Shown here: positions 1 to 64,000 of the stretch, piece after piece | Position numbering within the stretch: position 1 is the stretch's first letter | Layout: each line of letters starts with the position of its first letter | Origin: a virus | IMG/VR virus record: IMGVR_UViG_3300020079_000009 | DNA: 64,000 nt | Strand: one strand, 5' to 3' | Made by a program: the position numbers and the translations under genes | The notes under the pieces: generated by a model | The model's database searches: none | Seen by the model: the letters and a program-made list of their open reading frames with translations, nothing else | What the model was told of the DNA's origin: nothing

Positions 1-2875
1 GAACTTCTTCAAGATTCTCAGATAATTCTTCTGCTGTCTTAGCAGTTTTAGCTAACTGTGCTTCTGGACTGTTTTGTTCTGCTGCAATTGCTAATCCAAC
101 AAACAAAGCAATCAAAGCAGTAACAGCGGCAATAATCCAACCAATTGGACCCATTGCTGCAGTCATGCCAGCACCCATCATTGTACCACCAGTCATACCA
201 GCAGCACCAGCTCCCATAAACGCCGGAGCTAAAGCGGTAACAGTAGAAACAACCATTGGGATAGCCATTGCTACAGTTCCCATAATAGATAAGAATTTTT
301 CCCATCCAGTCATTTCTGGGTCTTTAATAGTATCAATAGCTCCTTTGAGCATATTAAATACCATAATGGTGGTAGTAACTGTCTGCGCCGCTGCAGTGAT
401 TTTTTGACCTAAAGTCATTACTTTTCCCTGAGCTCCATCAACATAATCGCCCATAGTCTTAACACTTTGACCAAGGGTAGTCATACCAACAGAAGCTTGA
501 CCTGCTTTCAAACCTGCATCGCGAGCAGTTTCTCCAAGATTTTGTAAATCTTGAGATTGTTTTCCGCCAGCTTTTAAACCTGCTGATTTTATAATATCTT
601 CAGCACCATTTTCTTGCATATCCATAGAAAGATCGGCAACCATTTGGTCTGCTTGTTGTGCCATTCTGGTTAAATCATCTACATCTTGCTGACTTATAAT
701 ATCTTTTCCTGCAATTTCAGTAAGTTTTCTATGTAAAGTTTCAACAGACTTAGAAGTTTTTTCTACATTACTATTACCCTTAAAAATAGGATTACTTGAA
801 ATGGTTCCTAATGTAGTTTGTAAATTTTTTGCATTTTCAAGCAATCCATCAAGTCCAGAGCCTTTTGTTTTTCCTGTAGAAAGAGATTTCGTTGCGTTTG
901 AAATAGCCCCACTAATACTTTCAGCTTTACCAACATCTTGCATACCCTCTTTATAAGAGGTTACTTTTTTGCTATTGGTTTTACCATTTAAAGTTTTATG
1001 TTTTAATTTCAAAGAACGCTCTTGATTATCTGCTTCTCGAGCAGCTTCATCAGCTAATTTTCCCTGAAGAATAACTTGTTCACCAAGTGCTTTATTACCA
1101 TCCATGAGGATTTGTAAAGTACTTTTTTCAGCTTCGCTTAAACGATTAGCATTATTAAGCATTAAAGTCTGAGCTTGTTGGCGAGCATTATAAGCCTCAT
1201 TCATGGCCATACCTTCGTTGGTATCAGAATCAGAACCCATATTGGCAGTTAATCCAACAGCCTTTTTCTTCATAGCAATTGCACTCGCAGACTCTCCACC
1301 TGCAGTACGACGAATAGCCATTCCAATATTATCAATCTTTGAAGCAATTTCATTACTAAAAGATTTAATCAATAAAGTACCAACTACTGATAAAACACCC
1401 TTTAATCCACCAAGAGCATCAATAAAATGGTCTACATATTCAAGAATTTCTTTAAAACCATCTAAAAGAGTAATAAAAAATTCATCATCAATTAACTCTG
1501 AATAAATAGTTTGAGCTGCTGCTTGGACTCTTTTATGAGCGGCTTCCCAAGATTCTTCATAAATCTTCTGCTGTTCATCAAGAGCGCCATCTGCATTAGC
1601 CGCAGTATTTAAATTTTGTTTATAAAAATCCCAGTTATTCATTAATGCCATCAATTGAGTATATTGACGGACACCAGCAACTGTTTGCGCCAAAGCAGTC
1701 TGTTGGTCTCTATTTAATGTCTGCCATTTAGTACCCATTTCCTCTAACAGAGCATCCATAGTTTTTAATTCGCCACTTTGGTCTTTAATATTAATGCCAA
1801 CTCTACTTAAAGCTTCAGAATATTTATTTAAAGTTGTGCCATCCTCTAAAGTTTCTCCAAGATTTAAGCCTTGGATACGTGCAAAAATGGTTTTAAATGC
1901 AGTACCAACAACATCTGCACTTTGACGAGTTGTTGCTGTAACAGTGGCCAGTGCAGCTGCTGCATTATTAAAACTTAATCCAACAGTATCTCCAATAGCA
2001 GCAAATTTCTCTAAACCTGCAGAAATTTCATCTGAACTTGATGCAGTTTCTGCACCTAATTTTACAAGAACATCAGCAAAATGTTCAAGATTTTCAGACC
2101 CTTTAGCAAAGTTATTCCAAATAGCTGTTAATTGGTCGGAAGCTGTCTCTGCACTAATTTTAGCAACATTTGCAAGTTTAATTGTAATATCAGCACGGTC
2201 TTTTACTGCTTGACCATCCAAACCCTGTTGATAGTAAATTAAAGAAGCATTAGTATAATTAGTGGTTGTAGTACTTAAAGCCTTAGCTGCTTTATTTGCT
2301 TCTTCTGCAAATTTTGCCATTTGGTCAATATTTTGACCCGTAACAATACGGATATTATTTAATGACTCATTTAAATCTTTTGCATAACCAAAAGCACCTT
2401 GAACCGCTCCCATAAAACCATGCAACATGCTGGATGATAATTGCCAACGAGCAGTATTCATCAAGGTTGTTTTCATTTCTGTTAACAACCTGTTGGAACG
2501 CTTTAAAACAACGTCCGCATTGTATATGGAATCAGCCAAAGAAGCAAATGCTTTTGCTCCATCAGGACCAAGAGCTACCAGCTGATTTCTATATTCCTCT
2601 AAAGACATTTTACTCTTATTCATTTGAGCTTGGAATTTAGATAAATCTAACTTACCAGTATTTACATCTATAGCCGCCTGTAAATTAGTCTTTAAAGTTG
2701 CTGCGGCAGTTGTAGCTTGTTGAAGCTCTCTGGTTAAAATAAAATCAGTTCTTTTTCCACCTAAACCGCCACCACTAATCAACTTATCAAGCTGATTTTG
2801 TAAATCTTGTAATTGCGCCTTTGCTTTACCAGTATCAGCAGTAAACGCAAGACTTACATTTAATTGTTTAGCCAT
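1..2875 (-). CDS. tail tape measure protein (partial; ATG at 2875, ORF open to window start)
   Basis: Manual translation of the minus strand from ATG 2875 (MAKQLNVSLAFTADTGKAKAQLQDLQNQLDKLISGGGLGGKRTDF...) shows no stop through at least position ~2160, and the six-frame track has no fully contained ORF here, so the frame stays open to position 1. Ala/Gln/Lys/Asn-rich helical composition. Position after the tail genes is typical for a TMP. Preceded by an rho-independent terminator/RBS region at 2880-2960. Confidence 0.55.
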   Translation of the reverse strand, partial: MAKQLNVSLAFTADTGKAKAQLQDLQNQLDKLISGGGLGGKRTDFILTRELQQATTAAATLKTNLQAAIDVNTGKLDLSKFQAQMNKSKMSLEEYRNQLVALGPDGAKAFASLADSIYNADVVLKRSNRLLTEMKTTLMNTARWQLSSSMLHGFMGAVQGAFGYAKDLNESLNNIRIVTGQNIDQMAKFAEEANKAAKALSTTTTNYTNASLIYYQQGLDGQAVKDRADITIKLANVAKISAETASDQLTAIWNNFAKGSENLEHFADVLVKLGAETASSSDEISAGLEKFAAIGDTVGLSFNNAAAALATVTATTRQSADVVGTAFKTIFARIQGLNLGETLEDGTTLNKYSEALSRVGINIKDQSGELKTMDALLEEMGTKWQTLNRDQQTALAQTVAGVRQYTQLMALMNNWDFYKQNLNTAANADGALDEQQKIYEESWEAAHKRVQAAAQTIYSELIDDEFFITLLDGFKEILEYVDHFIDALGGLKGVLSVVGTLLIKSFSNEIASKIDNIGMAIRRTAGGESASAIAMKKKAVGLTANMGSDSDTNEGMAMNEAYNARQQAQTLMLNNANRLSEAEKSTLQILMDGNKALGEQVILQGKLADEAAREADNQERSLKLKHKTLNGKTNSKKVTSYKEGMQDVGKAESISGAISNATKSLSTGKTKGSGLDGLLENAKNLQTTLGTISSNPIFKGNSNVEKTSKSVETLHRKLTEIAGKDIISQQDVDDLTRMAQQADQMVADLSMDMQENGAEDIIKSAGLKAGGKQSQDLQNLGETARDAGLKAGQASVGMTTLGQSVKTMGDYVDGAQGKVMTLGQKITAAAQTVTTTIMVFNMLKGAIDTIKDPEMTGWEKFLSIMGTVAMAIPMVVSTVTALAPAFMGAGAAGMTGGTMMGAGMTAAMGPIGWIIAAVTALIALFVGLAIAAEQNSPEAQLAKTAKTAEELSENLEEV

Positions 2876-3001
2876 GTCTTTATTTGCTCCTTTCTCTCCT
2901 TATTTTTTTTATTTGCAAATAAAAAAAATGGTGGTGGAGTATTAGGAAATATACTCCACCACCATTACTCCTATTTATCTTTAAAACTCATAATAATAGG
3001 A

Positions 3002-3586
3002 TTAGCCTAATTTGGTTAAAACATCCTTTAATAAGGTCATATTATCAGGGTCTGCTAAATTCTTTTGAATTTCAGAAGCTTCCAAACTCAAATTAGAATA
3101 ATCTGCAGAAACTCTTTCCAAGATACCCATAATAGAATTATGATATGTATAAATACTTTGCACAGTATCCATCAAAGTATTCTTTAAATAATCATATTCT
3201 CCTTTAGGAAGTCTTTCAATCACTTCTTGATATAAACCAGAAGATACGATTGTATCGTATAATTTACAAACGTCTTTCTTTTGAGTGTCTGTAAAATTAA
3301 TATTTGTATAATGATACATTATCTCCAAAGTTAAGAAAATTTCAAGCTTGCCAACATTATAAAAATTCATATCATCAGTACTATTATTAATAACAGAACT
3401 AATTAACTCTAATTTTTCATTAACTGGAAGATACTGTTTAACTTCAATTTCCATATCTTTAAAAGCAAAATTGCAAGTTTCAGTATTTACTTTTAAAGCC
3501 ATTTTATTAAAACTAACTTTCGCCATAATATAGCCTCCCTTAACTCTCTTTATAAATATTATACCAGAAAATTTTTCTTTTGTCAA
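3002..3586 (-). CDS. hypothetical tail-module protein (possible tail assembly chaperone; alternative start at 3526)
   Basis: 194-aa ORF immediately upstream of the tape-measure gene. Confidence 0.3.
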   Translation of the reverse strand: MTKEKFSGIIFIKRVKGGYIMAKVSFNKMALKVNTETCNFAFKDMEIEVKQYLPVNEKLELISSVINNSTDDMNFYNVGKLEIFLTLEIMYHYTNINFTDTQKKDVCKLYDTIVSSGLYQEVIERLPKGEYDYLKNTLMDTVQSIYTYHNSIMGILERVSADYSNLSLEASEIQKNLADPDNMTLLKDVLTKLG

Positions 3587-3588
3587 GT

Positions 3589-4869
3589 TTAATATCCTGA
3601 TATCGTAACTGGGCGCGACTTTGTAACAATATCGCCCTGTTTTTCCATTTGGATTCTACCTTTAAATGAGAAAAAATATTTGCCACTTCCCGCTTTTTCA
3701 TATAATTCAATAATACGAGTCACAAAAGGCATAAAACCATTTGGAGTTAAAACATATTGATTCCCCAATTGAGACAAATGTAATACTTTACTTAATTGAG
3801 TTGCCAAGCAATAATTTGCCATTGCAGTGTACTCTTGGGTTTGTTTTTTAATATTTTTTTCTGCAGCGTCCCAGGACCTATAAAGTCCTTGTACACCATT
3901 TAAAAAATCAATATATCGACTTACTCTGGAATCTCCTGCACTTTGAGCTTCTCCGATAGAAACATGAGTGTTCTTTGAGCTGACATTCCAAGGGAGCTGA
4001 TTATAACCAGACTTTGCCTGGATGCCCATGACACTAACTTCTGTTAAAATGTCTTCTGCTTCACTACTAATAGATATTTGTTTATGCCCGCTATATTTTT
4101 CAATCATGTGGAGAAAATCTTTAATTGGCATGGAATAAGGTTTCCCATCTAATGTAAAATCAATTTCCACATCTGATTTAATATTCACTTTATCCATGTC
4201 CATAACTAAAATATCTTGAATCATCTGGCCACCACGACCTCTAATTGCGCCAGTAGAATAGGCTCTGGTATTTACTCTCATATTAGTTGGCATTCTTTTA
4301 TTTAACCATTCTACACCAACTTCTTCTAAAATATCGCCTTTAAGATGGTACAAAGTTCTTAATACAGTATCCAAATTTCCTTGTGGCAATTGCTTGATAA
4401 GAGCATCTAATTGGTCAATATACGTACTACTAATAGTCATATTAGCTTGTTTGCGCAATTTATTTAATTCTTTACCAAGTCCTTGAAGTTGAGTTACAAT
4501 TTTTGCTGCTAATTGTTCATTTTGAGCAATATTACCACGAGATTCTTGACTCATTACACCAGACCCAATTAAAATATTAACTCGCTGAAAAAGTTCGTTA
4601 ACACTATTATAAACAATTTGGTCATAAGGTTCCGAACTGGTACTAAGATTTCCATTATACATTAAAAACCAATTTAATTGTCTGGTTTTACTTTCTTCTT
4701 TAATAGCAGAAGCTTGGAAATCCATCAACTTCTTTAATTGATAATCATGTATTGCATTTGCATCTGGGATATCACTAAAACGATTTAAATAGGAATATTC
4801 TCCAAAAAATTCAGTCTGTTTTTTTAAGATTGGAGCATTTGCATACATAATATTTCTAAATAAAGACAT
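3589..4869 (-). CDS. hypothetical tail-module protein (426 aa)
   Basis: ORF tightly packed (3-nt gap) with the downstream gene, in the tail block. No recognisable motif. Confidence 0.35.
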   Translation of the reverse strand: MSLFRNIMYANAPILKKQTEFFGEYSYLNRFSDIPDANAIHDYQLKKLMDFQASAIKEESKTRQLNWFLMYNGNLSTSSEPYDQIVYNSVNELFQRVNILIGSGVMSQESRGNIAQNEQLAAKIVTQLQGLGKELNKLRKQANMTISSTYIDQLDALIKQLPQGNLDTVLRTLYHLKGDILEEVGVEWLNKRMPTNMRVNTRAYSTGAIRGRGGQMIQDILVMDMDKVNIKSDVEIDFTLDGKPYSMPIKDFLHMIEKYSGHKQISISSEAEDILTEVSVMGIQAKSGYNQLPWNVSSKNTHVSIGEAQSAGDSRVSRYIDFLNGVQGLYRSWDAAEKNIKKQTQEYTAMANYCLATQLSKVLHLSQLGNQYVLTPNGFMPFVTRIIELYEKAGSGKYFFSFKGRIQMEKQGDIVTKSRPVTISGY

Positions 4870-4944
4870 TACACTCCTCCTTTTTCACAAATAACAAAAA
4901 GGGAGAGGTATTTCTACCTCTCCCTAAAAATTCTTATGTATCAA

Positions 4945-5904
4945 TTAGCCGTTAATAGCGGCAAACTGAGTCTCAAGACGATGGTCATCAGAAACCTCTC
5001 CGAGGTCACGGATTACCTGGATAGCAGCAAGAACTTTCTTGGAACGGTCGAATCTGGTATAATCAGGGAACGCATCCATAGTGAAAGTAAATGTACTTGG
5101 GTCTCCGCTTGAAGCCATAGTGAATGTGAAGTTAGACTGAATCTTGCAGTTAGGAATGATAAATTCTGCAGGCATGTCAACACCGCTCTGGTCACGGAAC
5201 AATGTAGCAGCTTCGAGGTAGTAGTTACCACCGAACTTATCAGCTGTAATTTCAATCTGCTGTGCGCCACCGGTACGAGCTACATAGTAGTCAACCAATA
5301 CGCTATCGAACTGGTTCTTGTTAGGAACAGTACCTAAAGTATAAGCATGGTCACCAGCCTCGCCGTGAAGGTCATCCACAGTCTGAACAGTCAACTGCTT
5401 AACATTGTTGGTATTGCCATCATGAACAGGAATGTAAGGCTCAGAGATGATTTCGCCATCTTTCATGAACATTACATATGCAAAGTTATCAGCATTGTCT
5501 GCTGGTAAGTAAGGAATCTCAGACAACTTAACAACAATATTGCCACCATCTTCTGCCAAAGTAACATCCTTAGCATCGATAGTCTCAGTCATATGCTGAT
5601 AAATAGGCTTATCAGTAGAAGCTTCAACCAATCCGGCACCAGAAAGAATCATAAAGCCTTCTGGAGAAATTAAAGCGTCTTCCATAGTGAAAGTAACAGT
5701 TCTTTCACCTTCCCATGCTACCAAACGGGAGTTACCACGACCACCCTGTGCATAAACAGTTGTTGCTGCACCTTCCATGCTTGAAGTCTTAAGGGTATCG
5801 AAATAAATTACAGGTTCGTTAGCATAGAACATTTTATTACCAATCTTCTGCGCTGCTTTAGCCTTTAAAACAACGTCGCAAATCTCACGAACACCAAATT
5901 TCAT
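4945..5904 (-). CDS. probable major tail (tube) protein
   Basis: 319-aa ORF with a C-rich third-position 'highly expressed' codon bias like the capsid gene. Located between head-completion genes and the chaperone/TMP region. Strong RBS (GGAGG) upstream. Confidence 0.45.
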   Translation of the reverse strand: MKFGVREICDVVLKAKAAQKIGNKMFYANEPVIYFDTLKTSSMEGAATTVYAQGGRGNSRLVAWEGERTVTFTMEDALISPEGFMILSGAGLVEASTDKPIYQHMTETIDAKDVTLAEDGGNIVVKLSEIPYLPADNADNFAYVMFMKDGEIISEPYIPVHDGNTNNVKQLTVQTVDDLHGEAGDHAYTLGTVPNKNQFDSVLVDYYVARTGGAQQIEITADKFGGNYYLEAATLFRDQSGVDMPAEFIIPNCKIQSNFTFTMASSGDPSTFTFTMDAFPDYTRFDRSKKVLAAIQVIRDLGEVSDDHRLETQFAAING

Positions 5905-5927
5905 AGTGCATATTCCTCCTTATTTAT

Positions 5928-6653
5928 TTAATGGATATTTTTCATCCAATCTTCAGGTTGGGAATCTGGCTTACCACCCGCAAGACGAGTGCGGATGTTG
6001 ATATCCCAATTGATATATAGCATATATCTTTCTAATAAATCATACAACTGGAACATTGTACAATTCGTTAAATCTTGCAATGACATGGAGTTTAAACCAA
6101 TAGTCAAAACTGAAAGATATCTACTAAACGAGCTTTGATTGCCACCATCTTTTTGTGCGGCAACCCTTTGACGACCTCTCATAAGCTTTTGCGCTATCTC
6201 TCGAGCCTTATCATTTGCCGGATTGAATGCTTGCTGGTCCATAGGGCCAGTGTTGGCGCAAAAGACCATTCTCAAAACATTTTGAAGTGCTTCAAAATTG
6301 GAATCGTCTACCATTTGAGAGCCGCCTTCGCTTTGAAAAAGTATGGAACGTGGAGTCATTAGAACTTTATATTTAGGAAAAAGTAAAGTTAACAACTGTT
6401 GAACGCAGACTTTTTTATCTGCCGTACTTTTATCCATCATCATCGTCATAAATATTTGAAAATTATTTATATCAGATAGAGCATCTTTGTCCTCTACGAA
6501 CATACTCTTATGTAAGCATAAGCATTGGACCCCAATGAAAAAATCATCTTCCCCCAAGAAGGAAATCTCTTTAATGGAGGGTTGGTGAAGAGTAAGTTGA
6601 CACTCTGGAATAGGAATATCAGAACCCGCCATTAAAGCAAGTCTTACATCCAT
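5928..6653 (-). CDS. hypothetical protein (tail completion / head-tail joining region)
   Basis: 241-aa ORF; start overlaps the stop of the upstream gene at 6653 (translational coupling). Confidence 0.3.
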   Translation of the reverse strand: MDVRLALMAGSDIPIPECQLTLHQPSIKEISFLGEDDFFIGVQCLCLHKSMFVEDKDALSDINNFQIFMTMMMDKSTADKKVCVQQLLTLLFPKYKVLMTPRSILFQSEGGSQMVDDSNFEALQNVLRMVFCANTGPMDQQAFNPANDKAREIAQKLMRGRQRVAAQKDGGNQSSFSRYLSVLTIGLNSMSLQDLTNCTMFQLYDLLERYMLYINWDINIRTRLAGGKPDSQPEDWMKNIH

Positions 6654-7252
6654 TACTCCTCAATAGCCTCGGCCGCAATTTCTTCTAACAGTTGTTTAAA
6701 GTGGATTTGGTCCTCTTCTACTGGAGTATAACTATTCTTATCCTCTTCACCATGAACTGCCTGATACATTAAACATAAACCAGCAAATTCATCTGTTAGA
6801 ATAATTTGATTAGCTCCTACAAACTGCAAAGTGCCGATTCCAGTAAGATGAGTTCCATCAAACAAAGAATCTAATTCAGCTGCAATACGATATGGACGCA
6901 ACTGGAAATCACGCATTGGCCACTGGTCAAAGTGACAAATAACATCAAATTCAATAATATTATCTCTGAATTCCGGATTAGAGTCATTTGGTGTAAAATT
7001 ATCAAAACTAATAATTACATAATTAAGACATTTTCCATCAACACTTAATTTCGGAACGATTTTAATGTTCTTACCAAATAAAGCTAACTTATCTTCCTCG
7101 CTTAAATTATCTCTTTTTAAAGCATCTGAAACTTCATAATGCAGAAGCTTCTGAAGGCGAGGGGACTTAAACATTTCTTTTACGATAATGCTAAGGTCTT
7201 TTTCAACAGATAAGAAACTTGATTTTGGGGCTTTATATCTTTCAACTTTCAT
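6653..7252 (-). CDS. hypothetical protein (head-tail joining region)
   Basis: 199-aa ORF in operon context. Confidence 0.3.
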   Translation of the reverse strand: MKVERYKAPKSSFLSVEKDLSIIVKEMFKSPRLQKLLHYEVSDALKRDNLSEEDKLALFGKNIKIVPKLSVDGKCLNYVIISFDNFTPNDSNPEFRDNIIEFDVICHFDQWPMRDFQLRPYRIAAELDSLFDGTHLTGIGTLQFVGANQIILTDEFAGLCLMYQAVHGEEDKNSYTPVEEDQIHFKQLLEEIAAEAIEE

Positions 7253-7279
7253 ATCTCTTAAACTCCTTTAACTCTCTAT

Positions 7280-8413
7280 TTAAAACAAAGACTGAACAAC
7301 AATCTTCTTTGTATAATAATTACCATAAGACAGCTCAAATTCACCACTATAAGAGCTATTCCACTTAACAAGACAAACACCTGTGCTATTTCTATCAACC
7401 TCAATGGTTACAGGATATTTAGAATCAACTTTCCAAAGGTTGCCATTATTAGGACCAATCCATCTATACTCATAAGCAATTCTTGGCTTAATAAATACGT
7501 CACCTTTAATCAATGTGTCAATGTGCTCAGGGTTTGGACTCTCCGGTACAACAACGAGGCCGCCCGCAATTCCTTTCTCTAAGTCATCTTCATCATCGTT
7601 GGCATAATACTCAACAGCTGTAATTTCTAAAATACCAGGAGTAGAAATCCAGTCTGTGGCTTCAACTCGCCAACAAATATTAGGCTCTTCTTCCATACTT
7701 CTTGATAAATAGAATTTAGAATATCTCTGAAAATATTTCAAAGATTCTGGTGTCTTAGGCATTAAAATATTCAGACTGTGGTTAGGTTCGTCTACACTAA
7801 TACCATGTTTCTGAATATAGTTAACTTTTGTTTCTACTGGACCTCGGATTGCGGCAAAGGTGTTGTGAACAACGCCATCGTCTAACCATTGAATACTCAA
7901 CGTACATTTTCTAATATCCCCTCTGAAATAGGCAAGTTCAGTAAGGTCTTGTAGATAAATTAACCAATGTGTTTGTGTTCCTTCCCACTCAAAAACGTCT
8001 CCACATCCGAAGCCCTCTTCGTATGGAATGGAAATAATTTTATCATCATAGTCTTGCTTTAATTTATTTGGGTTAATCAAAGCTCGAACTTTTCTTTTGC
8101 TTGCTGAATTCTCTACGAATCCATCTTCGCTTTCTTTTCCACTAACTTTTTTAACTGTTGCGGCTTGATATGAATACAGTAATGCTCTATCTAAAGAACG
8201 TCTTTTATCAAAGACCATTCTGTCATGTTGCGCATGACCACCATTGTATCTCAATAGTGTAGATTGATGTTGGAAGCCTTCAAGAGAAGTTTCCTCAGCC
8301 TTACCGTCTCCCTCAACGGGAATTGGTTTTTTGTCACCCAGGTTAAAAACGCCAAGGCGGCCAGCCATCAAATTTAAAGAAGTATTGCGTTTCTTATCGT
8401 CATAACTTGACAT
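7280..8413 (-). CDS. hypothetical structural protein (377 aa)
   Basis: ORF overlaps the upstream gene by 14 nt. Confidence 0.3.
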   Translation of the reverse strand: MSSYDDKKRNTSLNLMAGRLGVFNLGDKKPIPVEGDGKAEETSLEGFQHQSTLLRYNGGHAQHDRMVFDKRRSLDRALLYSYQAATVKKVSGKESEDGFVENSASKRKVRALINPNKLKQDYDDKIISIPYEEGFGCGDVFEWEGTQTHWLIYLQDLTELAYFRGDIRKCTLSIQWLDDGVVHNTFAAIRGPVETKVNYIQKHGISVDEPNHSLNILMPKTPESLKYFQRYSKFYLSRSMEEEPNICWRVEATDWISTPGILEITAVEYYANDDEDDLEKGIAGGLVVVPESPNPEHIDTLIKGDVFIKPRIAYEYRWIGPNNGNLWKVDSKYPVTIEVDRNSTGVCLVKWNSSYSGEFELSYGNYYTKKIVVQSLF

Positions 8414-8705
8414 GGCTTAACTCCTGCAAAATACTAATGCATTCAAAAATAGTTTTGCGGTATAGTTCAAAAGTGGTTTCTTGTACACGCAATCCTTCTA
8501 ATTTACTAAGCATTTGTAGAAAAATAGGACCAATGAAAATCTCATTAAGTCCTACTACTTCTAATATTACAGTATCCAATTGTTTTTGCCAATCCTCTTC
8601 ATGTTCACGCATCGGAATTAATTTCCATAATTGGTTGGTTAAACGTTGAACATTTTTAACTAAATCTTCCTGACTGAAATCAATATTATATTTATTTAAG
8701 AGCAC
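8400..8705 (-). CDS. hypothetical small protein (101 aa)
   Basis: ORF with overlapping start and stop, typical of phage head-tail connector gene strings. Confidence 0.25.
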   Translation of the reverse strand: MLLNKYNIDFSQEDLVKNVQRLTNQLWKLIPMREHEEDWQKQLDTVILEVVGLNEIFIGPIFLQMLSKLEGLRVQETTFELYRKTIFECISILQELSHVKL

Positions 8706-9288
8706 TTGTTTCCATTAACACAGACCAGTTCGAACTAATTCGACCATCTGCGTCGACCTTTCTACGCTTATATAAGCGTTGCATATGGAAAGAATCTCTA
8801 CGAGCTTCTTCCAATAAGTTTAACAACTTCGCCAAATGATTAGCCTGTGAAGTAAACTTAAAGTCTGAGCCACTGTATTTCATACGAGTGTTCTCAATGG
8901 ATGCTACTTGACGTTGAACCCAACCTTGTTTCATCAAGAGCGCAAGAATGTTGATTTCTTCGGAAGTTAATTCAGTGTTGAAATGGGATTTTTCAACAAT
9001 TACATCTGGAGTCTGAATACCAGCATCTTCTGGAAGTTCATTCCAAATAACACCAATAATGAAATCACCTGGCAATACTTCGTTCTCAGGGAGGACAACG
9101 GTTTCGATAGTGTAGTTTCCATCAAGCACAACTCGTGGAAACTCAAAGCCAGGAATCGCATCTAACAAAAGACTTTGCAAATCTTTCAAGGTGTCTTCTG
9201 GTGTCAGTTCCATGTACATATCATCAGTAATTTTTCCAAGAAAGCGATTATAGATAGCTGAGAATTGTGTCTGATTTGTTTCAGCCAT
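8692..9288 (-). CDS. hypothetical protein (head-tail connector candidate)
   Basis: 198-aa ORF with RBS. Confidence 0.3.
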   Translation of the reverse strand: MAETNQTQFSAIYNRFLGKITDDMYMELTPEDTLKDLQSLLLDAIPGFEFPRVVLDGNYTIETVVLPENEVLPGDFIIGVIWNELPEDAGIQTPDVIVEKSHFNTELTSEEINILALLMKQGWVQRQVASIENTRMKYSGSDFKFTSQANHLAKLLNLLEEARRDSFHMQRLYKRRKVDADGRISSNWSVLMETSALK

Positions 9289-9309
9289 ACTAAATCCTCC
9301 TATCTACAA

Positions 9310-9891
9310 TTACTCAGCAGACTTCTCCTCAACCTTAGGTGTTACCACATTGTACTTTGGAGTAGTTCTGCGACCTGCTGGAACCTCATCTTTCTTCACA
9401 CGACGCTCAGGAGCAGCCTGCTTTAAGATTGTTCCATCTTCGTCTTCTTTCTCAGCAGCAATGTTTTTCAAAGCGGCATCAACATCGAAGCCAGTCTTTT
9501 TCTTCAAAGCTACTCTCTTCTGCATATCATAAAGAGGAACGCTAATAGAAAGCTTCTTAATTAAATCGATAACACCAACTGGCGCAAAATCCAAACAATC
9601 AAGAAATTCATCAAGAGAACCTGTCTGAATCAATCTAACAACATCAGCTTCGCTCATGTTATATTCAGGCTCTACTTGAAGGCCTGCAATCTGTCTACCT
9701 TCTTCTTCAATAATCTGCAAGAAACCTGCAAGAATTTCTTTTCCACCTGGTTGGAAAGTCAAATGCTCAAGTTCTTCCTGAGTAATTTTCTTTGCTTCAC
9801 CTGGTGCAAAAGAACGACGAATGCCATCTTCAGGAATCATATAAGTTACCTGACCGGCACTTCTATTCTTAATAGTAATAGTCTTTTCCAT
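9310..9891 (-). CDS. hypothetical head-associated protein
   Basis: ORF 9310-9915; AAGGAG sits 9 nt upstream of the second ATG (MEKTITIK...), so 9891 is the likely start. Confidence 0.3.
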   Translation of the reverse strand: MEKTITIKNRSAGQVTYMIPEDGIRRSFAPGEAKKITQEELEHLTFQPGGKEILAGFLQIIEEEGRQIAGLQVEPEYNMSEADVVRLIQTGSLDEFLDCLDFAPVGVIDLIKKLSISVPLYDMQKRVALKKKTGFDVDAALKNIAAEKEDEDGTILKQAAPERRVKKDEVPAGRRTTPKYNVVTPKVEEKSAE

Positions 9892-9996
9892 AAAATTTAA
9901 TCTCCTTTTTCTCATAAAGTGAAAAAAGGGGGAAGTGGGGATTTCCCCATTTCCCCCTCTAATCTATTTCTATATTATATTAGGTTAAACCAAGAA

Positions 9997-11106
9997 TTAT
10001 TCACCCTTGTGATAAGCAGCAACTTCATTTACGAAGAAAGAGCTATCCCAAGTAGAACCCTTAATATTCATCTGACCCATCAAGCTTGTATCAGCATAAG
10101 CGCAGATGTTGTTAGCCAACATAGCAGTTACGCCAACCTTCTTGTATACCTGGATCTCACGGCTTCTATCAGCGTTAACATATTCATCAACGATTGTGCC
10201 GCCCTCGAATGCAATCTTAACAGGCTTGCTATCAGCACCAGCTGGGATGATGTAGCAGTAACCAGGATCGATTACCTTGCGAGTATTGGTCTCATCTTCA
10301 AGACCCTGAGGAAGGATAATAACCTTACGTCCCTTGTAAGTTGCAAGGTGACCAGTATCCCACAACTGTTGCTTCATAGCCTCAGTATATCTCCAACCCT
10401 CAGTAGGAACCATCTTAACTGCGAACTCGTAAGTACAGTAAATAGAAGGCTCACCATAAGCGGAAGCAATAACAAGGAGTCTATCGAATTCCTTCTCGTC
10501 GAAACCATTAGCAACTACAATATTTGCAGGTGGCAACTGGTTAACGGAAGCCTTAAGAGCATGACCAACCTCTTTGAATACGAGTTCGTCCATACCCTCC
10601 ATGATAATAGCAGTAACTTCAGCGAAGTCTACACGACCATCAAGGAACTCCTCAAATCCAATCTGAGCTGCTCCACCGATAGCAGATGTACGAACTTCGA
10701 AGCTCTCGTCTTCGGACTTACCAAGCTTGAATACTTCGTAAATACCAGTAAGACCAACACGAGTTACGAACTGCTTAGCACGCTGACGTGCATCTCTCTT
10801 GCGCTTGAACATAGGCTTGTCGCCCTGTGCAAAGGTCTTGGTTTCAGCAAACTGCATATAAGCCTGCTCAACCTTCTTAGGAAGGACTTCATCCAAAGTC
10901 TCTTCGATAATAGAGAAGATTAAATTCTTGTTCTCTCTATAAAGTGAATATGTACCAGCATATTCATTAAGCTCCTGACGAAGGCATTCGTTCAGGGCAT
11001 CATAGCTGAAATTCTCGCCATTAAAGCTGTAAGAAACAGGAGCGGAAGGGTCAGCTTTTGCTACAGTTTTCATCAACTGTACTAAGTTATTTCTATCTAA
11101 AGCCAT
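9997..11106 (-). CDS. probable major capsid protein
   Basis: 369-aa ORF with markedly C-rich third codon positions (optimal-codon, highly expressed signature). Located downstream of the portal and morphogenesis genes. Strong RBS. Confidence 0.5.
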   Translation of the reverse strand: MALDRNNLVQLMKTVAKADPSAPVSYSFNGENFSYDALNECLRQELNEYAGTYSLYRENKNLIFSIIEETLDEVLPKKVEQAYMQFAETKTFAQGDKPMFKRKRDARQRAKQFVTRVGLTGIYEVFKLGKSEDESFEVRTSAIGGAAQIGFEEFLDGRVDFAEVTAIIMEGMDELVFKEVGHALKASVNQLPPANIVVANGFDEKEFDRLLVIASAYGEPSIYCTYEFAVKMVPTEGWRYTEAMKQQLWDTGHLATYKGRKVIILPQGLEDETNTRKVIDPGYCYIIPAGADSKPVKIAFEGGTIVDEYVNADRSREIQVYKKVGVTAMLANNICAYADTSLMGQMNIKGSTWDSSFFVNEVAAYHKGE

Positions 11107-11125
11107 TACTCAATACTCTCCTTTC

Positions 11126-11968
11126 TTACTGAATTCTCATAATCTTAACGCCACGCTGATGGTCAGGCATAGTATATACCTTAACTACCTGCCAGAGCAT
11201 ACCAGTTTCAGCCTCAGTTGGCTCAAGGATACCCTTAGCACCTGGAGTAAGAATGTCACCAACTGCCAATTCAGTTGCGTTGATTGTGTTAGTAGTCATA
11301 ATGTCACCAACGTTAGTCTTGAAGACACGTGGAACCATAGTTGTGCCAGTAGGCATCATTTTCTCTTCGTATTCACGAAGCTTCATAAACAATCTCTTTC
11401 TATCTTCCTCAGCGATATCTGGGTTGTTAATATCAGAGAGCTCATAATAATCATGATACTTAGCAGCAACAGAGAAGTCAGCAACTACCTGATTACCGTC
11501 AGCATCAAGAACTGGCTTACCATCTTTACCATAAACAGGGAAAGCATCGCCAAGGTCTTTAAAAGTCTTGGTTACTGGGTCATAAACTTCTCTTACACCC
11601 TGCAAGAAACGAGTAGGACCGTACATCTCCTGAGCCTTCTCGCCATCAAGTGGGCTGTATACACGAGCACCATAATGCTCCTTAACGAGTGCGAACTCGC
11701 AATCTAACTGCTCTTCACGATAAAGTTTTGTCTCATTATAAACGAGCATCCATTCGCCCTTACCGGTAAAGTTAACAAGGCCGTTTGCATAGTCATACTT
11801 AACAAACTGTCCCTGCTCGAGAACTTCAATATCGGAAGCTGCAGGAAGCTGAGCGTAAATCTGAGCTGTACGCTGTGCAGACAAGTGGTTAGGCTCAACC
11901 TGACCATAGCCTACTTCAACGTAGGAAGCCTGAGACTTAATGCTCTTTTTAAGCAATTCTCTAAGCAT
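11126..11968 (-). CDS. hypothetical head protein (scaffold/decoration candidate)
   Basis: 280-aa ORF between the morphogenesis and capsid genes; same optimal-codon bias. Confidence 0.3.
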   Translation of the reverse strand: MLRELLKKSIKSQASYVEVGYGQVEPNHLSAQRTAQIYAQLPAASDIEVLEQGQFVKYDYANGLVNFTGKGEWMLVYNETKLYREEQLDCEFALVKEHYGARVYSPLDGEKAQEMYGPTRFLQGVREVYDPVTKTFKDLGDAFPVYGKDGKPVLDADGNQVVADFSVAAKYHDYYELSDINNPDIAEEDRKRLFMKLREYEEKMMPTGTTMVPRVFKTNVGDIMTTNTINATELAVGDILTPGAKGILEPTEAETGMLWQVVKVYTMPDHQRGVKIMRIQ

Positions 11969-11998
11969 TTCTATATTTCCTCCTTAAAATTTTTTCAC

Positions 11999-13720
11999 TT
12001 AGTTCATAGATTTCGCAACATTGCGAAGTGACTTAACCCAAGCAGGAACGTTTTCGTCCCCCATACCACCATCTAAGCTATATGTGGTAGGCTTGTTGTT
12101 TTTATCATCTTTATCTTCATCAAGGTTGAAATTGACCTTGTTGCGAACACAAATAATTGAAAGCTTTGCTTCAATTTCATCAAGAGAATAAGTATCAATG
12201 TTGTCAATAACATCTTTCTTCTCTTCATCAGAAAGCATATAGAAACTTGCAATCATAGCTTCTTTATCTTTCTTTTCAATAGATTTCTTGAACTCGACCA
12301 ACTTAGCCATTTCAGCTTTCATGTTGTTATAGTCGGTTTCAAGAGCAGAATATTTCTGACTAAGCTCTACATACTCTTCAATTTCATCCAAGTTGTATTT
12401 GCCTTTCTTGCCCTTGTTTTCGTCATCATCCTCTTCATCCTCGCACTCACACTCGGAAATAGGCTTGCCGCACTTAGGACACTTCTCTTCGTCCTCGTCA
12501 TCATCCTCGGACTTAGCAAACTTAGTCTTCTTTTTCTTCTTCTTATCTTCGTCATCATCGGCGTCGTCGTCATCAGAATCATCTTCATCATCCTCTTCGC
12601 CTGACTTCTTCTTGTCTTCTGGGTCTTCCTTACCTTCCTCGCCAGGCTTCTTGGACTCATCATCGTCCTCATCCTCTTCAGCCTTTTTCTTCTTCTTAGC
12701 ATATTCAAGCTCGAAAGCTTCAACATCCTCAAGAGCGAACTGTGGCTGAGCCGCAGGAACATAAGTCTTAGTTACTTCAACCAATTCGGCAGAAGCAGCA
12801 AAACCTGTATTGTCATCCAAAGAGAAATTCATTCTAAAGTACTTGCTATTAGAACGATTCTGAAGAATAGCGAACTTTTGACTACCTTCCTCATAAATGC
12901 CTTCAATTCTATAAATAGAATCATACACATAACCCTCGTCATTAGCACGTGGATATGTATGCTCTAAATAAGAATAGATAGCACTCCATAAGGAATCGCC
13001 AATTTCAACAGCATATCTTGTAAACACTGTAGGCGCTCCTCCTTCATTTAGAACTTTCTTGATTTCATTCATCATTGAGAAGAGCTGCTCCTTGAAGCCA
13101 TCCTCAAATGAGAATGTGATTTGTGGCGAAGTGATATTGGCCCCCTCGAAACAAGGTTCGCAATCTTCACCTAAAACACAAAGTTTTGAAATAATTGCCT
13201 CATTTATAATGAAAAACTGAGGCTTTCCTTTACTATCTTTTGTCCAAAACGCATCAATTAAATCTTCATCTAATTCCATTGACTGGTTATTACCCTCGTC
13301 AATGATTCTTTGCGCTTCAGGATACTGACCTGTCCAAATATAGCCTTCGGTCATTAGATATTCACGCTCAATCTGTCCATCGTCTAAAAACTTCTGGAAC
13401 CAAACCTTTGCACCTAAATCGACAAAGCCATATGGTCGTGTTTTATCTTTAATAGTAAATTTTCCATTGGAAATATCAATAACTCGATTGTGCTCTTCAA
13501 AGTCACCTTTTGCCTCATTGAAATAACCAACAATCGGACTGCCTGGAAGTGAGTTAGCCATGTCGCGCGCAACATCTTTAGTAATAATACTTTTGTTGCG
13601 ATTAGGCTCGTCACTTACATAGCAAACCTTAATTTGACATTTAGAAATCAGTGGGTTAAGAGGAGTGACATTAATAAACTCACAAGGAGTTTCCAACTTA
13701 ATACTTGTATGTTGAGCCAT
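11999..13720 (-). CDS. head morphogenesis protein with extreme acidic/lysine low-complexity linker and CxxC zinc ribbon (possible prohead protease/scaffold fusion)
   Basis: 573-aa ORF directly after the portal. Central ~110 aa are runs of D/E and K (KKKKKAEEDEDDDESKK...DDDEDKKKKKK) with a CPKCGKPISECEC motif, followed by a coiled-coil-like C-terminus. Confidence 0.4.
   Translation of the reverse strand: MAQHTSIKLETPCEFINVTPLNPLISKCQIKVCYVSDEPNRNKSIITKDVARDMANSLPGSPIVGYFNEAKGDFEEHNRVIDISNGKFTIKDKTRPYGFVDLGAKVWFQKFLDDGQIEREYLMTEGYIWTGQYPEAQRIIDEGNNQSMELDEDLIDAFWTKDSKGKPQFFIINEAIISKLCVLGEDCEPCFEGANITSPQITFSFEDGFKEQLFSMMNEIKKVLNEGGAPTVFTRYAVEIGDSLWSAIYSYLEHTYPRANDEGYVYDSIYRIEGIYEEGSQKFAILQNRSNSKYFRMNFSLDDNTGFAASAELVEVTKTYVPAAQPQFALEDVEAFELEYAKKKKKAEEDEDDDESKKPGEEGKEDPEDKKKSGEEDDEDDSDDDDADDDEDKKKKKKTKFAKSEDDDEDEEKCPKCGKPISECECEDEEDDDENKGKKGKYNLDEIEEYVELSQKYSALETDYNNMKAEMAKLVEFKKSIEKKDKEAMIASFYMLSDEEKKDVIDNIDTYSLDEIEAKLSIICVRNKVNFNLDEDKDDKNNKPTTYSLDGGMGDENVPAWVKSLRNVAKSMN
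12390..12760 (-). repeat. low-complexity GAA/GAT/AAG codon run encoding the D/E/K linker of the head morphogenesis protein
   Basis: Plus strand shows tcatc/ttctt runs; generates spurious overlapping ORFs (12367..12762, 12393..12749). Confidence 0.5.
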
Positions 13721-13730
13721 AGTATCCTCC

Positions 13731-15401
13731 TTAACTCATAGATTCTTTATTTTGAATGGTTTTTTCACTTTTCTGGTCGTCTGCCTTTTCTGGTCGACCG
13801 GCTTGCTTTTCTGAAGAATTCCCTTCTGATACTTTTTGAGAATTGTTTGAGACTGATTTATTATTTTCGCCCCCGCCTTTTAAATCTTCCATTTTCATAG
13901 TAGAAGACATAAGTGGAGGAATCATAACTTCACTCAACTTCAAAATCTCATTCTCAAACTTAGCAGTAGCCAAAATCGCACTCTGGGTATGACCAAGAGC
14001 AATCTGAGGCAACATCTTAGAATAGCCCATTTGAACTTGCTCTTTATACAACTTGGAAAGTTCCTTATAGTTGTATTGAGTAGTTTCTAACATATAGAAT
14101 TTAAATTTATATTTCTTCCTTTGAGTGTTGAGCTGTTGCACAACATCATTGAAAAATATATGGAATTGCAAAAGTAATGTTCTCATACTTGCTTCGTCTG
14201 ACAAAATTGATTTCTCAAGACTTAAGTTACCATCAGTATTAAATAAGTTATTTGAAACACCGAAAGAGTTATATACCGCACGCTCTACACGCTCAAGTTC
14301 ATCGGTAGAAGTGCTTGTAGTCTTGTCTGAAGTATCCACGGAGTCGATGTCCGCAAATGTTGTCAAAACGTCAACACCAATAGCATTACGTAACATTTGT
14401 ACTGCATTATTATGGATATCTCTTGCTTCATCCACGTCGAAAATCAAATCGCCATTTTTATCCATAGGAAGTTTCTGAACAATAATTTTCAACAACTTTT
14501 GCATCTGCTTGCGGCGGTCTAAATCCTGCGCCGCGTCTAAGTCAAGGATGGCTGGAATAGCATTGATAAACAAAGGAATATCATTTCCGTTACCACTTCC
14601 ACCATTTCCAAAACTAAATTTGACAGTGCTGTCTGGGTCAAGAAGATACCAGCCAGTGTCGCCGAGAAGATCGGTGCGCAATCTACTGTCAATGGTTCTT
14701 GTTTCACTATAATCAGGCTTTAATCTTCCCTGTTTGTAAGCCATATAACCCTTAGCAAACTCTTCTGGGAACATTTTTAGAACTTTCATACGGTAAACAG
14801 TGTCGGGGAATTCATTATCGAAAAATTTCATATTGAATTCAATTGCCGGCTTATTACCAATAAAGTATCTTACTCGACAGTACTTAATAGGAAGTTCCTG
14901 GAGAATGATACCATTTCCACTTGGGACAATATAACCATAATAGCAACCATTTTTGATTACACTAAGTGCAATATTGTCACACATCAACTTGATGTGAGTG
15001 GAGTCAAGGAAGTCAAGCATCTTTTGGAAATCCTTAATAATCTTATCTTCCTTGACAGCATCATCAAAAATCTCTGGAACAATATACCAGTCCCATCTGT
15101 ACATATTTGCGAAATATTCACAAACGCGTTTATAGATACCACTTGTTTTATAAAAGTAATTTGAGATTTCTCTTAATTGCTCGGTGTCATTATCGTACAA
15201 GGCACGATAAATCGCAGCCTTATCAATTCTGAAGCGGGTTGCATGTTTCAAACTGCCCAGATTCAATACGGCATCATCGAGCGATTTTACTCCGACCTTC
15301 ATCTTACCGTAACGAGTAGTTCCTCCCATATCAAAGCCTTTGGAGTGAATAGCGTCCTGTCTACTTGGCTCGTAGAGAGGATTTTCTCTAATCTCTTCCA
15401 A
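13731..15401 (-). CDS. probable portal protein
   Basis: 556-aa ORF immediately downstream of the terminase region (canonical order); size typical of a portal. Confidence 0.5.
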   Translation of the reverse strand: MEEIRENPLYEPSRQDAIHSKGFDMGGTTRYGKMKVGVKSLDDAVLNLGSLKHATRFRIDKAAIYRALYDNDTEQLREISNYFYKTSGIYKRVCEYFANMYRWDWYIVPEIFDDAVKEDKIIKDFQKMLDFLDSTHIKLMCDNIALSVIKNGCYYGYIVPSGNGIILQELPIKYCRVRYFIGNKPAIEFNMKFFDNEFPDTVYRMKVLKMFPEEFAKGYMAYKQGRLKPDYSETRTIDSRLRTDLLGDTGWYLLDPDSTVKFSFGNGGSGNGNDIPLFINAIPAILDLDAAQDLDRRKQMQKLLKIIVQKLPMDKNGDLIFDVDEARDIHNNAVQMLRNAIGVDVLTTFADIDSVDTSDKTTSTSTDELERVERAVYNSFGVSNNLFNTDGNLSLEKSILSDEASMRTLLLQFHIFFNDVVQQLNTQRKKYKFKFYMLETTQYNYKELSKLYKEQVQMGYSKMLPQIALGHTQSAILATAKFENEILKLSEVMIPPLMSSTMKMEDLKGGGENNKSVSNNSQKVSEGNSSEKQAGRPEKADDQKSEKTIQNKESMS

Positions 15402-15413
15402 AACCTTACCTCC

Positions 15414-15770
15414 TTAATAACCCGCTTTCTCCATGATATAATCATAAGAAATCAGATTTTCATCAGTATATGGAATTTCTATTAACTTAAAGTCATGCAA
15501 GGCGCAAAATCTTCTCTTGTTATTATCATTATACTGCTGTTGGTAGAAACCTCTTTTACCACCAAACTTTTGACTTGGTTCATAATGTTGTCTACCTTGA
15601 TACTCAATAATAAAATCAATTTTGCCATCATCATCAAAAACAACGAAATCAAAACGCAGAGGTCTGCCATTGGGACTTCTCAAGTCTTGAAAGCTATATT
15701 CCATTCTAAATGGTAATCCAGCTTCTGTCAAAACTTCTTCAATCTTGATTTCTCCTCTTGAAGCTCGCAT
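15414..15770 (-). CDS. small nuclease-like protein (PD-(D/E)xK-like motif FDFVVFDDDGKIDFIIEYQG), possible homing-endonuclease-type insertion
   Basis: 118-aa ORF inserted between the terminase and portal; motif resembles a restriction-endonuclease-like fold. Confidence 0.3.
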   Translation of the reverse strand: MRASRGEIKIEEVLTEAGLPFRMEYSFQDLRSPNGRPLRFDFVVFDDDGKIDFIIEYQGRQHYEPSQKFGGKRGFYQQQYNDNNKRRFCALHDFKLIEIPYTDENLISYDYIMEKAGY

Positions 15771-15785
15771 AGGCTCCCTCCTTTC

Positions 15786-17525
15786 TTAATTCATAAAGCA
15801 CCAGTCTTTAGCATTGAATTTCTTTTTACGTTTCTTATTTTCTTCTACTTGTTTAATATAGTATAATCCATATTCAAAAGCGGAGAATTTATCCTTGCGG
15901 ATACCTTTGTTCGCTTGTTTCAAAATAATGTTTACGCCTTCATTTTCTTCTCGTAAGTTCATCATTTCCTCTTTTAATATGGAAGTTAGGGTAAATGGTT
16001 TTAAATATTCTGCCCTTTCCTCAGGTTTCATATTCTGACCAACCTTGGTGCCAAGCAACTTAGTCTTAGCAACACGCTCGTCAATAAGAAGTTTAACTTT
16101 ACCAGAAGATAACTGAGCTTGCGCATTTGCATGTGCTTCTGTATTGATTGGCGCATTTGCTTTAATCAAATACATAGCATCTTGTTCGGTAATGTTGGTC
16201 TTATACTTTTTATAGTATAACTCATCATCATTATAAACACCAAAGTCAGGATACGTATCTCCTGTATTTGGGTCAATCTGAGATTTAATCATATAGTCGA
16301 CCAAACCAATACCAAGACCATTGGCGTCGATTACGACTCTACGAGCTTTATACTTGTAGAACAGTTTCTTGATACGAATCGCTTGGTCTTCAAAGTGTTC
16401 ATCAGAGAATGTATAAATATTTACCAATGATTTGTATGCCGCACCCATTGATTGTGGGGTTACTTTAAATACACATACTACAGAATCACATCCCTTACGA
16501 CCAACGTCAACAGACAATACATAGAAAGCCTGCGCACTTGAGCGTCCAGAATGTTCCAATTCAGGTTTCTGTAAGTTGCGGTTTCTATCAAAGATTTCTC
16601 CATTGAAGAAAGCGTCAGCTACAGTACCAGTCCATTTTGATTCATACTCACGGTCGAAAGAAGCTTCATTGAAGGTTCCGTCCTTTTTCAGGTCTTGCAG
16701 GAAGTTTTTATCCAGCAACTTCATTAAAACAGGAATTCTCCAAGTTCCGCCCATTACCATTGCCTTGTGAGGCTCAGTAATCATCCAAACCAAGAGCTGT
16801 ATCAATTTATCATATGCAAATGTGTTTTTAAATCCGGCAGTAGTTACATAAATCTGCGACTTATTCAAAGTCTCATCAGGTTGAGTTGTGCCATCCATAC
16901 ACAAACGAGAAACGTTCATGGTAGGAATAATAACCTGAGAAAGAATATCGCCGTCAACACCAACGCACTCCTCTACGAGACCGCCATGTCGACGCTTACC
17001 TCTCGACTTCTCGGACGCCGCAATATTATCGAAATAAGAGCCATTTTTGAATACATAACAAACATAGTCCTTACCTTCACGCGTCTTACCCGGTCGGCGG
17101 TCAAGTTCTCGGTCAAAGGCCGGAACCAGCGTGCAAATTTCTGTAACTTTTTCTTTTACGATACCTGCAGCCTGCTCTTTACCACCAGAAGTAACGAATA
17201 ATTTACTACGTGGATATAAGATACAACGGCACATCAGTACCATAACAGATAAGAATGATTTTGAATACGCACGAGGGAACACCATGTATACATATTTGTA
17301 ACGCATAGCCGCACGCAAAAATACTCGTTGATAGAAGAAAAACTTTAATTTCCTTTCCTTTGTAGGGTCTCCGCCATCTTGGAGAAAATCAATGAACATG
17401 TCTGGATATTCGCGCCAATAGGCAATATATTGGCGCACCGCAGGCTTAATAGCTTCGATACGCTCTTCAGATAGTCCAATTTTCTTTCTCTTGGTAGAGA
17501 GGTCTAATAGGTCTTGAAGAGCCAT
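15786..17525 (-). CDS. terL: terminase large subunit
   Basis: 579-aa ORF. N-terminal ATPase Walker-A-like MVFPRAYSKSF. C-terminal RNase-H-like nuclease motifs VLSVDVGRKGCD and VVIDANGLGIGL typical of TerL. Confidence 0.8.
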   Translation of the reverse strand: MALQDLLDLSTKRKKIGLSEERIEAIKPAVRQYIAYWREYPDMFIDFLQDGGDPTKERKLKFFFYQRVFLRAAMRYKYVYMVFPRAYSKSFLSVMVLMCRCILYPRSKLFVTSGGKEQAAGIVKEKVTEICTLVPAFDRELDRRPGKTREGKDYVCYVFKNGSYFDNIAASEKSRGKRRHGGLVEECVGVDGDILSQVIIPTMNVSRLCMDGTTQPDETLNKSQIYVTTAGFKNTFAYDKLIQLLVWMITEPHKAMVMGGTWRIPVLMKLLDKNFLQDLKKDGTFNEASFDREYESKWTGTVADAFFNGEIFDRNRNLQKPELEHSGRSSAQAFYVLSVDVGRKGCDSVVCVFKVTPQSMGAAYKSLVNIYTFSDEHFEDQAIRIKKLFYKYKARRVVIDANGLGIGLVDYMIKSQIDPNTGDTYPDFGVYNDDELYYKKYKTNITEQDAMYLIKANAPINTEAHANAQAQLSSGKVKLLIDERVAKTKLLGTKVGQNMKPEERAEYLKPFTLTSILKEEMMNLREENEGVNIILKQANKGIRKDKFSAFEYGLYYIKQVEENKKRKKKFNAKDWCFMN

Positions 17526-18754
17526 TAGTCTTCCTCTCCATTCAAGAGTTTTTCAATGTAAGCGGTGTCGTATTCTTCGACATCCTCTTCAAATTCTCTA
17601 AATTCTTCGAAATCACTATCTGTGAGAACCTTAGTAGCACCATCCTCAAATAGTGCGGCTTCCATGAGTTCTTCCTCATCAGCTGCCTCAGATGCGCCAT
17701 CGGCCTCTCTTTGTTTTTCTTCTTCAATCTGTTTAATAGCACTTTCAATCAAGTTACCAAGGTTCATTTCCTCAGTTACCAGATTATAAGTGTAACTTTG
17801 TAAATCTTGTAATGTTCTATCAACCTTATCCTGTGGCCCGTCTGTATAATAACGAGGGATGAACCCATCCTTTTCGCAAATTGCCACAAGTTCGGAAATG
17901 GAGTCTACATACTCACCAGATTCTGCTTTATTCTGAGCCGCAGTAAACTTACCAGACTTCATAAGTCCGTCATACATTTTAATCATCTTCTGAGCACCAT
18001 CAACATCACCAATATCCAAGAGCTGATTAGCTTTCAAAGATGTTTTACAAACTAATTTCAATGTATCAATATGTCCCGCAGTTTGAATATCGTAAGAACT
18101 CATCATTTCTTCATACAACTGTTCCAACTTAATCCATTCTTCTGGTTTATAGGTTTTGCCCCACTTTAATCGCAAGTATGTTCTATCTTCTTCTGTTAAA
18201 TCATCATCAAAAGAAGTATCCTCTCCGGACTGCTGTGCGAAGTAATCATCTTCTTCAAAATAACCAGTCGGTCCAGTATAAGGAGTGTACTCAGGTTCTT
18301 TTAAAATCTCATCCGGGATTGTAAAAGTCGCCTTCGTAACAGCTTCATTAATTTGTATTGCGTCATAGCCTTGACGCTTCATAGTTTCTTCAATTTTTTT
18401 GTTAGCGACTTCTTGTAGATAATCAGTGTGTTCCCAACGATAATCTCGCCACTGTTTTAACTTCATCTTAGATAAGTATCTACCAAGAATTGTCATGCCA
18501 GTTAATTTAGATTTGTCTTTTCCGTAGGACGCAAGTAGCTTATTCCATTCATCTTGAACATAAGGTACATCGCATTCCTGCAGAATCCATAAATATGTAT
18601 CAGGGTTAAAATTGTCAACATGCATTGAAATACATTTCTTGCATTGTTTCAATTTTCCTTCTGGATATTTTTCTAAATTATTTGAACCATAAAATTGTTC
18701 TGCACTCATCGTTCTATTACATTTTTCGCAGTAGAACGTACGGTTATCTGCCAT
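17525..18754 (-). CDS. zinc-ribbon protein upstream of terL (possible terminase small subunit / DNA-binding packaging protein)
   Basis: 409-aa ORF; N-terminal CEKC...CKKC ribbon and acidic C-terminus; stop overlaps the terL start. Confidence 0.3.
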   Translation of the reverse strand: MADNRTFYCEKCNRTMSAEQFYGSNNLEKYPEGKLKQCKKCISMHVDNFNPDTYLWILQECDVPYVQDEWNKLLASYGKDKSKLTGMTILGRYLSKMKLKQWRDYRWEHTDYLQEVANKKIEETMKRQGYDAIQINEAVTKATFTIPDEILKEPEYTPYTGPTGYFEEDDYFAQQSGEDTSFDDDLTEEDRTYLRLKWGKTYKPEEWIKLEQLYEEMMSSYDIQTAGHIDTLKLVCKTSLKANQLLDIGDVDGAQKMIKMYDGLMKSGKFTAAQNKAESGEYVDSISELVAICEKDGFIPRYYTDGPQDKVDRTLQDLQSYTYNLVTEEMNLGNLIESAIKQIEEEKQREADGASEAADEEELMEAALFEDGATKVLTDSDFEEFREFEEDVEEYDTAYIEKLLNGEED

Positions 18755-18800
18755 GCTCGTTACCTCCTCTCTAATTTATTATAAAAATACCTGGCCGCAA

Positions 18801-19853
18801 TTATGACTTTTTGCCCTTTGAATTTCTGCAACATTTGCAAATAGAGTAAAAACCATCTTTGCTGGTCTTATTCTTAGAGAAGTATTTATTATGAGCAAGT
18901 TTAATTTGCCCGCATCGAGAGCATCTCTTGTACTTACCTTTTTCCTCATTGAGGAAATACCAATCTAAATATTCATCCTCGGCCGCAGAAGCTATCAAAC
19001 TTGGAATCTTCTTGCGCCAGAGGCTACTAATATACTCAAGAGAATGAGTAATACCAAATTCATCTTTCAGAATCTCTTGAATCTGAACATTTTGGAGTCC
19101 ATCAATTTTACATTCAACAATTCGCTCATAAAGTGGATAATCTGCTAATGCTTTTGTAGCAATATTGTCAAAGTCCTCCATTAAATACCAAGTGTTCGAA
19201 TCAAAGACTCCCCAACTGTCTTGTTTTAATCTTGAATAGTTACATAGGATGGCTTCGCATACTTTTGGGTCCACCAAAGTAACTCCTTTAGAAACGCAAT
19301 ACCCATTTTCATCTAAAGTAATTTCGCCATCCAATTGAATTGGATTTCTGCCATGCATTACTTTATTTAAAACAATTGGTTTGCGGAAAGCATCTTTAAC
19401 CAAGTACTGGTCCTTACGCAATTCAATAATAGCCTTTTTGGCAATGAAAGCGTCTCGACCTGTCGCTTTCTTCAAGATATTTTCCCAAACCTGAATGGCC
19501 TCTCTAATTTGCTGTAACTCTGGGATTTCTTCTAAATCTTTCTTTGTGATTGAAACTTTAGGTCTAAAAATTTGATTCTTGTCTTCTGTTATTAATCCAT
19601 AAATACCATCTTCGCCATTTTCAAATTGGGAAACAAGACCTTCAAAAGACGTTTCGCGCTTTGTAACTGTAGCCATACGGTTTTCAGTTAAAATCTTGCG
19701 CTCCTTTTTCTCTTGTTTCTCCATGCAGAGGATTAGGTAATCAGCGAGAATTTCCAGGTATTTATCACCTGGGTCTGGATTCTCTGCGAGAATCTTCTCA
19801 ACCAATGCCTTTCGCTCTTCTGGAGTTGTTAAACTGTAATCTAATTTAATCAT
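18801..19853 (-). CDS. hypothetical protein with C-terminal Cys-rich zinc finger (first gene of the leftward operon)
   Basis: 350-aa ORF directly downstream of minus-strand promoter TTGACT-17-TGGTATAAT. Confidence 0.3.
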   Translation of the reverse strand: MIKLDYSLTTPEERKALVEKILAENPDPGDKYLEILADYLILCMEKQEKKERKILTENRMATVTKRETSFEGLVSQFENGEDGIYGLITEDKNQIFRPKVSITKKDLEEIPELQQIREAIQVWENILKKATGRDAFIAKKAIIELRKDQYLVKDAFRKPIVLNKVMHGRNPIQLDGEITLDENGYCVSKGVTLVDPKVCEAILCNYSRLKQDSWGVFDSNTWYLMEDFDNIATKALADYPLYERIVECKIDGLQNVQIQEILKDEFGITHSLEYISSLWRKKIPSLIASAAEDEYLDWYFLNEEKGKYKRCSRCGQIKLAHNKYFSKNKTSKDGFYSICKCCRNSKGKKS

Positions 19854-19859
19854 CTTTAA

Positions 19860-19900
19860 CCTCCAGTCTTATACTATAATTATACCAGAAAATTTTCGAA
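19860..19900 (-). promoter_or_regulatory. leftward (late/structural operon) sigma-A-type promoter TTGACT-N17-TATAAT with TGG extended -10
   Basis: Reverse complement of 19860-19900 reads gggTTGACTtttcgaaaattttctggTATAATtatagtataagactGGAGGttaaagATG, leading into the 18801..19853 gene. Confidence 0.6.
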
Positions 19901-19927
19901 AAGTCAACCCGCACTGGAAACCGAATG

Positions 19928-19956
19928 TTGACAAATTAAAAATTTTTTGGTATAAT
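19928..19956 (+). promoter_or_regulatory. rightward promoter TTGACA-N17-TGGTATAAT, divergent from the structural-operon promoter
   Basis: tgTTGACAaattaaaaattttttggTATAAT, followed by RBS GGAAAGGA and ATG 19989. Confidence 0.6.
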
Positions 19957-19988
19957 ATTAGTAAATATGAGGAAAGGATATTGGAGAT

Positions 19989-20336
19989 ATGAAAGTATTA
20001 CTTTATATCCTCGCATTCTTCCTTCTTTCACTCTTGGTTGGAATTATATATTGTTGTATTGCGGTAAGTAAAAATAAAGGTCAAGAGTTTTACGATGACA
20101 AGTGGATTGGTTCTTTAACCCTTGTTGAACATTTTAATCAAACAGAACATAGTGAATTATTTTATTGTGAAAATCACTATGAGCATTTAAATGCAAAAAT
20201 GCAATTGGTTATTTGCCACAAGAGGGCGCCGAGCGCAGAAGAATCTCCTTGGGACGGAGTCCCAAGGGAAATACATAAAGCACAAGTTATTGAGTTGGAG
20301 GGGAGATACTTTTGGCGGGAACTTGGATTGCAATAA
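19989..20336 (+). CDS. membrane-anchored protein (N-terminal TM helix)
   Basis: 115-aa ORF with hydrophobic N-terminus MKVLLYILAFFLLSLLVGIIYCCIAV. Confidence 0.4.
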   Translation: MKVLLYILAFFLLSLLVGIIYCCIAVSKNKGQEFYDDKWIGSLTLVEHFNQTEHSELFYCENHYEHLNAKMQLVICHKRAPSAEESPWDGVPREIHKAQVIELEGRYFWRELGLQ

Positions 20337-20545
20337 TCTTGTGGGGAGTTATTTCCACAATTACATTTATTCCACATATGCCTGCATGCAAAGAGCTTAG
20401 CAGCGCAGATAAATTTACAGTTATGGTCATATTTTTAATCGGAGGGCCATTTTTTGCAATATCTAATATTCTTGAAGAATTATTAAATTGCATTATGCCA
20501 CCTGGTTGGGGAGGAGACGACGATGATTTCTTCAACAAATACTAA
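20312..20545 (+). CDS. small two-TM membrane protein
   Basis: 77-aa ORF with two hydrophobic segments and acidic C-terminus GGDDDDFF. Confidence 0.35.
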   Translation: MAGTWIAIILWGVISTITFIPHMPACKELSSADKFTVMVIFLIGGPFFAISNILEELLNCIMPPGWGGDDDDFFNKY

Positions 20546-21380
20546 TTTTGAACTAAAAAATATTAAAGAGTTTTGTGCCGATTGGAAAGCCAGTCTTAAA
20601 GATCGGCTGAGCGGGCAGCGCGCAATCCTTCATATTATTCAAGTTGGTGACAATCCCGCATCAACACGCTATGTTCGCAATAAAGTGAAGGACGCACAGG
20701 AAGTGGGCATCGAAGCGCAGGTTATTCATTTTCCAGAATCAGTAACCCAAGAGACTGTCGAACAATCCATTATTCAAATTGTTCAGACTAATGCTGAAAA
20801 TCCAGCTGGCATTATTGTGCAGTTGCCATTACCAATTCATTTGGATAAAAATAGAATTACAAGACTTATCCCAAGCCGCATGGATGTAGATGGATTTAAG
20901 AATGATAGTCCTTATTTCCCTTGCACTCCTCTTGGTATTATCACATATCTGAAAGCATGCAATTTCAATTTTGAGGGGGCAAATGCGGTAGTAATTGGAC
21001 GTTCTGAGATTGTAGGGAAACCCGTCGCAGAAATGTTGGTAGATTTGAATTGCACAGTTACATTGTGCCATAGTAAAACAAAGAATTTGCATACCTTTAT
21101 TGATAGCGCAGACTTGATAATTTGCGCGGTGGGTAAGGCCGGATTCCTGAACTGCTATCCGATCTACGTACCGGTTATTGATGTAGGTATTAATTTTAAT
21201 GAAGAAGGTAAAATGGTTGGAGACTGTATTAATACCGAGAATAGACTGGTAACCCCAGTTCCGGGTGGAGTTGGTCTTTTAACCAGATGCGCACTCTTGG
21301 AAAATATGGCGGTAGCCAAGCTGTTGTTTGAAAATCCTCGGCTTGACGAGGCGCAAATTCCAATTAAATTAGGAGAATAA
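20523..21380 (+). CDS. folD: bifunctional methylenetetrahydrofolate dehydrogenase/cyclohydrolase
   Basis: Collinear FolD motifs: VGDNPAS..YVRNKVK, VQLPLP, MDVDGF, PCTPLG, VVIGRSEIVGKP, CHSKTKNL, ADLIICAVGK, VIDVGIN, VTPVPGGVG. Confidence 0.9.
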   Translation: MISSTNTNFELKNIKEFCADWKASLKDRLSGQRAILHIIQVGDNPASTRYVRNKVKDAQEVGIEAQVIHFPESVTQETVEQSIIQIVQTNAENPAGIIVQLPLPIHLDKNRITRLIPSRMDVDGFKNDSPYFPCTPLGIITYLKACNFNFEGANAVVIGRSEIVGKPVAEMLVDLNCTVTLCHSKTKNLHTFIDSADLIICAVGKAGFLNCYPIYVPVIDVGINFNEEGKMVGDCINTENRLVTPVPGGVGLLTRCALLENMAVAKLLFENPRLDEAQIPIKLGE

Positions 21381-21382
21381 AA

Positions 21383-21646
21383 ATGAGAATTAGACCAGAA
21401 AACACAACAAGAAAAATTGATGCGCTCGGACGTGTCACGATTCCTAAGGGCTTGCGTGACCGAATGGGACTCCATGAAAATGATGACATGGAATTGTTCA
21501 CAATGGAAAGCGGCGGATGCGAGTACATTTGTTTGCGCTCAGCCCGCATTGAAGCTGATAAATATCGCCTTGCCGCAGAATTGCTCCAAGAATTGAATAT
21601 TGCTGTTCCAGCTGAACTCGCAATCAAGGTTGGGTTGGAGGACTAA
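21383..21646 (+). CDS. AbrB/MazE/SpoVT-type swapped-hairpin DNA-binding regulator
   Basis: N-terminus RKIDALGRVTIPKGLRDRMGL..DDMEL matches the AbrB N-domain consensus (RKVDELGRVVIPIELRRTLGI..D.LEI). Confidence 0.8.
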   Translation: MRIRPENTTRKIDALGRVTIPKGLRDRMGLHENDDMELFTMESGGCEYICLRSARIEADKYRLAAELLQELNIAVPAELAIKVGLED

Positions 21647-21648
21647 TT

Positions 21649-21987
21649 ATGGCAGGGCGCAATTTAGCAGAACTATTTCATGGAAAAGAAAATGCGATTA
21701 CCGCGCAGAAATTGCGTGAGGGTCGCAGTTGTTTGGTAACTGGGTATGGACAAAGCATGACTCCCATTTTGGAGAGTGGAGATAGTGTTATTTGTATTCC
21801 TGTAACCGAGGATACGAAATTGCATAAGAATGATATTGTTCTATGTAGAGTGGGTGGGCATTACTACCTGCACAAGATAGTAGCTATTAAGAATGGAAAT
21901 CGGTATACGATTGGAAACAACCATGGACACATTAATGGCACTATTGGGCGAAACAATATTTTTGGAGTCGCCGTAGAAAGAGTTTAG
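21649..21987 (+). CDS. standalone S24 (LexA/CI-like) serine peptidase domain protein
   Basis: GQSMTPIL (Ser nucleophile in a GxSM context), GDSVI, and downstream LHKIV (candidate Lys of the Ser-Lys dyad). Starts 2 nt after the AbrB-like gene stop. Confidence 0.65.
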   Translation: MAGRNLAELFHGKENAITAQKLREGRSCLVTGYGQSMTPILESGDSVICIPVTEDTKLHKNDIVLCRVGGHYYLHKIVAIKNGNRYTIGNNHGHINGTIGRNNIFGVAVERV

Positions 21988-22397
21988 AAAGATTGGGTTC
22001 CGTACCATTCGGTATGGGACCCATTTCTTATTTTTCCCGTAAACCGAAATCTGAAATTGATTTAGTGGGAGGTTTGTCCAGGAAATAACATTTCATCAAC
22101 AATAAAAAAAAATTTTCCCGAAATACACCCCCCCGGGTATGTTGGCATACACAGCACAGGCACACACACAGACAGAGAGGTACGCCCCTCTCTACGCCCT
22201 ACAGAGCTACGCACATGTACATACAAAGAGATACATACACAATGACCAAGAGGTAATGAGTACATAACACATACACATCTATCTATACATACAACAATAG
22301 ATAATAATAATAAATAATAAACAACACAATGATGTACATACTAATACATACGCTGGGCCGTGCATGGATGGCGCGGCCCTGGTTGGCATGGTATACA

Positions 22398-22468
22398 TCT
22401 TGCACAAATAAAGGGCGCAACAATTGTGCAAATCTACCTATTGACAAACCTCCCGAAACGTGTTATAC
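22398..22468 (+). promoter_or_regulatory. class-3 promoter (TTGACA-17-TATACT) with upstream inverted repeat TGCACAA-N16-TTGTGCA (candidate operator)
   Basis: cTTGCACAAataaagggcgcaacaaTTGTGCAAatctacctaTTGACAaacctcccgaaacgtgtTATACT. Confidence 0.55.
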
Positions 22469-22503
22469 TAAGGGTACAACAAAGGAAGAGAGAGGTACAC
22501 ACA

Positions 22504-22839
22504 ATGAAACACATCAGCACAATCTACGTAGTAAGAAACAATGAGACACACAGACACACCTACTATACTAAGGAATGCGCACCTGCTGAAGCAAGACCTA
22601 TGCTTTACCACACAAGCAAGACTATCAACGTACACCAAGAGGATGGCACAGTGCGCACAGCATACATGTACGGAGAGAAGAGCTACAGCTACGACGCAAC
22701 AGAGGTAGCACAGTACAAAGAAGCACAAGCAGCTAAGAGACAGAGAGAAGCAGAGAGAAAGGCTATGCTTGCTACTATCATGACACACTATGAGGCAATG
22801 GATACTGAGGCACTGGCTAAGGTAATAGCTACTCTGTAA
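22504..22839 (+). CDS. hypothetical protein (within the T-depleted compositional island)
   Basis: Promoter TTGACA-17-TATACT at 22440-22468, RBS GAGAGAGG, ATG 22504. Coding strand almost devoid of T at many codon positions. Confidence 0.4.
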   Translation: MKHISTIYVVRNNETHRHTYYTKECAPAEARPMLYHTSKTINVHQEDGTVRTAYMYGEKSYSYDATEVAQYKEAQAAKRQREAERKAMLATIMTHYEAMDTEALAKVIATL

Positions 22840-22996
22840 GGGTAGCTACCGTGTGCGGCCCTGCTATCCCTAACTGCCACAGAGCCAGGAGGCACAGAAA
22901 AAAGTCTGCACAAACGTGTAAAAAAAGCTTGACACAAACCTCCTGTAATGGTATAATAAAGATACAAAGAAAGAAGTAAAGAAAGAGGTAGATACA

Positions 22997-23287
22997 ATGA
23001 GTAAGAGAGTAACAGAGATGATGACTATACTGTTGGTAGTAGTAGTGTTCATGGGCATGCTGGGGCTGTGCGGCTACGTAGAGACACACTACACACGCAA
23101 GGACTGCGTAGTAGTACACACAGAAGGACAGCTTGCAGAGGTAGAGGACAAGCAAGGACATGTGTGGTGCTATGAGGTAGAGGGCACAGCACCAAGCGTA
23201 GGCACAGTGGTAGATGTACACATGTACACAGCACACACTGATGGATACATCTATGATGATGAGGTAGTAGGAGTAAGCACACACTAA
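22997..23287 (+). CDS. small membrane protein
   Basis: Promoter cTTGACAcaaacctcctgtaatggTATAAT at 22929-22957, RBS GAGGT, hydrophobic N-terminus. Confidence 0.4.
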   Translation: MSKRVTEMMTILLVVVVFMGMLGLCGYVETHYTRKDCVVVHTEGQLAEVEDKQGHVWCYEVEGTAPSVGTVVDVHMYTAHTDGYIYDDEVVGVSTH

Positions 23288-23517
23288 TGCAGTGTGTGCT
23301 ACTACACACTACTACTAATACTACACTAATACAGAAAGACCGCCATAGGCGCGCGCACGGTCCTGGCGCGCCTGATTGGTGCTATTGTAAAACCTGCACA
23401 AAAAAGGCTTGCAAAATCGGCGTAAATTTGTGTAAAATAAATCTCCCAAAACCCTTGACAAAATACCTGCGCGCATGGTATACTATAGATACAAAGAAAG
23501 AGAGAGAGGTACAACCT

Positions 23518-23772
23518 ATGAACACTTATACTATCTACATTAACAACAACGCTATCGCTACTATTAGTGGTACTGAAGCTTGCTATGCTTGCTACGAAGC
23601 AGCTAAGACCATCGCAGAGATGACTTGCCAGACTGCTTCCCTTGTGTGGGATGAAACTGGCGAAGTAGTAGCCTTCTACGACCCTGAGGAAGAGGACTAC
23701 GAAGAGCCTGCTGACATTGATGACGATTTTGGCTTTGACCCTTACGAAGGATGTTACACTTATGATTGCTAA
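23518..23772 (+). CDS. small acidic Cys-containing protein
   Basis: Promoter at 23456-23486 (TTGACA...TGGTATACT), RBS GAGAGGT, ATG 23518; 84 aa. Confidence 0.4.
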   Translation: MNTYTIYINNNAIATISGTEACYACYEAAKTIAEMTCQTASLVWDETGEVVAFYDPEEEDYEEPADIDDDFGFDPYEGCYTYDC

Positions 23773-23860
23773 AAAAAAATTAAAAAAGGGGCTTGACAAA
23801 AAGCCCCCTCCATGTTATAATAAAGATACAAAAAAGGAAAACAAAAGGAGACTGATAACT

Positions 23861-24286
23861 ATGATGTGTGCAAGTGAACTGGCAATTGTGAGAAATGCAA
23901 GCGTAATGAAGTGGGAAAAAGAAAAGGCAGAAAGTCTTGCTCGTCTGTTGGGTGCGAGTGTTGAATTCTGTGAAACTGAGATTGGACCTGCCCTTGAGAA
24001 GCAGGCTCTCAACCCTAAGGGTGGACTGATTTCAACTTCTATTGACCTCGCTATGGCTTCCGATGCTTACGGCAACGAGGTACTGCGTCCTATTCGTTTC
24101 GATGGCAAGAAGTATGCAAATGGAGATTGGAGTTATTCTCCTTGCACTGACAAGAACTATCACAAGACTTTCATTGAAGAGTATCTTGCTCAGCATTGTC
24201 TGTCTGTAAGGTGGGAAGAAACTACTTACAATCGCTATGGTTTTGGCTCTTGCCGAGCTTACAAACTGATTGTTGAAGTAAAGTAA
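23861..24286 (+). CDS. hypothetical protein
   Basis: Class-1 promoter at 23794-23821 with -35 inside the GGGGCTT...AAGCCCC hairpin; RBS AAGGAG; ATG 23861. Confidence 0.45.
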   Translation: MMCASELAIVRNASVMKWEKEKAESLARLLGASVEFCETEIGPALEKQALNPKGGLISTSIDLAMASDAYGNEVLRPIRFDGKKYANGDWSYSPCTDKNYHKTFIEEYLAQHCLSVRWEETTYNRYGFGSCRAYKLIVEVK

Positions 24287-24365
24287 AAAAATGCAAAAAG
24301 GGGTTGACAAACTCAACCCCTTGTGCTATAATAATTACAGAAAGAAACAGAAAGAAGTGGTAAAA

Positions 24366-24698
24366 ATGGCTTACGGATGTTATTCAGAAGTGTATTACGC
24401 AGAACATTTAGAAATTAGAACGGCAATCAAAATTGGGGAAACGACTAATGCAAGGCGTAGAAGTAATCAGTTGCTCCAAGAAGATTATTTAATTCTTCAA
24501 TCATTAGACATTGGCGGCGGAGAATGCGAAAGGCTATTTGTAGAAAGTTTTTTGCGAATGAAAATTCTAAAAACACAAAAGGCTCGGCGCATTCGCAAAG
24601 ATTATTTTAATTGCGCTGATCTTGATACAGTAGAATTTATTAAATCTCACTTTCAAGAGTGGGTAATGGAAGCAATAACAACAATGAGGGGAATGTAA
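24366..24698 (+). CDS. T5orf172/GIY-YIG-like domain protein (putative)
   Basis: Motif IKIGETTNARRRSNQL resembles the KIGxT...R..QL core of the T5orf172 (GIY-YIG-related) domain. Class-1 promoter at 24304-24332. Confidence 0.4.
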   Translation: MAYGCYSEVYYAEHLEIRTAIKIGETTNARRRSNQLLQEDYLILQSLDIGGGECERLFVESFLRMKILKTQKARRIRKDYFNCADLDTVEFIKSHFQEWVMEAITTMRGM

Positions 24699-24770
24699 AA
24701 ATTCCCCTTGACAATCAATTAAAATTATGGTATAATAATAATACAAAGAAAAGAAAAGGAGATAGATACA

Positions 24771-24980
24771 ATGGGTGAAGGTTGTTTGATGGTAATTCTC
24801 GCGCTGGCACTGGTGTTCGGCGTTGTGTGTTTCGAGGCATGGATTGGGATGCTTCTGTTTAACTGGGTGATGAGCCTGTTCGGCTGTGCGTTTGCTCTAA
24901 CATTTTGGCAGGCTTTCGGCATCTGCGCTCTGCTCAGTTTTGTAGGTGGCTTTTTCAAATCGAGTTCCAAGAGCAATTAA
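24771..24980 (+). CDS. small hydrophobic membrane protein
   Basis: 69-aa, two TM segments; class-1 promoter at 24709-24739; followed by intrinsic terminator 24983-25011. Confidence 0.45.
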   Translation: MGEGCLMVILALALVFGVVCFEAWIGMLLFNWVMSLFGCAFALTFWQAFGICALLSFVGGFFKSSSKSN

Positions 24981-25011
24981 GGAGAGGGGAAACCCTCTCT
25001 TTTTATTTTTT

Positions 25012-25130
25012 CGGCCGCGCGCTGTCGGCTGTGGCGCGCGGTGTTTCTGCCAAGAGGTAATCTGCACAAAAATCTCGTGGAAAATTTGTGCAATTTTGTG
25101 CTTGACAAACATCCCGAAATGGTGTATACT
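25012..25130 (+). promoter_or_regulatory. class-3 module: GC-rich hairpin (25012-25041) + operator TGCACAA(25063)-N16-TTGTGCA(25092) + promoter TTGACA(25102)-17-TATACT(25130)
   Basis: Coordinates worked out by hand; the half-site TTGTGCA is repeated a third time right before the -35. Confidence 0.55.
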
Positions 25131-25160
25131 TAAGGTACAAAAGATGAGGGGGTAATAACT

Positions 25161-25343
25161 ATGATGATGAACATTACTATTGACAGACCTTGGAGCGAAC
25201 AGCCTGAGGAAGTACGCAACGCAATCGACGAACAGACTTACAACAAGGTTGCTGAGGTTCTCGGCATTAAGTTGGTAAGTCGCAAAAAATGGTACGAAAA
25301 GGTATTGACAAACATCTCAAAGTATGGTATACTTAGAGCATGA
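25161..25343 (+). CDS. small hypothetical protein (3' end overlaps the next promoter)
   Basis: Class-3 promoter at 25102-25130, RBS GAGGGGG. C-terminal codons ...EKVLTNISKYGILRA are encoded by a TTGACA-17-TATACT promoter. Confidence 0.35.
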   Translation: MMMNITIDRPWSEQPEEVRNAIDEQTYNKVAEVLGIKLVSRKKWYEKVLTNISKYGILRA

Positions 25344-25359
25344 AAGGGGGATACTAAAG

Positions 25360-25683
25360 ATGAAACCTATGAATACTACATTCCACGCAGGAGTGGAACG
25401 AGCAAACCGACTGCAAGCATTGGAAGAAGTTCTCGGCTTCACAAACCCTGTGCTTGAAGTTGAAGTAATTGAAGAAGAAAAGAGGTACTTGCTAACCAGT
25501 AGTGGAATTATCATTGTTAAGAATTTGTATCGTGACATTGTGATAACTGCATTTATGGCAAATGTCAATCAGTGCTATCGTCTTTACAGAATGGCGGGCA
25601 AGGGGCAGATGTCACCTAAAATGGAAAAGCGAGTAATGAAAAATTGTCAAAGACATCCAGAATTATTTACGATTAGGGGTTGA
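25360..25683 (+). CDS. hypothetical protein
   Basis: RBS AAAGGGGGA, ATG 25360 (MKPMNTTFH...). Confidence 0.4.
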   Translation: MKPMNTTFHAGVERANRLQALEEVLGFTNPVLEVEVIEEEKRYLLTSSGIIIVKNLYRDIVITAFMANVNQCYRLYRMAGKGQMSPKMEKRVMKNCQRHPELFTIRG

Positions 25684-25741
25684 CAAAACCCCTAAGCCGT
25701 GGTATAATAATTACAGAAACCAAGAGAGAGGAATTGATACT

Positions 25742-26155
25742 ATGAAGAAATTAGTAAACCTTAGATGCTATGCGGCAATCGGCAATGATGACTACTGCGA
25801 CACTTCCATTTGGAATCACATTCGCTATGTGGAAGTTGGCGAGTGTAACACGACAGAATACACACTCGAAACCTTTGAAGAAGCATTTGCGGCAGTTCGT
25901 GACCACAGAATCAGAAATGCAGAAACTGGTTGCACTCTATTTCGCAATCGTCCGACCATCGAAATTGGTTGGGGCGACTTCTACAGAAACAAAAGCAAAA
26001 TGACAGAAAAGACTTTCAAGCCCATTCGTGTCAGGTGGGAATGGGAAGAGGTTACAAGAATGTACACAATGAAAGACCTTGCGGACTTGCTCCCTGCTGA
26101 ACAGTTCTGCGAATGGTTGAAAGACAGAGGGATTACAATGGTTGGCTCGATGTGA
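25742..26155 (+). CDS. hypothetical protein
   Basis: Class-1 promoter at 25680-25708, RBS GAGAGGAATTGATACTATG. Confidence 0.45.
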   Translation: MKKLVNLRCYAAIGNDDYCDTSIWNHIRYVEVGECNTTEYTLETFEEAFAAVRDHRIRNAETGCTLFRNRPTIEIGWGDFYRNKSKMTEKTFKPIRVRWEWEEVTRMYTMKDLADLLPAEQFCEWLKDRGITMVGSM

Positions 26156-26262
26156 GCCAACCGCCCGTACAAAATAAATTAAAAAAGTTTTGAAAAACCT
26201 ATTGACAAACCCACGAACCTATGTTATAATAAATACAGAAATTGAGAGAGGAATTGATAACA

Positions 26263-26937
26263 ATGAACAAGAAAATTATTTACTGCACACTTGATACTGA
26301 AACTGTTGGCGGAGCTTCTAATCCTACTGGAATGTACAACCTCGGTTGCACTATCCACGACAGAGAGGGCAACATTTTCGCAACCGCTTCTCTGCTTGTA
26401 ATGGAACACTATGACGAAATCGCACAGGACGATTACGCAAAGAAGAACTTCCCTATCTATCGCGAAAGACTGATGACTGGCGAAATGTCTGCGGTGGCTA
26501 CCGAAGCCGAAGCACTTTCCATCGTTCGCAACCTTTGCAAGTTCTATGGTGTTCGCTATGTAATGGCTTACAACTCTGCTTTCGACTTTACCAAGACTAT
26601 TTGCAGAGAACTGCTCGACGAGTTTGAGTTCATCGACATTTACTTGATGGCTTTGCAGACCATCTGCCACAAGAAAGGCTTTGCGAACTTCTGCCACGAG
26701 AATGGCTTCCAGTCCTCTTCCAAGAAGTCTTGCTCTACTACTGCACAGACTGTCTATGGCTTCATCACTGGAAATGCTGACTACATCGAAGAACACACTG
26801 CACTGGCTGACGCACTCATCGAAATGGAAATCTTTGTGGCTTGTCTGAAAATGCACAAGAAATTCAACAAGAACATTCACCAGTGGGACGCAAAGGGCAG
26901 AGAGTACAACAAGTGCTTTCCGAAGTGGGTGGACTAA
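26263..26937 (+). CDS. DEDDh 3'-5' exonuclease (DnaQ/RNase T-like) paralog 1
   Basis: Exo motifs YCTLDTETVG (Exo I D-x-E), AYNSAFDF (Exo II), HTALADALIEMEIF (Exo III with His). Class-1 promoter at 26203-26230. Confidence 0.7.
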   Translation: MNKKIIYCTLDTETVGGASNPTGMYNLGCTIHDREGNIFATASLLVMEHYDEIAQDDYAKKNFPIYRERLMTGEMSAVATEAEALSIVRNLCKFYGVRYVMAYNSAFDFTKTICRELLDEFEFIDIYLMALQTICHKKGFANFCHENGFQSSSKKSCSTTAQTVYGFITGNADYIEEHTALADALIEMEIFVACLKMHKKFNKNIHQWDAKGREYNKCFPKWVD

Positions 26938-27048
26938 GTCCCCCACTTTCCCCGGTCAAAAAAAATAAAAAACTTTTCAAAAACCTATTGACAAACACGA
27001 AAATCCATGCTATAATTAAGATACAAAAAAGGAAAGGAAGTAAACACA

Positions 27049-27498
27049 ATGAAGACTATGAACATCACAATCAACTTTGACATGGACGGCACAATCGCTG
27101 ACCTCTATGGAGTAGAAAACTGGCTCGAATACCTCATCGCAGGCGACACATTCCCTTACGCAAACGCAAAGCCTCTGCTTAGACTTGCAACTCTCGCTCG
27201 CAGACTTAACACTCTCCAGAGAAATGGCTACAACATCGCAGTTATCTCTTGGCTGAGCAAGAGTGGCACAGAAGAATACAACAGAGCAGTTACCGAAGTC
27301 AAAATGGATTGGCTCAAGAAACATCTGCCAAGTGTCAACTGGAACGAAATCCACATTGTACCTTACGGCACACCAAAGCAGAACTTCTGCAAAACTCCTC
27401 TCGATGTGCTTTTCGATGATGAAGAACGCAACAGAACAAACTGGACTGGCAAGGCTTATGATGTGCAGAACATCTTGGAAATTCTCGCAGAAATGTGA
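27049..27498 (+). CDS. HAD-superfamily 5'(3')-deoxyribonucleotidase-like hydrolase
   Basis: N-terminal HAD motif I FDMDGTIADLYG (DxDGT) and overall NT5C-like size; class-1 promoter at 26988-27016. Confidence 0.6.
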   Translation: MKTMNITINFDMDGTIADLYGVENWLEYLIAGDTFPYANAKPLLRLATLARRLNTLQRNGYNIAVISWLSKSGTEEYNRAVTEVKMDWLKKHLPSVNWNEIHIVPYGTPKQNFCKTPLDVLFDDEERNRTNWTGKAYDVQNILEILAEM

Positions 27499-27571
27499 GA
27501 ATTTCCCCTTGACATTTTCAAACCGTTGTGCTATAATTTAATTACACCAAGAGGAAAGGAACTGATACCCC

Positions 27572-27790
27572 ATGATGATTAACACGAATGAACCCACTTG
27601 CCCCACTTGCGGCGGCTCCCTCATTTCTATCTCACACTACGATGTTGAAGACCTCGACACAGGCACAATCGCAATGAGCGTGGTCGGTGGCTGTGACCAC
27701 TGTGGCAACACCTATGAATGGGTTGAGTATTACGCCTACAAGGGTCACGCAGACATCAAGCCCACCCAAATCAGGGCGAGAGCAATTTGA
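27572..27790 (+). CDS. small zinc-ribbon protein
   Basis: CPTCGG...CDHCGN pairs; class-1-like promoter at 27505-27535; terminator at 27776-27805. Confidence 0.45.
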   Translation: MMINTNEPTCPTCGGSLISISHYDVEDLDTGTIAMSVVGGCDHCGNTYEWVEYYAYKGHADIKPTQIRARAI

Positions 27791-27805
27791 CGCTCTCGCC
27801 TTTTT

Positions 27806-27958
27806 GGCGCGCCGCCCACGACCCAGGCGGCACGAATTTCCATTATAACACTTCCTCAGCATTTTGTCAATAGGCAATTTGCACAAAGTTGCGAGAGGTC
27901 AAATTCCTGAAATTTGTGCATTTTGACTATTGACTTCTATTGGGGAGTGTGTTATACT
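27806..27958 (+). promoter_or_regulatory. class-3 module with divergent promoters: GC hairpin 27806-27834; antisense promoter (minus strand) -35 at 27865-27870 and -10 at 27842-27847; operator TGCACAA(27880)-N27-TTGTGCA(27920); sense promoter TTGACT(27930)-17-TATACT(27958)
   Basis: Reverse complement reads cctaTTGACAaaatgctgaggaagtgtTATAATgg, a perfect class-1 promoter firing leftward into the GC hairpin and the preceding gene terminator. Confidence 0.5.
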
Positions 27959-27964
27959 GTACTT

Positions 27965-28055
27965 ACAGATGAGGGGTGAGGTTTAATGCTGAGCCGCTCA
28001 AGCAGAAAGGGTTCAAACCCCTTGGGGGACGCCCCTAAAAGCCCCTCATCTTTTT
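27965..28055 (+). ncRNA. candidate ~90-nt small RNA (or leader with tiny ORF) from the class-3 promoter, enclosed by a long-range stem GATGAGGGG...CCCCTCATC plus U5 terminator
   Basis: The gene-less transcript begins GTCAG-type conserved start, has internal hairpins, and ends in a T-run at 28051-28055; only an in-frame run-on ORF (27986) with no independent support. Confidence 0.35.
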
Positions 28056-28144
28056 CAAAAAAAATAAAAAAAGTGCTTGACAAACGGTCAATGCGGTGCT
28101 ATAATAAAGATACAAAGAACGGAACAGAAAAGGAGACAGGAACA

Positions 28145-28633
28145 ATGACTAAGGGAAACGCAATCAGATACTACAGAAAGTTTAGTGGCGCACAGGGTTA
28201 CATCCTCGGTTTCACTTACAAGAAGAAGAACTACATGGCAATCGTTGATGAAATCATGCCTCGCTTCATTCGAGTAGAAAAAGAAGCAAGCAAAAAGGGT
28301 GGCAAGGAAAAGCTTCAGCTTCGACTGACTAATCAGCACATGGAACAGCTCATTCGCAAGGGCGCAATCGAAATCGACTACGAAGTAACCAACGGCAACA
28401 ACGGCAGAAACTTTGAAATGTGGGTACAGAGATACTTCGGTCAGGTCGCAAGAGATTGGGATAATGACGGCTTTTGGGTTGGTGGTGATGTCAATGTGAA
28501 CGGCATTGAGTATCAAATCAAATTCAACGGCGCACAGATTGTCACTTTCGACACTCTCCACAATTTGCAGAAGTGTGGCAAGGACTACAAAAACTATGTG
28601 CCTAAGCGTGGCAGAAAGAAAAAAGTTGCCTAA
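28145..28633 (+). CDS. hypothetical protein (162 aa)
   Basis: Class-1 promoter at 28078-28106, RBS AAAAGGAGA, ATG 28145 (MTKGNAIRYY...). Confidence 0.45.
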   Translation: MTKGNAIRYYRKFSGAQGYILGFTYKKKNYMAIVDEIMPRFIRVEKEASKKGGKEKLQLRLTNQHMEQLIRKGAIEIDYEVTNGNNGRNFEMWVQRYFGQVARDWDNDGFWVGGDVNVNGIEYQIKFNGAQIVTFDTLHNLQKCGKDYKNYVPKRGRKKKVA

Positions 28634-28687
28634 GGGGGTTGACAAACCCCCAAAGGTATGCTATAATAATACCAAGAGGTGAGATAA

Positions 28688-28849
28688 ATGAAAAAGAAGA
28701 AAACCATTGACAATCGCATTTTTAAGAAAGAGGGCGAAGAACTGCAACAGTATTTGCACTTTCGCAAGCGTGGGTCGGTAGTCGAGAACAAAAAGGGCAA
28801 AGGCTCGTACAATAGAAAAAAGTTCAAGAAAATTGAAAAAGACTATTGA
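28688..28849 (+). CDS. small lysine-rich protein (53 aa); 3' end overlaps the next promoter
   Basis: Promoter gGTTGACAaacccccaaaggtatgcTATAAT, RBS GAGGTGAG, ATG 28688. Not in the ORF track (<60 aa). Confidence 0.3.
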   Translation: MKKKKTIDNRIFKKEGEELQQYLHFRKRGSVVENKKGKGSYNRKKFKKIEKDY

Positions 28850-28907
28850 CAATTAAATAAAAATGTGGTATAATAATTATAGAAAATAAAGAAAAGAGGT
28901 TGTTACT

Positions 28908-29153
28908 ATGAAAATGTTTTCCGAAATGAGTTTGAAATCTATCCGCAACAAGTTGGCAAAGGTTGGGGTCACAATGAGTGACGAGCAGTTCAATGCTCTT
29001 ACCTACTCCGAGTTGAAGAAAGTCTATCGCAAGGCGAGCAAGGCTTACAAACTCTATGAGCAGGTTGATGCAATCATCACCAAAGCACAAGCTCCCACTC
29101 CGCAGATGCCCTTGACCAATGACAGTCCCAAGAGCGTAAGCGCAAAAAAGTAA
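28908..29153 (+). CDS. hypothetical protein (81 aa)
   Basis: Class-1 promoter at 28846-28875, RBS AAGAGGT. Confidence 0.4.
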   Translation: MKMFSEMSLKSIRNKLAKVGVTMSDEQFNALTYSELKKVYRKASKAYKLYEQVDAIITKAQAPTPQMPLTNDSPKSVSAKK

Positions 29154-29228
29154 AAAATGGGGGTTGACAAACCCCCAAACCTATGCTATAATACAAGTAC
29201 AAACCAAAAGAAAAGGAGAATGATACTA

Positions 29229-29381
29229 TGAGTATTCGAGAAGTAGCAAATGCACTGAATGAGATTCGCGCAAACATGAGCAACCCCGAAGGTATGGTGG
29301 TTGCGTCCATCACAAAGGACGAAGTCATTTTTGAGAATGGGGTTGCCTATTCGCTGACAACGAAGCAGAGAACGCGATAAG
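29229..29381 (+). CDS. small hypothetical protein (50 aa)
   Basis: Class-1 promoter at 29165-29192, RBS AAAGGAGA, ATG 29229; terminator at 29385-29412. Confidence 0.3.
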
Positions 29382-29429
29382 GAAGAGCGAGGGGAAACCC
29401 TCGCTTTTTCCATTTCAAAATCCAAAATG

Positions 29430-29590
29430 CATCGGCCGGTCCACGTGCGCGCGGACCGGTGTTTTGGCCTAACCTTCCATTATAACATTTTTCGAGCAAT
29501 TTGTCAATAGGCAAAATGCACAAAGATTTTCCTGTAATTTTGTGCAATTTGCCACTTGTATTTTGGTGGCTGATGTGGTATACTATTATT
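29430..29590 (+). promoter_or_regulatory. class-3 module (GC hairpin CCGGTCC..GGACCGG, antisense promoter, operator TGCACAA-N16-TTGTGCA, TGGTATACT promoter) not followed by a gene
   Basis: Same architecture as 27806-27958; downstream transcript ATTATTGTCAGTAAGGGAGAG... has no ORF before the next class-1 promoter. Confidence 0.5.
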
Positions 29591-29639
29591 GTCAGTAAGG
29601 GAGAGAACAAAATCCCATCAAAAAGATTTTGAAAAAACC

Positions 29640-29870
29640 TATTGACAAAATAAAAAAATTATGTTATAATTATTATAGAAAAAAGGAAAAAGCCATTACC
29701 AAAAAATTTCTAAAAAAGTTTTGAAAAAGGTATTGACAAATCCTAAAGAGTATGCTATAATAGTTATACAAGGTAAGGGAAAACCTACTGAGAGGTCAAC
29801 AAAAAAAATAAAAAAAAAGTTGAAAAAACCTCTTGACAAACAACTCCCAATGTGCTATAATAAGAATGTA
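29640..29870 (+). promoter_or_regulatory. three tandem class-1 promoters (TTGACAAA-N16/17-TGnTATAAT) separated by <60 nt with no intervening ORFs, upstream of paralog A1
   Basis: ttgacaaaataaaaaaattatgtTATAAT; ttgacaaatcctaaagagtatgcTATAAT; ttgacaaacaactcccaatgtgcTATAAT. Each is preceded by an AAAAAAGTTTTGAAAAAACC(T/C) UP-like element. Confidence 0.55.
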
Positions 29871-29937
29871 AAGAGGGACACCTCTTACAGAATAAAAACT
29901 TGGGTCGTGACCTACCACGAGATTGGAGATTGATACT

Positions 29938-30297
29938 ATGGCAAACACTAAGAAGATGACTAAGCGTGAGATGTTCGAGCAGATTAAGGCTTCCTACCCT
30001 CTGACTGAGGCTGAGGTTGAGTTCATTGACCACGAACTCGAACTGCTCGCAAAGAAGAACAGTGCCGAGAAGAAGCCTACCGCTGTGCAGGTGGCTAATG
30101 AGGGCATTAAGGGCGACATTGTCGCAGGTATGGAGCAGGGTAAGTCCTACACCATCACTGACCTGATGAAGACCATTCCTGCCTGTGCCGAACTGAGCAA
30201 CCAGCGTGTGTCTGCTCTTGTTCGTCAGCTCGTCACTGATGGCGTGGTTGTGCGAACTGAGGAAAAGCGTAAGGCTTATTTCTCCCTCGCTGACTAA
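29938..30297 (+). CDS. winged-helix-like protein, paralog A1 of a triplicated family
   Basis: MANTKKMTKREMFEQIK... is ~75-80% identical to the products of 33663..34022 and 34524..34883. C-terminal TITDLMK..LSNQRVSALVRQLVTDG..RTEEKRKAYFS resembles a winged HTH. Confidence 0.6.
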   Translation: MANTKKMTKREMFEQIKASYPLTEAEVEFIDHELELLAKKNSAEKKPTAVQVANEGIKGDIVAGMEQGKSYTITDLMKTIPACAELSNQRVSALVRQLVTDGVVVRTEEKRKAYFSLAD

Positions 30298-30385
30298 GGG
30301 AAAAAAGTCAAGGGGAAATGCAAATTTCCCCTTGACAACCCCTTTGATGTGTGGTATAATGTAATTACAGAAAGGGGGATTGCCT

Positions 30386-30766
30386 ATGACAGCATCCGAG
30401 AGAGAAAAACTGATTGCCAAGCACATGGGTCTGTTAGGTATCAGCCGAGAGGAAGCCGAACAGTTGGTCGCTGATGATGAAGCAATCGACAAGGGAGCAA
30501 AACTCTTTGAGTTGAGTGCCGAGCAAGAAAAGGCAAGCAAAAAGGCAAGAGCCATTGGAACAAAGACCACCACCACAACCAAGACCACAACCAAGAGAGA
30601 ACGCAAAGCCGACAACGACAAGGCAATGCTGATTGACGAAATCAAGCAAGCCCTTGAGGGATTGGAAAGCATTGAGGGAATTGAGGTTACGAACGCCGAG
30701 AGGGAAATGCTTTTCCACTGCAATGGGCGAAAGTTTAAGGTGGTACTGTCTGCCCCTCGTTCCTAA
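30386..30766 (+). CDS. partner protein B1 (paralog of 35007..35375)
   Basis: MTASEREKLIAKHMGLLGISREEAEQLVADDEAIDKG... aligns with ..LMKNLGISEEEALQVIADDKAIDRG.. Thr/Lys-rich linker. Confidence 0.5.
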   Translation: MTASEREKLIAKHMGLLGISREEAEQLVADDEAIDKGAKLFELSAEQEKASKKARAIGTKTTTTTKTTTKRERKADNDKAMLIDEIKQALEGLESIEGIEVTNAEREMLFHCNGRKFKVVLSAPRS

Positions 30767-30789
30767 CTTGTCAATGGGCGAAAGTCACA

Positions 30790-30970
30790 AACTTTCGCCC
30801 TAATTTTTGTGCATTTTTACCACTTGACAAATCGGGCCGGCTGTGGTATAATGGCCGCCCGTGCACAAGTGCGCGGGCCGGTATTCCTGTCAATAGTTAA
30901 TTTCAACAAAAATGCGGGCGAAAATTTGTGCAAATTGCCTATTGCAAAATCTCCCGAAACGTGGTATACT
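30790..30970 (+). promoter_or_regulatory. class-3 module with two promoters (TTGACA..TGGTATAAT inside a GGCCGGC hairpin, then TTGCAA-17-TATACT) and TGCACAA motifs
   Basis: cacTTGACAaatcgggccggctgtggTATAATggccgcccgTGCACAAgtgcgcgggccgg ... aaaatTTGTGCAaattgcctaTTGCAAaatctcccgaaacgtggTATACT. Confidence 0.5.
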
Positions 30971-30994
30971 AATAATGTCAGGAGGGATAGAACG

Positions 30995-31240
30995 ATGTTA
31001 GAACTGAACCAAGAGGAAAAGAAAGTAATCGAAAAGGTAGTTGACGGAATGACAGAATGCGGTCTGTTCTGCGGTCGGTACGATGCAAAGAATGGCAATG
31101 AGCATTTCATGTATGGGGTGAGCACTGTAATGGAATACCTCGCCTATCTTGTCAGCGATGAGTATGGGGATGAGTTCTCCGATGCTTTTACAAAAAATAT
31201 GATAAAAAGTGAAAAAAAGGTATTGACAAACGAGCATTGA
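30995..31240 (+). CDS. hypothetical protein (81 aa); C-terminus overlaps next promoter (..KKVLTNEH)
   Basis: Class-3 promoter at 30937-30970, RBS GGAGGGA, ATG 30995. Confidence 0.45.
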   Translation: MLELNQEEKKVIEKVVDGMTECGLFCGRYDAKNGNEHFMYGVSTVMEYLAYLVSDEYGDEFSDAFTKNMIKSEKKVLTNEH

Positions 31241-31283
31241 TGTGCTATAATAATTACAGAAAGAAACGAAAGAGGTAAACGCT

Positions 31284-31757
31284 ATGAATACACAGTTACT
31301 TATTACATTTATCATTCTTAACATTCTGAATGTTATCATTCAGACAGTGAAAAGTATCGCCACTGTGAAGTGCGGTAAAGGGGTCGCCGCAATCGTAAAT
31401 GCTGTTGCTTTTGGTCTTTACACAATTGTCACTGTTTACTTAATGTGTGAACTTGACCTTTACTTAAAGGCTGGCATTGTGGCTCTGTGCAACCTTGTTG
31501 GTGTGTATGTTGTTAAGTGGTGCGAAGAAAAGGCACGCAAGGACAAACTTTGGAAAGTTGAAGCAACTGTTCCCCACGAATGGACTGACGCAGTACATTT
31601 TGATTTGAAAGACATTCCCCACAACTATGTGGAAAATGTTGGAAAATATACCCTTTTCAATTTCTACTGTGCAACACAGAAAGAGAGTGCAAAGGTGCGT
31701 GACATTCTCGCACAGTATGAAGTGAAGTATTTTGTGAGCGAAAGCAAGACCCTTTAA
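31284..31757 (+). CDS. membrane protein (3 TM N-terminal + soluble C-terminal domain)
   Basis: Class-1 promoter at 31224-31252, RBS AAGAGGT; hydrophobic N-terminal half. Confidence 0.5.
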   Translation: MNTQLLITFIILNILNVIIQTVKSIATVKCGKGVAAIVNAVAFGLYTIVTVYLMCELDLYLKAGIVALCNLVGVYVVKWCEEKARKDKLWKVEATVPHEWTDAVHFDLKDIPHNYVENVGKYTLFNFYCATQKESAKVRDILAQYEVKYFVSESKTL

Positions 31758-31863
31758 TGGGTCAGCTTTTCGCCCGGGCGCAAAATATTTTTCAAAAACC
31801 TATTGACAAATCAAAATGAAAGTGCTATAATAATTACAGTTGATACGAAAGGATTTGATACCC

Positions 31864-32601
31864 ATGGCTCGCAAGAAAGAATTATTTTTAATCATCGACA
31901 CTGAAACAGCAAACACCATTGAACAGCCTTTGTGCTATGACATTGGCTATGCAATCTGTGACAGACAAGGCAAGATTTACCTTGAAAGAAGTTTTGTGGT
32001 TTCTGAAATGTTCCTCGACCACAAAGACTTGATGCAAAGTGCCTACTTTGCTGAAAAGATTCCCCAGTATTGGGATGACATTAAAAATGGCACTCGCACT
32101 TTGAAAAGCATTTTCAACATTCGCAAGCAAATCCATGAGGACATGAAAAAGTATTCCATTCGCAAGGTGGGTGCTTACAACATGGGTTTTGACAAGAGAG
32201 CATTGAATAATACAATTCGCTATTGTTCTCAATCTCGCTGGCGTTGGTTCTTCCCTTGGGGAACTGATTACATTTGCATTTGGAACATGGCTTGTCAAGT
32301 GGTTCTCAATCAAGTTTCCTATGTAAAATTTGCTTTACAGAATGGTTTAATTAGCGAAAGCGACAACATTCAGACAAGTGCTGAGGCTTGTTACAAGTTT
32401 CTGAAAAAGCAAGTTGATTTTGTGGAAAGCCACACAGGACTTGAGGATGTGAGAATTGAAGTTGAAATTCTCGCAAAGTGTTACGCAATGCACAGAAAAC
32501 TTGAAACTAAAATTTCCCCTGCGTGTTGGAGAATCCCCCAGAGAACACGCAAGGAAATGGACTTGAAAAAAGTTTTCAAAAATAGTGGGGAAAGGGCTTG
32601 A
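31864..32601 (+). CDS. DEDDh 3'-5' exonuclease paralog 2
   Basis: LIIDTETAN (Exo I), AYNMGFDKRAL (Exo II), HTGLEDVRIEVEIL (Exo III); class-1 promoter at 31803-31832. Confidence 0.65.
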   Translation: MARKKELFLIIDTETANTIEQPLCYDIGYAICDRQGKIYLERSFVVSEMFLDHKDLMQSAYFAEKIPQYWDDIKNGTRTLKSIFNIRKQIHEDMKKYSIRKVGAYNMGFDKRALNNTIRYCSQSRWRWFFPWGTDYICIWNMACQVVLNQVSYVKFALQNGLISESDNIQTSAEACYKFLKKQVDFVESHTGLEDVRIEVEILAKCYAMHRKLETKISPACWRIPQRTRKEMDLKKVFKNSGERA

Positions 32602-32659
32602 CAAAAGCCCTCCCCCATGGTATAATGAATACAGAAATTAAGGAAAGAGGTTGATACTA

Positions 32660-32818
32660 TGTTAGAACTTATTTGTCAAATTCCTGACCACATCGGTTGG
32701 GTGCTCGTTGGTGTTGTTGGCTGTCTGTGTGTGCAGATGCTTGGTCTGTTGATTGGTACTACCATCCAGGCAATCAAGGAACGAATTGAAGACCGCAACG
32801 AGGAATGCGAGGGTTAAT
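32660..32818 (+). CDS. small membrane peptide (52 aa)
   Basis: Promoter TTGACAaaagccctcccccatggTATAAT, RBS AAAGAGGT; hydrophobic core; terminator 32806-32832. Confidence 0.3.
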
Positions 32819-32844
32819 CCCTCGCTTTTTTGTTTGAGATTTCA

Positions 32845-33000
32845 GCGCCGCGCGCACGAACGTAGCGCGCGGAATTTACCATTATACCATACCCCGGCAT
32901 TTTTGTCAAGAGAAAATGTGCACAAAGATCGAGAAATAAAAATCCTGTAATTTGTGCATTCTGTCTATTGCAATCTGCTTCTGGATGTGGTATACTATCT
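32845..33000 (+). promoter_or_regulatory. class-3 module (GC hairpin CCGCGCGC..GCGCGCGG, antisense TTGACA-17-TGGTATAAT promoter on minus strand, operator, TGGTATACT promoter)
   Basis: Reverse complement is cTTGACAaaaatgccggggtatggTATAATggtaaattccgcgcgc... Confidence 0.5.
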
Positions 33001-33099
33001 ATGTCAGGTGAGGGGAGCACCCAAGAGGAGCTCAAAAAAACTTTGAAAAAAGTTAAAAAACCTCTTGACAAATAGCGCCGAGTGTGCTATAATAAATAC

Positions 33100-33300
33100 A
33101 GAAGTTAAGGGAAGCGACCCGAAGAGGGAAGCCCACGAGAGCGATGTAAGACTTCCCCCTTGAGCCAAGGCTCTTGCTTCTGACCGCAAGGTGTTCGCGT
33201 TTGCGGTATACAAGTGTGAACCAGTGCCCCAGAGGTTGAAGTAATAGGGGATTATGCGCGATACAATACCTCACACAAAAAAGTCAAGAATCTTGAAAAA
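33100..33300 (+). ncRNA. candidate noncoding RNA 1 (~200 nt, purine-rich, GC-rich relative to flanks) transcribed from the class-1 promoter at 33065-33093
   Basis: No RBS-preceded ORF; GC ~55% versus ~38% background; multiple local hairpins (e.g. ACCGCAAGGTGTTCGCGTTTGCGGT); ends at the next promoter. Confidence 0.4.
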
Positions 33301-33340
33301 AGGTCTTGACAAATACCGCAAAGTGTGGTATAATGATTAC

Positions 33341-33560
33341 AGTCAAGAGGGGAACCTTGACAGCGAAAGCCACCAAGGACAGTGGAAACAGACACGAAGC
33401 GAACTGAAACCCAAAGGATACACGAATCCCAGTAGCCCCCACAGAGCGTGGCAAAGCGATTGCGTGGTGAGGGTAGACTTAGGGCTGGGCCAGCAACAAG
33501 GCTGAGAAGTGGGCGAGTAGCGAAGATAAGAAAAAAAGTCGCGAATTTTTTTCGAAAACC
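33341..33560 (+). ncRNA. candidate noncoding RNA 2 (~220 nt) from the class-1 promoter at 33306-33334
   Basis: Purine-rich, no plausible ORF start with RBS; ends with AAAAAAAGTCGCGAATTTTTTT near the next promoter (33563-33591). Confidence 0.4.
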
Positions 33561-33662
33561 TCTTGACAAATCAAACCCCATGTGGTATAATTAAGATGTT
33601 CCAAGAGAGGAACGAAACTTCAAAAAGGGTCGCAACCAATAGCGAGAAATGGAGACGATACT

Positions 33663-34022
33663 ATGGCAAATGTTAAGAAGATGACTAAGGCTGACTACTT
33701 CCGCCAGATTATGGCAAACTACAACCTCACTGCTGACGAAAAGGCTTTCGTTGAGCATGAGCTGGAGCTTCTGGCAAAGAAGAACTCCGCAGAGAAGAAG
33801 CCGACTGCGGTTCAGGTCGCAAATGAGGGTATCAAGGCTGACATCCTCGAAGCCATGGAGAGTGGCAAGAAGTACACCATTACTGACCTCATGAAGAGTG
33901 TCGATGCGTGCGCTGACCTCTCCAATCAGCGAGTGAGCGCACTGGTGCGCCAGCTGGTTACTGAGGGTTCTGTGGAGCGCACTGAGGAGAAGCGCAAGGC
34001 TTACTTCTCCAAGGTGGACTAA
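33663..34022 (+). CDS. winged-helix-like protein, paralog A2
   Basis: MANVKKMTKADYFRQIM... paralog of A1/A3; promoter at 33563-33591. Confidence 0.6.
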   Translation: MANVKKMTKADYFRQIMANYNLTADEKAFVEHELELLAKKNSAEKKPTAVQVANEGIKADILEAMESGKKYTITDLMKSVDACADLSNQRVSALVRQLVTEGSVERTEEKRKAYFSKVD

Positions 34023-34039
34023 GGGCAAGGGGCGCAAGC

Positions 34040-34270
34040 CCCTCCCTCCCCTCTCTCAATTTTCACTTGACCCCTGGGGTGATTCGCTCCCCTGGGGGTT
34101 TTGTGCATTTTGCACAAAGCGCCGGCCCGGTCACGGCCAGCGTGACCGGAATTTTCCATTATACCACCGGCCGCAAATTTTGTCAAGAGAAAAGTTGCAC
34201 AAAAAATAAAAAATAATTTTCCTAAAATTTGTGCATTTTGACACTTGTATTTTCTCTTGGTCTGTGGTAT
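34040..34270 (+). promoter_or_regulatory. class-3 module: terminator GGGGCGCAAGCCCC, adjacent palindrome TTTGTGCAtttTGCACAAA (34108-34128), GC hairpin CCGGTCACG..CGTGACCGG, antisense promoter, operator TGCACAA-N..-TTGTGCA, TGGTATACT promoter with no downstream gene
   Basis: Near-identical to the 29430-29640 module (duplicated cassette). Confidence 0.5.
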
Positions 34271-34523
34271 ACTATTATTGTCAGTAAGGGAGAGCCGAAT
34301 TGATAGAGGTCAAAAAAAGTTTTTAAGAAATTTCAAAAAACCTCTTGACAAATCCCCCAAGATGTGCTATAATGAATACATCAAAGGGAGAGAGAAGTCA
34401 ACAGAGAGTTGAGAAAAAAAATAAAAAAACTTCAAAAAACCTCTTGACAAATCGCTCAACCTATGATATAATTAAATCATCAAAGGGAAGGAAAACCCAA
34501 CAAACCAGAAAGGAATTGATACT

Positions 34524-34883
34524 ATGGCTAATACTAAGAAGATGACTAAGAGAGAAATGTTTGAACAGATTAAGGCAAACTATGCCTTGAACGCAGACGA
34601 GATTGCGTTCATCGACCACGAGTTGGAATTGCTCGCAAAGAAAAACTCTGCTGAAAAGAAACCTACTGCTGTACAGGTTGCCAACGAAGGCATCAAGGCT
34701 GAAATCCTTGAAGGTATGGAAGTCGGCAAGAAGTACACTATCACAGATTTGATGAAGTCTGTGCCTGCGTGTGCAGAGTTGTCCAATCAGAGAGTGTCTG
34801 CCCTTGTCAGACAGTTGGTAACTGATGGCTCTGTTGAGAGAACAGAGGAAAAGAGAAAGGCTTACTTCTCCAAAGTAGCCTAA
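34524..34883 (+). CDS. winged-helix-like protein, paralog A3
   Basis: MANTKKMTKREMFEQIKANYALNADEIAFIDHELELLAKKNSAEKKPTAVQVANEGIK...; promoters at 34348-34378 and 34443-34471. Confidence 0.6.
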   Translation: MANTKKMTKREMFEQIKANYALNADEIAFIDHELELLAKKNSAEKKPTAVQVANEGIKAEILEGMEVGKKYTITDLMKSVPACAELSNQRVSALVRQLVTDGSVERTEEKRKAYFSKVA

Positions 34884-35006
34884 CTCCCCCAAGGGGGCAG
34901 AAATGCCCCCTCCCCTAAAAGGGCGGTAGAAAAAAATTTTGCAAAACCCCTTGACAGATAGCCTTAACTGTGCTATAATAAGGGTACAGTAAAGGAGTTG
35001 ATAACT

Positions 35007-35375
35007 ATGACAGAACAGGTTGCAAAGCTGATGAAAAATTTGGGTATCAGCGAAGAAGAGGCTCTGCAAGTCATCGCAGACGATAAGGCAATCGACAGGG
35101 GCGAGCGAATGTCCTTCGACCTTTCCAAAGAAGAAGAGAAAGCCGCCAAGAAGTACGCAAATGTGGGCGAAAAAACTGTGAAAACCCCACGAAAAGCGCC
35201 AGTTCGCAAGGAAAATGCGACAAAATCGCAGATAATTGCAGAAATTTCGGCATTTTTGAGCGAAAAAGGCTACGAAATGGTCGAAATCACCAATAAAGAG
35301 CGCCAAATCGCCTTCAAAGTTGGTGAAAATGACTATGAATTGACCCTTGTGCAGAAAAGAAAGCCGAAAAAGTAG
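35007..35375 (+). CDS. partner protein B3 (paralog of 30386..30766)
   Basis: Class-1 promoter at 34941-34969, RBS AAGGAG, ATG 35007. Confidence 0.5.
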   Translation: MTEQVAKLMKNLGISEEEALQVIADDKAIDRGERMSFDLSKEEEKAAKKYANVGEKTVKTPRKAPVRKENATKSQIIAEISAFLSEKGYEMVEITNKERQIAFKVGENDYELTLVQKRKPKK

Positions 35376-35404
35376 AAAAATCGCCCCAAAAGGGCGATTT
35401 TTTC

Positions 35405-35538
35405 GTCATTTTGCACAAAAACCGGCCGTTTTCGCCTGCGGCGGGCCGGAATTTCGTCAATTAGCAGATTCCACAAAGTTTTGGAGCGAAAATTGTGCAA
35501 AATTACCTGTTGACATTTCTCCCGAAATGGTGTATACT
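35405..35538 (+). promoter_or_regulatory. class-3 module (TGCACAAA, GC hairpin CCGGCC..GGCCGG, TTGTGCA, TTGACA-17-TATACT) driving gene 35564
   Basis: cgtcatttTGCACAAAaaccggccgttttcgcctgcggcgggccgg...aaaatTGTGCAaaattacctgTTGACAtttctcccgaaatggtgTATACT. Confidence 0.5.
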
Positions 35539-35563
35539 ATGTATAGAAAGTGAGGGAAACAAA

Positions 35564-35764
35564 ATGGAACAAGTTACGAAGTTTGTACTATCACGATTAC
35601 AACTTGCTGAACAGCGCCCTGTTTCTGCGAGCGTGTTTGAAGCACAAGCCTATGGGGCACTGGTTTACCATTGTGAGTTGAACCCCCAAGATGAAGAAAT
35701 GCTCATTCCGATGTGGGAAGAATGGCAACAAACATTTTGGAAAATAATTTCTGAAACCCCTTGA
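35564..35764 (+). CDS. small hypothetical protein (66 aa)
   Basis: Class-3 promoter at 35510-35538 (TTGACA-17-TATACT), RBS GTGAGGGAAA, ATG 35564. Confidence 0.4.
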   Translation: MEQVTKFVLSRLQLAEQRPVSASVFEAQAYGALVYHCELNPQDEEMLIPMWEEWQQTFWKIISETP

Positions 35765-35822
35765 CAAACCCCACAAAGTATGCTATAATAAATACAACAA
35801 AACAAAGAAAGAGGTAGATACT

Positions 35823-36071
35823 ATGATGAAGATTTCTGAGATGATTGCAATGCTGTCTGAGGTTATGGCTGACCATGGTGACAAGGAAGTTATCCTTGTG
35901 AATGATGCGACTGGTGAAATTCGCTATGCGTCTGGCATGACTGTTGACCTCGTTGAGGGTACTGTCACTATCGACCACATTTCCTATGGTGAAAAGCAGG
36001 AAATCGAAGCAGGTCTGGCTATGATGGAAGTGATGGCGAACATCATGGCGATTTGTGGGGGTAAGCAGTAA
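35823..36071 (+). CDS. hypothetical protein (82 aa)
   Basis: Class-1 promoter at 35762-35790, RBS AGAGGTAGATACTATG. Confidence 0.4.
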   Translation: MMKISEMIAMLSEVMADHGDKEVILVNDATGEIRYASGMTVDLVEGTVTIDHISYGEKQEIEAGLAMMEVMANIMAICGGKQ

Positions 36072-36337
36072 TGGCTCACATCCACTGCCCTATGAATGGT
36101 TGGGACTGTCCTTACTACAGCGACAGTCCCATCCCCTGCCAGTGTACACTGGATGACCCTATGAATGAGTGCGACGACTTCGCTGTCTTCTGGGACCCCG
36201 ATGATGATTACATCTGTCACGATGAGTGCCGAGGTTGTTCTACTTGCCACAATGCCGACCAAGATACGACCGACAAGGTGGCTTGCTGTAACTGCTGTGA
36301 AAACCATTCCTTTTATTCCCCTGCGTCCGAGGTGTAA
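36071..36337 (+). CDS. Cys-rich small protein (multiple CxxC)
   Basis: Start overlaps the upstream stop (ATGG); 14 Cys in 88 aa. Confidence 0.4.
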   Translation: MAHIHCPMNGWDCPYYSDSPIPCQCTLDDPMNECDDFAVFWDPDDDYICHDECRGCSTCHNADQDTTDKVACCNCCENHSFYSPASEV

Positions 36338-36374
36338 AAACCTCGGATTTTTTATTTTTGTTTCAAAAAACACT

Positions 36375-36745
36375 TGACAAGTGCGCCCGGGTATGGTATA
36401 ATAATAGTAGGTAGAGCGGGCCCTGGACGGAGGCCAGGTACCGAATTTCCGATCGGTACCCCCATATGCGATTTTTTCGGTGGAAAGTGCGGCCCTTCCA
36501 TATGCGTTCAATTTCCCGTAAAACCCGGCCGCCGATCGGTTCTTGTTTTCCCGATCGGTTCGCACCATATGACCATCCTGGCCGCAAAATCTTAATTCAA
36601 AATGCCTGGTTTCGGGCTCATATCGCCGCGTTTACATCTTCTCACGAGTTTGTGTTCAGCCCGAGAAAAATTTGACATTTTGAATTAAATTTGATATAAT
36701 ATAAAAAAAGGAGTCATTGCCGATCGGGACGCGCACCGACCGCAT
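36375..36745 (+). ncRNA. candidate ~300-nt structured noncoding transcript from promoter TTGACA-N17-TGGTATAAT (36375-36403); contains three CCGATCGG and three CCATATG palindromes
   Basis: No ORF >20 codons with RBS; GC-rich; local stems (CCTGGACGGAGGCCAGG, GGTACCGAATTTCCGATCGGTACC, TTTCGGGCTC...GAGCCCGAGAAA). Confidence 0.35.
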
Positions 36746-36808
36746 TTGATTTTTATAAAAAAATATGGTATAATATATACATAAGATATGAAAGAGAGGT
36801 AATTACCT

Positions 36809-37252
36809 ATGGTAAATCAGAAAGATATTCTTGCCAGACTGCAGGCTGGTGAGAGCGCAGATGTTATTGCCCAGGAGCTGGTAGACGCACTCAACGCAGC
36901 TAATGCCGAGTTCGCCGCTGAGCAGGAAAAGGCAAGCACTGCAAAGGCTAAGGCCGAGTACATTGAGGAAATTGGCGCGCTCATTAAAGATTACATCCTC
37001 GAGTTCCACGCTGGTTCTGCTGTCGCCGAGGCAATCGCTGATCAGGAGATCGATGCAGCTGAGATTGTTGAAATGATTGACGCCGCTTTCGAGCAGCTTG
37101 ATGCCGAGGTGCGCAAGCTCAAAGAGTTTGAGAAGATGCTGAAAGGTATCATGGACCATGCAGATCACGCTCCTAAGGCACCTGTAGGCGGCAAGATTGA
37201 GCCTAATGTAGATGCGCTTGGAGCATTTCTAAAAGCCAACGGTTTGGCTTAA
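36809..37252 (+). CDS. acidic alpha-helical protein (147 aa)
   Basis: Class-2-like promoter at 36745-36775, RBS AGAGAGGT; terminator at 37331-37362. Confidence 0.45.
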   Translation: MVNQKDILARLQAGESADVIAQELVDALNAANAEFAAEQEKASTAKAKAEYIEEIGALIKDYILEFHAGSAVAEAIADQEIDAAEIVEMIDAAFEQLDAEVRKLKEFEKMLKGIMDHADHAPKAPVGGKIEPNVDALGAFLKANGLA

Positions 37253-37369
37253 GGTGAAGTCGTCCTCACTGGACTAAAAATTTGCTCCGTAGACTGAACA
37301 AGAACATAGCCCAAGAGGCAAAAAAGAAGAGGCTCTCTCCAGAAATGGAGAGGGCCTTTTTATATTATA

Positions 37370-37395
37370 TGTGCGTTTAAGAATTTAAACGCACA
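37370..37395. repeat. perfect 26-bp palindrome TGTGCGTTTAAGAATTTAAACGCACA
   Basis: 11-bp arms with a 4-bp centre, located between converging transcription units (terminators at 37331-37362 and 37503-37529). GGCCGATCGGCC palindrome follows at 37444-37455. Confidence 0.5.
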
Positions 37396-37519
37396 GGGTA
37401 ACGAAGACGGTGACGATGGAATTTTGATCAGCATGTCGCGGGCCGATCGGCCACCACTTCCACTGGATTTTACTGGATTTTCACCATTCATAACCAAGAG
37501 CAAAAGAAAAAGCCGAGGG

Positions 37520-37942
37520 TTAAACCTCGGCCTTAAACTCACCAACTAAATCGGTAATCTCCATATTACGTGCGGCAATGATGAAATCATTAATCATCTT
37601 ATCTAAATCTGTAGGGTCAACAACCGTGCTCTTCAACACATCATCAACTGCAACTTCTCTGCGCTTACCCCTACCAGGCTTACTTACTGGTACATTATCT
37701 TCATATTTATAAGTCTTGACCGCTTCGCGTTCAACTGGATATTTATAAGCATAACAACGATGGTCATCATACTCAGTAACAGAGCCAGACGCAAACGCCA
37801 CCTTACCAACAACTTCTCCATTAAGAATCAGTTCACCAGTCTCAGCAACTGCGTAAAGCACTCCTTTTTCCTGGTCTTTCTTCATCTCACTCTTTGGAGT
37901 CTTATATACATTATATCCTTTATACTTACCAATATGTTCCAT
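37520..37942 (-). CDS. hypothetical protein (140 aa), leftward island
   Basis: Minus-strand ORF; bidirectional terminator at 37503-37529. Confidence 0.45.
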   Translation of the reverse strand: MEHIGKYKGYNVYKTPKSEMKKDQEKGVLYAVAETGELILNGEVVGKVAFASGSVTEYDDHRCYAYKYPVEREAVKTYKYEDNVPVSKPGRGKRREVAVDDVLKSTVVDPTDLDKMINDFIIAARNMEITDLVGEFKAEV

Positions 37943-38067
37943 CTCATTTTTCCTTTCGTTTTTTTCATTTCATTTTTCGAAATGGGAATGAATTTTCAAT
38001 TCATTTTTCTATTTCTTTACTTATATTATATCATATTTTCATTTGAAAATCAAACCGATTTTTCAAT

Positions 38068-38298
38068 TCAGTTTTCAATTTCATTTAACTGTTGATATAT
38101 ATAATCTTCAAACGAAGTTTTTGTAGAAAATCCGACAGGATTTTCATTTTTCCTTTTGAAAGATACAACATAAAGGCTACCATCTTCCTTATCAAAGTAT
38201 ACCTCGGCTTCAGTAATACTTGGTCTTACTTTCATAAGGTCTAAAATCTGTTCCTTTGTTCCCCATTTAAACTTAACTTGCATCGCCGATCCTCCCAC
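38068..38298 (-). CDS. hypothetical small protein (76 aa)
   Basis: Minus-strand ORF preceding an A/T-rich TTTTCAATT-repeat region. Confidence 0.4.
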   Translation of the reverse strand: MGGSAMQVKFKWGTKEQILDLMKVRPSITEAEVYFDKEDGSLYVVSFKRKNENPVGFSTKTSFEDYIYQQLNEIEN

Positions 38299-38424
38299 GC
38301 GAAACGAGCTCGCTAAGGAAGGATTATAAAAGCCTGAGGACCGAAGGTCCGAAGGATTTTTAATCCTTCCCCACTATTGAGCCACTCTCTATTATTATTT
38401 AATAGGATACTATTTTTTTAACAA

Positions 38425-38545
38425 AAATGCCGATTTTGCCGAAAATTTTTAACAACTATTGCCGAAAATTTTTAACACATTGCTTAGATGTACAAAATTT
38501 TAACACTTTTATATAGGTGTCTAAATTTTTAACAAATCTCATTCG
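38425..38545. repeat. iteron array (left of HTH gene): GCCGAAAATTTTTAACA x2 and (A/G)GATGTACAAAATTTTAACA / GGTGTCTAAATTTTTAACA
   Basis: Direct repeats at 38430, 38460, 38486 and 38517 ending in TTTTAACA. Confidence 0.6.
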
Positions 38546-39143
38546 TAAGCCATTCTAATTCATAGATTGTCTTGATATTCTTAAATGAAGTATCGTCCTG
38601 TTCCTTTGTAGTCATATGGTATTTAATCAGTCCCAATTTCTCCAATACATAAAGAATATTCGTAATAGTATCATCGTTACTTCTTGTTGTAGAACAAATT
38701 CCAATATTCTCTTTCACTTGAGCCAATGTGAACTGGAATGCTTTACAACCAGTTGCATAGTATCTATTAAATAGATACACATATGTATTAATACTGTGCT
38801 CACTTAATGTATCAGTAATCAGTTTCAAAGTCTTATATGGCACGAGTGAAGCGATATCATTCGCCAAAGGTAGAATTAAAAACGAATTCTCGTCTTTCTT
38901 CGTGACGAGCCCTAAATCTACGAGATTGTTAAACTTCTTAGAAACTGTCTGACGGCTCATATTAAACATGGCAGATAACTTTGAGAAGTTAATCTCTTTC
39001 TTCCCAACAGTTCTCTCACCAGTCTTTTCGTCATAAGAAGAAATGCACTGAAGGTGAGCATAGAGAATGTCATAATATCTCTTATCAGCACAAATCTGTT
39101 TTACCTTCGGGACCTGACGAGAGTCCCTTTTCATTTCAAGCAT
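38529..39143 (-). CDS. HTH DNA-binding protein flanked by iterons (candidate repressor or replication-initiator/ori-binding protein)
   Basis: AGGAGG 8 nt upstream of ATG 39143 (MLEMKRDS...). HTH segment SKLSAMFNMSRQTVSKKFNNLVDLGLV. Opposite orientation to surrounding genes; direct repeats GATGTACAAAATTTTAACA on both sides. Confidence 0.55.
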   Translation of the reverse strand: MLEMKRDSRQVPKVKQICADKRYYDILYAHLQCISSYDEKTGERTVGKKEINFSKLSAMFNMSRQTVSKKFNNLVDLGLVTKKDENSFLILPLANDIASLVPYKTLKLITDTLSEHSINTYVYLFNRYYATGCKAFQFTLAQVKENIGICSTTRSNDDTITNILYVLEKLGLIKYHMTTKEQDDTSFKNIKTIYELEWLTNEIC

Positions 39144-39209
39144 GCAACTATTCCTCCTTTGCCATACATAATATATGAACAAAGTTGTTAATGGGTTAAC
39201 AGAATCTAC

Positions 39210-39345
39210 CCATTTATATAGATGTACAAAATTTTAACAAAATATCAAGGTGTCTAAAAATTTAACACATTTTTTTAACAATTATAGAGATGTACAAAAT
39301 TTTAACAACTCAATAAGATGTACAAAATTTTAACAAAAATCTCCG
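39210..39345. repeat. iteron array (right of HTH gene): four copies of GATGTACAAAATTTTAACA-like 19-mers
   Basis: Copies at 39217, 39247 (GGTGTCTAAAAATTTAACA variant), 39285 and 39316, spaced ~30-35 bp apart. Confidence 0.6.
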
Positions 39346-39396
39346 CAGTTGATTTTTACAAAATAATATGTTATAATATATATATAAAGTAAAAGG

Positions 39397-39708
39397 ATGG
39401 TAGATAATATGTCAGTAGATTATTCAGCAGGTGTTGTTTACGGTTGGAAACTGAAGCAGGGACGATATGATGAACTCCCCGACGAAATCAAAGATGAATA
39501 CGGCATTCAGACCGACTGTTATGGTTACGGCGGAGATTACTTTGTCGGTGTAAAGCAGTATGGTTGTGATTGCGGCGAGTCTGACGAGATGAATACCGAT
39601 GAAATCGCATTGCCTTTCGAAGACTTTGCAAAAATCCTCGCTGCAATACCCGACATCATAGCAAAATATCCTAATCCGTCACTGTATGTATATTGCAGAG
39701 TTTCCTAA
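39397..39708 (+). CDS. hypothetical protein (103 aa)
   Basis: Class-2-like promoter at 39341-39375; RBS AAAGGA. Confidence 0.4.
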   Translation: MVDNMSVDYSAGVVYGWKLKQGRYDELPDEIKDEYGIQTDCYGYGGDYFVGVKQYGCDCGESDEMNTDEIALPFEDFAKILAAIPDIIAKYPNPSLYVYCRVS

Positions 39709-39800
39709 CGGTGCCGTCAATTTTCGTTCCGTCACGAAAAATTGACAAACTCTAAAAATGCCGAAAAATTTTAACAGAAATAAAAGGAGAGTACAAGTCT

Positions 39801-40280
39801 ATGAATACTCAAAAATTTTGTAGAACTTGCGCCCTGGCCGACCCTGAGAATCTTGTATGTCAGCTTCTCCGAATGAGAATCGACCTTGATAAAGACTTTT
39901 GCTCAAGACACACAACTGAGGACCAGCTTGGGACTTGCGCGTACTGCGGCCAAATGTATCTTGGACCCGCAATTTTGGAGCAAACGGAAGACGGTTCGTT
40001 CATTGAACTGTGTCCTTCCTGTAACGAAAAGTTTGGAACCTGCGTGATGTGCACCGGTTTCACCAAGTGTAAACTGACAGATGAATCTTATAAACCACAG
40101 ATTCCGGTTACGGTCATCAAGACTATCCAACAGGGCAATATGAGAGCCCGCACGCAGATTGTTAACCCGGAGCGCATTGATGCAATCTGCAAGGCAGAGT
40201 GCAAATGCTGGGATGGCGAAGGTTGCGCGAGACGCGATTTCGGTACTTGCGCCAAGTATAACCAAAAGAAACCAAAGTAA
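39801..40280 (+). CDS. Cys-rich protein (159 aa, multiple zinc-ribbon-like CxxC pairs)
   Basis: RBS AAAGGAGAG; 18 Cys. Confidence 0.45.
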   Translation: MNTQKFCRTCALADPENLVCQLLRMRIDLDKDFCSRHTTEDQLGTCAYCGQMYLGPAILEQTEDGSFIELCPSCNEKFGTCVMCTGFTKCKLTDESYKPQIPVTVIKTIQQGNMRARTQIVNPERIDAICKAECKCWDGEGCARRDFGTCAKYNQKKPK

Positions 40281-40364
40281 AATTGTCACGATTTTCAGTC
40301 CTTTCTGAAGTTTCCTACATATATTATACCAAAATTTCGACAAAAAGTCAAGGAGGAGCGCACG

Positions 40365-41159
40365 ATGTTCGGATTTATAAAAAAGGCGGCACAAGGCGCG
40401 ATCGACACAGAACGTGCGCTCGCTGCATGCACTATGAACCAACAGGAGATTTATGAGAAACAAGTTGATAAACTTATCGAGGATGAAGGGGACGAATGGA
40501 TTTGGGTTCCCGGATGGAAAGCCACCGACTATTATATGCGTGGATACGGAGAATTTCAGTTCGAGATTGGACAGACCTACGAGCTTGCCGATGGTGAAGA
40601 ACCAGATGTCTGCTCTAAAGGATTTCATTTCTGCCCTAAACCCCAGTACGTGCGACAGTTTTATCATTATGGACGCCTTTTCCGAGTTGAAGTTTTGATT
40701 CGTAAAAGCGAATGGATAAAAGCTGAAGAGTGGGTGCGCGAACACCCCTATGGACCGGAATGGGGCTACAGTCTGTACCATATGGGCCCGACCTATATGA
40801 AGATGGCTGCAAAAGCGGTAAAGTTCATCGAGGAAGTTCCTGTCGCAGAGGCTCGTGAGTATTTCTACGATGTGGACTATGTCACTACTGATGAAGAGTA
40901 TTTGGATTTCATCAAGTGGATGGCCGACAAAAAAGAAATGAATGAGTGGTACTTCCAGCGCTACAAAGTGCTGATGGAACAAGCCGGAATCTCTGAAGTA
41001 CTTGCAAGAGTAATCTGGGATGACTTCAAATATAAACACAAGGGAAAAGTTGTTGCCGATTATGCTCTTGGTCTGCGAAGCAGTGGCGTAGGCACTGATA
41101 TGATGGTTTACCTTATGACGAAGAAGGCGAGCGAGCTCGTGGCTTCAGAGTCTAAGTGA
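40365..41159 (+). CDS. hypothetical protein (264 aa)
   Basis: RBS AAGGAGGAG; terminator at 41178-41200. Confidence 0.45.
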   Translation: MFGFIKKAAQGAIDTERALAACTMNQQEIYEKQVDKLIEDEGDEWIWVPGWKATDYYMRGYGEFQFEIGQTYELADGEEPDVCSKGFHFCPKPQYVRQFYHYGRLFRVEVLIRKSEWIKAEEWVREHPYGPEWGYSLYHMGPTYMKMAAKAVKFIEEVPVAEAREYFYDVDYVTTDEEYLDFIKWMADKKEMNEWYFQRYKVLMEQAGISEVLARVIWDDFKYKHKGKVVADYALGLRSSGVGTDMMVYLMTKKASELVASESK

Positions 41160-41271
41160 TGATATAGGAAGCTCTCTTGGTGAATTCAAGAGAGCTTCTT
41201 TGATTTTTTTATAAAAATATGTTATAATATATATGTAAGATAAAGAAAGAGATAAAAGCGAGGTTGATAAT

Positions 41272-41568
41272 ATGATGATTATTTTAGCTCATTGTGGAAA
41301 TGGTTACTGCGGCTGTGACTCTGAGGAGGTTTTCTTCTTCGAAGATGGAACCGCCGAAGCGATTATCAACGAAACTGTTTGCGACTGGGCTCGCGATAAC
41401 GCAGAATCCTATGCATATGTTCACTTCGGTTGGGGTGAAGAGTACTCTGATGAGGACTATGAAGACTATCTGGAGAACTATGTTGATTTCGACTGGTACG
41501 ATGCAACCTATGAAGAGTATGTTGAATGGTGTGAGAACTGGGGTTATGAGCCTAAGGAGGTTGAATAA
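41272..41568 (+). CDS. small acidic protein
   Basis: Class-2 promoter at 41201-41232, conserved leader GTAAGATAAAGAAAGA, RBS GCGAGGTTGATAATATG. Confidence 0.4.
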   Translation: MMIILAHCGNGYCGCDSEEVFFFEDGTAEAIINETVCDWARDNAESYAYVHFGWGEEYSDEDYEDYLENYVDFDWYDATYEEYVEWCENWGYEPKEVE

Positions 41569-41828
41569 TGGGTTATTTCGAGTATGAAGTTCGTGTTTAC
41601 GAAGAGTCTATGGTTGTTGAGAACCAGCTCGATAAAATGATTTATTGCGGCGTTATCTGCGCCGACAGCTATCCCGATGCCATCACCAAGGTCATTGACT
41701 ACTACGGTAAGGACGCAGTAATTGATGTTCGTCTGAGTGAGTGGGATTGCAGTGGCTGTATCATTCAGATTTCTAAGTCTGTTCTCGATGAACTGCGAGA
41801 GGACGAGGGAGACGGAATTAAGATTTAA
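41568..41828 (+). CDS. small hypothetical protein
   Basis: Translationally coupled (ATAATGG). Confidence 0.4.
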   Translation: MGYFEYEVRVYEESMVVENQLDKMIYCGVICADSYPDAITKVIDYYGKDAVIDVRLSEWDCSGCIIQISKSVLDELREDEGDGIKI

Positions 41829-41845
41829 GAAAGGAGGGTCTGAAT

Positions 41846-42424
41846 ATGGCTCTGAGTGGTGTTTATGAAATTTTTAACGAGAGATGGTGTAAGCAGACCG
41901 TGTGGCTGTATTCTGACCCTCACTTCGGTGATGAAGACCTGCGCGCAGGCATGCCTAACCGTCCTTCTGACGAGGAAATGGTAAAGATGATTAACGCTTG
42001 CGTTGGTCGTAAGGATACCATCATCTTCCTCGGTGACATTGGCGACATTGAATATGCTCGTCAGATTCGTGGCTACAAGGTTCTCATTTGCGGCAACCAC
42101 GATGTAGGTCATACTGTTTACAACGAAGTATTCGATGAGGTTTACTCTGGTCCTCTGATGATTGGTGAGAAGCTGTTGCTCTCTCACGAGCCTGTGGAAA
42201 TTCCTTGGGCGTTCAACATTCACGGTCACGACCACAAGGGTACCAAGAGAGAGGGTCATCTCAATGTCTGTGCCGATGTTATCGGTTACAAGCCTGTTCA
42301 TATGAACAACCTGCTTGCAAAGACTGGTATTCTCAGCAAGACTGAGTCTATCCACCGCCAGACTATCGACCAAGCAACCAAGAGAAAGAAAAAGCGTGGA
42401 GGTAAGAAAATTGGACAGAAATAA
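41846..42424 (+). CDS. calcineurin-like metallophosphoesterase
   Basis: Motifs SDPHFGD, GDIGD, GNHD, HGHDH in canonical order. Confidence 0.7.
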   Translation: MALSGVYEIFNERWCKQTVWLYSDPHFGDEDLRAGMPNRPSDEEMVKMINACVGRKDTIIFLGDIGDIEYARQIRGYKVLICGNHDVGHTVYNEVFDEVYSGPLMIGEKLLLSHEPVEIPWAFNIHGHDHKGTKREGHLNVCADVIGYKPVHMNNLLAKTGILSKTESIHRQTIDQATKRKKKRGGKKIGQK

Positions 42425-42635
42425 GGTAATTGAGCTTGCCTTCCGCAAGGCTTGCAAGTTCATGCGCGACCACCCCGCATATGATACCTGCGAACACATT
42501 GAGTTGGTTCAGCTGGTATATGACGGCAATAGTGACCCCGAGGGTCGCAGATACGCAGGTTATTTCCTGCAACAGGCTATCGACGAACTGAAGGAGAAGG
42601 AAAATGATGAAGTACGAGATTCTGCCGATAATTGA
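42411..42635 (+). CDS. possible small protein with TTG start
   Basis: GGAGG 8 nt upstream of TTG 42411, in frame with ORF 42315-42635; overlaps the previous gene's stop. Confidence 0.25.
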   Translation: MDRNKVIELAFRKACKFMRDHPAYDTCEHIELVQLVYDGNSDPEGRRYAGYFLQQAIDELKEKENDEVRDSADN

Positions 42636-42891
42636 TATTTATGACCTGCAGGACGCGATGGTTTCTCATTATGGAAATGATTTCCGTGTCTGCGATTTGC
42701 GCCAGATTATGTTTGGCGACCAGTATATGAACGATGTGTATAAGCGTTACAGTTGGGAAGATGGTCCCGTTGAATACACCGGCGCTTCTTGGCAGAACGA
42801 AGAGCACATTCGTCTGGAAAACTGCATCATCAGCTTTCTGGCTGATACTTTCCCCAGATATAAGGAGGTAATTGTCAATGTCGCATGGTAA
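42604..42891 (+). CDS. hypothetical protein (95 aa)
   Basis: RBS AAGGAGAAGG. Confidence 0.4.
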   Translation: MMKYEILPIIDIYDLQDAMVSHYGNDFRVCDLRQIMFGDQYMNDVYKRYSWEDGPVEYTGASWQNEEHIRLENCIISFLADTFPRYKEVIVNVAW

Positions 42892-43111
42892 AGTTGTCGG
42901 AGGAATTCCGATTGAAAAATGGAAATTGGCTTTCGCCGACGCGGTGAATACTGCGATTGATAAGGATTACTTTTCTGATACTCTGTTCTTCGAGCTGTAT
43001 CCTGAACACGGTGATGAAGATGAGGATTATGATAAGATGTGGGCCAGCGTAGATGAAGCATTCAAGGAGGTATTCGGATATGACCGACACGACTGCGGCA
43101 TCCTCGGTTAA
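42872..43111 (+). CDS. hypothetical protein (79 aa)
   Basis: RBS AAGGAGG; coupled. Confidence 0.35.
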   Translation: MSMSHGKVVGGIPIEKWKLAFADAVNTAIDKDYFSDTLFFELYPEHGDEDEDYDKMWASVDEAFKEVFGYDRHDCGILG

Positions 43112-43346
43112 GCGATACTGGAGGATAACTGCCTATACGCCGTTCTGCGGTGAGGATAAAATCGCATATTACAGCGGCACAAGTGAAGCTAATATGCACA
43201 AGTTCGCTCAGGAGCTGACAGAAGATAATGCAGCTGAATGGTGGGATACTTCTTGCGGCATGGATGAAGAGGAATACCTTGAAGAGTGCGGCTATGGCTT
43301 CGAGGAGATTTCGTACGAGACCTTCCGAGAGGAATGCGGCTACTAA
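43080..43346 (+). CDS. hypothetical acidic protein
   Basis: RBS CAAGGAGG 9 nt upstream of ATG 43080; terminator 43351-43378. Confidence 0.4.
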   Translation: MTDTTAASSVKRYWRITAYTPFCGEDKIAYYSGTSEANMHKFAQELTEDNAAEWWDTSCGMDEEEYLEECGYGFEEISYETFREECGY

Positions 43347-43455
43347 TATATGAAGCCCTGTGGAGACACAAGGGCTTCTTTGATTTTTATAAAAAAATAT
43401 GTTATAATATATATATAAAGTAAGAAAAGAAATTAAGAAAAGAGAGGTCGATACT

Positions 43456-44172
43456 ATGGCAGTAGCAAAGAGCTATCAGGGTCTGAAACAGCTGGGTCAG
43501 CCTTATGCGGTAAACGGAAAAATGTATGTAAAAGTGGAAACTGTCAAGGGCGGCACCCGCCAGGTTCGTTGGTATAGCGATGCTGAATATGCCAAGATGT
43601 ATGGTGAAGCTCCTACTGAGCGTGCTAAGCCTAAGACTGAAAAGGAAGCTCTCGGCTTTGCCAATGGCTTCATTCATATCTTCAAGGGCGATACTTATGC
43701 GGCTCTGGAATGGTTCCGTGCCTCTGTTTGCAAATACAATAAGATTTTCGGTTGGTATTGCCCTTCTACTGAAGAGCTGCCTAAGGATATTCCTATTGGC
43801 ATTGACCCTATCGAAATTCGTTGGTCTGATGTCTGCGCCGAGGATCAGATTTGCCTGAAAAATGAAACTGCGGTTAAGGAATGGTGTGCTCAGTTCCTGT
43901 ATGAGCCTTCTGATTCCGAGTTCATTGGCAATATCGGCGACCGAATCGAAGTGGTTGTTACGGTTGAGAAAGCAATCGAAATGAATGGCTACTATGGTCG
44001 TTCCACGATGCATGTGATGCATGACTACGAGGGTAATGTCATCATGTGGACCACTTCTGCTAAGCAGCTCGTAGAGGGTAACGAGTATACTCTGCGAGGT
44101 ACGATTAAAGACCACAAGGTCTATAAAAACGAAAAGCAGACCGTGCTTACTCGTTGCATGGTCCTCAACTAA
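43456..44172 (+). CDS. hypothetical protein (238 aa)
   Basis: Class-2 promoter at 43381-43412, RBS GAGAGGTCGATACTATG. Confidence 0.45.
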   Translation: MAVAKSYQGLKQLGQPYAVNGKMYVKVETVKGGTRQVRWYSDAEYAKMYGEAPTERAKPKTEKEALGFANGFIHIFKGDTYAALEWFRASVCKYNKIFGWYCPSTEELPKDIPIGIDPIEIRWSDVCAEDQICLKNETAVKEWCAQFLYEPSDSEFIGNIGDRIEVVVTVEKAIEMNGYYGRSTMHVMHDYEGNVIMWTTSAKQLVEGNEYTLRGTIKDHKVYKNEKQTVLTRCMVLN

Positions 44173-44190
44173 GAAAAGGAGATAGGGAAT

Positions 44191-44463
44191 ATGAAGAAAA
44201 TTTTTGCGATTGTTTTGGTGCTGGTGATGGTTCTGGGTTTGACGGCCTGCGGTAATGAGAACTGGGGTTTCGGTAACTACAACTTCACCCACGTCCATGT
44301 GAGCGACGGCGTTGATGGCTATTGTGCCACTATCAAGAGCTGGCACGATAATGAGCGAGGCATCGAGCTGCATACCGAAGAGTTTGGCAATGTTTATCTG
44401 AGCGAGGGCACATATGCACTGTTTGAGTATGGTAAGAATTGCCCGTTTTGCAACCAGGAGTAA
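44191..44463 (+). CDS. putative lipoprotein
   Basis: Signal peptide MKKIFAIVLVLVMVLG plus lipobox LTAC; RBS AAGGAGA. Confidence 0.55.
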   Translation: MKKIFAIVLVLVMVLGLTACGNENWGFGNYNFTHVHVSDGVDGYCATIKSWHDNERGIELHTEEFGNVYLSEGTYALFEYGKNCPFCNQE

Positions 44464-44578
44464 CATATGAGAGCGTTTTTCAGTTGCCTAATCATAGGCA
44501 TATACATTGTTTGCCTCGTTGTAGGCATATTTTATGATAGATAATATAAGGAAGCCTGCTGGTCACCAGTAGGCTTCT

Positions 44579-44625
44579 TTGATTTTTTATAAAAAATATG
44601 TTATAATATATATGTAAGATAAAGA
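44579..44625 (+). promoter_or_regulatory. class-2 promoter unit: TTGATT(44579)-N17-TATAAT(44602) with TGT extended -10 and conserved leader ATATATGTAAGATAAAGAAAGA; -35 overlaps the U-tract of terminator 44550-44580
   Basis: Near-identical 50-mers recur at ~39341, 41201, 43381, 46976, 47097, 48768, 51941, 61171, 62196, 62384, 63343, 63438 and 63672. Confidence 0.6.
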
Positions 44626-44654
44626 AAGAAAGAAAAAAGAAAGAGGTCGATACT

Positions 44655-44966
44655 ATGTCTAAATATAGAATTCTTGGTCTGGACGACGATAATCATTCTC
44701 CTATGTTTGTGTGCGAAGGTGGTCACGGTCACTACAATACTTTCAAGGAGCTGGTTGAGTTCCTGTCCCGTCCTCATCAGTTTGAAGTTGAAGTTAAGAT
44801 GTTCGCTATCGTAGACGAATGGTCTACTGAACTCGAAAAGTATGAGGAAGAAGAAATCAATGCTATGTTCGACGCTCTTGCTGGCACTTGCAGATATAGC
44901 GAAGATATGGTTCCTGAAGATGTCTTCAATCTGTTCTGGGAATCTGCAAATCGTAACTGGTGGTAA
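44655..44966 (+). CDS. hypothetical protein (103 aa)
   Basis: Class-2 promoter at 44579-44607, RBS AAGAGGTCGATACTATG. Confidence 0.4.
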   Translation: MSKYRILGLDDDNHSPMFVCEGGHGHYNTFKELVEFLSRPHQFEVEVKMFAIVDEWSTELEKYEEEEINAMFDALAGTCRYSEDMVPEDVFNLFWESANRNWW

Positions 44967-44976
44967 GGAGGTTCAT

Positions 44977-45174
44977 ATGACAAGAACTAAGGCGTTAGAG
45001 GCTTCCCGTGCACTGGATGCGATTGATGGCTTCCAGGCGTTTATGGACGAAGTTGATAAGGCGGTTAAGGATGCTGAAGACTTCGCACTTTTTAATCCAG
45101 AATTCAAAAACGCTCTGAATGAGCTGATGGAAAATGAACTCGCAAGACTGAACAAGGTACTTGCAGATTTATAA
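44977..45174 (+). CDS. small helical protein (65 aa)
   Basis: RBS GGTAAGGAGG before ATG 44977. Confidence 0.35.
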   Translation: MTRTKALEASRALDAIDGFQAFMDEVDKAVKDAEDFALFNPEFKNALNELMENELARLNKVLADL

Positions 45175-45193
45175 GAAAGAGGTTGGTATTTTT

Positions 45194-45448
45194 ATGGTAG
45201 ATATTAAGTCTATGTCCCTTGAGGAACTGTCCATTCTGGCTGAGGATATCAGCCATGAACTGAAAAAGCGTAAGGATATCCGTTTTCGTGAGCTGGCGTC
45301 TGGTGTGCTGGATGCAGTCAAGGCTCTGAAAACTGAGTTCCCTTATGTGAGTTACGATGTTGAAGTTGAAGATGAAGACGGCGGCTACCATGATGTAGAT
45401 GTGCTGGCTTATCTGGTCGACGGTAGCGTTTCTAAGTTTAGTAAGTAA
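45194..45448 (+). CDS. hypothetical protein
   Basis: RBS AAGAAAGAGG, ATG 45194. Confidence 0.4.
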   Translation: MVDIKSMSLEELSILAEDISHELKKRKDIRFRELASGVLDAVKALKTEFPYVSYDVEVEDEDGGYHDVDVLAYLVDGSVSKFSK

Positions 45449-45459
45449 GGAGGCGTGTC

Positions 45460-45747
45460 ATGTTTGATGGAAAATTTGGCGTTGACCCGCCTTGGTATAG
45501 AGAAAGCCCAATAGAAAGAGAAGCATTCAACCTTTATGCGATGGAGTGTGAGGGAATGCTTCCTACTCGACAGGGTAAAATCAATCAAGTTATCAATCTG
45601 ATGGTTGCGGCCGGGCCTATGTGTAACGACTTCGCCACTCAGTGTGATATATACGATGAGGTCGGCATCGATAGTGATACTTTTACCGACCAAGAGGTAC
45701 AATATATAGAAAGCGAGGTTGCAAAGCGACTTGTATACGGCTATTGA
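45460..45747 (+). CDS. hypothetical protein (95 aa)
   Basis: RBS GTAAGGAGG. Confidence 0.4.
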   Translation: MFDGKFGVDPPWYRESPIEREAFNLYAMECEGMLPTRQGKINQVINLMVAAGPMCNDFATQCDIYDEVGIDSDTFTDQEVQYIESEVAKRLVYGY

Positions 45748-46933
45748 TTCTCGAGAGCTGGATTTCGCTTTGACAGACTTTGCGGACCTGGTCAAGGATA
45801 AAACCTACAAGAAATTCCCATATGACCGCTGGAAGGAATTCGTCAGCAAGTTTAAGGGCAAGTGCATTGAGATTGAGGGTGACGATTATGAAATCGAAAT
45901 TCATTCCAATGACAGAAAGAGTATGACTCTTGACCCTTGCGACCAGTCATTGGGTACATTCCTTTGGTCCGAGTTCTGCGAAGACTACTCAGAGTATGGA
46001 ATGAGCGCCGAATTTGACAAAGAACACGCATTTGGTCAAGACTTAGTTAAGGTCAAGTGCAATATCGCTTCAAGCGAAGTAAACAAAAATATGAGCAGAA
46101 TTATGCCTGATGCGATTGGGATGCGTATTAAGGCTCCTGATGGGGATTGGATAGAAGTCCGTCCCGAAGATGTTTCTGTGCAATGCACTTCAAGCAACTG
46201 CTATCCCGTAAAAAACTATAAGATTGATTTAGACCATGCAAATCTCGATATGAGCTGTAGTCTAAAGAAACCTATTGACGAAATTCTGAAAAATGAAAAG
46301 GAGAAAACTGATATGAAGGGTTTCAATTTTGATTTCGGTCCTTGCAGCAATGATAATATCCGAATGAGCATCTACGGCCTGGCTGTTCAGAACAACGCCG
46401 GTATCTGGGTGTCCTATAACAACGGTCAGATTGTCGATGTTGATGTGTTCAACTTCGATGGTCGCCAGTATATGTTCAAGATGCCTGTTGCTATCAAGGA
46501 CATTAAGGTTGGCGATATCGTCATCCACAACCGTGTGCCTATGTTCGTAACTTCCACTGAGGGTGGTTCCATCTCTGCTGTGGATGTGCGCGCTGGCGAG
46601 GCTAAGACTATCATTCCTACTACCAATATGTTCGGTTTCAACTTCGTTACCAAGATTGTGTCTATGTTCGACGCCTTCACTGGCGCTCCTACTGCCGACC
46701 AGCCTTTCGGTAATATGCTGCCTTTCATTATGATGGGCGAGGGTAAGGATATCGACCCTATGATGATGTTCTTCCTGATGAATCAGGGCAACGGTAACTT
46801 CGATATGAACAATCCTATGATGCTCTACTTCATGATGGGTAAGGATGGCAAGTCTAACGACTGGATGCTGCCTATGATGATGATGAATATGCAGACTGGT
46901 AAGCACGAGTGCCACTGCGGCCATCACGACTAA
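45719..46933 (+). CDS. hypothetical protein (404 aa) with Met/Asn-rich C-terminus and CHCGHH tail
   Basis: Long ORF; terminator 46940-46968. Confidence 0.45.
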   Translation: MQSDLYTAIDSRELDFALTDFADLVKDKTYKKFPYDRWKEFVSKFKGKCIEIEGDDYEIEIHSNDRKSMTLDPCDQSLGTFLWSEFCEDYSEYGMSAEFDKEHAFGQDLVKVKCNIASSEVNKNMSRIMPDAIGMRIKAPDGDWIEVRPEDVSVQCTSSNCYPVKNYKIDLDHANLDMSCSLKKPIDEILKNEKEKTDMKGFNFDFGPCSNDNIRMSIYGLAVQNNAGIWVSYNNGQIVDVDVFNFDGRQYMFKMPVAIKDIKVGDIVIHNRVPMFVTSTEGGSISAVDVRAGEAKTIIPTTNMFGFNFVTKIVSMFDAFTGAPTADQPFGNMLPFIMMGEGKDIDPMMMFFLMNQGNGNFDMNNPMMLYFMMGKDGKSNDWMLPMMMMNMQTGKHECHCGHHD

Positions 46934-47165
46934 TAAATTCCATAAGGCTCTCTGACTCGCTTCAGAGAGCCTTTTTGATTTTTTATAAAAAATATGTTAT
47001 AATATTTATAGAAAGTGATAAAGAAATCAAAATGAGTGCGAGCGGTACTCAAGGCGTTAAAAGGTAAGCCTACTGGGCACCAAAGAGCTTATTTGATTTT
47101 TTTATAAAAATATGTTATAATATATATGTAAGATAAAGAAAGAACAATAAAGCGAGGTAGATACT

Positions 47166-48767
47166 ATGTTATTTAAGGAAGTTTTGGCTGCGGCCGATAA
47201 GGAACTGATTGAAGCGTGGATTTCTGACTACGCACTCGACGAAGTAAACTGTGGCGGCTCCAAAGCCTCCCTTGAGTACATTCTTCGTTATTGGAACTCC
47301 AATAAGGCTCGTCTGTTCAAGCTGATGGGCGAAAATCTCATTCTCTCCAAGGACATCACCGTTGTCAAGGAAGCCGGCGATATGGAGCGTGAGATTGGCG
47401 AACTGCTCAGCTTCCGTGAGGACGGTCCTTCCATGCGTCCTTTCTATATGAATCTGAGCAACTGCGTTGACCGCAACTGGCGTGAAATGGGCGTCAATCG
47501 TTGGTGCATCATGGACCTGTTCAGCTCTTACTACCTCGCTCGCAACAGTTATGAGGGCGACAGCTTCACTGTCAATGTGCCTAATGATGGCAAGCCTATT
47601 CAGGTTCAGCGTGGTTGCAAGCCAGTTAAGATTCTCGGCAAGATTGCACAGGCGTGGAATGTGGACGGCTTTGAAGAGTTCCGTCTGTGCCACTCTCGTG
47701 TATTGAACCAGAAGATGCTGAAAGGCGAACTCTGCATCTCTATCCATCCTATGGACTATATGACCATGAGCGACAACGATTGCGACTGGGACTCTTGTAT
47801 GTCTTGGCGTAATACGGGTTGCTATCGCCGTGGTACTGTTGAGATGATGAACTCCGAGTGTGTCGTGGTTGCTTATCTCCGTGCTAAGGAAGATATGCGT
47901 TTCTACGACAAGTACTGGAACAACAAGAAGTGGCGTCAGCTCTTCATCGTTCAGCCCGAGTGCGTTGTTGGTGTTAAGGGTTACCCTTACTGCCACGACG
48001 GTCTGGCTAACGAGGTTATCAACTGGCTCTGCGCTCTGGCTCAGAAGAACCTCGGTTGGGAATACAAGGAGCAGGTTTACACTATGGAACACGAAAACTG
48101 GTTCCAGGTGGATGGCGAGAATTGGAAGTTCCAGTTCTGGTGCGACACTATGTACAATGACTTCGGCTCTTGCTCTCACCAGATTCGTGTGACTGCTAAT
48201 CCGGAGAGTGTATATGAGCACAAGTACCAGTTCAACTACTCCGGTCCGGAAGTATGTATGTACTGCGGCCGTTCCGATGTGGACTTCGATGGTGAAGAGC
48301 CTCTGACTTGCAACAGCTGCTCTGACTATGTCTACTGCTGCTGCTGTGACAACCGCATCAACCCTGACGATGCAGTCGAAGTTGATGGTAGCTGCTACTG
48401 TGACTACTGTTATGACGAGCACGTCGCAGAGTGCCCTGTGTCCGGCAGGGAACATCACGATTCCAACTTCGTGACTCTGAATGTAATTCCGGACGACTTC
48501 CCCGAAGAGAAGCTGAATGACCGTGAGTGTCCTTACTCCGTTCGAGTTTGTCTGGATGATATCTATGACGACTTTAATGTGAGTGATGAACAGTTCAGCA
48601 AGTTCTTCACCATTGACCCTAAAAATCGTGAGTTCCATCGTTATGGTAGCTTCTGGCGTGAGCTGTACTATGTACGACTTGGGGAGCTGACCGAGAGAGG
48701 TCGAGAATTGTTCGACCTCTGTGATGAGGCTGATATGGAATGGTTCCTAAAGCATCATAAGAACTAA
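47166..48767 (+). CDS. large Cys-rich protein, paralog X1 of 53076..54488
   Basis: Shared blocks with X2: ISIHPMDYMTMSDNDCDWDSCMSW / FSVHPLDFLSTSENTYNWRSCHA, KKWRQLF / KKWRMLL, and C-terminal zinc-ribbon clusters. Class-2 promoter at 47097-47129. Confidence 0.5.
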   Translation: MLFKEVLAAADKELIEAWISDYALDEVNCGGSKASLEYILRYWNSNKARLFKLMGENLILSKDITVVKEAGDMEREIGELLSFREDGPSMRPFYMNLSNCVDRNWREMGVNRWCIMDLFSSYYLARNSYEGDSFTVNVPNDGKPIQVQRGCKPVKILGKIAQAWNVDGFEEFRLCHSRVLNQKMLKGELCISIHPMDYMTMSDNDCDWDSCMSWRNTGCYRRGTVEMMNSECVVVAYLRAKEDMRFYDKYWNNKKWRQLFIVQPECVVGVKGYPYCHDGLANEVINWLCALAQKNLGWEYKEQVYTMEHENWFQVDGENWKFQFWCDTMYNDFGSCSHQIRVTANPESVYEHKYQFNYSGPEVCMYCGRSDVDFDGEEPLTCNSCSDYVYCCCCDNRINPDDAVEVDGSCYCDYCYDEHVAECPVSGREHHDSNFVTLNVIPDDFPEEKLNDRECPYSVRVCLDDIYDDFNVSDEQFSKFFTIDPKNREFHRYGSFWRELYYVRLGELTERGRELFDLCDEADMEWFLKHHKN

Positions 48768-48865
48768 TTGATTTTTTCAAAAAAAAATGTTATAATATAT
48801 ATGTAAGGTAAAGAAAAAACCTTAACTCAAAATCAAAAAAAATTATAGAAAGAGGTACAAAGACT

Positions 48866-49279
48866 ATGACTAACGCTAAGATTACTAAGAAAGACAAGTT
48901 CGCAATGATTCTCGACATTCTCGCCACTTCCGACCATGCAGATGCTGATATGCTCACTGAGTTCGTGGGCAACGAGATTGCTCTGCTCGAGAAGAAGGCT
49001 GCTAAGGCTAAGGAAGCCGCTGCTAACAAGAAGGCTGAGGCTGACGAGCTCACTATCGCAGTTGAGAATGTTCTCACTGATGAGTATCAGACTATCGCCG
49101 AGGTTACTGCCTGCATCGAGGGCGAAGATGTGACTACTGCTAAGGTTGCATATCGCTTGAACGCACTCGTTAAGGCTGGTGTGGCTGAAAAGGCTGAGAA
49201 GACTATCCCTGGCGGCGAGGGCGTTAAGGCTCGTAAGGTTCAGTCTTACAGAATCGCACAGGTTGCTGACGCTGAGTAA
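48866..49279 (+). CDS. hypothetical protein, distant relative of the A-family winged-helix-like proteins
   Basis: Similar N-terminal MT.AKITKKDKF.. and EIALLEKKAAKAKE.. segment as A1-A3; terminator 49283-49322. Confidence 0.45.
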   Translation: MTNAKITKKDKFAMILDILATSDHADADMLTEFVGNEIALLEKKAAKAKEAAANKKAEADELTIAVENVLTDEYQTIAEVTACIEGEDVTTAKVAYRLNALVKAGVAEKAEKTIPGGEGVKARKVQSYRIAQVADAE

Positions 49280-49343
49280 GATTGGCGATTTGAGGGGACA
49301 GGGAAACCTGTTCCCTCTTTTTTAATTGAATAAGGAGGTTATT

Positions 49344-50750
49344 ATGTCTGGTAAAAAGATGTTTGCATTTTGGCTTGGGTGCATATGCATGTTCTTTACG
49401 ACATTGTTCCCAAGTTTGGACATTGCGTTCGCTGGGTTAAGTGGCGATGCAATTACAATGATTGGCATATTCATTGGTGCTATCATTATGTGGCTTTTTG
49501 TGGATGTAGGCTGGCCGAGCTTACTGGTGCTATTTTCATTGACGCAGTTGACTGATGTGACCATATCGATAGTAATGGCGAATTCATTGGGTAATAATAC
49601 TATTGCCTTCCTCATTTTCAGTTGCGCGCTGACATATGCGCTCTCCACGACTGGACTTTTGAGACGAATCGCATTATGGTTTGTTAATACACCAATAGCA
49701 AAGAAATCCCAATGGGCATTTGCGGCAATGTATTTCGTATCCATTTTGGTAATCGGAAGCTTCATTTCCCCGACCGTTTTATTCGTTTTATTCTTTGCTT
49801 TGGCGAAGGAAATTTACGACATTAATGGATTCCAAAAGGGCAACGCATATGCAAAGATGTTAATGATTGGTACGGCTATTATGACTTCAATATCTTGCGC
49901 GATGACTCCTATTGCTCACACCTTCCCGCTCATGGCGATTGGCTTTTATGAATCTGCGACTGAGGAAGTTATTAACTGGATTGATTATATGCTGATTGGT
50001 ATTCCAGCTGGATTGTGTGCGGCGGGGGCAACCTTTGGCGCTTTATGGTTAGGTTTTAGGAAACAAGTGGCTCATGTTCAAGTCGCTGCTTCTGAAAATA
50101 CGACTAAGATTACTCGAAAAGAGATTGTTGCTTTAATTGTTTTCTTGGTTGTTGTGGCAATGTGGATGGTCTCTGGTTTATTCCCAGATTGGCTTCCAAT
50201 ATTAAAAACTTGGACCACAACTGTTCCTCCTATGCTGGGCGTCATTGTTCTTTGTTTGTTTGGCATTTTGAAATTCAATGATGCAATGAAGAATGGCGTG
50301 CCTTGGACAGCAATTATTTTGTGTGCATCAACTCTTGCAGTTGGTAAATGGTTAACTTCTGCGGACCTCGGCATTACCGCGGCGATTGGCGAGGGTCTTG
50401 GAGCAATTATTGGTCAACCTTCAATGTTAGGTTTGATTTTTGCAATAGTATGCTTCACTGTAGTAATGACTAATTTAATGTCAAATATTGTTACGACTAC
50501 CGTTTCATATAATTTACTGACACCAATAGTAATTGCAACTGGAGTTATTTCGCCTGTTTTGTCTACTATCTTGATTGGTATGTGCGCATCAATGGCTTAT
50601 GCAACTCCACCAGCTATCGCTCATGTAGCACTTGCGGCAGGGTCTGAATATTGTGATTCCAAAGATATGTTGATATATGGTGGTATTGCAACGGTTATTT
50701 CGATTGTATTCGTTGTAGGTTTTGGATTCATATTTGGAGGTATTATATGA
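49344..50750 (+). CDS. polytopic membrane transporter (ArsB/NhaD/DASS anion-permease superfamily-like)
   Basis: RBS AAGGAGG before ATG 49344; ~12 predicted TM segments; hairpin-tip-like motifs ANSLGNNT and LMSNIVTT. Confidence 0.5.
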   Translation: MSGKKMFAFWLGCICMFFTTLFPSLDIAFAGLSGDAITMIGIFIGAIIMWLFVDVGWPSLLVLFSLTQLTDVTISIVMANSLGNNTIAFLIFSCALTYALSTTGLLRRIALWFVNTPIAKKSQWAFAAMYFVSILVIGSFISPTVLFVLFFALAKEIYDINGFQKGNAYAKMLMIGTAIMTSISCAMTPIAHTFPLMAIGFYESATEEVINWIDYMLIGIPAGLCAAGATFGALWLGFRKQVAHVQVAASENTTKITRKEIVALIVFLVVVAMWMVSGLFPDWLPILKTWTTTVPPMLGVIVLCLFGILKFNDAMKNGVPWTAIILCASTLAVGKWLTSADLGITAAIGEGLGAIIGQPSMLGLIFAIVCFTVVMTNLMSNIVTTTVSYNLLTPIVIATGVISPVLSTILIGMCASMAYATPPAIAHVALAAGSEYCDSKDMLIYGGIATVISIVFVVGFGFIFGGII

Positions 50751-51010
50751 TGAAACCAGAAGATGAAGCTATGTTGGACACTTTACGAATGACAATTCAG
50801 TTAATTGATACTGATATTTTGCATTTATTGGAGGAGCGCATCGACGCTGTAAAGCAAGTTGGTGCAATTAAAGAATTATATAATGCTCCTATTTATGTCC
50901 CAGAAGTAGAGAAAAGAAAAATTGAAGCTTTGGCTGCGGCCTGTAAGTATCCCGGTCTGGTCGAAACAATTTGGCCGGTAATTATGTGTTACGCTCGTAG
51001 CGTTGAATAA
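50747..51010 (+). CDS. chorismate mutase (AroQ class)
   Basis: LRMTIQLIDTDILHLLEERIDAVKQVGAIK..PIYVPEVEKRKIEAL matches the AroQ helix-1/2 consensus (R..ID..D..LL.LL.ER...VG..K...P..D..RE). Start overlaps the transporter stop. Terminator 51016-51045. Confidence 0.6.
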   Translation: MMKPEDEAMLDTLRMTIQLIDTDILHLLEERIDAVKQVGAIKELYNAPIYVPEVEKRKIEALAAACKYPGLVETIWPVIMCYARSVE

Positions 51011-51177
51011 TATAGAAACCCATCTCAAATTTTGAGATGGGTTTTTTGTTTCACAAAGCTGCTCCGGGCGCTGAGGGGCGTGCAAATCGTAAGGCGAGAA
51101 TAAAATTGCCATTGGGTAATTTTTATTGACTTTCTTACAAAAAAATGGTACAATATAAGTAAAAGGAGGAGTTTAAG

Positions 51178-51954
51178 ATGAAATATTGCTTAAATTGCAG
51201 ACAAGAAAAAGCATATCTCCAAAAGGCAGATGAAATTAAAGTTGAATTTAGAGATAGAAAGATTATTCCGGATTTAATTGATAATTATCCAGACGCAACA
51301 ATTATTTTAATGTGTTACTCTGGAGAAGAGATTAACTGGAATGATTGCGTTCGTTGGAATGTTTTAGCTAAAGGTAATTTTATTATGTGTTTATCTTCTT
51401 TTGAAGATGCTAAAGTATGTAAAGAAAAAGAATTAAAGTTTTATATTGGTTATCCAATTAAAACTTTTTATGAATTGAACGCTTTAAGAGATTTGGGCGT
51501 TTGTTATGTGCGCCTGGCCGAACCTTTATTCTTCCAAATGGATGAAGTTAAGTTGTTTAATATTCCTGTTAGAGCAATTCCAAACATTGCATTTACAGAT
51601 ACCTTTCCTCATCCCGATGGGGTTTGCGGCACATGGATTCGTCCGGAAGATGTAGATACATATGCTCCATATGTTGAAACAATTGAGTTTGAGGATTGTG
51701 ATAATCGCAAAGAACAAGCTCTATATAGATTATACGCAGAACAAAAGAGCTGGCCCGGAGATTTATCAATGGTTATTACAAACTTAGAATATCCAGCTGT
51801 GAATCGTATGATTCTTCCAGATATGGCAAGAAGTCGTTTAAATTGCGGCCAGAAGTGTCAAATGAATAGGCATTGTAAGATATGTTATCGTGCTTTTGAT
51901 TTGGCTGACCCGGAAAAAATTAGAGACTATATGGAAGCTACCGACCAATCTTGA
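51178..51954 (+). CDS. hypothetical Cys-containing protein (258 aa)
   Basis: Promoter at 51118-51150 (TTGACT-17-TGGTACAAT), RBS AAGGAGGAG. Confidence 0.45.
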   Translation: MKYCLNCRQEKAYLQKADEIKVEFRDRKIIPDLIDNYPDATIILMCYSGEEINWNDCVRWNVLAKGNFIMCLSSFEDAKVCKEKELKFYIGYPIKTFYELNALRDLGVCYVRLAEPLFFQMDEVKLFNIPVRAIPNIAFTDTFPHPDGVCGTWIRPEDVDTYAPYVETIEFEDCDNRKEQALYRLYAEQKSWPGDLSMVITNLEYPAVNRMILPDMARSRLNCGQKCQMNRHCKICYRAFDLADPEKIRDYMEATDQS

Positions 51955-52017
51955 TTTTTTATTAAATTTTTGATATAATATATATATAAGAATATGAAGA
52001 GAGGTAGGTTGTTGTGA

Positions 52018-53073
52018 ATGAGAATTTTACGAGAAAATGAATTGAAGACTTTTGAACAAATCGTATCTTTAAAGCAACCGGCTTTGAAAAAGGTAATGTC
52101 CAATTTCCTCAGAAAGAAGTATAGCAAGGTTATTGAAACCAAGGATTATATTGTTGCGGTTGGTGAGATTCCGATTGCTTTGACGGCGCATATGGATACT
52201 GTCTTTGACAAGCCAGTTTCTGAAATGTTTTATGATACTCGCAAGAATGTAATTTGGAGTCCTGAAGGATTGGGTGCAGATGATAGAGCTGGTGTGTATG
52301 CAATTATTCAGATTCTGCGTGCAGGTTACCGTCCTCATGTAATCCTTACCACCGATGAAGAAAAAGGTTGTTTGGGTGCTGGAGAACTTGCAAAATTAAG
52401 CTGTCCTTTTGAGGATTTGAAGTATGTTATTGAACTGGATAGACGTGGTACAAATGACTGTGTATTCTATGATTGTGAGAACCCTCAGTTTGTTGATTAT
52501 GTTGAGCAGTTCGGCTTTACTGAGGCCTATGGTAGCTTTTCTGACATCTGTGAGTTTTGTCCTGAATGGGGAGTTGCTGGTGTAAATCTGTCTATTGGAT
52601 ACCGTGATGAACACAGTCATCAAGAACTTTTGTTTGTAAGCCCTATGTTCGCAACAATCGAAAAAGTTAAAAAGATGTTGGACGAGGAAGAAATTCCTTT
52701 CTTCAAGTATATTCCCAGTCCCTACGCTTGGAATTGGAAAAACTGGAAGAAAGATGGGTGGGAAGAAAACTACTACTCTAAAGCGTATGGGTACGGTTGT
52801 TACTCCTATCCATATGATGATGAAGTCGTTTGTACGAAGTGTCATAAGACCTTCCTCGAAGAAGAAGTATTTCCAGTTAAACTCTTAGATGGTAAGACAG
52901 GCTGGTATTGTCCTGACTGTTTAGTTGATAATGTATCTTGGTGTAAATATTGTCAAGAGCCATTTGAGGTTGAACCTGGTACTGATATTAGTCTTGTGGA
53001 TGTTTGCCCCGACTGCGCAAAGAATCCAAAGCCTAAGTCCGATAAAAAGAAAAAAGGCAAGGGGAATAAATAA
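52018..53073 (+). CDS. M28/M42-family-like zinc aminopeptidase with C-terminal Cys-rich zinc ribbon
   Basis: Metal-ligand motifs AHMDTV, GADDRAGV, TTDEEKGCLGA; C-terminal CTKCH...CPDC...CKYC...CPDC. Confidence 0.55.
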   Translation: MRILRENELKTFEQIVSLKQPALKKVMSNFLRKKYSKVIETKDYIVAVGEIPIALTAHMDTVFDKPVSEMFYDTRKNVIWSPEGLGADDRAGVYAIIQILRAGYRPHVILTTDEEKGCLGAGELAKLSCPFEDLKYVIELDRRGTNDCVFYDCENPQFVDYVEQFGFTEAYGSFSDICEFCPEWGVAGVNLSIGYRDEHSHQELLFVSPMFATIEKVKKMLDEEEIPFFKYIPSPYAWNWKNWKKDGWEENYYSKAYGYGCYSYPYDDEVVCTKCHKTFLEEEVFPVKLLDGKTGWYCPDCLVDNVSWCKYCQEPFEVEPGTDISLVDVCPDCAKNPKPKSDKKKKGKGNK

Positions 53074-53075
53074 AC

Positions 53076-54488
53076 ATGGTTAATATTAAAGAAATCCAAG
53101 AGCAATTTAATAAAGTTATTTCACATTCTCAGGGCATTAATGAACCCCAAACTGACGAGCTTTTTAGCAGATGGCTTGAGGCTAAGAGAGACATTATTGA
53201 AGCGATGGATGGGCGTCTTATTTATACCATTCCACAAAAAGTCAGTTTTGAACTGAGCTATAAAGAGAAAATGAATCGAGTTAATGAGTTTATCGAGTCT
53301 GTTTCTATGACTTGGAGAAACAATGATTTGGCTTGTTTCATTGATGAAAATAAAGACGGTTTTTTCAGTAATGTTGTCGTTGAGAGTTTTACTGCGCCAA
53401 GGGGTGAAAAGATTCCGAAGGGCATGAAGCTCGTTAAGGCTTTTAAGTTCTTTGAAGATGACAAGATTACTTTGGAAGAAATTCAGAATCGTGCAAGTAT
53501 GATTATCCAAGAGGATAAGGTAGAAGGCTGGTTGTGTTTTTCAGTTCATCCTTTGGACTTTTTAAGTACGAGTGAAAACACATACAACTGGCGCTCTTGT
53601 CATGCGCTTGATGGCGAATATCGTTGCGGCAATTTATCTTATATGATGGATAAGTCTACTGTTATTTGTTACTTAAAGAGTGACAAAGACGATAACCATT
53701 TGCCGAATTTCCCAAGTGATGTTCCTTGGAACTCTAAGAAATGGAGAATGTTATTGTTCCTTAGCGATGCTTGGAATGCAATGTTTGCGGGCAGGCAATA
53801 TCCATTCTTTAGTGAAACTGCTTTAGAATCAGTATTGTATCACTCTATGAATGTGTTTAAGTTCCACGGACAGTGGAGTAAGTGGCATAATGATGAATTG
53901 CGCAACTTCAATTTTGCTGGAGATGAGGAACATGAAGATGAGATGTACTTCAGGAGTCCATATCTTCCAATTCGAGGGAGATTGTATCCTAAAGAAGAGC
54001 TGATTGAAGACTGTGAAAATCCGATGCACTTCAATGATTTGTTGAGAAGTTCTTGTTATATTCCATATTACTGTTGGAATAAATCATATTTCAGTGGTCA
54101 TAAAGAGATTCACTTTTTGATTGGTGGCGAAATTCCTTGTTTGCGCTGCGGCGAATATCCGGTCGCTCAGACAGATGATATGCTTTGTCGAGATTGCGAA
54201 CTCGAGTATGGGAGTTCTGAAGATGAAGCCTACATCACCTGCTCTTGTTGTGGACGAAGAATTTTATATGATGATTCTTGGTACGTCGAATCTTCAGGAG
54301 AAAATGTTTGTGAAGAATGTGCCAATAGAGAATGTAGAACCTGTGATAATTGCGGAGAACTTTATTGGAATAGCGATATAGTGTATGACAAGAAAAATCA
54401 TGACTATCGTTGTGAGCATTGTCACTCTGATAATGACGATAGACAAGAAAGGATGCAAGAGTTTTTTAGCTCATTGCTACCGTTCTAA
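53076..54488 (+). CDS. large Cys-rich protein, paralog X2 of 47166..48767
   Basis: See X1; coupled to the peptidase gene (stop/start 3 nt apart). Confidence 0.5.
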   Translation: MVNIKEIQEQFNKVISHSQGINEPQTDELFSRWLEAKRDIIEAMDGRLIYTIPQKVSFELSYKEKMNRVNEFIESVSMTWRNNDLACFIDENKDGFFSNVVVESFTAPRGEKIPKGMKLVKAFKFFEDDKITLEEIQNRASMIIQEDKVEGWLCFSVHPLDFLSTSENTYNWRSCHALDGEYRCGNLSYMMDKSTVICYLKSDKDDNHLPNFPSDVPWNSKKWRMLLFLSDAWNAMFAGRQYPFFSETALESVLYHSMNVFKFHGQWSKWHNDELRNFNFAGDEEHEDEMYFRSPYLPIRGRLYPKEELIEDCENPMHFNDLLRSSCYIPYYCWNKSYFSGHKEIHFLIGGEIPCLRCGEYPVAQTDDMLCRDCELEYGSSEDEAYITCSCCGRRILYDDSWYVESSGENVCEECANRECRTCDNCGELYWNSDIVYDKKNHDYRCEHCHSDNDDRQERMQEFFSSLLPF

Positions 54489-54655
54489 ATATGGGTATGA
54501 AATATATAATTGACGGCTTCAATTATCCTTATAGAGGAATTGAAGCGCAACGTCAAACTTCATATTGGTTGATTGCGGCGTTCTGGTTTGCCGTTTACTC
54601 AGTCAAGTTTGATGGTGTTAATATAATCAAGAGAAAGTAAAAGGAGAAAGAGCAT

Positions 54656-54976
54656 ATGGCAAAGGGTGCAGAAGCAAAGGCTAATGTAGTCAAGAAAATC
54701 CAAGCTGCTTTTGGAGCAGATTTTGTTGGTGAATATGATAAGAAAGTGTATGTGTGGGCACAAGAGAACGGCGAGAAAATTCAGATTGCTATTTCTATGA
54801 CCTGTCCTAAAAATCCAGTAGGTGCAGTTAATCCTGCAGCTTTAGATTTCGGTGGCGACCTTGATTTTGAAAATATGGGTGCGCCGGTTGTTGCACAGAC
54901 CTCTTTCGAGCCAGCTGAAATTTCCGATGAAGAAAAGCAGACTGTTGCAGATTTAATGGCGAGACTTGGTCTATAA
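54656..54976 (+). CDS. hypothetical protein (106 aa)
   Basis: RBS AAAAGGAGAAAGAG. Confidence 0.4.
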   Translation: MAKGAEAKANVVKKIQAAFGADFVGEYDKKVYVWAQENGEKIQIAISMTCPKNPVGAVNPAALDFGGDLDFENMGAPVVAQTSFEPAEISDEEKQTVADLMARLGL

Positions 54977-55155
54977 TTGAAATTTGGACGAAAGATAAGA
55001 GGTGTGTGAAGGGATTCACATACCTCTTTAATAGTTTTGGTTAGAAGTTAACAATTTATCTATAATGAATTTTATAGTATACAGGAGACAATTCAGCTTT
55101 GTCTTGACTTAACATAAAATTTATGTTATAATATAATTAAAAAGGAAGGAGTTTT

Positions 55156-56961
55156 ATGATGTCAGAGAATCTATTATCGAATAAATATAAAGACCGTAGT
55201 CCGATGGATACAGTCAATTTAATTAAATCATTTTTCGAGAATAGTGGATTTAAAATCGGACATACAATGTTCCAGACTGAAATTGGGACTTGGACTTGCC
55301 ATGTAACTATTTCTTCCAATAACTTAGAGGTTCTTGGTAGTAATGGCAAGGGTATGACTCAAGAATTCGCTTTGGCCAGCGGCTACAGTGAAATGTTCGA
55401 GCGTTTTTCCAATAAAGTAGGATATATTAACAATCCTTACTTCCAAAGAAAAATTAGAGCCTTGAGAGAAGACTATGTATATTGTCCAGAAGAAAAGAAG
55501 ATTGATGCTTATGATATGGTTATTGAGAATCATATTTTAGACCAATATTATAGAACATTCTTGAAATCTGATGAAAATATGAAGAAGTTCTTTGAAATCA
55601 ATTATCCTGATGGCGCAATCGGCGTTCCTTTTACAAGCGTTTCTGACCCCACAAAGGTTAAGTATTTAGACCCAAGTATTATGCAGCGTGCTACTGGTAG
55701 TAATGGTATGGCGGCTGGTAATACAGAAGAAGAAGCTTTGAATCAAGGTTTGTCCGAGCTTTTTGAGCGCAAGGGAACTGTATTATTTTATAGTCAGCCA
55801 CAAGAGCATTATCGTGCGGTTGACCTTGAAACAATTACAAGAGAAGATTTTAGAGAAGCAGTAAGTAATATCGTTAATCGAGAGTTTGATTTTATTGTTA
55901 TGGATTTATCCCATAATTTTGGCATGCCAGTATTAGCTGGTTTGTTAATTGATAAAATTGGTTGTAATTGCCGTGTAAACTTCAGTGCCTTTCCAGTTTT
56001 TGATATCGCATTTGAAAGAATTTTAACTGAGTTATATCAAGGTATTGATAATATGAGAATGTATTGCTCTGGTTTTGAAGTTCCTGCAAAAACAAATAAA
56101 GCATCTTTTGTTTTGAATTTCTATGGAAACAATTATTCTCAAGCTAATTATATTCATGATGAATTTATTACTGAAAAAGTAGAGTATGTTCCTTATGATG
56201 TTTTGGCATATGAAAGTAAAGTGTTCGTAAATCCTGATAGTACAAATGTGAATTTATTGGATTACTATAAAAAGCTCTCCAAAGATTTGGGTTATGAATT
56301 CTTTTATTATAATTGCAGTCCTATCCCAAATGAGATGGCAGCTGTTTATATTTTAGGACCAGATTTTTGTTCTATTGAACAAATTCGTGAAAAGAATGCT
56401 CGTTTCATTAGTCCTATTATTGTTCAAGCATTGCTTATAATGTTTGAAAGAATGCAAAATTTAACCTCTTTAATTTGTGACTTAACTGACCATATTGGTG
56501 ACCAAGAGTATTATGATAAGCTTTATAATGAGTATAACTTATTTAGAAACTTATCTGCTAATACAAATGATTATGAACATTTTGGCGATTTATTATTGTC
56601 AACTTATGATAGCTGTCTGTTTAATGGAGAAGGTATTTCACCAATGTTCTCTGTTGAGCAAATGTTAAATAATGGAAATAATGGTCAAATTCCAACTGTT
56701 AATCCAAAGAGTTATCTTTATGGCATCCAGAAATTATATGCTTCTATTATGGTATATAAGTGTAATGGATACAGCAATAAAGAGATTAAAGATATTTTCA
56801 AAACTTTGTTTGGTACAGAATTAACTTATCCTCAAATTGAAGATGTACCTAATATGGACATTGCATTGATGGATTGTTATTTCTATCCAACTTCTGCCTT
56901 TTACAATAGTGATATTTACGATAATATTGTAAAAGCATATTTTAGCGTAAAGGAGGAGTAA
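55156..56961 (+). CDS. YcaO-domain protein (azoline-forming cyclodehydratase / thioamidation family)
   Basis: Signature GSNGKGMTQEFALASGYSEMFERFSN matches the YcaO ATP-binding motif (GKG...A..SA..E..ER). Size 601 aa. Promoter TTGACT-18-TATAAT at 55105-55134. Confidence 0.75.
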   Translation: MMSENLLSNKYKDRSPMDTVNLIKSFFENSGFKIGHTMFQTEIGTWTCHVTISSNNLEVLGSNGKGMTQEFALASGYSEMFERFSNKVGYINNPYFQRKIRALREDYVYCPEEKKIDAYDMVIENHILDQYYRTFLKSDENMKKFFEINYPDGAIGVPFTSVSDPTKVKYLDPSIMQRATGSNGMAAGNTEEEALNQGLSELFERKGTVLFYSQPQEHYRAVDLETITREDFREAVSNIVNREFDFIVMDLSHNFGMPVLAGLLIDKIGCNCRVNFSAFPVFDIAFERILTELYQGIDNMRMYCSGFEVPAKTNKASFVLNFYGNNYSQANYIHDEFITEKVEYVPYDVLAYESKVFVNPDSTNVNLLDYYKKLSKDLGYEFFYYNCSPIPNEMAAVYILGPDFCSIEQIREKNARFISPIIVQALLIMFERMQNLTSLICDLTDHIGDQEYYDKLYNEYNLFRNLSANTNDYEHFGDLLLSTYDSCLFNGEGISPMFSVEQMLNNGNNGQIPTVNPKSYLYGIQKLYASIMVYKCNGYSNKEIKDIFKTLFGTELTYPQIEDVPNMDIALMDCYFYPTSAFYNSDIYDNIVKAYFSVKEE

Positions 56962-56965
56962 CAGT

Positions 56966-57970
56966 ATGCCTACAGTAAGTCGCGGCGATAGACTATTATA
57001 CAGCGCGCAAATTAAAAATTGGTATGATAGACTTAATTCTGTAATTACGAAATATGGCGGAGGTATGGCTACGATTGCTGTTCCTTCTGCTACTCCCGCA
57101 AAAGCCTCCGATGTAAATAATCTTGTGGCTAAATTAAATGCCATGAAAGCAGATAGTTACCTGGGTTCAAATGCAAACTTATACCCAACATATTCTACTG
57201 TTGGAATAGGTACAATCATTTATGCGAATACGGGTAACCAGTTAGAAGCAGTTATTGCTAAACTGGAAACTATTAAGTGTCGTAACTCTTATACTCACAG
57301 TAACCAGAATCATTCTAATGGAACAAACAGCCAAACTTGTTCTAATAGTGCTCATAGCAATAATAACTCTAACACATCAAACAGTAATACTTGTTCCAAT
57401 AGTACAAATAGTAACACTTGTACAAACGGCTCTAATAGCAACACTTGTTCCAATGGTAGCCATAGTAACACCTGTTCTAATGGTACTCATGGAAATACAA
57501 ATAGCCACGGCTATAATAGCAATACCAATAGCAATAGTTCTCATGGTCAATCTTGTTCTAATGGTAGCAACTCCTACGGTGCACGTGGCAATGGATTGAA
57601 GCATCATAGTAGTAGATTCTATACTGACCAATGTTCTTATCAGTATAAATCTAATGGTACTTGTGGAACTAATGGTAGTCACAGTAATACTTGTTCAAAC
57701 GGAACCAATGGTAATACCAATAGTAATGGATATAACAGTAATACTTGTTCTAACAGTGCTCATAGCCAGGGTTGTTCTAATAGTGCGCACAGCCAGAGCA
57801 GAAGCCATAGTACACATGGTCAGACTTGTTCTAATAGTGCTCACAGCCAAACAAATTCCAATGTCACTAACTCACAGACCTGTTCAAACAGTGCTCATAG
57901 TAACACTAATTCTCACCAGGCTAAATCTAATGTAACGGTTATTGATATTATGAATAGTTATAAACCATAA
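56966..57970 (+). CDS. candidate RiPP precursor: ~115-aa leader-like N-terminal region followed by a Cys/Ser/Thr/Asn/His-rich repetitive core (~20 Cys)
   Basis: Core is imperfect 9-10-aa repeats (SNTCSNGSH / CSNSAHSQT ...) encoded by nucleotide tandem repeats 57290-57900. Lies immediately between the YcaO and two rSAM/SPASM genes, coupled (5-nt gap). Confidence 0.5.
   Translation: MPTVSRGDRLLYSAQIKNWYDRLNSVITKYGGGMATIAVPSATPAKASDVNNLVAKLNAMKADSYLGSNANLYPTYSTVGIGTIIYANTGNQLEAVIAKLETIKCRNSYTHSNQNHSNGTNSQTCSNSAHSNNNSNTSNSNTCSNSTNSNTCTNGSNSNTCSNGSHSNTCSNGTHGNTNSHGYNSNTNSNSSHGQSCSNGSNSYGARGNGLKHHSSRFYTDQCSYQYKSNGTCGTNGSHSNTCSNGTNGNTNSNGYNSNTCSNSAHSQGCSNSAHSQSRSHSTHGQTCSNSAHSQTNSNVTNSQTCSNSAHSNTNSHQAKSNVTVIDIMNSYKP
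57290..57900 (+). repeat. imperfect tandem nucleotide repeats (~27-30 nt units, e.g. TGTTC(T/C)AATAGTGCTCATAGCCA) encoding the precursor core
   Basis: Repeats of aatagtgctcatagc / aacacttgttccaatgg visible by eye; spurious ORFs on other frames (57255..57599, 57377..57682, 57654..57935). Confidence 0.6.
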
Positions 57971-57985
57971 GGAGAGTTTTGACAT

Positions 57986-59362
57986 ATGAAATGCGGATTA
58001 AATTGTATGAATAAAGAGCGCAGTGTCGCGGTGTTTTACACCTGCGGCACCTGCAATCTAAAATGTAGATATTGTAACATCGATAAGAATCCTGTGTTAG
58101 CTAAGATTGATGAAAAGTTAGCAGAGAGTTTTGAAGGCGATTACTATTTTAACCAAATGAAAGAGTGGTTTCCAAATATTGACCAGCTTCGTAAGATTGA
58201 AACTTGGGGTGGAGAGCCATTTTTGCATATGGAAAGAATTTATAATTTGATTACTCAAGTTATTGAATATTATCCATATTTCGACCAGTTCTTCTCTTCT
58301 ACAAACTTCTCATATCCAGAGTGGACAAATAAAGTATTTGGTTTAACTGACCAGTTTGCCAAGTACCCAGAAAGAACTTTTAGATTCACTTTACAGCTTT
58401 CTATGGACGGTCCTGAGTATATCAATGACCCAAATAGAGGTAAGGGCGTAACCAAGAGATGTATTGAAAATTTCAATAAGTTAATGGATATGATTCCTGA
58501 AAGACTTCCAAATAATGTTGTTTTAGAAATCGTATTCAAGCAGACTTTGGATACTTATTCAGTAAGAGAACTTTGCGATAAGCAAAAGATTATTGAGTAT
58601 TTCCAATTTTTTGAGAATTTTTATTTGAGAATCAATGAGTTAAATCTGCCAAATGTATTGATGTCTTGTACAGTACCTAACACTGCCGTACCTGCGCCAG
58701 TCACTAAGAAAGATGGCGAAATCTTTGCTGAGTTCTGTCGTCTTTGCAATGAAATTGAAGTTGAGAATTATAGAAACCATTACTTTAGATACTATGAAAG
58801 TATCATGCCTTATTTTGGCGAACCAATGCCTTTAAATGCAACATATGAACACTGTTCTACTTTGTGCGGCAGTGGGTCTATTATGGTTTGTTTATTGCCA
58901 GATAATCTGGTATCTACTTGCCATGAAGGATTTACTTCATTATATGAAGACTATAAGAAGTTTGCACAATCTTCTGGACGTGTTGAAGATGGTACTATTA
59001 ACTTTAACCAGTGGGTAAATGAAGATGGTCCTGTATATGTGTTGGATGCAGAAGGTTATAAAGAGCATGAGAGATTTATGGGTTATTATAACCATCCATG
59101 GTCAACTGCGCGAATGGTTAACACGACCGCTTTGATTCGTACTCTCGCTCTTGCAGATGAGATTGAAAGAAAATACTTGAATGAAGATGAAGCGTTGCGT
59201 GCTGCGCATTTTATGGCAGGTCATTCTTCTTATTGTATCAAGGATAATTATAATGTAACAGGTTCTCATAGCTTGACACCTGTTGGTTTGTTTAAGTTAT
59301 TATTAAACGGAGCGAAAGCTTATATTGAAGAAGGAGAAAGGAGAGTAAGATCGAATGGATAA
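57986..59362 (+). CDS. radical SAM enzyme with C-terminal SPASM/twitch-like Cys cluster
   Basis: CGTCNLKCRYC (Cx3Cx2C), GGEPFL SAM-binding motif, C-terminal CSTLCGSGS...C..C cluster. Confidence 0.8.
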   Translation: MKCGLNCMNKERSVAVFYTCGTCNLKCRYCNIDKNPVLAKIDEKLAESFEGDYYFNQMKEWFPNIDQLRKIETWGGEPFLHMERIYNLITQVIEYYPYFDQFFSSTNFSYPEWTNKVFGLTDQFAKYPERTFRFTLQLSMDGPEYINDPNRGKGVTKRCIENFNKLMDMIPERLPNNVVLEIVFKQTLDTYSVRELCDKQKIIEYFQFFENFYLRINELNLPNVLMSCTVPNTAVPAPVTKKDGEIFAEFCRLCNEIEVENYRNHYFRYYESIMPYFGEPMPLNATYEHCSTLCGSGSIMVCLLPDNLVSTCHEGFTSLYEDYKKFAQSSGRVEDGTINFNQWVNEDGPVYVLDAEGYKEHERFMGYYNHPWSTARMVNTTALIRTLALADEIERKYLNEDEALRAAHFMAGHSSYCIKDNYNVTGSHSLTPVGLFKLLLNGAKAYIEEGERRVRSNG

Positions 59363-60806
59363 TGTGATTGTAAATATTCATGACGACAAGGAATTATTCC
59401 AGCAAGAACAAGATAAATTATTGCAAGTTGTATTAGATAAACGATTCTTCTCTACTTGGAGACCAAATAATAGTGCGATGGATGTACCTCGTGGGCATGT
59501 GGAGTTATTTATTACTTCTCAGTGTAACCAAAAGTGTGAGTATTGTTATTTGGTTAAATATCCTGACCTTTATCCAAAGGAATTTTTAAACCCAGAGCAA
59601 ATCAAAGAAAACCTTAAAATTTTTTATGACTGGGTTATTGCAAATAATTATTGTATTCCTCAGATTGAGTTTTATACTGGCGAAATCTGGCATAGTAAAT
59701 TTGGAACTGATATCTTAGATATTACTTTTGATTATCTTTTAGCTGGATTGCAAGTGCGCCAGTTCATGATTCCTTCTAACTGCAGTTTTCTTAAAGACCG
59801 TAAGAGAGCTGCAATTATTCAAGGATATATTGACAAGTTTAGAGCTATTGGTGTTCCACTTATTTTCTCTATCTCTATTGATGGAAAGTATGTAGATAAT
59901 GATATTCGCCCTAATGTCAATGCGAAAATTACTCATGATGATGACTTTTATGATATGGCGTTTTCATTTTCTAAGCACAATGGATTTGGCTTCCATCCGA
60001 TGATTGCGGCAGCCTCTATTGAAATGTGGCCAGAGAATTATAAGTGGTGGAAAGAAATGCTAAAGAAATATGGCTTGACTCTTGGAGAAGTTATGATGCT
60101 TGAAGTAAGAAATGGAGACTGGACTCCAGAGAAAATTCAAGCGTTCTTAGATTTTGAGGATATTTTAATTGATGGTCTTTTAGAGCGTAATGATAATGAC
60201 CCAATTAAAGCTTGTATTTTCGGTTTTGGTATTAACCAAACTTATTATGATAAGAATTTGTTAGCTATCGAAGACGAAGAAATGAGTGCATATACGCCTT
60301 ATCATTTAGCAGAAACTGATGAATTTCTTGGATGTACGTTACAAAATACTTTAACAGTTCGTTTAGGTGATTTAGCAATTTGCCCTTGCCATAGAACTGC
60401 TTATAATAAAAATCTATATGGTTGGTTTACTGTTGAAAATGGGGCAATTACAGGTATTAAATCTAATAATCCTCATCAGGCTATTAGAAATCTAATGGTA
60501 AATAACCATGTGGGAACTTTAGGTTGCGACTCTTGTTTCTATAATAGATATTGTATGGGTGGATGCCCTGGTCAACAAATGGAAAAATTTAATGACCCAT
60601 ATCATTTAGACCCTACGGTTTGCAACTTCTTAAAGAGTAAGATTAAGCATTTGATTAAACGTTACCATGATTTAGGATTTTTGGATTGGTTAAAAGAAAA
60701 CATTTCTCCTTACCATGTATTTTATCCAAATGCGCAGAATCTTATTCGTTTATATGAAAATGTAATGGAGGAGGAGCGTCATGAGCGAATGGCAGAATTT
60801 AGATAA
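59355..60806 (+). CDS. radical SAM/SPASM-domain enzyme (second)
   Basis: SQCNQKCEYC (Cx3Cx2C); C-terminal SPASM-like CPCHRT...GCDSCFYNRYCMGGCPG. Overlaps the rSAM1 stop by 8 nt. Confidence 0.8.
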   Translation: MDNVIVNIHDDKELFQQEQDKLLQVVLDKRFFSTWRPNNSAMDVPRGHVELFITSQCNQKCEYCYLVKYPDLYPKEFLNPEQIKENLKIFYDWVIANNYCIPQIEFYTGEIWHSKFGTDILDITFDYLLAGLQVRQFMIPSNCSFLKDRKRAAIIQGYIDKFRAIGVPLIFSISIDGKYVDNDIRPNVNAKITHDDDFYDMAFSFSKHNGFGFHPMIAAASIEMWPENYKWWKEMLKKYGLTLGEVMMLEVRNGDWTPEKIQAFLDFEDILIDGLLERNDNDPIKACIFGFGINQTYYDKNLLAIEDEEMSAYTPYHLAETDEFLGCTLQNTLTVRLGDLAICPCHRTAYNKNLYGWFTVENGAITGIKSNNPHQAIRNLMVNNHVGTLGCDSCFYNRYCMGGCPGQQMEKFNDPYHLDPTVCNFLKSKIKHLIKRYHDLGFLDWLKENISPYHVFYPNAQNLIRLYENVMEEERHERMAEFR

Positions 60807-61176
60807 AATTTTTGTTGACGATGCCTATGGCATTGGTAATGCTGATGAAAATTTTACTATTATCACAAAAGAATGGCTTGCTAATGGTGGAAAGATTGAT
60901 TCTTTCACTCAAGAAATTATTAAGCCAGTAGACAATATCGCTGTTATGGCAGAAGATATGGAAGGTACAACTCCTCTTCTTTGGAAAGAAAGATTGATTT
61001 TCTATTCCGATGGCAGAATGGAAAGATACTTCTTGTATAATAGATATCCTTCTGATATAATTCGCACAAGGGTTAATAGCCGTCCAGCTTTAACCCCTTG
61101 GGCACAAACCATTATGCAAGAGGCAATTTATGAAGAGAGATGTCGAGTTGAAGATTTGCAAAACGAAGATTGGTAA
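60781..61176 (+). CDS. hypothetical protein (131 aa) downstream of and overlapping rSAM2
   Basis: Start overlaps the rSAM2 stop by 26 nt. Confidence 0.4.
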   Translation: MSEWQNLDKIFVDDAYGIGNADENFTIITKEWLANGGKIDSFTQEIIKPVDNIAVMAEDMEGTTPLLWKERLIFYSDGRMERYFLYNRYPSDIIRTRVNSRPALTPWAQTIMQEAIYEERCRVEDLQNEDW

Positions 61177-61236
61177 ATTGATTTTTAATTAAAAATATGG
61201 TATAATTATAGTAATAAGAGAAAAAGGAGATTTTTT

Positions 61237-62187
61237 ATGGCGAACTTTTATTGTCCAGGCTTTTATGAAAATGCCGTTATGTATAAAAGACTCTTATGGT
61301 TCCAAAAGTATTATCCACAGTGTTGGGTAGATGGCGCAAAAATTACTCATATTTTTGGTTGTTTCCCTAACTGTATTTGGAATGGAGGGTCTACTTGGAT
61401 TCAATATCCGCCCGCAAAACCTATCATGAGAAATGTATTCCAGTGGTATAAAGACCAAGGTATTATTATTCAGTTAACTTTTACTAATCCTATGTTACAG
61501 GAAACTGATGTATACGACAGATATGCTAATTGCATTTTAGATGTTGCGGTTGAGATTTTAGGATATGAGCAATTAGAAGTATTAGTTTCTGCTCAGTGTC
61601 TTGAGGATTATATTCGCAATAAATATCCAAAAGCCAATGTAACAAGAAGTATTGTTGGTGCAACTGGCTGCGAAAACACTTGTAGCACAATTGAAGATTA
61701 TGTCGCGCTATTGGATAAATATCCTCGTATTGTTGTACCTCGTAAAAAGGTTAATGATATTGATTTTATTCAAGGCTTTCCTCAGGAATTAAAGCATCGA
61801 GTAGAGTTACTTTGTACAGATGCCTGTCCCATTGATTGCCCTCGAATTTATCAGCATTATACTAAATTAGGTATGGAACAGTTATGGGAAGATGTTTCTT
61901 TTGAAGAAGTAATTTGCACGGGTTTTGCAAAAGATAATCCTTTCCATGAAGCAACTTATTCTCAATATAAGATTACTCCACCTGAAATTGCGGCATATGA
62001 AGCTCTTGGATGGTCAGAGTTCAAAATTAGCGGTCGTATTTCTACTGCGGCAGCTCCTTTGAGATTGGTACCATATTTAATTAAGCCAGAATTTTGGGAA
62101 GATGTTTATATCAACATTTATTTCGATATTTTTGGTGATAATAGCTATTTCCCAGACTATGATTTCTGGTCAGATTCAACTATTTAA
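61237..62187 (+). CDS. hypothetical Cys-containing protein (316 aa)
   Basis: Class-2-like promoter at 61171-61204, RBS AAAGGAGA. Confidence 0.45.
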   Translation: MANFYCPGFYENAVMYKRLLWFQKYYPQCWVDGAKITHIFGCFPNCIWNGGSTWIQYPPAKPIMRNVFQWYKDQGIIIQLTFTNPMLQETDVYDRYANCILDVAVEILGYEQLEVLVSAQCLEDYIRNKYPKANVTRSIVGATGCENTCSTIEDYVALLDKYPRIVVPRKKVNDIDFIQGFPQELKHRVELLCTDACPIDCPRIYQHYTKLGMEQLWEDVSFEEVICTGFAKDNPFHEATYSQYKITPPEIAAYEALGWSEFKISGRISTAAAPLRLVPYLIKPEFWEDVYINIYFDIFGDNSYFPDYDFWSDSTI

Positions 62188-62280
62188 TCTTAATTGATTT
62201 TTATAAAAAATAATGTTATAATATATATGTAAAGATGATAAAAGAATATAAGGCACATACAGCAAAATGCTTAAAAAGCT

Positions 62281-62352
62281 AATGCAATAGTCAAACGGTT
62301 AAGACATTACCCTTCCACGGTGAAAGTTGGGGTTCGATTCCCCATTGCGATT
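62281..62352 (+). tRNA. tRNA-Gly(UCC) (no encoded CCA; one A-A mismatch in acceptor stem)
   Basis: Manual fold: acceptor AATGCAA/TTGCGAT, U8A9, D-loop with GG, anticodon stem TTACC/GGTGA, loop CTTCCAC (U33, UCC, A37), T-arm TGGGG-TTCGATT-CCCCA. Flanked by complementary AAGGCAC (62251) and GTGCCTT (62358). Driven by class-2 promoter at 62196-62226. Confidence 0.55.
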
Positions 62353-62628
62353 CAGAGGTGCCTTGGAAATAAAAATTCTTTTTGATTTTTTATAAAAAAT
62401 ATGTTATAATATATATGTAAGATAAAGAAAGCCCTTTAATCTTAGTCGTAAAGGAAAGACGCGAGTCCGGCCATCGTATTCACTGTGAGTTCCTCTCGTA
62501 AGAGGGTTGACGGTAGTAGTGCCCAGCGCAACTGGTGAGTAAACAGGTCCGAGGGTATGAATAGGTGTCACGACCACCTAACTTTCTTTGTCTGATATAT
62601 GTATTATATAGGAAAGGAGAAATTATCA

Positions 62629-62952
62629 ATGAGTTCTCTTGGTAAGTGCTATATCTACATTGATGACACGAGATATGACTACTCCAATGTTCCTGATGGA
62701 ATGGCGTTTGTTCATTGCAAGACTTACAAAGATGCTATTGAGAAACTCCGTTTCTATATCGAGCATGGAACTAAGCTGATTGTCGACTTCGACCATGACC
62801 TTGGTTGCAAGAAGAATGGTTACGATATCGCTAAATGGATTGTCGCCTCTGGTTATCCGAACATTAGGTTTAGAGTCCATTCTATGAACCCAGTAGGAGC
62901 TCAGAATATCAGAGAGACTTTGAGCCACTATGGCTACGAGGAAATCAGATGA
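62629..62952 (+). CDS. hypothetical protein (108 aa) with ~170-nt structured leader
   Basis: RBS AGGAAAGGAGAAATTATCAATG; class-2 promoter at 62384-62412. Confidence 0.45.
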   Translation: MSSLGKCYIYIDDTRYDYSNVPDGMAFVHCKTYKDAIEKLRFYIEHGTKLIVDFDHDLGCKKNGYDIAKWIVASGYPNIRFRVHSMNPVGAQNIRETLSHYGYEEIR

Positions 62953-63065
62953 AGTTACTTTTCATTTTGGGTGGCTGCGCGATGGCCGCTCTGTGTATCG
63001 CCGGAGTTGGTGCAATTCTGGGAATCATCGCGGTTCATATGCATCAAGCAAGTGAAAATTTTTGA
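62949..63065 (+). CDS. possible 38-aa membrane peptide
   Basis: ATG overlaps the upstream stop (ATGA); hydrophobic MKLLFILGGCAMAALCIAGVGAILGIIAV. Confidence 0.25.
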   Translation: MKLLFILGGCAMAALCIAGVGAILGIIAVHMHQASENF

Positions 63066-63157
63066 AAAACTGTGGACAGAGTGGGATAAAACCTACTTGA
63101 CAGTTTTCAAATGATAATACCTAAATAAAAGACCGTTACTGCAATTTTCAAATGATT

Positions 63158-63237
63158 GCCTGCCAAGCCGGAAGTCGGAGGTTCGAGCCCTTCTCCCCCT
63201 GCCAACATAGGGGGATAGCTCAGCTGGGAGAGCGCCG
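63158..63237 (+). tRNA. circularly permuted tRNA-Gly(GCC)-like gene: 3' half (nt 30-76 incl. CCA) 63158-63204, spacer ACAT, 5' half (nt 1-29) 63209-63237
   Basis: 3' half is GC-CTGCCAA-GCCGG-AAGTC-GGAGGTTCGAGCCCTTC-TCCCCCT-G-CCA. 5' half is AGGGGGA-TA-GCTC-AGCTGGGA-GAGC-G-CCG. Joined 5'+3' they give a 76-nt cloverleaf with all-Watson-Crick acceptor (7/7) and anticodon stems (CCGGC/GCCGG), U8, A14, G18G19, U33, GCC, A37, T-loop TTCGAGC. No matching partner half exists in conventional order on either side. Confidence 0.6.
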
Positions 63238-63801
63238 TTAAATCGAAAAAGCGGTCTTGTTTTTTATCGCCGGAATTGCTGAAGGAACCATAGAAGTAGG
63301 TGGCCTCCAAACCAAGGTTCCTGTTAGGGAGGCTGAAAAAACTTTTTTGATTTTTCTTAAAAAATATGTTATAATATTTATAGAAAGTTAAGAAAGAGAT
63401 TTTTACAAGACCTTTCCAAGATGTTGAAAATAAAAAATCTTTCTTGATTTTTCAAAAAAAATATGTTATAATATATATGTAAGTTAAATAAAGGATATGG
63501 AAATTCCACGAAGACTATTGATGTGATGCAAGGAGTTTCGGAGATTCGAGAGAAAATAGGAAACCATTGAGATTATTTAATGAGCATTAAAGACGACTTC
63601 AGCAACTTTTGAGGAAACATTTTTACTGAATACTTGAAACTTCCATGTTGTCTTGTTCTAAACGAAAAATCTTAATTGATTTTTTCAAAAAAATATGTTA
63701 TAATATATATGTAAGATAAAGAAAGAAATCTTACAGGTTGTGCCTTCAAGCTGTGATTTCAGCGTTGTCCTAAAACAGCGTAGAATATCAGCAACAGATA
63801 T

Positions 63802-63877
63802 TGCCCTGTAGCTCAGTCGGTAGAGCACGCGGCTGTTAACCGCGCTGTCGTGGGTTCGAGCCCCACCGGGGCAGCCA
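63802..63877 (+). tRNA. tRNA-Asn(GUU) with encoded CCA
   Basis: TGCCCTG-TA-GCTC-AGTCGGTA-GAGC-A-CGCGG-CTGTTAA-CCGCG-CTGTC-GTGGG-TTCGAGC-CCCAC-CGGGGCA-G-CCA; canonical cloverleaf. Class-2 promoter at 63672-63704. Confidence 0.85.
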
Positions 63878-64000
63878 GAGAGTTTGTTTCTTATGGTTCG
63901 CTTCTCGATGAATAAAAAGTTGAAAGCCATACGAGGTTTTAGCCGTGAGTTTCTCGTAAATATAAGCCGCGGCACATAATTTCCTTCTCATATCACAGCA

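Follow-up and report, generated by a model that had tools for sequence, protein, structure and literature searches.

The Rep_3 initiators of theta plasmids (mini-F RepE, R6K pi, and RepA of pSC101 and pPS10) have a tandem WH1-WH2 winged-helix fold, arrays of 4-10 asymmetric direct repeats of about 19 bp, and an inverted repeat of partial iterons at their own promoter; in mini-F (ori2-repE-incC) the arrays lie on both sides of the gene, and the RepE operator is read by WH2. The P1 plasmid-prophage (incC-repA-incA) has 19-bp iteron arrays on either side of a phage-borne initiator gene, the repA promoter lying inside an array. Lambda O, SPP1 G38P and DnaD-like organisers are phage winged-helix proteins on repeated sites, the lambda iterons lying inside the O gene and each being palindromic. 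The features of Rep origins (WH1/WH2, iterons, DUE, DnaA boxes) have been reviewed (PMC4980987), the binding of a RepE dimer to its inverted-repeat operator is documented by PDB 2z9o, and a passage of PMC7157519 describes some extrachromosomal mycobacterial prophages as needing a RepA-like protein for autonomous replication.

We analysed a 64-kb stretch of DNA from a large gut phage (hereafter the window), in which a gene for a 204-aa protein with a predicted tandem winged-helix (2WH) fold is flanked on either side by arrays of asymmetric direct repeats of 19 bp, an arrangement shared with mini-F and P1, and has a partial-iteron inverted repeat at its own promoter, as in the Rep_3 systems (Table 1). 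In contrast to the latter, the phage protein has no detectable sequence homology to Rep_3 and is shorter (204 aa vs 251-305 aa), its conserved half-site is apparently read by WH1 and not by WH2, the repeat period is about 28 bp instead of about 22 bp, DnaA boxes are absent, the last site also provides the -35 of a downstream promoter, and the family occurs in large phages and never on plasmids (72,556 plasmids). Unlike P1 and the RepA-dependent mycobacteriophages, there are no partition genes after the locus and no sign of a prophage state, and the hosts are probably Clostridia. The likeness to lambda O and DnaD-like proteins extends to weak PHROG matches through WH1 only and to a BFVD structural match named 'Replication protein O', whereas the sites here lie outside the gene and are asymmetric, and no helicase or loader gene is adjacent.

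Table 1 Position of the features in and around the minus-strand island (window coordinates).
Feature	Position	Strand	Basis or remark
Terminator-like hairpin, left boundary	37326-37361	plus	
11-bp inverted repeat, left boundary	37370-37395		unique in window
Terminator-like hairpin, left boundary	37509-37534	minus	
140-aa gene, variable cargo	37520-37942	minus	own strong promoter 38053->38025; only in close relatives
A/T-rich region	37945-38100	minus	TGAAWTGAAAA boxes both sides of extended -10 promoter TTGATTTTCAAATGAAAATATGATATAAT
71-aa gene, variable cargo	38068-38283	minus	ORF; only in close relatives
Long hairpin, 5' leader of 71-aa gene	38314-38373	minus	RNA fold -42.7 kcal/mol, z -3.5
Promoter-like last element TTGTTA-N17-TAAATA	38396-38424	minus	read from sequence; -35 = iteron half-site
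Downstream iteron array	38405-38534	minus	
Degenerate last downstream site	38405-38423	minus	
TTTTCGGCA-subtype downstream sites	38436-38454, 38459-38477	minus	
Exact downstream site	38487-38505	minus	
Downstream site overlapping 204-aa gene stop codon	38516-38534	minus	
204-aa 2WH gene	38529-39143	minus	ORF; RBS AAGGAGG
Half-iteron inverted repeat TTGTTAA-TGGG-TTAACA, candidate auto-operator	39185-39202		57 nt 5' of ATG
Upstream iteron array, period ~28 bp	39221-39335	minus	homologous array in relatives
Exact 19-mers, upstream array	39221-39239, 39289-39307, 39317-39335	minus	
Variant site, upstream array	39249-39267	minus	
Half-site, upstream array	39270-39280	minus	
Strong divergent promoter TTGATTTTTACAAAATAATATGTTATAAT, right boundary	39349-39377	plus	promoter scan; drives rightward plus-strand genes
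Outlying TTTTCGGCA-subtype iteron	39758-39776	minus	overlaps plus-strand promoter-like site just 5' of gene 39801-40280

Alone among the units here, the island is transcribed against the plus-strand block around it, and two convergent terminator-like hairpins close it at its left end. A sequence-only reading of this DNA had described three minus-strand genes ending with a 204-aa helix-turn-helix (HTH) protein; the genes and the length of the product stand, while their order had to be corrected, the HTH gene being the first of the unit and the 71-aa and 140-aa genes following it. These two small cargo genes had no family matches in Pfam, PHROG and NCBIfam searches, and PADLOC gave no defence or anti-defence matches for them. 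Two palindromes at 37370-37455, which the same reading had counted with the locus, proved peripheral. The first, reported as a perfect palindrome of 26 bp, is actually an inverted repeat of 11 bp whose 4-nt centre is not palindromic, and belongs to the boundary as a hairpin. The second, the GGCCGATCGGCC palindrome at 37441-37452, is present at chance level, since 12-bp perfect palindromes number 20 in the window against 19.1 in shuffled sequences (G+C-rich ones, 2 against 1.4). Rfam returned only a sub-threshold sRNA match on the terminator and a spurious miRNA match.

The bracketing of the HTH gene by 19-bp repeats was confirmed, with 11 TGTTAAAAWTTT-type sites at 38405-39776, all on one strand. 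The arrays had been described as four direct repeats per flank; counted with variants, there are five sites upstream, five downstream and one outlying. The exact 19-mer GATGTACAAAATTTTAACA occurs four times in the 64 kb, against 0.03 copies expected by chance, and the core TGTTAA[AT]4 has 14 matches in the window when both strands are counted, 11 of them at 38423-39776 and all of these on the minus strand, leaving three stray matches in the other 62 kb. Successive sites are spaced by 28, 27, 13 and 28 nt in the upstream array and by 29, 28, 23 and 31 nt in the downstream array, and the iteron array is the best-scoring tandem repeat outside ORFs in the window. In the downstream array, one iteron starts with 6 nt that are also the last codon and the stop codon of the 204-aa gene (TGT TAA).

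The same layout recurs in 37 related phage loci (32-100% identity), in the order repeat array, half-site inverted repeat over the promoter -35, gene, second array and, at the -35 of a downstream promoter, a last site. The downstream array has the orientation of the gene in 33 of the 37 loci, the upstream array is flipped in L018 and L021-23, and arrays reach 7-10 tandem copies in relatives. Moreover, the repeats change together with the protein: a recognition helix (S/T)RQT goes with TGTTAA half-sites in 33/33 loci, and all three loci with a changed helix also have a changed half-site (SRKT with TGGTCA, DRRS with TGTACA, and NRNT with TGTTCA/TGTCTG/TGCTTA). This co-variation provides strong co-evolution evidence that the 204-aa protein would bind these repeats.

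In metagenomes the gene family is found widely, with 363 clusters at 50% identity, and the contigs that carry it are up to 220 kb long. No relatives were found in the 72,556 plasmids or among isolated phages, phage records yielding one unannotated faecal contig, and the bacterial genomes of 185,579 species gave a single match, which lies on a short MAG contig. A profile search with the family alignment recovered close relatives only. Family members are currently named ArsR, DtxR or biotin-operon repressor, or ScpB, in the sources that hold them.

The AF2 model of the 204-aa protein (pLDDT 88) predicts two tandem winged-helix domains, WH1 at about aa 25-102 with the recognition helix S63-R64-Q65-T66, and WH2 at about aa 103-199. 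The only structural matches to cover both domains were the iteron initiators RepE of mini-F and pi of R6K; in the Foldseek search of the PDB, the top 23 were all RepE54 or Rep-iteron/DUE complexes aligned over the full length (best E ~1e-3, probability 0.90-0.99). Among the few best named BFVD matches, several were called 'Replication initiator protein', 'Replication protein O' or COG5527, and the others only 'Helix-turn-helix domain protein'. Rep_3 (PF01051 / PF21205) appeared neither in the Pfam matches of the protein nor among the 25 families listed for 99 relatives, true RepE relatives all carrying PF01051; a PDB profile search for Rep_3 homology was negative, and an hhalign comparison between the family profile and a RepE profile of 19 sequences was not significant (P 0.17).

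The best profile match was PHROG 3396, labelled 'segregation and condensation complex subunit ScpB' (E 1.1e-14, nearly full length). ScpB is also a tandem winged-helix protein; an identity as ScpB, considered in terms of an ScpA/SMC partner and of an ScpB-like fold as top structural match, was rejected. Weaker PHROG matches to DnaD-like and O-like proteins (E 1e-4 to 1e-3) and to replication-initiation families all ran through WH1. Pfam gave sub-threshold single-wHTH matches only, the best being MarR_2 (26.3 bits vs a cut-off of 27, aa 51-84). A one-domain wHTH repressor of the MarR, ArsR or Crp type was rejected on these below-cut-off scores, on the second WH domain and on the sites being mostly direct repeats.

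Two of the sites sit on promoter-like elements. The half-iteron inverted repeat overlaps the -35 of a proximal promoter-like site found by the promoter scan (TTAACC-18-TATATT, 39199->39170), and is the single occurrence of GTTAA-N2-8-TTAAC in the 64-kb window; in 23 of the 37 loci, TGTTAA-N2-6-TTAACA likewise occurs once per locus, 43-79 nt 5' of the gene start. Its right arm doubles as the -35 hexamer (TTGACA in L048), and part of the symmetry could thus be incidental. At the other end, the last element (TTGTTAAAAAAATAGTATCCTTATAAATA) persists in relatives with as little as 36% protein identity, its -35 half-site tracks the lineage-specific half-site in L029, L024 and L016, and, as judged from its sequence, it is likely to be the promoter of the downstream small genes. 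The leader hairpin that follows is probably an RNA stabiliser or processing site; it had no Rfam match, and comparable hairpins lie after the last iteron in L005, L021, L024, L025, L016/17 and L047-50.

Each repeat resembles TTGTTA-N16-TATAAA, and we considered whether the arrays are tandem sigma-A promoters. This was rejected as their main role because the arrays flip orientation in the relatives given above, the last copy abuts the RBS in L017, the repeats lack the TG-extended -10 of the 56 strong promoters listed in the window (none of which lies at an iteron core match), and changes in the '-35' half go along with changes in the protein helix.

The A/T-rich TTTTCAATTCA cluster that the sequence-only reading had noted at 37945-38100 is real, and flanks the strong minus-strand promoter of the 140-aa gene. 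Similar TGAAWTGAAAA boxes occur in L005, where one set lies directly 5' of a promoter of the same type, and the cluster is separated from the iterons by 330 bp-1.1 kb (window and L005). Because of the promoter that it flanks and of this distance, we rejected it as an unwinding element and treat it as promoter-associated and outside the iteron set.

From these data we propose that the island is a self-contained iteron module, in which the 204-aa protein would act as a monomeric tandem winged-helix DNA binder. WH1, through its S-R-Q-T helix, would read the conserved half TGTTAA(AAWTTT), while the variable distal heptamer (GTACATC, AGACACC or TCGGCA) would fall to the remainder of the protein, probably to WH2; this two-part reading would account for a site that is asymmetric and 19 bp long. 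Each side of the gene has about five of these sites, at a period of about 28 bp. As two inverted half-sites lie over the -35 of its own promoter, the protein should repress itself, and since the last downstream site lies at the -35 of the cargo promoter, cargo expression would be tied to site occupancy. The purpose of the module would most likely be replication, with the protein as an origin-binding initiator similar to RepE, pi and P1 RepA, and with one array serving as origin and the other as a copy-control locus by handcuffing or titration, as in mini-F and P1. Within this scheme, origin function itself is speculative, and so are DNA melting and the recruitment of a helicase.

We therefore regard the island, whose layout is like that of the F and P1 replication-control regions, as a good but unproven candidate for the phage replication origin, and put at close to an even chance the tentative identification of its protein as an autoregulated Rep-like initiator with origin and control iterons. 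The proposal of an origin with its initiator, already made from the letters, gains from the tandem-WH fold matching RepE and pi, from the flanking repeats as in mini-F and P1, from the promoter inverted repeat and from the co-variation of helix and half-site; moreover, 7-10 tandem copies exceed the usual need for promoter control, which supports the Rep-like reading. Against it stand the lack of DnaA boxes, of replication-gene neighbours and of Rep_3 sequence membership: no TTATCCACA-like box with up to one mismatch lies between 31.6 and 42.7 kb, and no replication genes adjoin the 204-aa gene in the window or in distant relatives, where the neighbours are small or metabolic genes. The period of about 28 bp, a non-integer number of helical turns as opposed to the approximately 22 bp of classical iterons, also counts against an origin, as does the lack of relatives among the plasmids and isolated phages searched. 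The A/T-rich stretches of the island are no more extreme than those of many promoter regions in the window. Cumulative GC skew, suggested as a check, gave no origin sign at the island; it was rejected as an origin marker because its minimum, at about 20 kb, falls where the genes change orientation. GC3 skew is alike on both sides of the island (-0.028 vs -0.033), and AT3 skew follows gene class, not position.

The two sites placed exactly at -35 positions would equally fit a plain transcription factor, and the protein may be a local regulator only, which represses its own promoter and activates or represses the cargo promoter, the arrays providing cooperativity or titration within a conserved cassette with exchangeable cargo and without a role in replication. 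We consider this main rival a real possibility, if on balance improbable. It agrees with the inverted repeat over the proximal -35, with the last downstream site forming the -35 of a conserved promoter-like element that tracks lineage specificity, with the order of that promoter, a stable leader hairpin and genes, with the variation of cargo among relatives while the regulator is kept, with neighbours other than replication genes, and with the Pfam, NCBIfam and PADLOC matches of the protein, which fall on wHTH regions of transcription regulators (MarR, Crp, ArsR, Lrs14, Csa3). However, it would be unusual for a promoter regulator to have 7-10 tandem asymmetric sites flanking its gene on either side, and the structures that match over the full length belong to replication initiators, not to regulators. 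The upstream array flips in some relatives without being lost, which argues against a promoter array, and the gene keeps its place in phages of 100-220 kb while the cargo changes, which suggests that the gene's own function is what is conserved.

The alternative of a lysogeny or immunity switch, also raised by the sequence-only reading, found little support. As the only counter-transcribed unit, insulated and terminator-closed, with asymmetric direct repeats for operators and with weak, self-overlapping promoter-like sites in place of the strong extended -10 promoters found elsewhere, the island could be the immunity or maintenance repressor locus of a temperate or carrier-state phage, P1 C1 and the repressor of Bacillus phage phi105 being monomeric repressors on asymmetric operators. 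This is very unlikely, as the sites are confined to one locus and are not spread over many early promoters, the protein lacks both an HTH of the CI/Cro type and a peptidase domain, the scanned genes of the window showed neither an integrase nor a partition gene, and the near-absence of the family from bacterial genomes argues against frequent lysogeny. A switch of the CI/Cro type was rejected, with no HTH_3 or peptidase S24 match in Pfam and no iteron cores at the 56 strong promoters.

A centromere-like or packaging complex (a partition site with a TubR/ParR-like adaptor, or a pac site with a small-terminase-like protein) is most improbable of all: although direct-repeat arrays at the own promoter recall parC/ParR and tubC/TubR, in which such arrays overlap the promoter of the binding protein's own gene, and a weak PHROG match to small terminase exists (HTH only, E 6e-4), no ParA, ParM or TubZ-type NTPase adjoins the gene in the window or in relatives, the large terminase (15786-17525) lies 21 kb away in another gene block, and the protein has two WH domains instead of a terminase oligomerisation domain.

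Returning to the Rep-like initiator, a further and rather doubtful extension is that the family forms an unrecognised, sequence-orphan branch of RepE/pi-like initiators which would maintain 100-220 kb Clostridia gut phages as F/P1-style low-copy replicons, with episomal persistence (carrier or pseudolysogenic) without an integrase, in which case the helix switches from TGTTAA to TGGTCA or TGTACA would let co-infecting relatives escape incompatibility.

Among large uncultured gut phages, almost none has a known origin or origin-binding protein. Here, the genome sequence itself shows the DNA sites of the protein, and part of its specificity code is visible (RQT/TGTTAA, RKT/TGGTCA, RRS/TGTACA), which makes the locus a directly testable origin or regulator candidate, and the relatives a natural series for the evolution of iteron specificity. 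The locus also offers a handle for shuttle replicons or regulated promoters in Lachnospiraceae and other Clostridia. If it should be a regulator only, it would still be a tidy example of a conserved control cassette with exchangeable cargo.

The sequence-only reading had described an oppositely oriented island with a helix-turn-helix gene flanked by 19-nt repeats (iterons), and these elements were recovered. Three minus-strand genes (37520-39143; 140, 71 and 204 aa) lie within the plus-strand block, and the 204-aa gene starts at 39143 with the ribosome-binding site AAGGAGG; its product, with two winged-helix domains (WH1 and WH2), is called here the 2WH protein. The 19-mer GATGTACAAAATTTTAACA has four exact copies in the window, vs 0.03 expected. 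On the minus strand, the orientation of the 2WH gene, sites consist of TGTTAAAAWTTT and a heptamer that varies (GTACATC at four sites, AGACACC at two, TCGGCA(A/T) at three and AGTATCC at one). Eleven of the 14 matches to TGTTAA[AT]4 in the 64-kb window fall within 38423-39776, all on the same strand, with site spacings of 28, 27, 13 and 28 in one array and 29, 28, 23 and 31 in the other. The last Cys codon and stop of the 2WH gene (TGT TAA) form the start of an iteron, and several relatives share this Cys-stop ending.

The window is a portion of a large tailed phage genome, whose hosts are probably Clostridia. A minus-strand block at 1-20 kb carries the portal, large terminase and further virion genes and a sigma factor gene, and from 20 kb onward runs a long plus-strand block of mainly small genes; the portal's closest named relatives belong to the gut phage phAss-1 and to Enterococcus siphoviruses of ~140 kb. 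G+C falls to 0.35-0.38 in the island, vs ~0.45 in its flanks. Elsewhere, a divergent promoter pair at the turning point of the cumulative GC skew (19879-19956) is flanked by the sigma factor gene and a FolD-like methylenetetrahydrofolate dehydrogenase/cyclohydrolase gene (20523-21380, E 5e-69), and a RiPP-like biosynthetic cluster lies inside the phage genome at 52018-60806.

Coordinates of features in the window and, where a locus handle (L) is given, in metagenomic phage loci carrying 2WH homologues
Feature	Position	Strand	Remark
Portal gene	13731-15401	minus	
Large terminase gene	15786-17525	minus	
Sigma factor gene	18801-19853	minus	PHROG 5767, E 3e-53
Acidic Ala-rich neighbour gene	36809-37252; L019 3503-3850; L021 5325-5789; L024 1903-2391	plus (window)	
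Terminator-like hairpin, left island edge	37326-37361	plus	convergent
Terminator-like hairpin, left island edge	37534->37509	minus	convergent
Post-iteron hairpins	38314-38373; L005 ~10700-10760; L021 ~4680-4730; L024 ~750-800; L025 ~1520-1575; L047-L050 downstream regions	minus (window)	
Downstream sites	38516-38534, 38487-38505, 38459-38477, 38436-38454, 38405-38423	minus	
Upstream sites	39317-39335, 39289-39307, 39249-39267, 39221-39239	minus	
Upstream bare half-site	39270-39280	minus	
Strong promoter, right island edge	39349-39377		divergent
Outlying site	39758-39776	minus	
Na/sulfate-citrate-type transporter gene	49326-50750		
Peptidase gene	52018-53073		RiPP-like cluster
YcaO cyclodehydratase gene	55156-56961		RiPP-like cluster
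ORF with two blocks of ~four 27-nt coding repeats	56966-57970		RiPP-like cluster
Two radical-SAM genes	57986-59362 and 59355-60806		RiPP-like cluster
Surviving TGTTAA composite / new array region	L029 2171-2230 and 2296-2440		

The 2WH family is common in metagenomic data (279 clusters when grouped at 90% identity, 363 representatives at 50%), on contigs of up to 220 kb; none was found among 72,556 plasmids or in the isolated phages searched, and bacterial genomes nearly lack it (one Lachnospiraceae MAG contig). Comparison of 37 non-redundant loci (32-100% identity) revealed a common layout: upstream, an array with 3-10 sites, in many cases built of 27-28-bp units (19-mer plus CTATATAAA) and reversed in orientation in L018 and L021-23; a composite in which a half-site (the conserved TGTTAA part) lies 13 bp from a full site; a single inverted repeat TGTTAA-N2-6-TTAACA in each of 23 of the 37 loci, 43-79 nt upstream of the start; and, beyond the gene, 2-5 downstream sites, in the gene's orientation wherever present. 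The conserved last element, TTGTTAAAAAAATAGTATCCTTATAAATA, reads as -35/N17/-10 and is followed by at least one long hairpin and then by a set of small genes that varies with the lineage. The inverted repeat of L048 and L049 has a right arm (TTGACA or TTTACA) that is the -35 hexamer itself, and a half-site binder must therefore compete with RNA polymerase there.

The long stable hairpins just past the last iteron/promoter element, one or more per lineage, often have GCTTCGC- or CTTCGG-like loops and keep their structure, not their sequence. Lacking a following T run, they were rejected as intrinsic terminators; none is in Rfam, and they may stabilise mRNA 5' ends or act as RNase III sites. An acidic Ala-rich protein, 115-160 aa long and with a motif resembling (D/N)xxxIxxFL(K/R)xxGL near its C terminus, recurs beside the 2WH gene in varying orientation. 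The window copy has weak tblastn similarity (29-32%) to L015 and L012, no significant pairwise similarity to deeper lineages and no family match; it could be a functional partner of the 2WH protein. Many homologues (L005, 10001-10615; L012, L016-L018, L021, L022, L024-L026) carry in-frame TAG codons at positions occupied by Q in the window protein or in other relatives; TAG thus appears to be decoded as glutamine in those phages. In the window, the 2WH gene has no in-frame TAG, and TAG ends only 9 of 99 ORFs, as called by a crude greedy ORF caller.

The strongest new evidence came from co-variation between protein and repeats. All 33 loci whose WH1 recognition helix contains (S/T)RQT have TGTTAA half-sites, and in the only three with a different helix the repeats differ too: L029 (SRKT) has at least seven copies of AATGGTCAAAATTTTCTAT, L024 (DRRS) four copies of TGTACAAAATTTTCTGA, and L016 (NRNT) TGTTCA, TGTCTG and TGCTTA. 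The -35 of the last promoter-like element is changed alike (TTGGTC, TTGTAC and TTGCTT, respectively). This supports binding of these repeats by the 2WH protein through WH1, and its control of the downstream promoter; it says nothing on the purpose of the arrays. In L029, switched to TGGTCA, a TGTTAA-type composite of half-site and full site persists just 5' of the new array; this 5.6-kb locus has a single 2WH gene, and the composite is either left over from the change in specificity or a target of a paralogue encoded at some other place in the genome.

Sequence searches with the 2WH protein gave single-wHTH matches only, sub-threshold, over aa 48-90 (best MarR_2, 26.3 bits vs a cut-off of 27); the sole full-length profile match was PHROG 3396, labelled ScpB (E 1e-14). 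An AF2 model built from 43 relatives (pLDDT 88, pTM 0.83) predicted two winged-helix domains, one at ~aa 25-102 and one at 103-199, with a conserved strand, NSRQxPK, on their N-terminal side. In Foldseek against the PDB, each of the top 23 matches was to RepE54 or a Rep-iteron/DUE complex and spanned the full length (best E ~1e-3, probability 0.90-0.99, TM 0.35-0.45), and several of the few best named matches in a viral structure library were "Replication initiator protein", "Replication protein O" and COG5527. The RepE sequence was rebuilt and found to be identical with that in PDB 2z9o (RepE dimer bound to its operator), and its relatives were gathered; comparison of the two family profiles was not significant (P 0.17), so that the likeness lies in fold and architecture and homology is not demonstrable.

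Common to all readings, and in our view very probable, is that the 2WH protein is autoregulatory and binds these repeats specifically. The reading we prefer, though tentatively and at slightly under even confidence, is that it would be a Rep-like origin-binding initiator, the arrays being origin and control iterons. Mini-F and P1 both have the order iterons-rep-iterons, and the 2WH gene is likewise bracketed by iteron arrays. The Rep_3 model of iteron initiators (reviewed in PMC4980987) is matched point by point: by a proposed tandem-WH monomer on asymmetric ~19-bp iterons, by arrays that flank the gene on either side and by a partial-iteron inverted repeat at its own promoter. A further point for it is that arrays of 7-10 sites go beyond the needs of promoter control. 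Two sites exactly at -35 positions, exchangeable cargo genes (the lineage-variable small genes downstream) and the lack of every independent origin hallmark tested speak against an initiator. A purely local transcription regulator is the main rival and only somewhat less likely; an immunity or maintenance repressor is improbable, and a centromere or pac complex more improbable still.

Those hallmarks were sought in several ways. No DnaA boxes lie near the island, and its A/T-rich stretches are ordinary for this genome. Cumulative GC skew, proposed as a check, has its minimum at ~20 kb, at the gene-orientation switch, not at the island, and third-position GC skew is equal to its left and right. 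Third-position AT skew sets the early-gene class apart from all the rest, gene 36809-37252 to the island's left among them; what it reflects is gene class, not replication. No replication gene was found among the window's large ORFs, which include the transporter, YcaO, two radical-SAM and peptidase genes, or beside the 2WH gene in distant relatives. None of this excludes or supports an origin.

Other elements of the island fared unevenly. A supposed 26-bp perfect palindrome is an inverted repeat of 11 bp with a 4-nt centre, and the GGCCGATCGGCC palindrome, although present, is of a kind no commoner than expected by chance. The A/T-rich TTTTCAATTCA cluster does exist and brackets the strong minus-strand promoter of the 140-aa gene; resembling boxes occur in L005, one set directly 5' of a same-type promoter, and we treat the cluster as promoter-associated. 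All four exact window copies of TGAAWTGAAAA lie inside the island (37962-38070 and 39128-39138, minus), three flanking the promoter 38053->38025 and one where the 2WH coding sequence begins; the palindrome AATGAATTTTCAATTCATT is formed by part of this cluster, which may be an operator for some other regulator. Across 3558-63704 there are 56 near-perfect extended -10 promoters (TTGACA/TTGAYT-N14-TGNTATAAT), vs 0.14 expected by chance. One class (TTGACAAA, variable spacers, ~1 per small gene) occupies 22.9-36.4 kb, and the other, a nearly invariant 29-mer (TTGATTTTTTATAAAAAATATGTTATAAT) whose A/T spacer is palindromic, 36.7-63.7 kb; the island lies just within the latter, ~0.8 kb beyond the boundary. 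These positional classes may reflect two temporal gene classes.

Iteron-initiator modules are of an already known kind. New here are a sequence-orphan module, misnamed in the sources holding it, in large uncultured gut phages, its 28-bp period, the apparent reading of the conserved half-site by WH1, and an iteron serving as promoter -35.

Follow-up and report, generated by a model that had tools for sequence, protein, structure and literature searches.

The locus raises the question of what a sequence recurring between genes over a large part of a phage genome is there to do. The window (the whole stretch of 64,000 nt analysed) comes from a large uncultivated gut phage (roughly 200 kb; its closest relatives' contigs measure about 175–205 kb) that is distantly related to phage phAss-1 and that probably infects a Gram-positive anaerobe. 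The first-pass annotation had described at least 14 copies of a fused terminator–promoter unit (class 2) with an invariant 50-nt core and a transcribed leader that might be a recognition element. Searching for TTGATT-N14-TGnTATAAT yielded 16 matches in the window, 15 on the plus strand and one on the minus strand, compared with none in dinucleotide-preserving shuffles. Exactly 14 plus-strand copies fall within the range first annotated (those in the Table from 39349 to 63676 except the variant at 55104), in agreement with the reported number, and an additional copy, at 36746, lies beyond it. Every copy is intergenic and oriented like the downstream gene or tRNA, 13–63 nt upstream of start codons or 52–91 nt upstream of tRNAs, and the copies head almost all transcription units from 36.7 to 63.7 kb, including protein genes, tRNA-Gly, tRNA-Asn and non-coding stretches. 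The class-2 repeats are probably (probability about 0.75) some 16 copies of one host-type promoter family, of the sigma-A/sigma-70 housekeeping kind.

Table. Class-2 promoters (−35 to +16), adjoining terminator hairpins and a gene remnant in the window.
Feature	Coordinates	Strand	Remarks
Class-2 promoter	36746..36796	+	74 nt downstream of class-1 promoter 36672; drives ORF 36809-37252
Class-2-like promoter TTGATTTTCAAATGAAAATATGATATAAT	38003..38053	−	Copy 38053; points same way as minus-strand ORF 37520-37942
Class-2 promoter, leader ATAAAGTAAAAGG	39349..39399	+	Heads unit 39397-41159; iteron-like repeats end 13 nt upstream
Intrinsic-terminator hairpin GAAGCTCTCTTGGTGAATTCAAGAGAGCTTC	41168..41198	+	ΔG −22.4, z −5.8; T-tract is −35/T-tract of promoter 41200
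Class-2 promoter, exact leader GTAAGATAAAGAAAGA	41200..41250	+	Heads unit 41272-43346
Intrinsic-terminator hairpin GAAGCCCTGTGGAGACACAAGGGCTTC	43352..43378	+	ΔG −18.2; fused to promoter 43380
Class-2 promoter, leader ATAAAGTAAGAAAAGA	43380..43430	+	Heads unit 43456-44463
Intrinsic-terminator hairpin GAAGCCTGCTGGTCACCAGTAGGCTTC	44551..44577	+	ΔG −24.2, z −7.1; fused to promoter 44579
Class-2 promoter, perfect 51-nt consensus match	44579..44629	+	Heads unit 44655-46933
Intrinsic-terminator hairpin AGGCTCTCTGACTCGCTTCAGAGAGCCT	46945..46972	+	ΔG −20.1; fused to promoter 46975
Class-2 promoter, leader AGAAAGTGATAAAG	46975..47025	+	Discriminator ATTTAT; promoter of relic unit
Remnant of deleted SprT-like gene cassette	47026..47092	+	No credible ORF
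Class-2 promoter, exact leader	47093..47143	+	Drives 533-aa ORF 47166-48767
Class-2 promoter	48768..48818	+	Begins right after stop codon of 47166-48767
Class-2 promoter, variant spacer	51951..52001	+	Heads unit 52018-54976; TGA within TTGATT doubles as stop codon of ORF 51178-51954
Divergent relative, TTGACT −35	55104..55154	+	18/51 off consensus; precedes YcaO/radical-SAM cluster
Divergent class-2 copy	61178..61228	+	17/51 off consensus; precedes ORF 61237-62187
Class-2 promoter	62194..62244	+	Drives tRNA-Gly (62281-62353)
Class-2 promoter, 1 mismatch to consensus	62382..62432	+	Drives 213-nt leader and ORF 62630-62952
Class-2 promoter, ATTTAT/AGAAAGTTAAG type	63347..63397	+	97 nt upstream of next copy; fold z −2.98
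Class-2 promoter	63444..63494	+	Drives conserved non-coding stretch 63479-63675
Class-2 promoter, exact leader	63676..63726	+	Drives tRNA-Asn (63802-63877)

The −35 box TTGATT, which matches TTGACA at 4 of 6 positions only, merges into a T-tract and then an A-tract. All copies have a 17-bp spacer (2% GC) and a TG before the −10, forming the extended −10 TATGnTATAAT, and the discriminator is A/T throughout, reading ATATAT in 11 of 15 copies. A purine start is predicted 7 nt past the −10, and the initial transcribed region is C-free and about 85% purine (consensus R-T-A-A-R-R-T-A-A-A-R-A-A-A-R). Across 77 unique copies without the search seed, high information content extended from −35 to about +15 and had vanished by +18, and C was almost missing up to +17. 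The core is nevertheless not invariant: the −35 to −1 segments are about 85% identical to each other, and the 51-nt consensus occurs with up to three mismatches at five sites only. Only at 41200, 44579, 47093 and 63676 does the 16-nt leader GTAAGATAAAGAAAGA match exactly; it has one mismatch at 62382, two to three at 48768 and 63444 (seven copies within three mismatches) and 5–10 at the remaining copies.

The −35 had been attributed to the U-tract of an upstream intrinsic terminator. The three hairpins quoted as examples exist within about 10 nt of their reported positions (44551–44577, 41168–41198 and 46945–46972), each directly followed by TTTGATTTTT, and a fourth was found at 43352–43378. 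A strong GC-rich hairpin (ΔG −18 to −24 kcal/mol) adjoins the −35 at these four copies only and a decayed one at one more, leaving 4–5 true fusions among 16. Weak hairpins lie upstream of 47093 and 36746, and copies without a hairpin carry an A-tract (AAAAATCTTnn) in its place; the units are thus promoter-like throughout, and terminator fusions in part. In the 41–47 kb block, the U-tract of the preceding unit's GC-rich terminator would serve as the −35/T-tract of the next promoter, so that transcription could stop and restart within about 80 bp and each unit would be insulated from its neighbours.

To examine conservation, we compared relatives picked by protein similarity, independently of promoter sequence. 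Relatives with flanking proteins as low as 41–48% identical retain the same promoters at equivalent positions, with 86–96% identity from −35 to −7, 86–97% in the discriminator, 72–81% in the leader (+1 to +16) and 36–75% in the flanks. Promoter 39349 has counterparts in relatives L042 (1035), L044 (1286), L046 (3085) and L032 (3368), the leader type of promoter 43380 is conserved in L042, L044 and L046, and promoter 48768 is almost identical in L032 (12344), L042 and L044 (10612); the long leader of unit 62382 is missing from L044. The class-2 unit was also present in 12 IMG/VR viral contig stretches, which in BLAST tests have hardly any further DNA in common with the window, and in 18 MAG contig stretches.

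Unmodified host RNA polymerase would recognize TTGATT and TG-TATAAT, and the A/T-only segment from −12 to −1 should melt easily. The purine-rich start would favour promoter escape, because pyrimidine-G steps after +1 are lacking in the consensus leader, as they are in 12 of the 16 window copies; the initial transcribed sequence can shift promoter strength more than tenfold, purine content being correlated with productive yield and pyrimidine-G steps slowing escape (PMC5961368). The same start may yield a short unstructured 5′ UTR reaching into the Shine-Dalgarno sequence or, in non-coding or long-leader units, form a 5′-terminal hairpin instead. Class-2 units resemble Gram-positive extended −10 promoters in that TATG directly precedes nTATAAT, the spacer is 17 bp long and the −35 is weakened, whereas ordinary cellular promoters are not known to share a conserved sequence in the spacer, the discriminator or the first 15 bases of the transcript. 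Extended −10 promoters of Gram-positive bacteria, with a 'TRTG' −16 region, were reportedly described by Voskuil and Chambliss in 1998.

The genome does contain distinct promoter classes, as had been claimed. Class 1 combines TTGACAAA with a GC-rich spacer (42% GC, versus 2% in class 2) and a variable discriminator, in 34 copies at 22.4–36.7 kb, and a third type has an AnTn spacer. The class-1/class-2 tandem before a single gene (36672/36746) is kept in L032 (763/840) and L046 (647/724), which argues against the classes being simply interchangeable. Temporal programming by promoter class is plausible: the class-specific parts of class 2 (T/A-tract spacer, ATATAT discriminator and start region) would probably set other kinetics or timing than class-1 and AnTn-spacer promoters, as in T5, this being the least certain step of the scheme. 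All three temporal classes of T5 use host sigma-70 polymerase, and the main difference between its early and late promoters is the discriminator (Klimuk et al. 2020, PMC7472727). Both phages have several sigma-70-type promoter dialects in one genome, strong, A/T-rich and conserved beyond the hexamers, with a class-specific discriminator (ATATT in T5 early promoters, ATATAT here). They differ in that the classes of the window phage are defined by sequence, its host is probably a Gram-positive anaerobe, and a TnAn spacer combined with TTGATT as −35 is peculiar to its group. The start of the T5 N25 promoter is purine-rich. N25 is the standard model for modulation of escape by the initial transcribed sequence (PMC12464699).

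Conservation of spacer, discriminator and start, from −35 to +15 and far past the two hexamers, exceeds what sigma-A contacts need, leaving room for an extra factor. The class-2 parts (TTGATTTTT box, TnAn spacer, ATATAT discriminator and start) might be read by a phage-encoded protein that makes them fire apart from class 1, be it a T5-like RNA-polymerase-binding protein, a sigma appropriator or activator (T4 MotA/AsiA-like) or a phage sigma. The contrasts in discriminator and spacer, the tandem kept in three phages, the T5 precedent of class identity in the discriminator read via gpT5.026 (PMC7472727) and a class-1 region rich in small ORFs without known relatives, typical of host-takeover genes, argue for such a protein; however, each copy by itself makes a complete extended −10 promoter for sigma-A and leader variants swap at equivalent promoters, and we consider this reading doubtful. 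A search for a phage sigma had been recommended; the sole "sigma factor" label in the window failed corroboration. As for the supposedly invariant leader as recognition element, a sequence-specific reading is weakened, because the leader is exact in 4 of 15 copies, retained less well across relatives than the region from −35 to −1, and exchanged among GTAAGATAAAG, AGAAAGTGAAAG and ATAAAGTAAAG at equivalent promoters of close relatives, and because the class-1 start is equally purine-rich (83% versus 85%). Somewhat better, although tentative, is a role at the RNA level, as ribosome standby site or 5′ stabiliser or, in non-coding units, as one arm of a protective 5′-terminal hairpin, shielding transcripts against 5′-exonuclease (RNase J1-type) decay. 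The leader's AGAAAG matches the start of the extended Shine-Dalgarno AGAAAGGAGG and, in 5′ UTRs this short, leads directly into a stereotyped ribosome-binding site GAGGTnGATACTATG, but it lacks the GGAGG core. Hairpins GUAAGRU..AYCUUAC of at least 6 bp occur in 17% of 143 unique copies versus 9% of shuffled controls, an enrichment of about two-fold only, and whole-unit folds are no better than shuffles (z 0.07 to −1.7). Promoter 48768 has a leader able to form such a hairpin (GTAAGGT..ACCTTA), and that of the tRNA-Asn unit (GUAAGAU..AUCUUAC) shows a compensatory change, GTAAGAT/ATCTTAC in the window and GTAAGGTT/AACCTTAC in L044. The same leader also precedes tRNAs, however, where it is presumably lost on maturation, during which RNase P removes tRNA 5′ leaders. 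The polypurine 5′ stabiliser that sets the precedent reportedly came from phage SP82. It has been published for B. subtilis (Hue et al. 1995, as listed in PMC3997798).

The repeats could also matter as DNA: they might persist chiefly as portable homology patches for the exchange of gene cassettes between phages, with promoter activity secondary. Gene content of relatives differs at cassette junctions (SprT-like slot, transporter insert, YcaO cluster), segments 44191–45448 and 41272–43346 are window-specific, and at equivalent promoters one leader type stands in for another as a whole block, that of P41200 being A-type in the window phage and L044 and B-type in L042. Yet the SprT deletion kept both flanking cassettes and pieces of the unit's UTRs, and its end points therefore lie inside the unit and outside the cassettes; further indels also sit inside units (a 207-aa hydrolase in L042), and strict co-orientation and a fixed start-codon distance suit promoter function, making the patch reading unlikely. 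It is less likely still that TAAGAT/TAARRT at +2 to +7 is a −10-like hexamer that holds sigma-A and makes the polymerase pause close to the promoter, as at lambda pR′, in the vicinity of +16/+17, so that an antiterminator could be loaded or early elongation controlled in another way. The leader positions with the highest conservation (+2 T, 68%; +3 A, 96%; +4 A, 92%; +7 T, 66%), TAnnnT at +2 to +7 in 10 of 16 window copies and a conserved block ending at about +16 recall lambda pR′, where AACGAT at +1 to +6 pauses at +16 (PMC4005639), but this is a resemblance only: at least 15 copies each head a short unit, versus one late operon, no Q-like gene was recognized, AGAAAGT-type leaders lack T at +2, and the pattern could be mere A/T-rich purine composition. 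A T7-like promoter for a phage-encoded RNA polymerase would explain a near-invariant block of about 50 nt running through the start site but is highly improbable, given an architecture perfect for sigma-A (17-bp spacing, TG, TATAAT) and no polymerase-like ORF among the window proteins scanned.

Read as host-type promoters, class-2 units exemplify, with strong conservation, a type of phage regulatory cassette that is already known, and their mechanism is not new. Two known systems come closest: the promoter classes of T5, three in number and all served by host RNA polymerase, and the PeSL (promoter-early stem-loop) cassettes of T4-like phages (Arbiol et al. 2010, PMC2839356; Comeau et al. 2014, PMC4122927), which have been proposed as homology patches shuffling gene cassettes between phages. 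Both PeSL and class 2 are repeated composites of a strong sigma-70-type promoter and a terminator stem-loop, conserved over 50–100 bp and dense between small or accessory genes, and both insulate units and coincide with gene-content differences among relatives. However, the lineages are unrelated (the window represents a Bacillota-type gut phage), with no sequence homology; the class-2 stem-loop, on 4–5 of 16 copies only, lies upstream with its U-tract as −35, whereas that of PeSL overlaps the hexamers or sits between them; class 2 serves tRNAs and backbone genes as well as orphan ORFs; and its best-resolved deletion, at the SprT slot, does not have cassettes as end points.

Class 2 had been assigned to the RiPP flanks and to all three tRNA loci. 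The RiPP-flank copies are present (55104 and 61178) but divergent, 17–18 of 51 positions being off consensus. Only two tRNAs were detected in the window, Gly at 62281 and Asn at 63802, both with class-2 promoters; the third locus is a tRNA-like, YrlA-like element (63149–63266) without one of its own.

The close spacing of copies near 46976, 63343 and 63438, taken to imply very short transcripts, is real: 118 nt separate 46975 from 47093, 97 nt separate 63347 from 63444 and 232 nt separate 63444 from 63676. For the first pair there is an ordinary explanation. Promoter 46975 corresponds to that of the SprT-like gene in L042 (8315) and L046 (8315), the SprT-like cassette is intact in L042, L046 and L032, and the stretch at 47026..47092 (end-to-end fold z −4.05) retains the 3′ tail, with a decayed hairpin, and the beginning of the 5′ UTR; by this comparison, the short unit 46975–47093 is a deletion relic of that cassette. 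Simple promoter function does not account for the double promoter 46975/47093, retained in the window phage and in L044, or for the tandem 63347/63444, an arrangement conserved in three phages (the window phage, L042 and L044).

The pattern that defines the class-2 promoters, TTGATT-N14-TGnTATAAT, has 16 matches in the window and none in 100 shuffles. The first-pass annotation had counted at least 14 copies, correctly, since 14 plus-strand copies lie within the range it covered. Every copy has an exact TATAAT −10 (16/16), a TG at −15/−14, mostly as TATG, a spacer of 17 bp and the −35 TTGATT, which agrees with TTGACA at four of six positions. The spacer is a T-run followed by an A-run (2% GC), ATATAT serves as the discriminator in 11 of 15 copies, and a purine is found 7 nt past the −10 in every copy. 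The repeat is real, non-random and strongly conserved. The core had, however, been called invariant, which it is not: only five sites match the 51-nt consensus with three mismatches or fewer, and identity among the window copies is 88% from −35 to −7, 83% over the six bases after the −10, 61% at +1..+16 and about 31% in the flanks.

Judged by its sequence, this anatomy is that of a complete extended −10 promoter of the housekeeping sigma (sigma-70/sigma-A), a type common in Gram-positive bacteria, and its architecture would demand no special polymerase. Promoters of a phage sigma factor or polymerase are expected to be unlike the host housekeeping consensus, and here the −35, the 17-bp spacing and the TG-TATAAT are canonical. 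All copies are intergenic and oriented like the next feature, with 15 of 16 on the gene strand and the minus-strand copy facing minus-strand genes. Because they are strictly co-oriented with genes, we read them as promoters rather than MITE-like mobile elements, a possibility that we rejected also for the lack of terminal inverted repeats or target duplications. The predicted 5' UTRs measure 13-63 nt in protein units, where they terminate in the stereotyped ribosome-binding site GAGGTnGATACTATG, and 52-91 nt for tRNAs; tRNA-Gly and tRNA-Asn are each preceded by one copy. The same initiation region precedes most start codons, and is common to class-1 and class-2 genes and to the relatives. Packing can be extremely tight, promoter 48768 beginning one base past the stop codon of ORF 47166-48767; similarly, the TGA within the −35 at 51951-51956 is the stop codon of ORF 51178-51954.

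Strong GC-rich hairpins with an immediate U-tract, as in intrinsic terminators, adjoin the −35 at four copies only (41200, 43380, 44579 and 46975). The tract after all four is TTTGATTTT, and the fold z-scores of the two terminator hairpins that were folded are −5.8 and −7.1. The three hairpins quoted in the first-pass annotation are present, at most 10 nt from where they had been placed and with TTTGATTTTT directly 3'. Weak hairpins occur at 47093, where a decayed one spans about 47068-47092, and at 36746; the remaining 10 copies have no hairpin at the −35 and carry there, instead, the A-tract AAAAATCTTnn. Fusion to a terminator, proposed as a general trait, holds for only four or five of the 16 copies. 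We also considered that RNA structure of the whole unit (−50 to +20) could form a processing site, and rejected this, as terminator-less units gave z-scores of 0.07 to −1.7 against shuffles. Together, these features best support class 2 as a family of strong host-polymerase promoters, partly terminator-fused, that would divide the stretch from 36.7 to 63.7 kb into insulated units, each about 1-3 kb long. The initial description was therefore right in outline, and overstated as to invariance, frequency of fusion and the meaning of the short units (see below).

Positions of the features in the window
Feature	Position	Strand	Remark
Capsid-like gene	9997-11106	−	virion gene, left 20 kb
Portal gene	13731-15401	−	virion gene, left 20 kb
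Terminase-like gene	15786-17525	−	virion gene, left 20 kb
AnTn-type promoters, spacer AAAATTTTnTGGTATAAT	3586(−), 19907(−), 19928(+), 40351(−)		sequence; also in phAss-1 structural module
Protein labelled 'sigma factor' in PHROGs	18801-19853	−	350 aa
FolD (methylene-tetrahydrofolate dehydrogenase/cyclohydrolase)	20523-21380		auxiliary metabolic gene
5'-deoxynucleotidase-like protein	27049-27498		auxiliary metabolic gene
Minus-strand promoter units	27870, 29507, 32909, 34186	−	shared upstream TTTGTGCA motif
Class-2 copy beyond the range first annotated	36746	+	pattern match
Class-2 copy on the minus strand	38053	−	pattern match
Class-2 variant with TTGACT −35	55104	+	sequence variant
Winged-helix protein (MarR/Crp-like, ScpB-like)	38529-39182	−	
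Iterons, AGATGTACAAAATTTTAACA and variants	38438-38534, 39220-39335		
Intrinsic-terminator hairpins	41168-41198, 43352-43378, 44551-44577, 46945-46972		dG −18 to −24 kcal/mol
Initiation region GAGGTnGATACTATG, examples	41257-41274, 43441-43458, 47151-47168		
Junction difference: non-homologous contents	P41200 to P43380		relatives' comparison
Junction difference: window-specific stretch with own terminator and promoter (44579)	44191-45448		relatives' comparison
Junction difference: SprT slot			relatives' comparison
Junction difference: transporter and chorismate mutase insert	49344-51010		relatives' comparison
Junction difference: 7-kb YcaO / radical-SAM cluster between conserved 106-aa gene and tRNA array	55104-62187		relatives' comparison
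GC-richer leader of about 180 nt	62432-62610		between promoter 62382 and ORF 62630-62952
YrlA-like element	63149-63266		
Candidate non-coding RNA gene	63479-63675		

To examine conservation, we compared the promoters with those of related loci. An exact 31-mer over the −10 and leader (the first 16 transcribed nucleotides) was found in 12 stretches of IMG/VR contigs, and a 26-mer in 18 stretches of MAG contigs assigned to a wide range of unrelated taxa, which would be expected if phage DNA had been mis-binned. BLAST matches between the IMG/VR loci and the window are limited, at the DNA level, to the unit of about 70 bp and a tRNA. To avoid circularity, four relatives (L032, L042, L044 and L046) were retrieved through their proteins; the 404-aa protein of L032 is 48% identical to that of the window, and the 533-aa protein is 79%, 75% and 60% identical in L042, L044 and L046, respectively. 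An IMG/VR search with the 533-aa protein returned no relatives. No near-identical DNA to 39-49 kb was found among GenBank phages, so there is no annotated close relative. Gene order and promoter positions are conserved in the four relatives, and ungapped identities of equivalent promoters were 86-96% for −35..−7, 86-97% for the discriminator (−6..−1) and 72-81% for the leader (+1..+16), as compared with 40-75% for the upstream flank and 36-68% for +17..+32. L032 is the most distant of the four; its leader retains 73% identity and its flanks 36-40%, near the roughly 31% of unrelated flanks within the window. Information content, calculated from 77 unique copies without the search seed, is high from the −35 to about +15 and gone by +18, with C essentially absent to +17. 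These results indicate that the whole 50-bp unit is under purifying selection, strongest in the promoter proper.

The leader is exact at four promoters; 62382 deviates at one position, 48768 and 63444 at two or three, and the others at five to ten. Every copy holds 12-15 purines in these 16 nt. The best-kept positions in the 77 copies are +3 (A, 96%), +4 (A, 92%), +2 (T, 68%) and +7 (T, 66%). The proposal that the leader is a sequence-specific recognition element is weakened by changes of leader type at equivalent promoters. At P41200 the leader is GTAAGATAAAGAAAG in the window and L044, and ATTTAT-AGAAAGTTAAGAG in L042; at P44579 it reads GTAAGAT.. in the window, AGAAAGTGAAAG or AGAAAGTAAGAAAAG in L042 and L044, and ATAAAGTAAAG in L046. 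With about 96% identity over the rest of the promoter, these swaps resemble whole-block replacements drawn from other copies, and the three types therefore appear to be functionally equivalent. The sequences favour a constraint on composition and a few positions, namely a purine start, no C, and A at +3 and +4. The initial transcribed sequence is known to alter promoter strength more than tenfold, productive yield correlating with purine content and escape being slowed by pyrimidine-G steps (PMC5961368); leaders of the consensus type have no such steps past +1. In units with a long leader or without a coding sequence, the first seven leader bases can pair with a downstream AYCUUAC. This 5'-terminal hairpin occurs in 17% of copies versus 9% of controls and shows one compensatory change when the window is compared with L044, pointing to a putative extra role in RNA stability in a subset of units. 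Additionally, the motif GGCACWTACAGCAA, whose CTTAC pairs with the GTAAG of the leader, recurs between class-2 leaders and tRNA or tRNA-like genes in the window (62252-62266) and in five related loci (L001, L003, L005, L025 and L026).

Class 1 comprises 34 plus-strand copies at 22.4-36.7 kb with TTGACAAA, TGnTATAAT and a spacer of 42% GC, as compared with 2% in class 2; its discriminators are variable (AATTAC, AAAGAT and others), unlike the ATATAT of class 2. Purines make up 83% of the class-1 start region and 85% of that of class 2, indicating that purine richness is general in the promoters of this phage and not a class-2 mark. The marks specific to class 2 are TTGATTTTT, the TnAn spacer, ATATAT and the T/A pattern at +2, +3, +4 and +7. 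Each class-1 promoter (22400-36700) heads a small ORF without known relatives, resembling a host-takeover module. The minus-strand promoter units of this region are antisense and followed by GC-rich hairpins, not ORFs, possibly small RNAs.

The suggestion of temporal classes is plausible by analogy, in that class 2 may be timed differently from class 1 and the AnTn class; distinct timing is hinted at because discriminators and spacers differ and because a class-1 plus class-2 tandem before one gene is kept in three phages. As in phage T5, where sigma-70 polymerase reads all three temporal classes and early promoters share an ATATT discriminator (PMC7472727), all window classes combine sigma-70-type hexamers with class-specific discriminators. 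The early-to-late switch of T5 is affected by a small polymerase-binding protein (PMC7472727), and what separates three sigma-A-type promoter dialects in one genome is the same question here. Among regulators, the search for a phage sigma factor yielded one labelled candidate, ORF 18801-19853(−) (PHROG 5767, E 3e-53), which has no Pfam sigma domain and no PDB-sequence relative. Its C-terminus carries a Cys-rich motif, neither sigma domains nor a sigma fold is detectable in the protein, and the best 120 of its more than 6,600 homologues are 71-93% identical. It is the first gene on the virion-gene strand, behind an AnTn-spacer promoter. Six 20-bp iterons flank the gene of a winged-helix protein, and 13 nt separate the end of the last iteron from the −35 of P39349; the arrangement is conserved in L042, L044 and L046. 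From their sequence, protein and iterons may be a regulator and operator array for P39349 alone, or a replication origin.

Two known mechanisms could give the leader or the terminator fusions a further role. The pR' promoter of lambda is a precedent for pausing at a −10-like element among the first transcribed bases (PMC4005639), and TAnnnT is found at +2..+7 in 10 of the 16 window copies. In contrast with a lambda-type pause and Q system, in which one promoter serves a long late operon, 15 or more class-2 copies head short units, and Pfam and PHROG scans of the window ORFs detected no Q-like antiterminator family. We treat a sigma-dependent pause at TAAGAT as a lead only, suggested by analogy. 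The same strength applies to polymerase recycling at terminator-promoter fusions, which would resemble the recycling seen after intrinsic termination in single-molecule work (PMC6978380). A further reading, unlikely in our estimation, makes the class-2 unit more than a strong promoter: the ATATAT discriminator and the TAARRT-bearing first 16 nt would be a handle for a small phage protein, or for sigma-A via a promoter-proximal pause, switching the whole set of units of about 1 kb on or off relative to class 1 and AnTn promoters, and terminator-in-−35 fusions would let a just-released polymerase re-initiate next door without leaving the DNA. If true, the two would amount to a 'stop-and-restart' architecture of transcription across the phage, in a clade of gut phages that is abundant and uncultivated.

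Closely spaced copies had been taken to imply very short transcripts. For 46975-47093, comparison with L032, L042, L044 and L046 revealed another origin. Between the 404-aa and 533-aa genes, L042 and L046 have a terminator, a class-2 promoter, a 168-aa SprT-like gene and a second class-2 promoter, and in L032 the SprT-like gene is accompanied by four other small genes and an additional promoter. Both promoters are also present in the window and L044, separated by just 60-85 nt, and these two phages keep the start of the SprT 5' UTR (GTGATAAAGAAATCAAAA) and the SprT 3' tail (CTACTGGGCACCAAAGAGCTTA), indicating that the unit is a deletion relic of the SprT-like cassette rather than a short transcript with a purpose of its own. 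A dedicated small RNA or an 11-codon peptide, which lacks a Shine-Dalgarno sequence, was rejected from the same comparison; the relic does persist in two lineages, and its predicted RNA folds end to end (z −4.05).

Several differences in gene content between the relatives sit at cassette junctions (see the table). The SprT deletion, however, spared both cassettes, so its end points lie inside the unit. Other insertions and deletions among the relatives also fall within units, and cassette-mediated recombination between phages is therefore no more than a possibility. The insert of a Na/sulfate-symporter-like (CitMHS-like) transporter and a chorismate mutase (49292-51010) lies directly behind a strong terminator (49292-49317), has no promoter of its own and is absent from the four relatives. 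In L032, L042 and L044 the YcaO / radical-SAM cluster is missing; besides YcaO and two radical-SAM-like proteins it comprises a 334-aa repeat protein rich in Asn, Ser and Cys and two further ORFs. L046 has a different three-gene set at that position. In T4-like phages, promoter-early stem-loops (PeSLs) combine strong sigma-70 promoters with terminator stem-loops; they lie on either side of orphan ORFs and bring about the shuffling of modules (PMC2839356, PMC4122927). Four or five class-2 copies likewise repeat a strong sigma-70-like promoter plus terminator stem-loop, and class 1, with A-tracts upstream and with the −35 of many copies enclosed by GGGG..CCCC stems, has the published PeSL look. 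However, the class-2 motif is unlike the published description and there is no lineage tie to T4-like phages, the capsid and portal relatives of the window being phAss-1 and Enterococcus and Bacillus phages. On sequence grounds we consider the class-2 cassettes an analogue of PeSLs, not a member, and a second, independent case of PeSL-like organisation of phage accessory genes.

The capsid-like protein shares 49% identity with its counterpart in phAss-1, a phage of the human gut that belongs to the 'code 15 clade', and about 39% with those of large Enterococcus phages. The window phage is present in many ENA assemblies, and homologues of one neighbouring protein number more than 6,600, the most similar of them lying on contigs of 175-205 kb, indicating a large, abundant, uncultivated gut phage. 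The authors of phAss-1 predict a Clostridia host for its group, in a paper without promoter analysis (PMC10607447). The 41-kb structural module of phAss-1, the nearest named relative, contains AnTn-spacer promoters and no TTGATT-17-TATAAT site, and a literature search with class-2 motif strings found nothing relevant. Class 2 belongs to a known kind, that of PeSL-like cassettes and of sigma-70-type promoter classes in phages; for the present phage group, the literature searched describes no promoters. It reveals no new mechanism. Class 2 provides a highly specific transcription-unit signature for a very abundant uncultivated gut/rumen phage clade, flagging gene starts, tRNA and non-coding RNA genes (YrlA-like, ROOL and new candidates), accessory-gene insertion points and decayed cassettes. 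The 50-bp unit is also a candidate strong, compact promoter, or promoter plus terminator insulator, for Bacillota.

L042 and L044 keep the 63347/63444 tandem, in which the outer stem is conserved and the interior varies. The first 110 nt of the 63444 unit are nearly invariant in the three phages, though neighbouring proteins are 75-79% identical; the unit is promoter-driven, with no credible ORF and with a few compensatory pairs, and is probably a non-coding RNA gene and a candidate new one. Rfam returned no family over the class-2 units or the 62417-62630 leader, whose fold (z −1.0) is not better than shuffles. This long leader of promoter 62382 is present in L042 and absent in L044, where the promoter adjoins the ORF; the L042 and L044 orthologues of that ORF have a cREC_REC (receiver-like) Pfam match. 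The YrlA-like element is a circularly permuted tRNA-like structure (T-arm, acceptor 3' strand, loop, acceptor 5' strand, D-arm) that scores as YrlA (Y RNA-like) at 30.6 bits, under the Rfam threshold. At least eight related loci have a conserved copy, and in at least one of them (L001) a class-2 promoter is located about 60-100 nt upstream. No ROOL RNA was detected in the window, which stops 120 nt past tRNA-Asn. The tRNA regions of two relatives contain full ROOL genes (L021, 263-937(−), 305 bits; L005, 7982-8394(−), 263 bits), and L005 and L012 an 88-nt partial match to the OLE model, barely above threshold.

What the first reader, a model, noticed from the sequence alone, without database searches (positions are those of the whole stretch)
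49326..51010. Phage-borne polytopic anion-permease-like transporter translationally coupled to an AroQ chorismate mutase
Seen in sequence: a 469-aa protein with ~12 hydrophobic segments and hairpin-tip-like SNT-type motifs, whose stop overlaps the start of an 87-aa protein matching the AroQ chorismate mutase helix consensus. Inference: a transporter plus shikimate-pathway enzyme operon on a phage is an unusual auxiliary metabolic pairing (aromatic amino-acid or dicarboxylate metabolism).
Basis: partly seen in the sequence, partly recalled or inferred. Interest (0 to 1): 0.5.

Follow-up and report, generated by a model that had tools for sequence, protein, structure and literature searches.

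The report
Phage transporter–chorismate mutase cassette
A large gut phage carries a tightly coupled anion-transporter and chorismate-mutase gene pair that recurs in many related phages, usually near phage U32-type iron-sulfur enzymes, so it most likely supplies them with prephenate rather than making aromatic amino acids.

Summary
Window 49344-50750 (+) encodes a 468-aa divergent DASS-family transporter. Its TGA stop overlaps the ATG of an 87-aa AroQ (CM_2) chorismate mutase at 50747-51010. The pair is bracketed by two hairpin terminators inside an unmistakable phage: portal, terminase-like protein and phage sigma factor.

The pair is not a one-off. Of 54 non-redundant homologous transporter loci, 29 have a CM_2 gene directly downstream. 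These are phage or phage-like, apart from one bacterial locus (L035). The 25 without it are bacterial or unclassified. Both genes are under strong purifying selection. In one phage the CM was replaced by a different CM_2 allele while the pairing was kept.

Peptidase-U32-family genes accompany the cassette and sometimes overlap the transporter's start; the window's copy is at 61237-62187. Cultured T-even-like phages independently have U32 followed by CM_2, inside the published 5-hydroxycytosine DNA-modification cluster. Published work shows that U32 Fe-S enzymes depend on prephenate, the product of chorismate mutase.

Best model (p about 0.45): a prephenate-supply cassette for anaerobic phage U32 chemistry. 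The transporter's substrate is unknown; chorismate or prephenate import is an attractive but untested idea.

The parts
49292..49317 (+). Terminator-like hairpin (11-bp stem, 7 GC pairs, then TTTTTTAATT) ending 14 nt before the transporter's RBS. No sigma-70-like promoter fits between it and the start codon.
49332..49338 (+). Ribosome-binding site AAGGAGG, 5 nt before ATG 49344
   Evidence: read directly from the sequence
49344..50750 (+). Divergent DASS-family anion transporter, 468 aa (the maximal ORF starts at TTG 49326)
   Evidence: Pfam Na_sulph_symp 58.2 bits (cutoff 27) and CitMHS 56.7 bits; TIGR00785 5e-33 but below its cutoff; family profile aligns end to end with VcINDY, E 5e-17; dN/dS 0.04 against L001
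49767..49775 (+). First hairpin-tip motif S-P-T (aa 142-144), at the position of VcINDY S150-N151-T152. The Asn is replaced by an invariant Pro.
50481..50489 (+). Second hairpin-tip motif S-N-I (aa 380-382), at the position of VcINDY S377-N378-T379
50736..50740 (+). GGAGG ribosome-binding site for the chorismate mutase, inside the 3' end of the transporter gene
50747..51010 (+). Stand-alone AroQ (CM_2) chorismate mutase, 87 aa; its ATG overlaps the transporter's TGA (ATGA)
   Evidence: Pfam CM_2 1.7e-14, profile positions 1-79 of 80; R14, R31, K42 and E55 conserved, matching EcCM R11', R28, K39 and E52; AF2 pLDDT 91, three helices; top 22 PDB matches are all chorismate mutases or CM-like domains; dN/dS 0.02
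51016..51044 (+). Hairpin (14-bp stem AAACCCATCTCAAA/TTTGAGATGGGTTT) followed by TTTGTTT, 5 nt after the CM stop; it closes the two-gene unit. The next promoter-like site is at 51126-51154.
   Evidence: the scan lists it on the minus strand; the plus-strand T-run is read directly from the sequence
61237..62187 (+). U32-superfamily (TIM-barrel, Cys-rich) protein, 316 aa; proposed consumer of the CM's product
   Evidence: phmmer 6e-10 to a Pfam-positive U32 paralog in L010; AF2 pLDDT 93; the only PDB match with E<=1e-3 is 5d88, a U32 peptidase; hhalign 98.4% with the Pfam-positive U32 of Serratia phage LC53; invariant W48, G50-G51, C197, C201, H207, C227, K263, G266-R267, with N49 and E190 nearly invariant
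59355..60806 (+). Radical SAM/SPASM-like protein, 483 aa; it travels with the U32-like gene and recurs within 10 kb of the cassette in 10 distinct loci
57986..59362 (+). Radical SAM (twitch/SPASM maturase-like) protein, 458 aa; context gene whose membership of the module is uncertain

Best explanation
SHOWN: a two-gene, terminator-bracketed cassette in a large phage (about 200 kb) that probably infects gut Clostridia. It encodes a divergent DASS-fold anion transporter and, translationally coupled to it, a stand-alone AroQ chorismate mutase. The pair is conserved and under purifying selection across many phages.

INFERRED (p about 0.55): the mutase converts host chorismate into prephenate. The purpose is not amino-acid synthesis. 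Prephenate is the consumable oxygen-donor or co-substrate of U32-family Fe-S enzymes, which these phages encode (window 61237-62187, next to radical SAM partners). These enzymes would carry out O2-independent hydroxylation-type chemistry in a strictly anaerobic host.

SPECULATIVE (p about 0.25): the transporter, always placed just before the mutase, feeds the same pool by importing a dicarboxylate. Chorismate or prephenate itself is the most economical candidate, since both are dicarboxylates. The hairpin-tip substitutions (SNT to SPT and SNI) remove polar groups that VcINDY is reported to use to bind Na+ and small dicarboxylates (from my own knowledge).

The target of the U32-like enzyme is unknown. 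It could be a pyrimidine in DNA or nucleotides, as in the RB69-type 5-hydroxycytosine cluster, or a peptide, as the radical SAM/SPASM and YcaO neighbours suggest.
For: Identity.

Conservation of the pair: a CM_2 lies within 50 nt downstream of the transporter in all 17 phage or viral loci first fetched, with one exception (L043, 416 nt, with a DUF4406 gene between), and in 28 of the metagenome loci (two through in-frame TAG codons). That is 29 of 54 non-redundant transporter lineages. The 25 lineages without CM are bacterial wherever context or record title is available. dN/dS is 0.04 and 0.02. In L044 the transporter is 87-91% identical to L006 and L040 but the CM only 42-43%, so the CM was replaced and the pairing kept. 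CM-linked transporters occupy at least three places in the transporter tree, including one true bacterial operon, L035.

U32 link: U32-like genes lie within 10 kb in the window, L001, L006, L010, L011, L040-44, L043, L104 and L108. They lie immediately upstream of the transporter (overlapping it in L010) in L010, L077, L090, L102/103 and L105, spread over both phage clades. All 6 IMG/VR contigs with the cassette also carry a U32-like gene, out of about 18 such contigs in 2.9 million. None of the 25 CM-less lineages has one.

Independent replication: in cultured Straboviridae a Pfam-positive U32 gene (44.5 and 42.8 bits against a cutoff of 22.4) is followed by a CM_2. The CM_2 overlaps it in Serratia phage LC53 and Shewanella phage Thanatos-1, and lies one gene further on in Yersinia phage fHe-Yen9-01 and Proteus phage Pm5461. 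These CMs share the unusual E-(V/L)-E motif (EcCM R51 replaced by V or L) with the window's CM.

Literature: prephenate is required for, or donates oxygen to, the U32 proteins UbiU/V, TrhP and RlhA, and a CM domain alone restores their function. One prephenate yields phenylpyruvate plus CO2 per hydroxylation in the proposed mechanism (PMC10990095, PMC6599085, PMC5727448). RB69 gp50 (5d88-like) sits unexplained in the 5-hydroxycytosine cluster, whose known hydroxylase needs O2 (PMC13326640). A phage CmoA uses prephenate for genome-wide DNA modification, and its authors flag prephenate availability as an open question (PMC12783734).
Against: The association is one-directional. About 12 of 18 U32-like-bearing IMG/VR contigs have no detected cassette. 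None of 3 contexts sampled from the U32 side has one within 10 kb. Mosigvirus and Marfavirus have U32 without CM.

The gut phages are related to each other, so co-occurrence partly reflects shared descent.

No U32 enzyme has been shown in vitro to use prephenate (PMC10990095).

The window's own U32-like copy is 10.5 kb away and does not reach the Pfam threshold on its own.

The window's CM has R51 replaced by V, S84 by A and Q88 by E, and scores below every NCBIfam chorismate-mutase cutoff, so its activity is unproven.

Nothing measured here speaks to the transporter's substrate. Its closest bacterial homologs sit in operons with a GH65 phosphorylase, an M55 peptidase and a sugar-isomerase-like TIM barrel, with no shikimate link. 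No U32-CM or transporter-CM fusion protein was found.
Confidence: 0.45

Rival explanations
1. Classical auxiliary metabolic genes. The mutase boosts phenylalanine and tyrosine synthesis for phage protein production. The transporter separately imports C4-dicarboxylates, citrate or another anion as carbon and energy during infection. The two are adjacent only because they were captured together.
For: Chorismate mutase has been listed as a viral auxiliary gene for aromatic amino-acid synthesis in the rumen virome (PMC10465536). The transporter belongs to a family whose characterised members carry di- and tricarboxylates or sulfate. Bacterial homologs of the transporter function without any CM.
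Against: A mutase alone makes no amino acid, and no prephenate dehydratase, dehydrogenase or aminotransferase was seen in any locus. Accidental adjacency does not explain retention of the pair through complete turnover of flanking genes, the replacement of the CM by another CM_2 allele (L044), the repeated appearance of the pairing at separate places in the transporter tree, or the U32-CM_2 pairs in unrelated phages that lack a transporter.
Confidence: 0.25
2. Host takeover by chorismate diversion. The mutase drains chorismate away from host folate, menaquinone, siderophore or other chorismate-derived products, and the transporter exports the resulting prephenate dicarboxylate.
For: Strict coupling of a dicarboxylate-type carrier to an enzyme whose product is a dicarboxylate. 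From my own knowledge, secreted chorismate mutases are used by eukaryotic pathogens to rewire host chorismate pools, and some DASS members are exchangers.
Against: It does not explain the U32 association. No evidence bears on the direction of transport. Draining a pathway that is probably already repressed in a nutrient-rich gut seems of little benefit.
Confidence: 0.08
3. The CM_2 protein is not mainly an enzyme. It is a ligand-sensing or accessory subunit that binds chorismate or prephenate and gates or stabilises the transporter (or the U32 enzyme), like the CM-like regulatory domain of Bacillus and Geobacillus DAHP synthases.
For: The ATGA overlap suggests stoichiometric co-production. The model superposes as well on the regulatory CM-like domains 5gmu, 5go2 and 5j6f (TM 0.81-0.83) as on true mutases. 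The non-canonical V54 and E87 and the sub-threshold NCBIfam scores fit altered function.
Against: The four core catalytic residues are invariant or nearly so across 108 family members, and the divergent cassette CMs keep the full canonical set including R51, S84 and Q88, which argues for retained catalysis. No fusion of CM_2 to the transporter or to U32 was found.
Confidence: 0.08
4. Artefact: bacterial DNA mis-assembled into a phage contig, or a prophage-flanking host operon.
For: The closest cellular homologs are in Clostridia MAGs at 53% identity. One CM-positive locus (L029) is binned in a bacterial MAG.
Against: Phage-family genes flank the pair on both sides within the window. The same arrangement occurs on independent assemblies, including contigs of 204.6, 136, 138 and 142-169 kb and six IMG/VR viral contigs. 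L029 is a 2.4-kb fragment whose CM matches the phage clade-B type.
Confidence: 0.01

Closest known systems
VcINDY / DASS (SLC13-type) Na+-coupled di- and tricarboxylate transporters (PDB 4f35, 5uld)
   Same: The family profile aligns colinearly over about 435 of 468 residues (E 5e-17 to 3.5e-19). Both hairpin tips are at the same positions. The second motif, S-N-I followed by TTT, resembles the 'humanised' VcINDY S-N-V-A-TTT.
   Different: Only about 114 bits against TIGR00785, below its 198.6 cutoff. The first tip is S/A-P-T with an invariant Pro in place of the Asn that, from my own knowledge, binds Na+ and substrate. Substrate and coupling ion are unknown. It is encoded by a phage and always followed by a chorismate mutase.
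EcCM (PheA N-terminal domain, PDB 1ecm) and stand-alone AroQ mutases (T. thermophilus 2d8d)
   Same: Three-helix AroQ protomer (TM 0.79-0.88, rmsd 1.2-1.3 A). Equivalents of R11', R28, K39 and E52 are conserved.
   Different: R51 is replaced by V, S84 by A or T, and Q88 by E, and the chain ends exactly on that Glu. There is an extra invariant Arg (R84). It scores below all NCBIfam equivalog cutoffs. The EcCM sequence and residue roles are from my own memory.
Prephenate-dependent U32 Fe-S systems: TrhP (tRNA ho5U34), RlhA (23S rRNA ho5C2501), UbiU/UbiV (anaerobic ubiquinone)
   Same: A U32-superfamily protein together with dependence on chorismate mutase activity is the published logic (PMC6599085, PMC5727448, PMC10990095). 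The phage proteins share the fold (5d88) and a conserved Glu plus Cys cluster.
   Different: In bacteria the mutase is the housekeeping PheA or TyrA and is not linked to the U32 gene. Here a dedicated CM, and in gut phages a transporter as well, is physically linked. The Cys spacing differs (E-x6-C-x3-C against TrhP E162-x7-C170-x6-C177). The substrate is unknown.
RB69-type arabinosyl-5-hydroxycytosine DNA-modification cluster of Straboviridae (PMC13326640)
   Same: It contains a U32/5d88-like protein (RB69 gp50). In the Winklervirus, Tegunavirus, Bragavirus and Thanatos relatives I examined, a CM_2 with the same E-(V/L)-E signature follows it, next to a ThyA-homolog gene that the paper assigns as the 5hodCMP synthase (in Thanatos the annotated neighbour is a dCMP hydroxymethyltransferase).
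   Different: There is no transporter. The hosts are facultative Gram-negatives. The demonstrated hydroxylase there is an O2- and flavin-dependent ThyA homolog. No ThyA homolog or glycosyltransferase lies in this window; the neighbours here are radical SAM/SPASM and YcaO proteins.
Phage CmoA-CmoX 5-carboxymethylcytosine system (PMC12783734)
   Same: It is a precedent for a phage pathway that consumes prephenate stoichiometrically for genome-wide modification, and its authors flag prephenate supply as an open problem.
   Different: The consumer is different (a SAM carboxylase, not U32). No CmoA-like gene was found in the window. That system is not reported to carry its own mutase or transporter.

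Membership tests
AroQ / CM_2 chorismate mutase (PF01817) | Match to the CM_2 profile above the curated threshold over the whole domain | tested here: met
   54.2 bits against a cutoff of 27, profile positions 1-79 of 80
AroQ / CM_2 chorismate mutase (PF01817) | All-helical three-helix AroQ protomer | tested here: met
   AF2 pLDDT 91, helices 4-45, 52-65 and 69-86; the top 22 Foldseek PDB matches are all chorismate mutases or CM-like domains, with 2d8d_B at TM 0.84/0.88 and rmsd 1.2 A
AroQ / CM_2 chorismate mutase (PF01817) | Core catalytic residues equivalent to EcCM R11', R28, K39 and E52 | tested here: met
   R14 (106 of 108), R31, K42 and E55 (108 of 108) in the family; invariant across all cassette-linked CMs
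AroQ / CM_2 chorismate mutase (PF01817) | Second-shell or ether-oxygen ligands equivalent to EcCM R51, S84 and Q88 | tested here: not met
   V54, A83 and E87 in the window's family. The divergent cassette CMs (L043, L045, L029, L035) do have R, S and Q. From my own knowledge, Glu at the Q88 position occurs naturally in yeast chorismate mutase.
AroQ / CM_2 chorismate mutase (PF01817) | NCBIfam equivalog-level score for a named chorismate mutase subfamily | tested here: not met
   Best domain model TIGR01799, 40.5 bits against a cutoff of 95.9; all 20 hits are below their cutoffs
AroQ / CM_2 chorismate mutase (PF01817) | Catalysis of chorismate to prephenate by a domain-swapped homodimer | not testable with these tools
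   Needs an enzyme assay or complementation of a pheA tyrA strain
DASS transporters (TC 2.A.47; PF00939; TIGR00785) | Match to Na_sulph_symp/CitMHS profiles above the curated thresholds | tested here: met
   58.2 bits (cutoff 27) and 56.7 bits (cutoff 31.9)
DASS transporters (TC 2.A.47; PF00939; TIGR00785) | NCBIfam TIGR00785 'dass' subfamily cutoff | tested here: not met
   114.4 bits against a cutoff of 198.6 (E 5e-33)
DASS transporters (TC 2.A.47; PF00939; TIGR00785) | End-to-end colinearity with a structurally characterised member | tested here: met
   Family profile against VcINDY: profile positions 26-460 align with chain residues 24-447, E 5e-17. The single sequence alone finds nothing in the PDB.
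DASS transporters (TC 2.A.47; PF00939; TIGR00785) | Two Ser-Asn-Thr motifs at the hairpin tips (substrate and Na+ binding) | tested here: not met
   S/A-P-T and S-N-I. P143, T144, S380, N381 and I382 are invariant in the 14-sequence alignment.
DASS transporters (TC 2.A.47; PF00939; TIGR00785) | About 11 transmembrane helices plus two re-entrant hairpins in an inverted repeat | tested here: inconclusive
   Hydropathy gives about 11-12 hydrophobic stretches. No structure was predicted for this protein.
DASS transporters (TC 2.A.47; PF00939; TIGR00785) | Anion transport, its substrate and its coupling ion | not testable with these tools
   Needs uptake assays
Peptidase U32 superfamily / prephenate-dependent Fe-S enzymes (for window 61237-62187) | Match to PF01136 above the curated threshold | tested here: not met
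   The window copy has no hit. Three of nine paralogs or orthologs in related phages pass (35.5 bits against 22.4).
Peptidase U32 superfamily / prephenate-dependent Fe-S enzymes (for window 61237-62187) | Demonstrable homology to Pfam-positive U32 proteins | tested here: met
   phmmer 6e-10 to L010:7578-8498; hhalign 98.4%, E 8e-15, 244 columns to the LC53 U32
Peptidase U32 superfamily / prephenate-dependent Fe-S enzymes (for window 61237-62187) | U32 TIM-barrel fold | tested here: met
   AF2 pLDDT 93, pTM 0.90. 5d88 is the only PDB match with E<=1e-3 (3e-5, prob 1.0, TM 0.62 normalised by the target).
Peptidase U32 superfamily / prephenate-dependent Fe-S enzymes (for window 61237-62187) | Conserved Glu and Cys motif (TrhP E162, C170, C177) that binds a 4Fe-4S cluster | tested here: inconclusive
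   E190 (nearly invariant), C197, C201, H207 and C227 are conserved, but with different spacing. Only three Cys are invariant. Motif residues are from PMC6599085.
Peptidase U32 superfamily / prephenate-dependent Fe-S enzymes (for window 61237-62187) | Dependence of activity on prephenate | not testable with these tools
   Needs anaerobic genetics or 18O-shikimate labelling

The most novel reading that the evidence does not exclude
These phages of strict anaerobes carry a self-sufficient, O2-independent hydroxylation system. One or more U32-type Fe-S hydroxylases, with radical SAM partners, use prephenate as the oxygen donor. A dedicated chorismate mutase makes the prephenate. A DASS transporter imports chorismate or prephenate, which would make it the first transporter identified for a shikimate-pathway dicarboxylate. 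By extension, the unexplained U32 protein (RB69 gp50 type, followed by CM_2 in several genera) of T-even-like phages would be the anaerobic counterpart of their O2-dependent 5-hydroxy-dCMP synthase, mirroring the TrhO/TrhP duality of tRNA hydroxylation.
Probability: 0.2. Interest if true: 0.85.

Novelty: new variant of a known kind. Interest (0 to 1): 0.65.

Why it matters
If the model is right, four things follow.

1. It identifies a metabolic bottleneck, prephenate supply, that phages solve with their own genes. The CmoA/5-carboxymethylcytosine study raised this as an open question.
2. It gives a concrete, testable function to the U32 'peptidase' gene found in 222 sequenced T-even-like phage records, which sits unexplained inside the 5-hydroxycytosine DNA-modification cluster.
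3. It offers natural gene linkage as new evidence for the still-unproven idea that U32 proteins are prephenate-dependent hydroxylases.
4. It provides the first candidate for a chorismate or prephenate transporter.

Polytopic transporters are also rare in phages. None of 50,697 GenBank phage records encodes a homolog of this one.

Tried and rejected
1. Contamination or a prophage edge: rejected. Phage genes lie on both sides and the arrangement recurs on independent large contigs.
2. TTG 49326 as the start codon: rejected in favour of ATG 49344, on the RBS, the terminator tail and the homolog lengths.
3. The Cys-rich 258-aa ORF directly after the CM (51178-51954) as another U32-like enzyme: rejected (hhalign probability 0.3%).
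4. Bacterial operon context as a clue to the transporter's substrate: uninformative. The neighbours are a GH65 phosphorylase, an M55 peptidase, a xylose-isomerase-like TIM barrel and an ABC exporter, or unrelated genes. The one bacterial DASS-CM operon (L035) adds an FAH-family hydrolase whose role I could not place.
5. A CmoA-like prephenate consumer, a ThyA homolog or Phe/Tyr pathway genes in the window: none found.
6. Rosetta-stone fusions of U32-like with CM_2 or the transporter: none among the best 150 of 3,378 representatives. The fusions found were with a HemN-like radical SAM domain, a weak GT-A-like domain, and tandem U32-like copies. My guess that P0415 carries a PqqD-type domain was not confirmed.
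7. Searches that failed technically:
   - single-protein IMG/VR scan;
   - alignment A3 was too divergent for pattern derivation;
   - the CM pattern scan recovered only one contig;
   - the afdb50 fold library was unavailable;
   - the profile of the U32-like family found nothing in the PDB by sequence.
8. Sampling from the U32 side did not recover the cassette, which limits the claim to a one-directional association.
Full report
**1. What is there**

The window encodes two adjacent + strand ORFs, 49326-50750 and 50747-51010. Several points set the real start of the first at ATG 49344:
- AAGGAGG lies at 49332-49338, 5 nt upstream.
- The upstream TTG sits in the T-tail of a hairpin.
- The closest full-length homologs are 468 aa.

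The TGA stop (50748-50750) overlaps the ATG (50747-50749) of the 87-aa ORF, and a GGAGG lies 6 nt upstream, inside the first gene. A terminator-like hairpin (49292-49317) sits just before the first RBS. A 14-bp hairpin followed by a T-run (51016-51044) sits 5 nt after the second stop, and the next promoter-like site is at 51126. So the pair is a discrete two-gene unit with no recognisable promoter of its own. It is presumably expressed by read-through from the promoter-like site at 48768.

The window is a phage. It has a portal (5.5e-81), a terminase-like protein, a phage sigma factor (3e-53), and phage-family genes on both sides of the pair. A 97%-identical copy lies on a 204.6-kb contig. The portal's nearest named relatives are gut phage phAss-1 and roughly 140-kb Enterococcus, Brevibacillus and Bacillus phages. 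The phAss-1 group is predicted to infect Clostridia (PMC10607447).

**2. What the two proteins are**

*The large protein.*
- It passes the Pfam thresholds for Na_sulph_symp and CitMHS.
- It falls short of the NCBIfam DASS cutoff (114 against 198.6 bits).
- A 14-sequence family profile aligns end to end with VcINDY (E 5e-17).
- The two hairpin-tip positions read S/A-P-T and S-N-I instead of S-N-T.
- Hydropathy gives about 11-12 hydrophobic stretches.

*The small protein.*
- It matches CM_2 over the whole profile (1.7e-14).
- Its AF2 model (pLDDT 91) is the three-helix AroQ protomer. The top 22 PDB matches are all chorismate mutases or CM-like domains.
- The equivalents of EcCM R11', R28, K39 and E52 are conserved (R14 in 106, the other three in all, of 108 family members).
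- R51, S84 and Q88 are V, A/T and E, and the chain ends on that Glu.
- More divergent cassette-linked CMs carry the full canonical set.
- The EcCM sequence and the residue roles are from my own memory.

**3. The pair is a conserved cassette**

No GenBank phage encodes a homolog of the transporter, but metagenomes hold many. I collected loci from assemblies, IMG/VR, GTDB genomes and JGI metagenomes and scanned them in a stop-tolerant way.
- A CM_2 gene lies -12 to +44 nt from the transporter's end in every CM-positive locus. The one exception is L043/L082, at 416 nt, with a DUF4406 gene between.
- After de-duplication at 95% identity there are 29 CM-linked and 25 CM-less transporter lineages.
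- The CM-less ones, wherever a title or context is available, are bacterial: Christensenellales and other Clostridia MAGs, with housekeeping or sugar/peptide operon neighbours.
- The flanking genes of the cassette differ completely between phages.
- dN/dS is 0.04 and 0.02 (window vs L001), and 0.12 and 0.07 (L006 vs L040).
- In L044 the transporter is 87-91% identical to L006 and L040 but the CM only 42-43%. The mutase was swapped and the arrangement kept.
- In a rough NJ tree, CM-linked transporters sit in two phage clades and in one true bacterial operon: L035, Peptoniphilaceae, DASS-CM_2-FAH hydrolase.
- Two loci (L104, L111; 25% GC) carry the CM and a U32-like gene with in-frame TAG codons and TAA true stops. 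This indicates stop-codon recoding, as reported for the phAss-1 group (PMC10607447).

**4. What travels with it**

A faint Pfam note in L010 led to a 306-aa protein that passes the Peptidase_U32 threshold (35.5 against 22.4 bits).

*Where its homologs occur.*
- Within 10 kb of the cassette: the window (61237-62187), L001, L006, L010 (three copies), L011, L040-44, L043, L104 and L108.
- Immediately upstream of the transporter: L010 (11-nt overlap), L077, L090, L102/103 and L105, spread across both phage clades.

*Is the window copy a U32 protein?* It does not hit Pfam on its own, but three lines tie it to the family:
- Its AF2 model (pLDDT 93) has 5d88, the only solved U32 protein, as its sole PDB match with E<=1e-3.
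- The family profile aligns with the Pfam-positive U32 of Serratia phage LC53 at 98.4% probability.
- The family keeps an invariant Cys/His cluster.

*Co-occurrence.*
- All six IMG/VR contigs with the cassette also carry a U32-like gene, out of about 18 such contigs in the collection.
- None of the 25 CM-less lineages has one.
- A 483-aa radical SAM/SPASM-like gene recurs with them in ten loci.
- One family member is fused to a HemN-like radical SAM domain.

**5. Independent replication in cultured phages**

The window's CM finds weak relatives in T4-like phages.
- In Serratia phage LC53, the CM-domain gene overlaps the end of a 389-aa 'putative peptidase' that is a Pfam-positive U32 (44.5 bits). 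A thymidylate-synthase homolog follows it.
- In Shewanella phage Thanatos-1, a 378-aa U32 (42.8 bits) overlaps an 85-aa CM_2.
- This U32 occurs in 222 phage records.
- Of six lineages examined, four have a CM_2 within two genes downstream: Winklervirus, Thanatos, Tegunavirus and Bragavirus. Two do not: Mosigvirus and Marfavirus.
- These CMs share the window's unusual E-(V/L)-E motif.

**6. Why this matters mechanistically**

- Published genetics show that the U32 Fe-S proteins UbiU/V, TrhP and RlhA need prephenate. A CM domain alone or added prephenate restores their function. Prephenate is proposed to be consumed (to phenylpyruvate plus CO2) at each hydroxylation (PMC10990095, PMC6599085, PMC5727448).
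- The Straboviridae cluster that holds the U32 gene, and in several genera the CM_2 after it, has just been shown to make arabinosylated 5-hydroxycytosine DNA. The demonstrated hydroxylase is an O2- and flavin-dependent ThyA homolog.
- The U32 member of that cluster (RB69 gp50) is listed only as a possible 'sugar or heterocycle reductase'. A term search of the text found no mention of prephenate, chorismate or U32 (PMC13326640).
- A phage CmoA also consumes prephenate for genome-wide DNA modification, and its authors call prephenate availability an open issue (PMC12783734).

**7. Best explanation and its limits**

I conclude that the cassette most likely exists to supply prephenate to phage U32-type enzymes working without oxygen. 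The transporter would feed the same pool. The status of each step is:
- *Shown:* gene identities, coupling, conservation, selection, and the association with U32.
- *Inferred:* that the CM is active and that U32 is its client.
- *Speculative:* that the transporter carries chorismate or prephenate.

Weaknesses:
- The association is one-directional. Many U32-bearing phages lack the cassette.
- The gut phages are related to each other, so co-occurrence is partly inherited.
- The window's U32-like gene is 10.5 kb away.
- The neighbours of the gut-phage U32-like genes (two radical SAM/SPASM proteins and a YcaO) look more like peptide-modification machinery than nucleotide enzymes, so the target is open.
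- Nothing here constrains the transporter's substrate.

I searched the held literature for phage DASS transporters, for chorismate or prephenate transporters, and for a phage U32-CM link, and found none.

**8. Verdict**

- The gene families are known. Their fixed pairing on phages, and the three-way link with U32 enzymes, appear to be undescribed.
- Novelty: a new variant of a known kind (an auxiliary gene cassette that serves a phage-encoded modification pathway).
- Interest: 0.65.

Noticed in passing
L116 (Serratia phage LC53, OP617331) 3742-5947; L117 (Shewanella phage Thanatos-1) 3862-5252; L120, L121: In cultured T-even-like phages a Pfam-positive U32 gene is followed by a CM_2 gene (overlapping it in two lineages, one gene further on in two others). 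It lies inside the cluster recently shown to make arabinosyl-5-hydroxycytosine DNA. The published study lists the U32 member (RB69 gp50) only as a possible reductase and does not mention prephenate. It may be an O2-independent route to 5-hydroxycytosine.
   Followed up: partly
L104 and L111 (metagenome contigs, 25% GC): CM at 11268 onward and U32-like at about 3900-4760 in L104: The CM and U32-like genes carry in-frame TAG codons while true stops are TAA, which indicates TAG recoding. The transporter gene in the same loci has no in-frame stop.
   Followed up: partly
window 55156-60806: A YcaO-domain protein (601 aa, 1.7e-30), a 334-aa unknown, and two radical SAM/SPASM maturase-like proteins (458 and 483 aa) lie just upstream of the U32-like gene. 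Together they look like a peptide- or protein-modification cluster. No precursor peptide was looked for.
   Followed up: partly
window 47166-48767 and 53076-54488: Two large Cys-rich proteins of the same PHROG (phrog_18912; 533 and 470 aa, with zinc-ribbon-like C-termini) lie on either side of the cassette. They recur near it in distant clade-B loci (L045, L101, L112). Function unknown.
   Followed up: partly
window 51178-51954: A 258-aa Cys-rich ORF lies directly after the cassette and has its own promoter-like site. It has no hit in Pfam, NCBIfam or PHROGs and is not related to the U32-like family. It recurs in L001, L101 and L105.
   Followed up: partly
window 52018-53073: An M28/M20-like metallopeptidase domain is fused to C-terminal zinc-ribbon-like repeats and a Lys-rich tail (phrog_34186, 8e-51). 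It recurs near the cassette in L045 and L105.
   Followed up: no
window 20523-21380: A FolD-like methylene-tetrahydrofolate dehydrogenase/cyclohydrolase (2.4e-41) is encoded by the phage. An NT5C-type deoxypyrimidine 5'-nucleotidase is also present among the + strand ORFs between 19.9 and 64 kb, but I did not map it to a specific ORF. Both hint at phage manipulation of nucleotide or one-carbon pools.
   Followed up: no
window 46975-47003, 47093-47121, 48768-48796, 51951-51979 (and 51126-51154): A recurrent promoter-like motif, TTGATT-17 nt-TATAAT with an extended -10 TG, precedes several genes in this region. The cassette itself lacks one and sits behind a terminator hairpin.
   Followed up: no
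L035 4905-7630 (Peptoniphilaceae MAG): This is a true bacterial operon: DASS transporter, CM_2 with the full canonical catalytic set, and an FAH-family (HpaG-like) hydrolase/decarboxylase. It may be a bacterial scavenging pathway for a chorismate-like dicarboxylate.
   Followed up: partly
window 62281-62353 and 63802-63877: tRNA-Gly(UCC) and tRNA-Asn(GUU) genes lie just downstream of the U32-like gene. Known U32 enzymes such as TrhP hydroxylate tRNA wobble uridines, so phage tRNA is another conceivable target.
   Followed up: no
P0465, P0460, P0337, P0356 (representative library hits): The U32-like family is large (3,378 representatives). It includes fusions to a HemN-like radical SAM domain and to a weakly glycosyltransferase-like domain, as well as tandem duplications.
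   Followed up: partly
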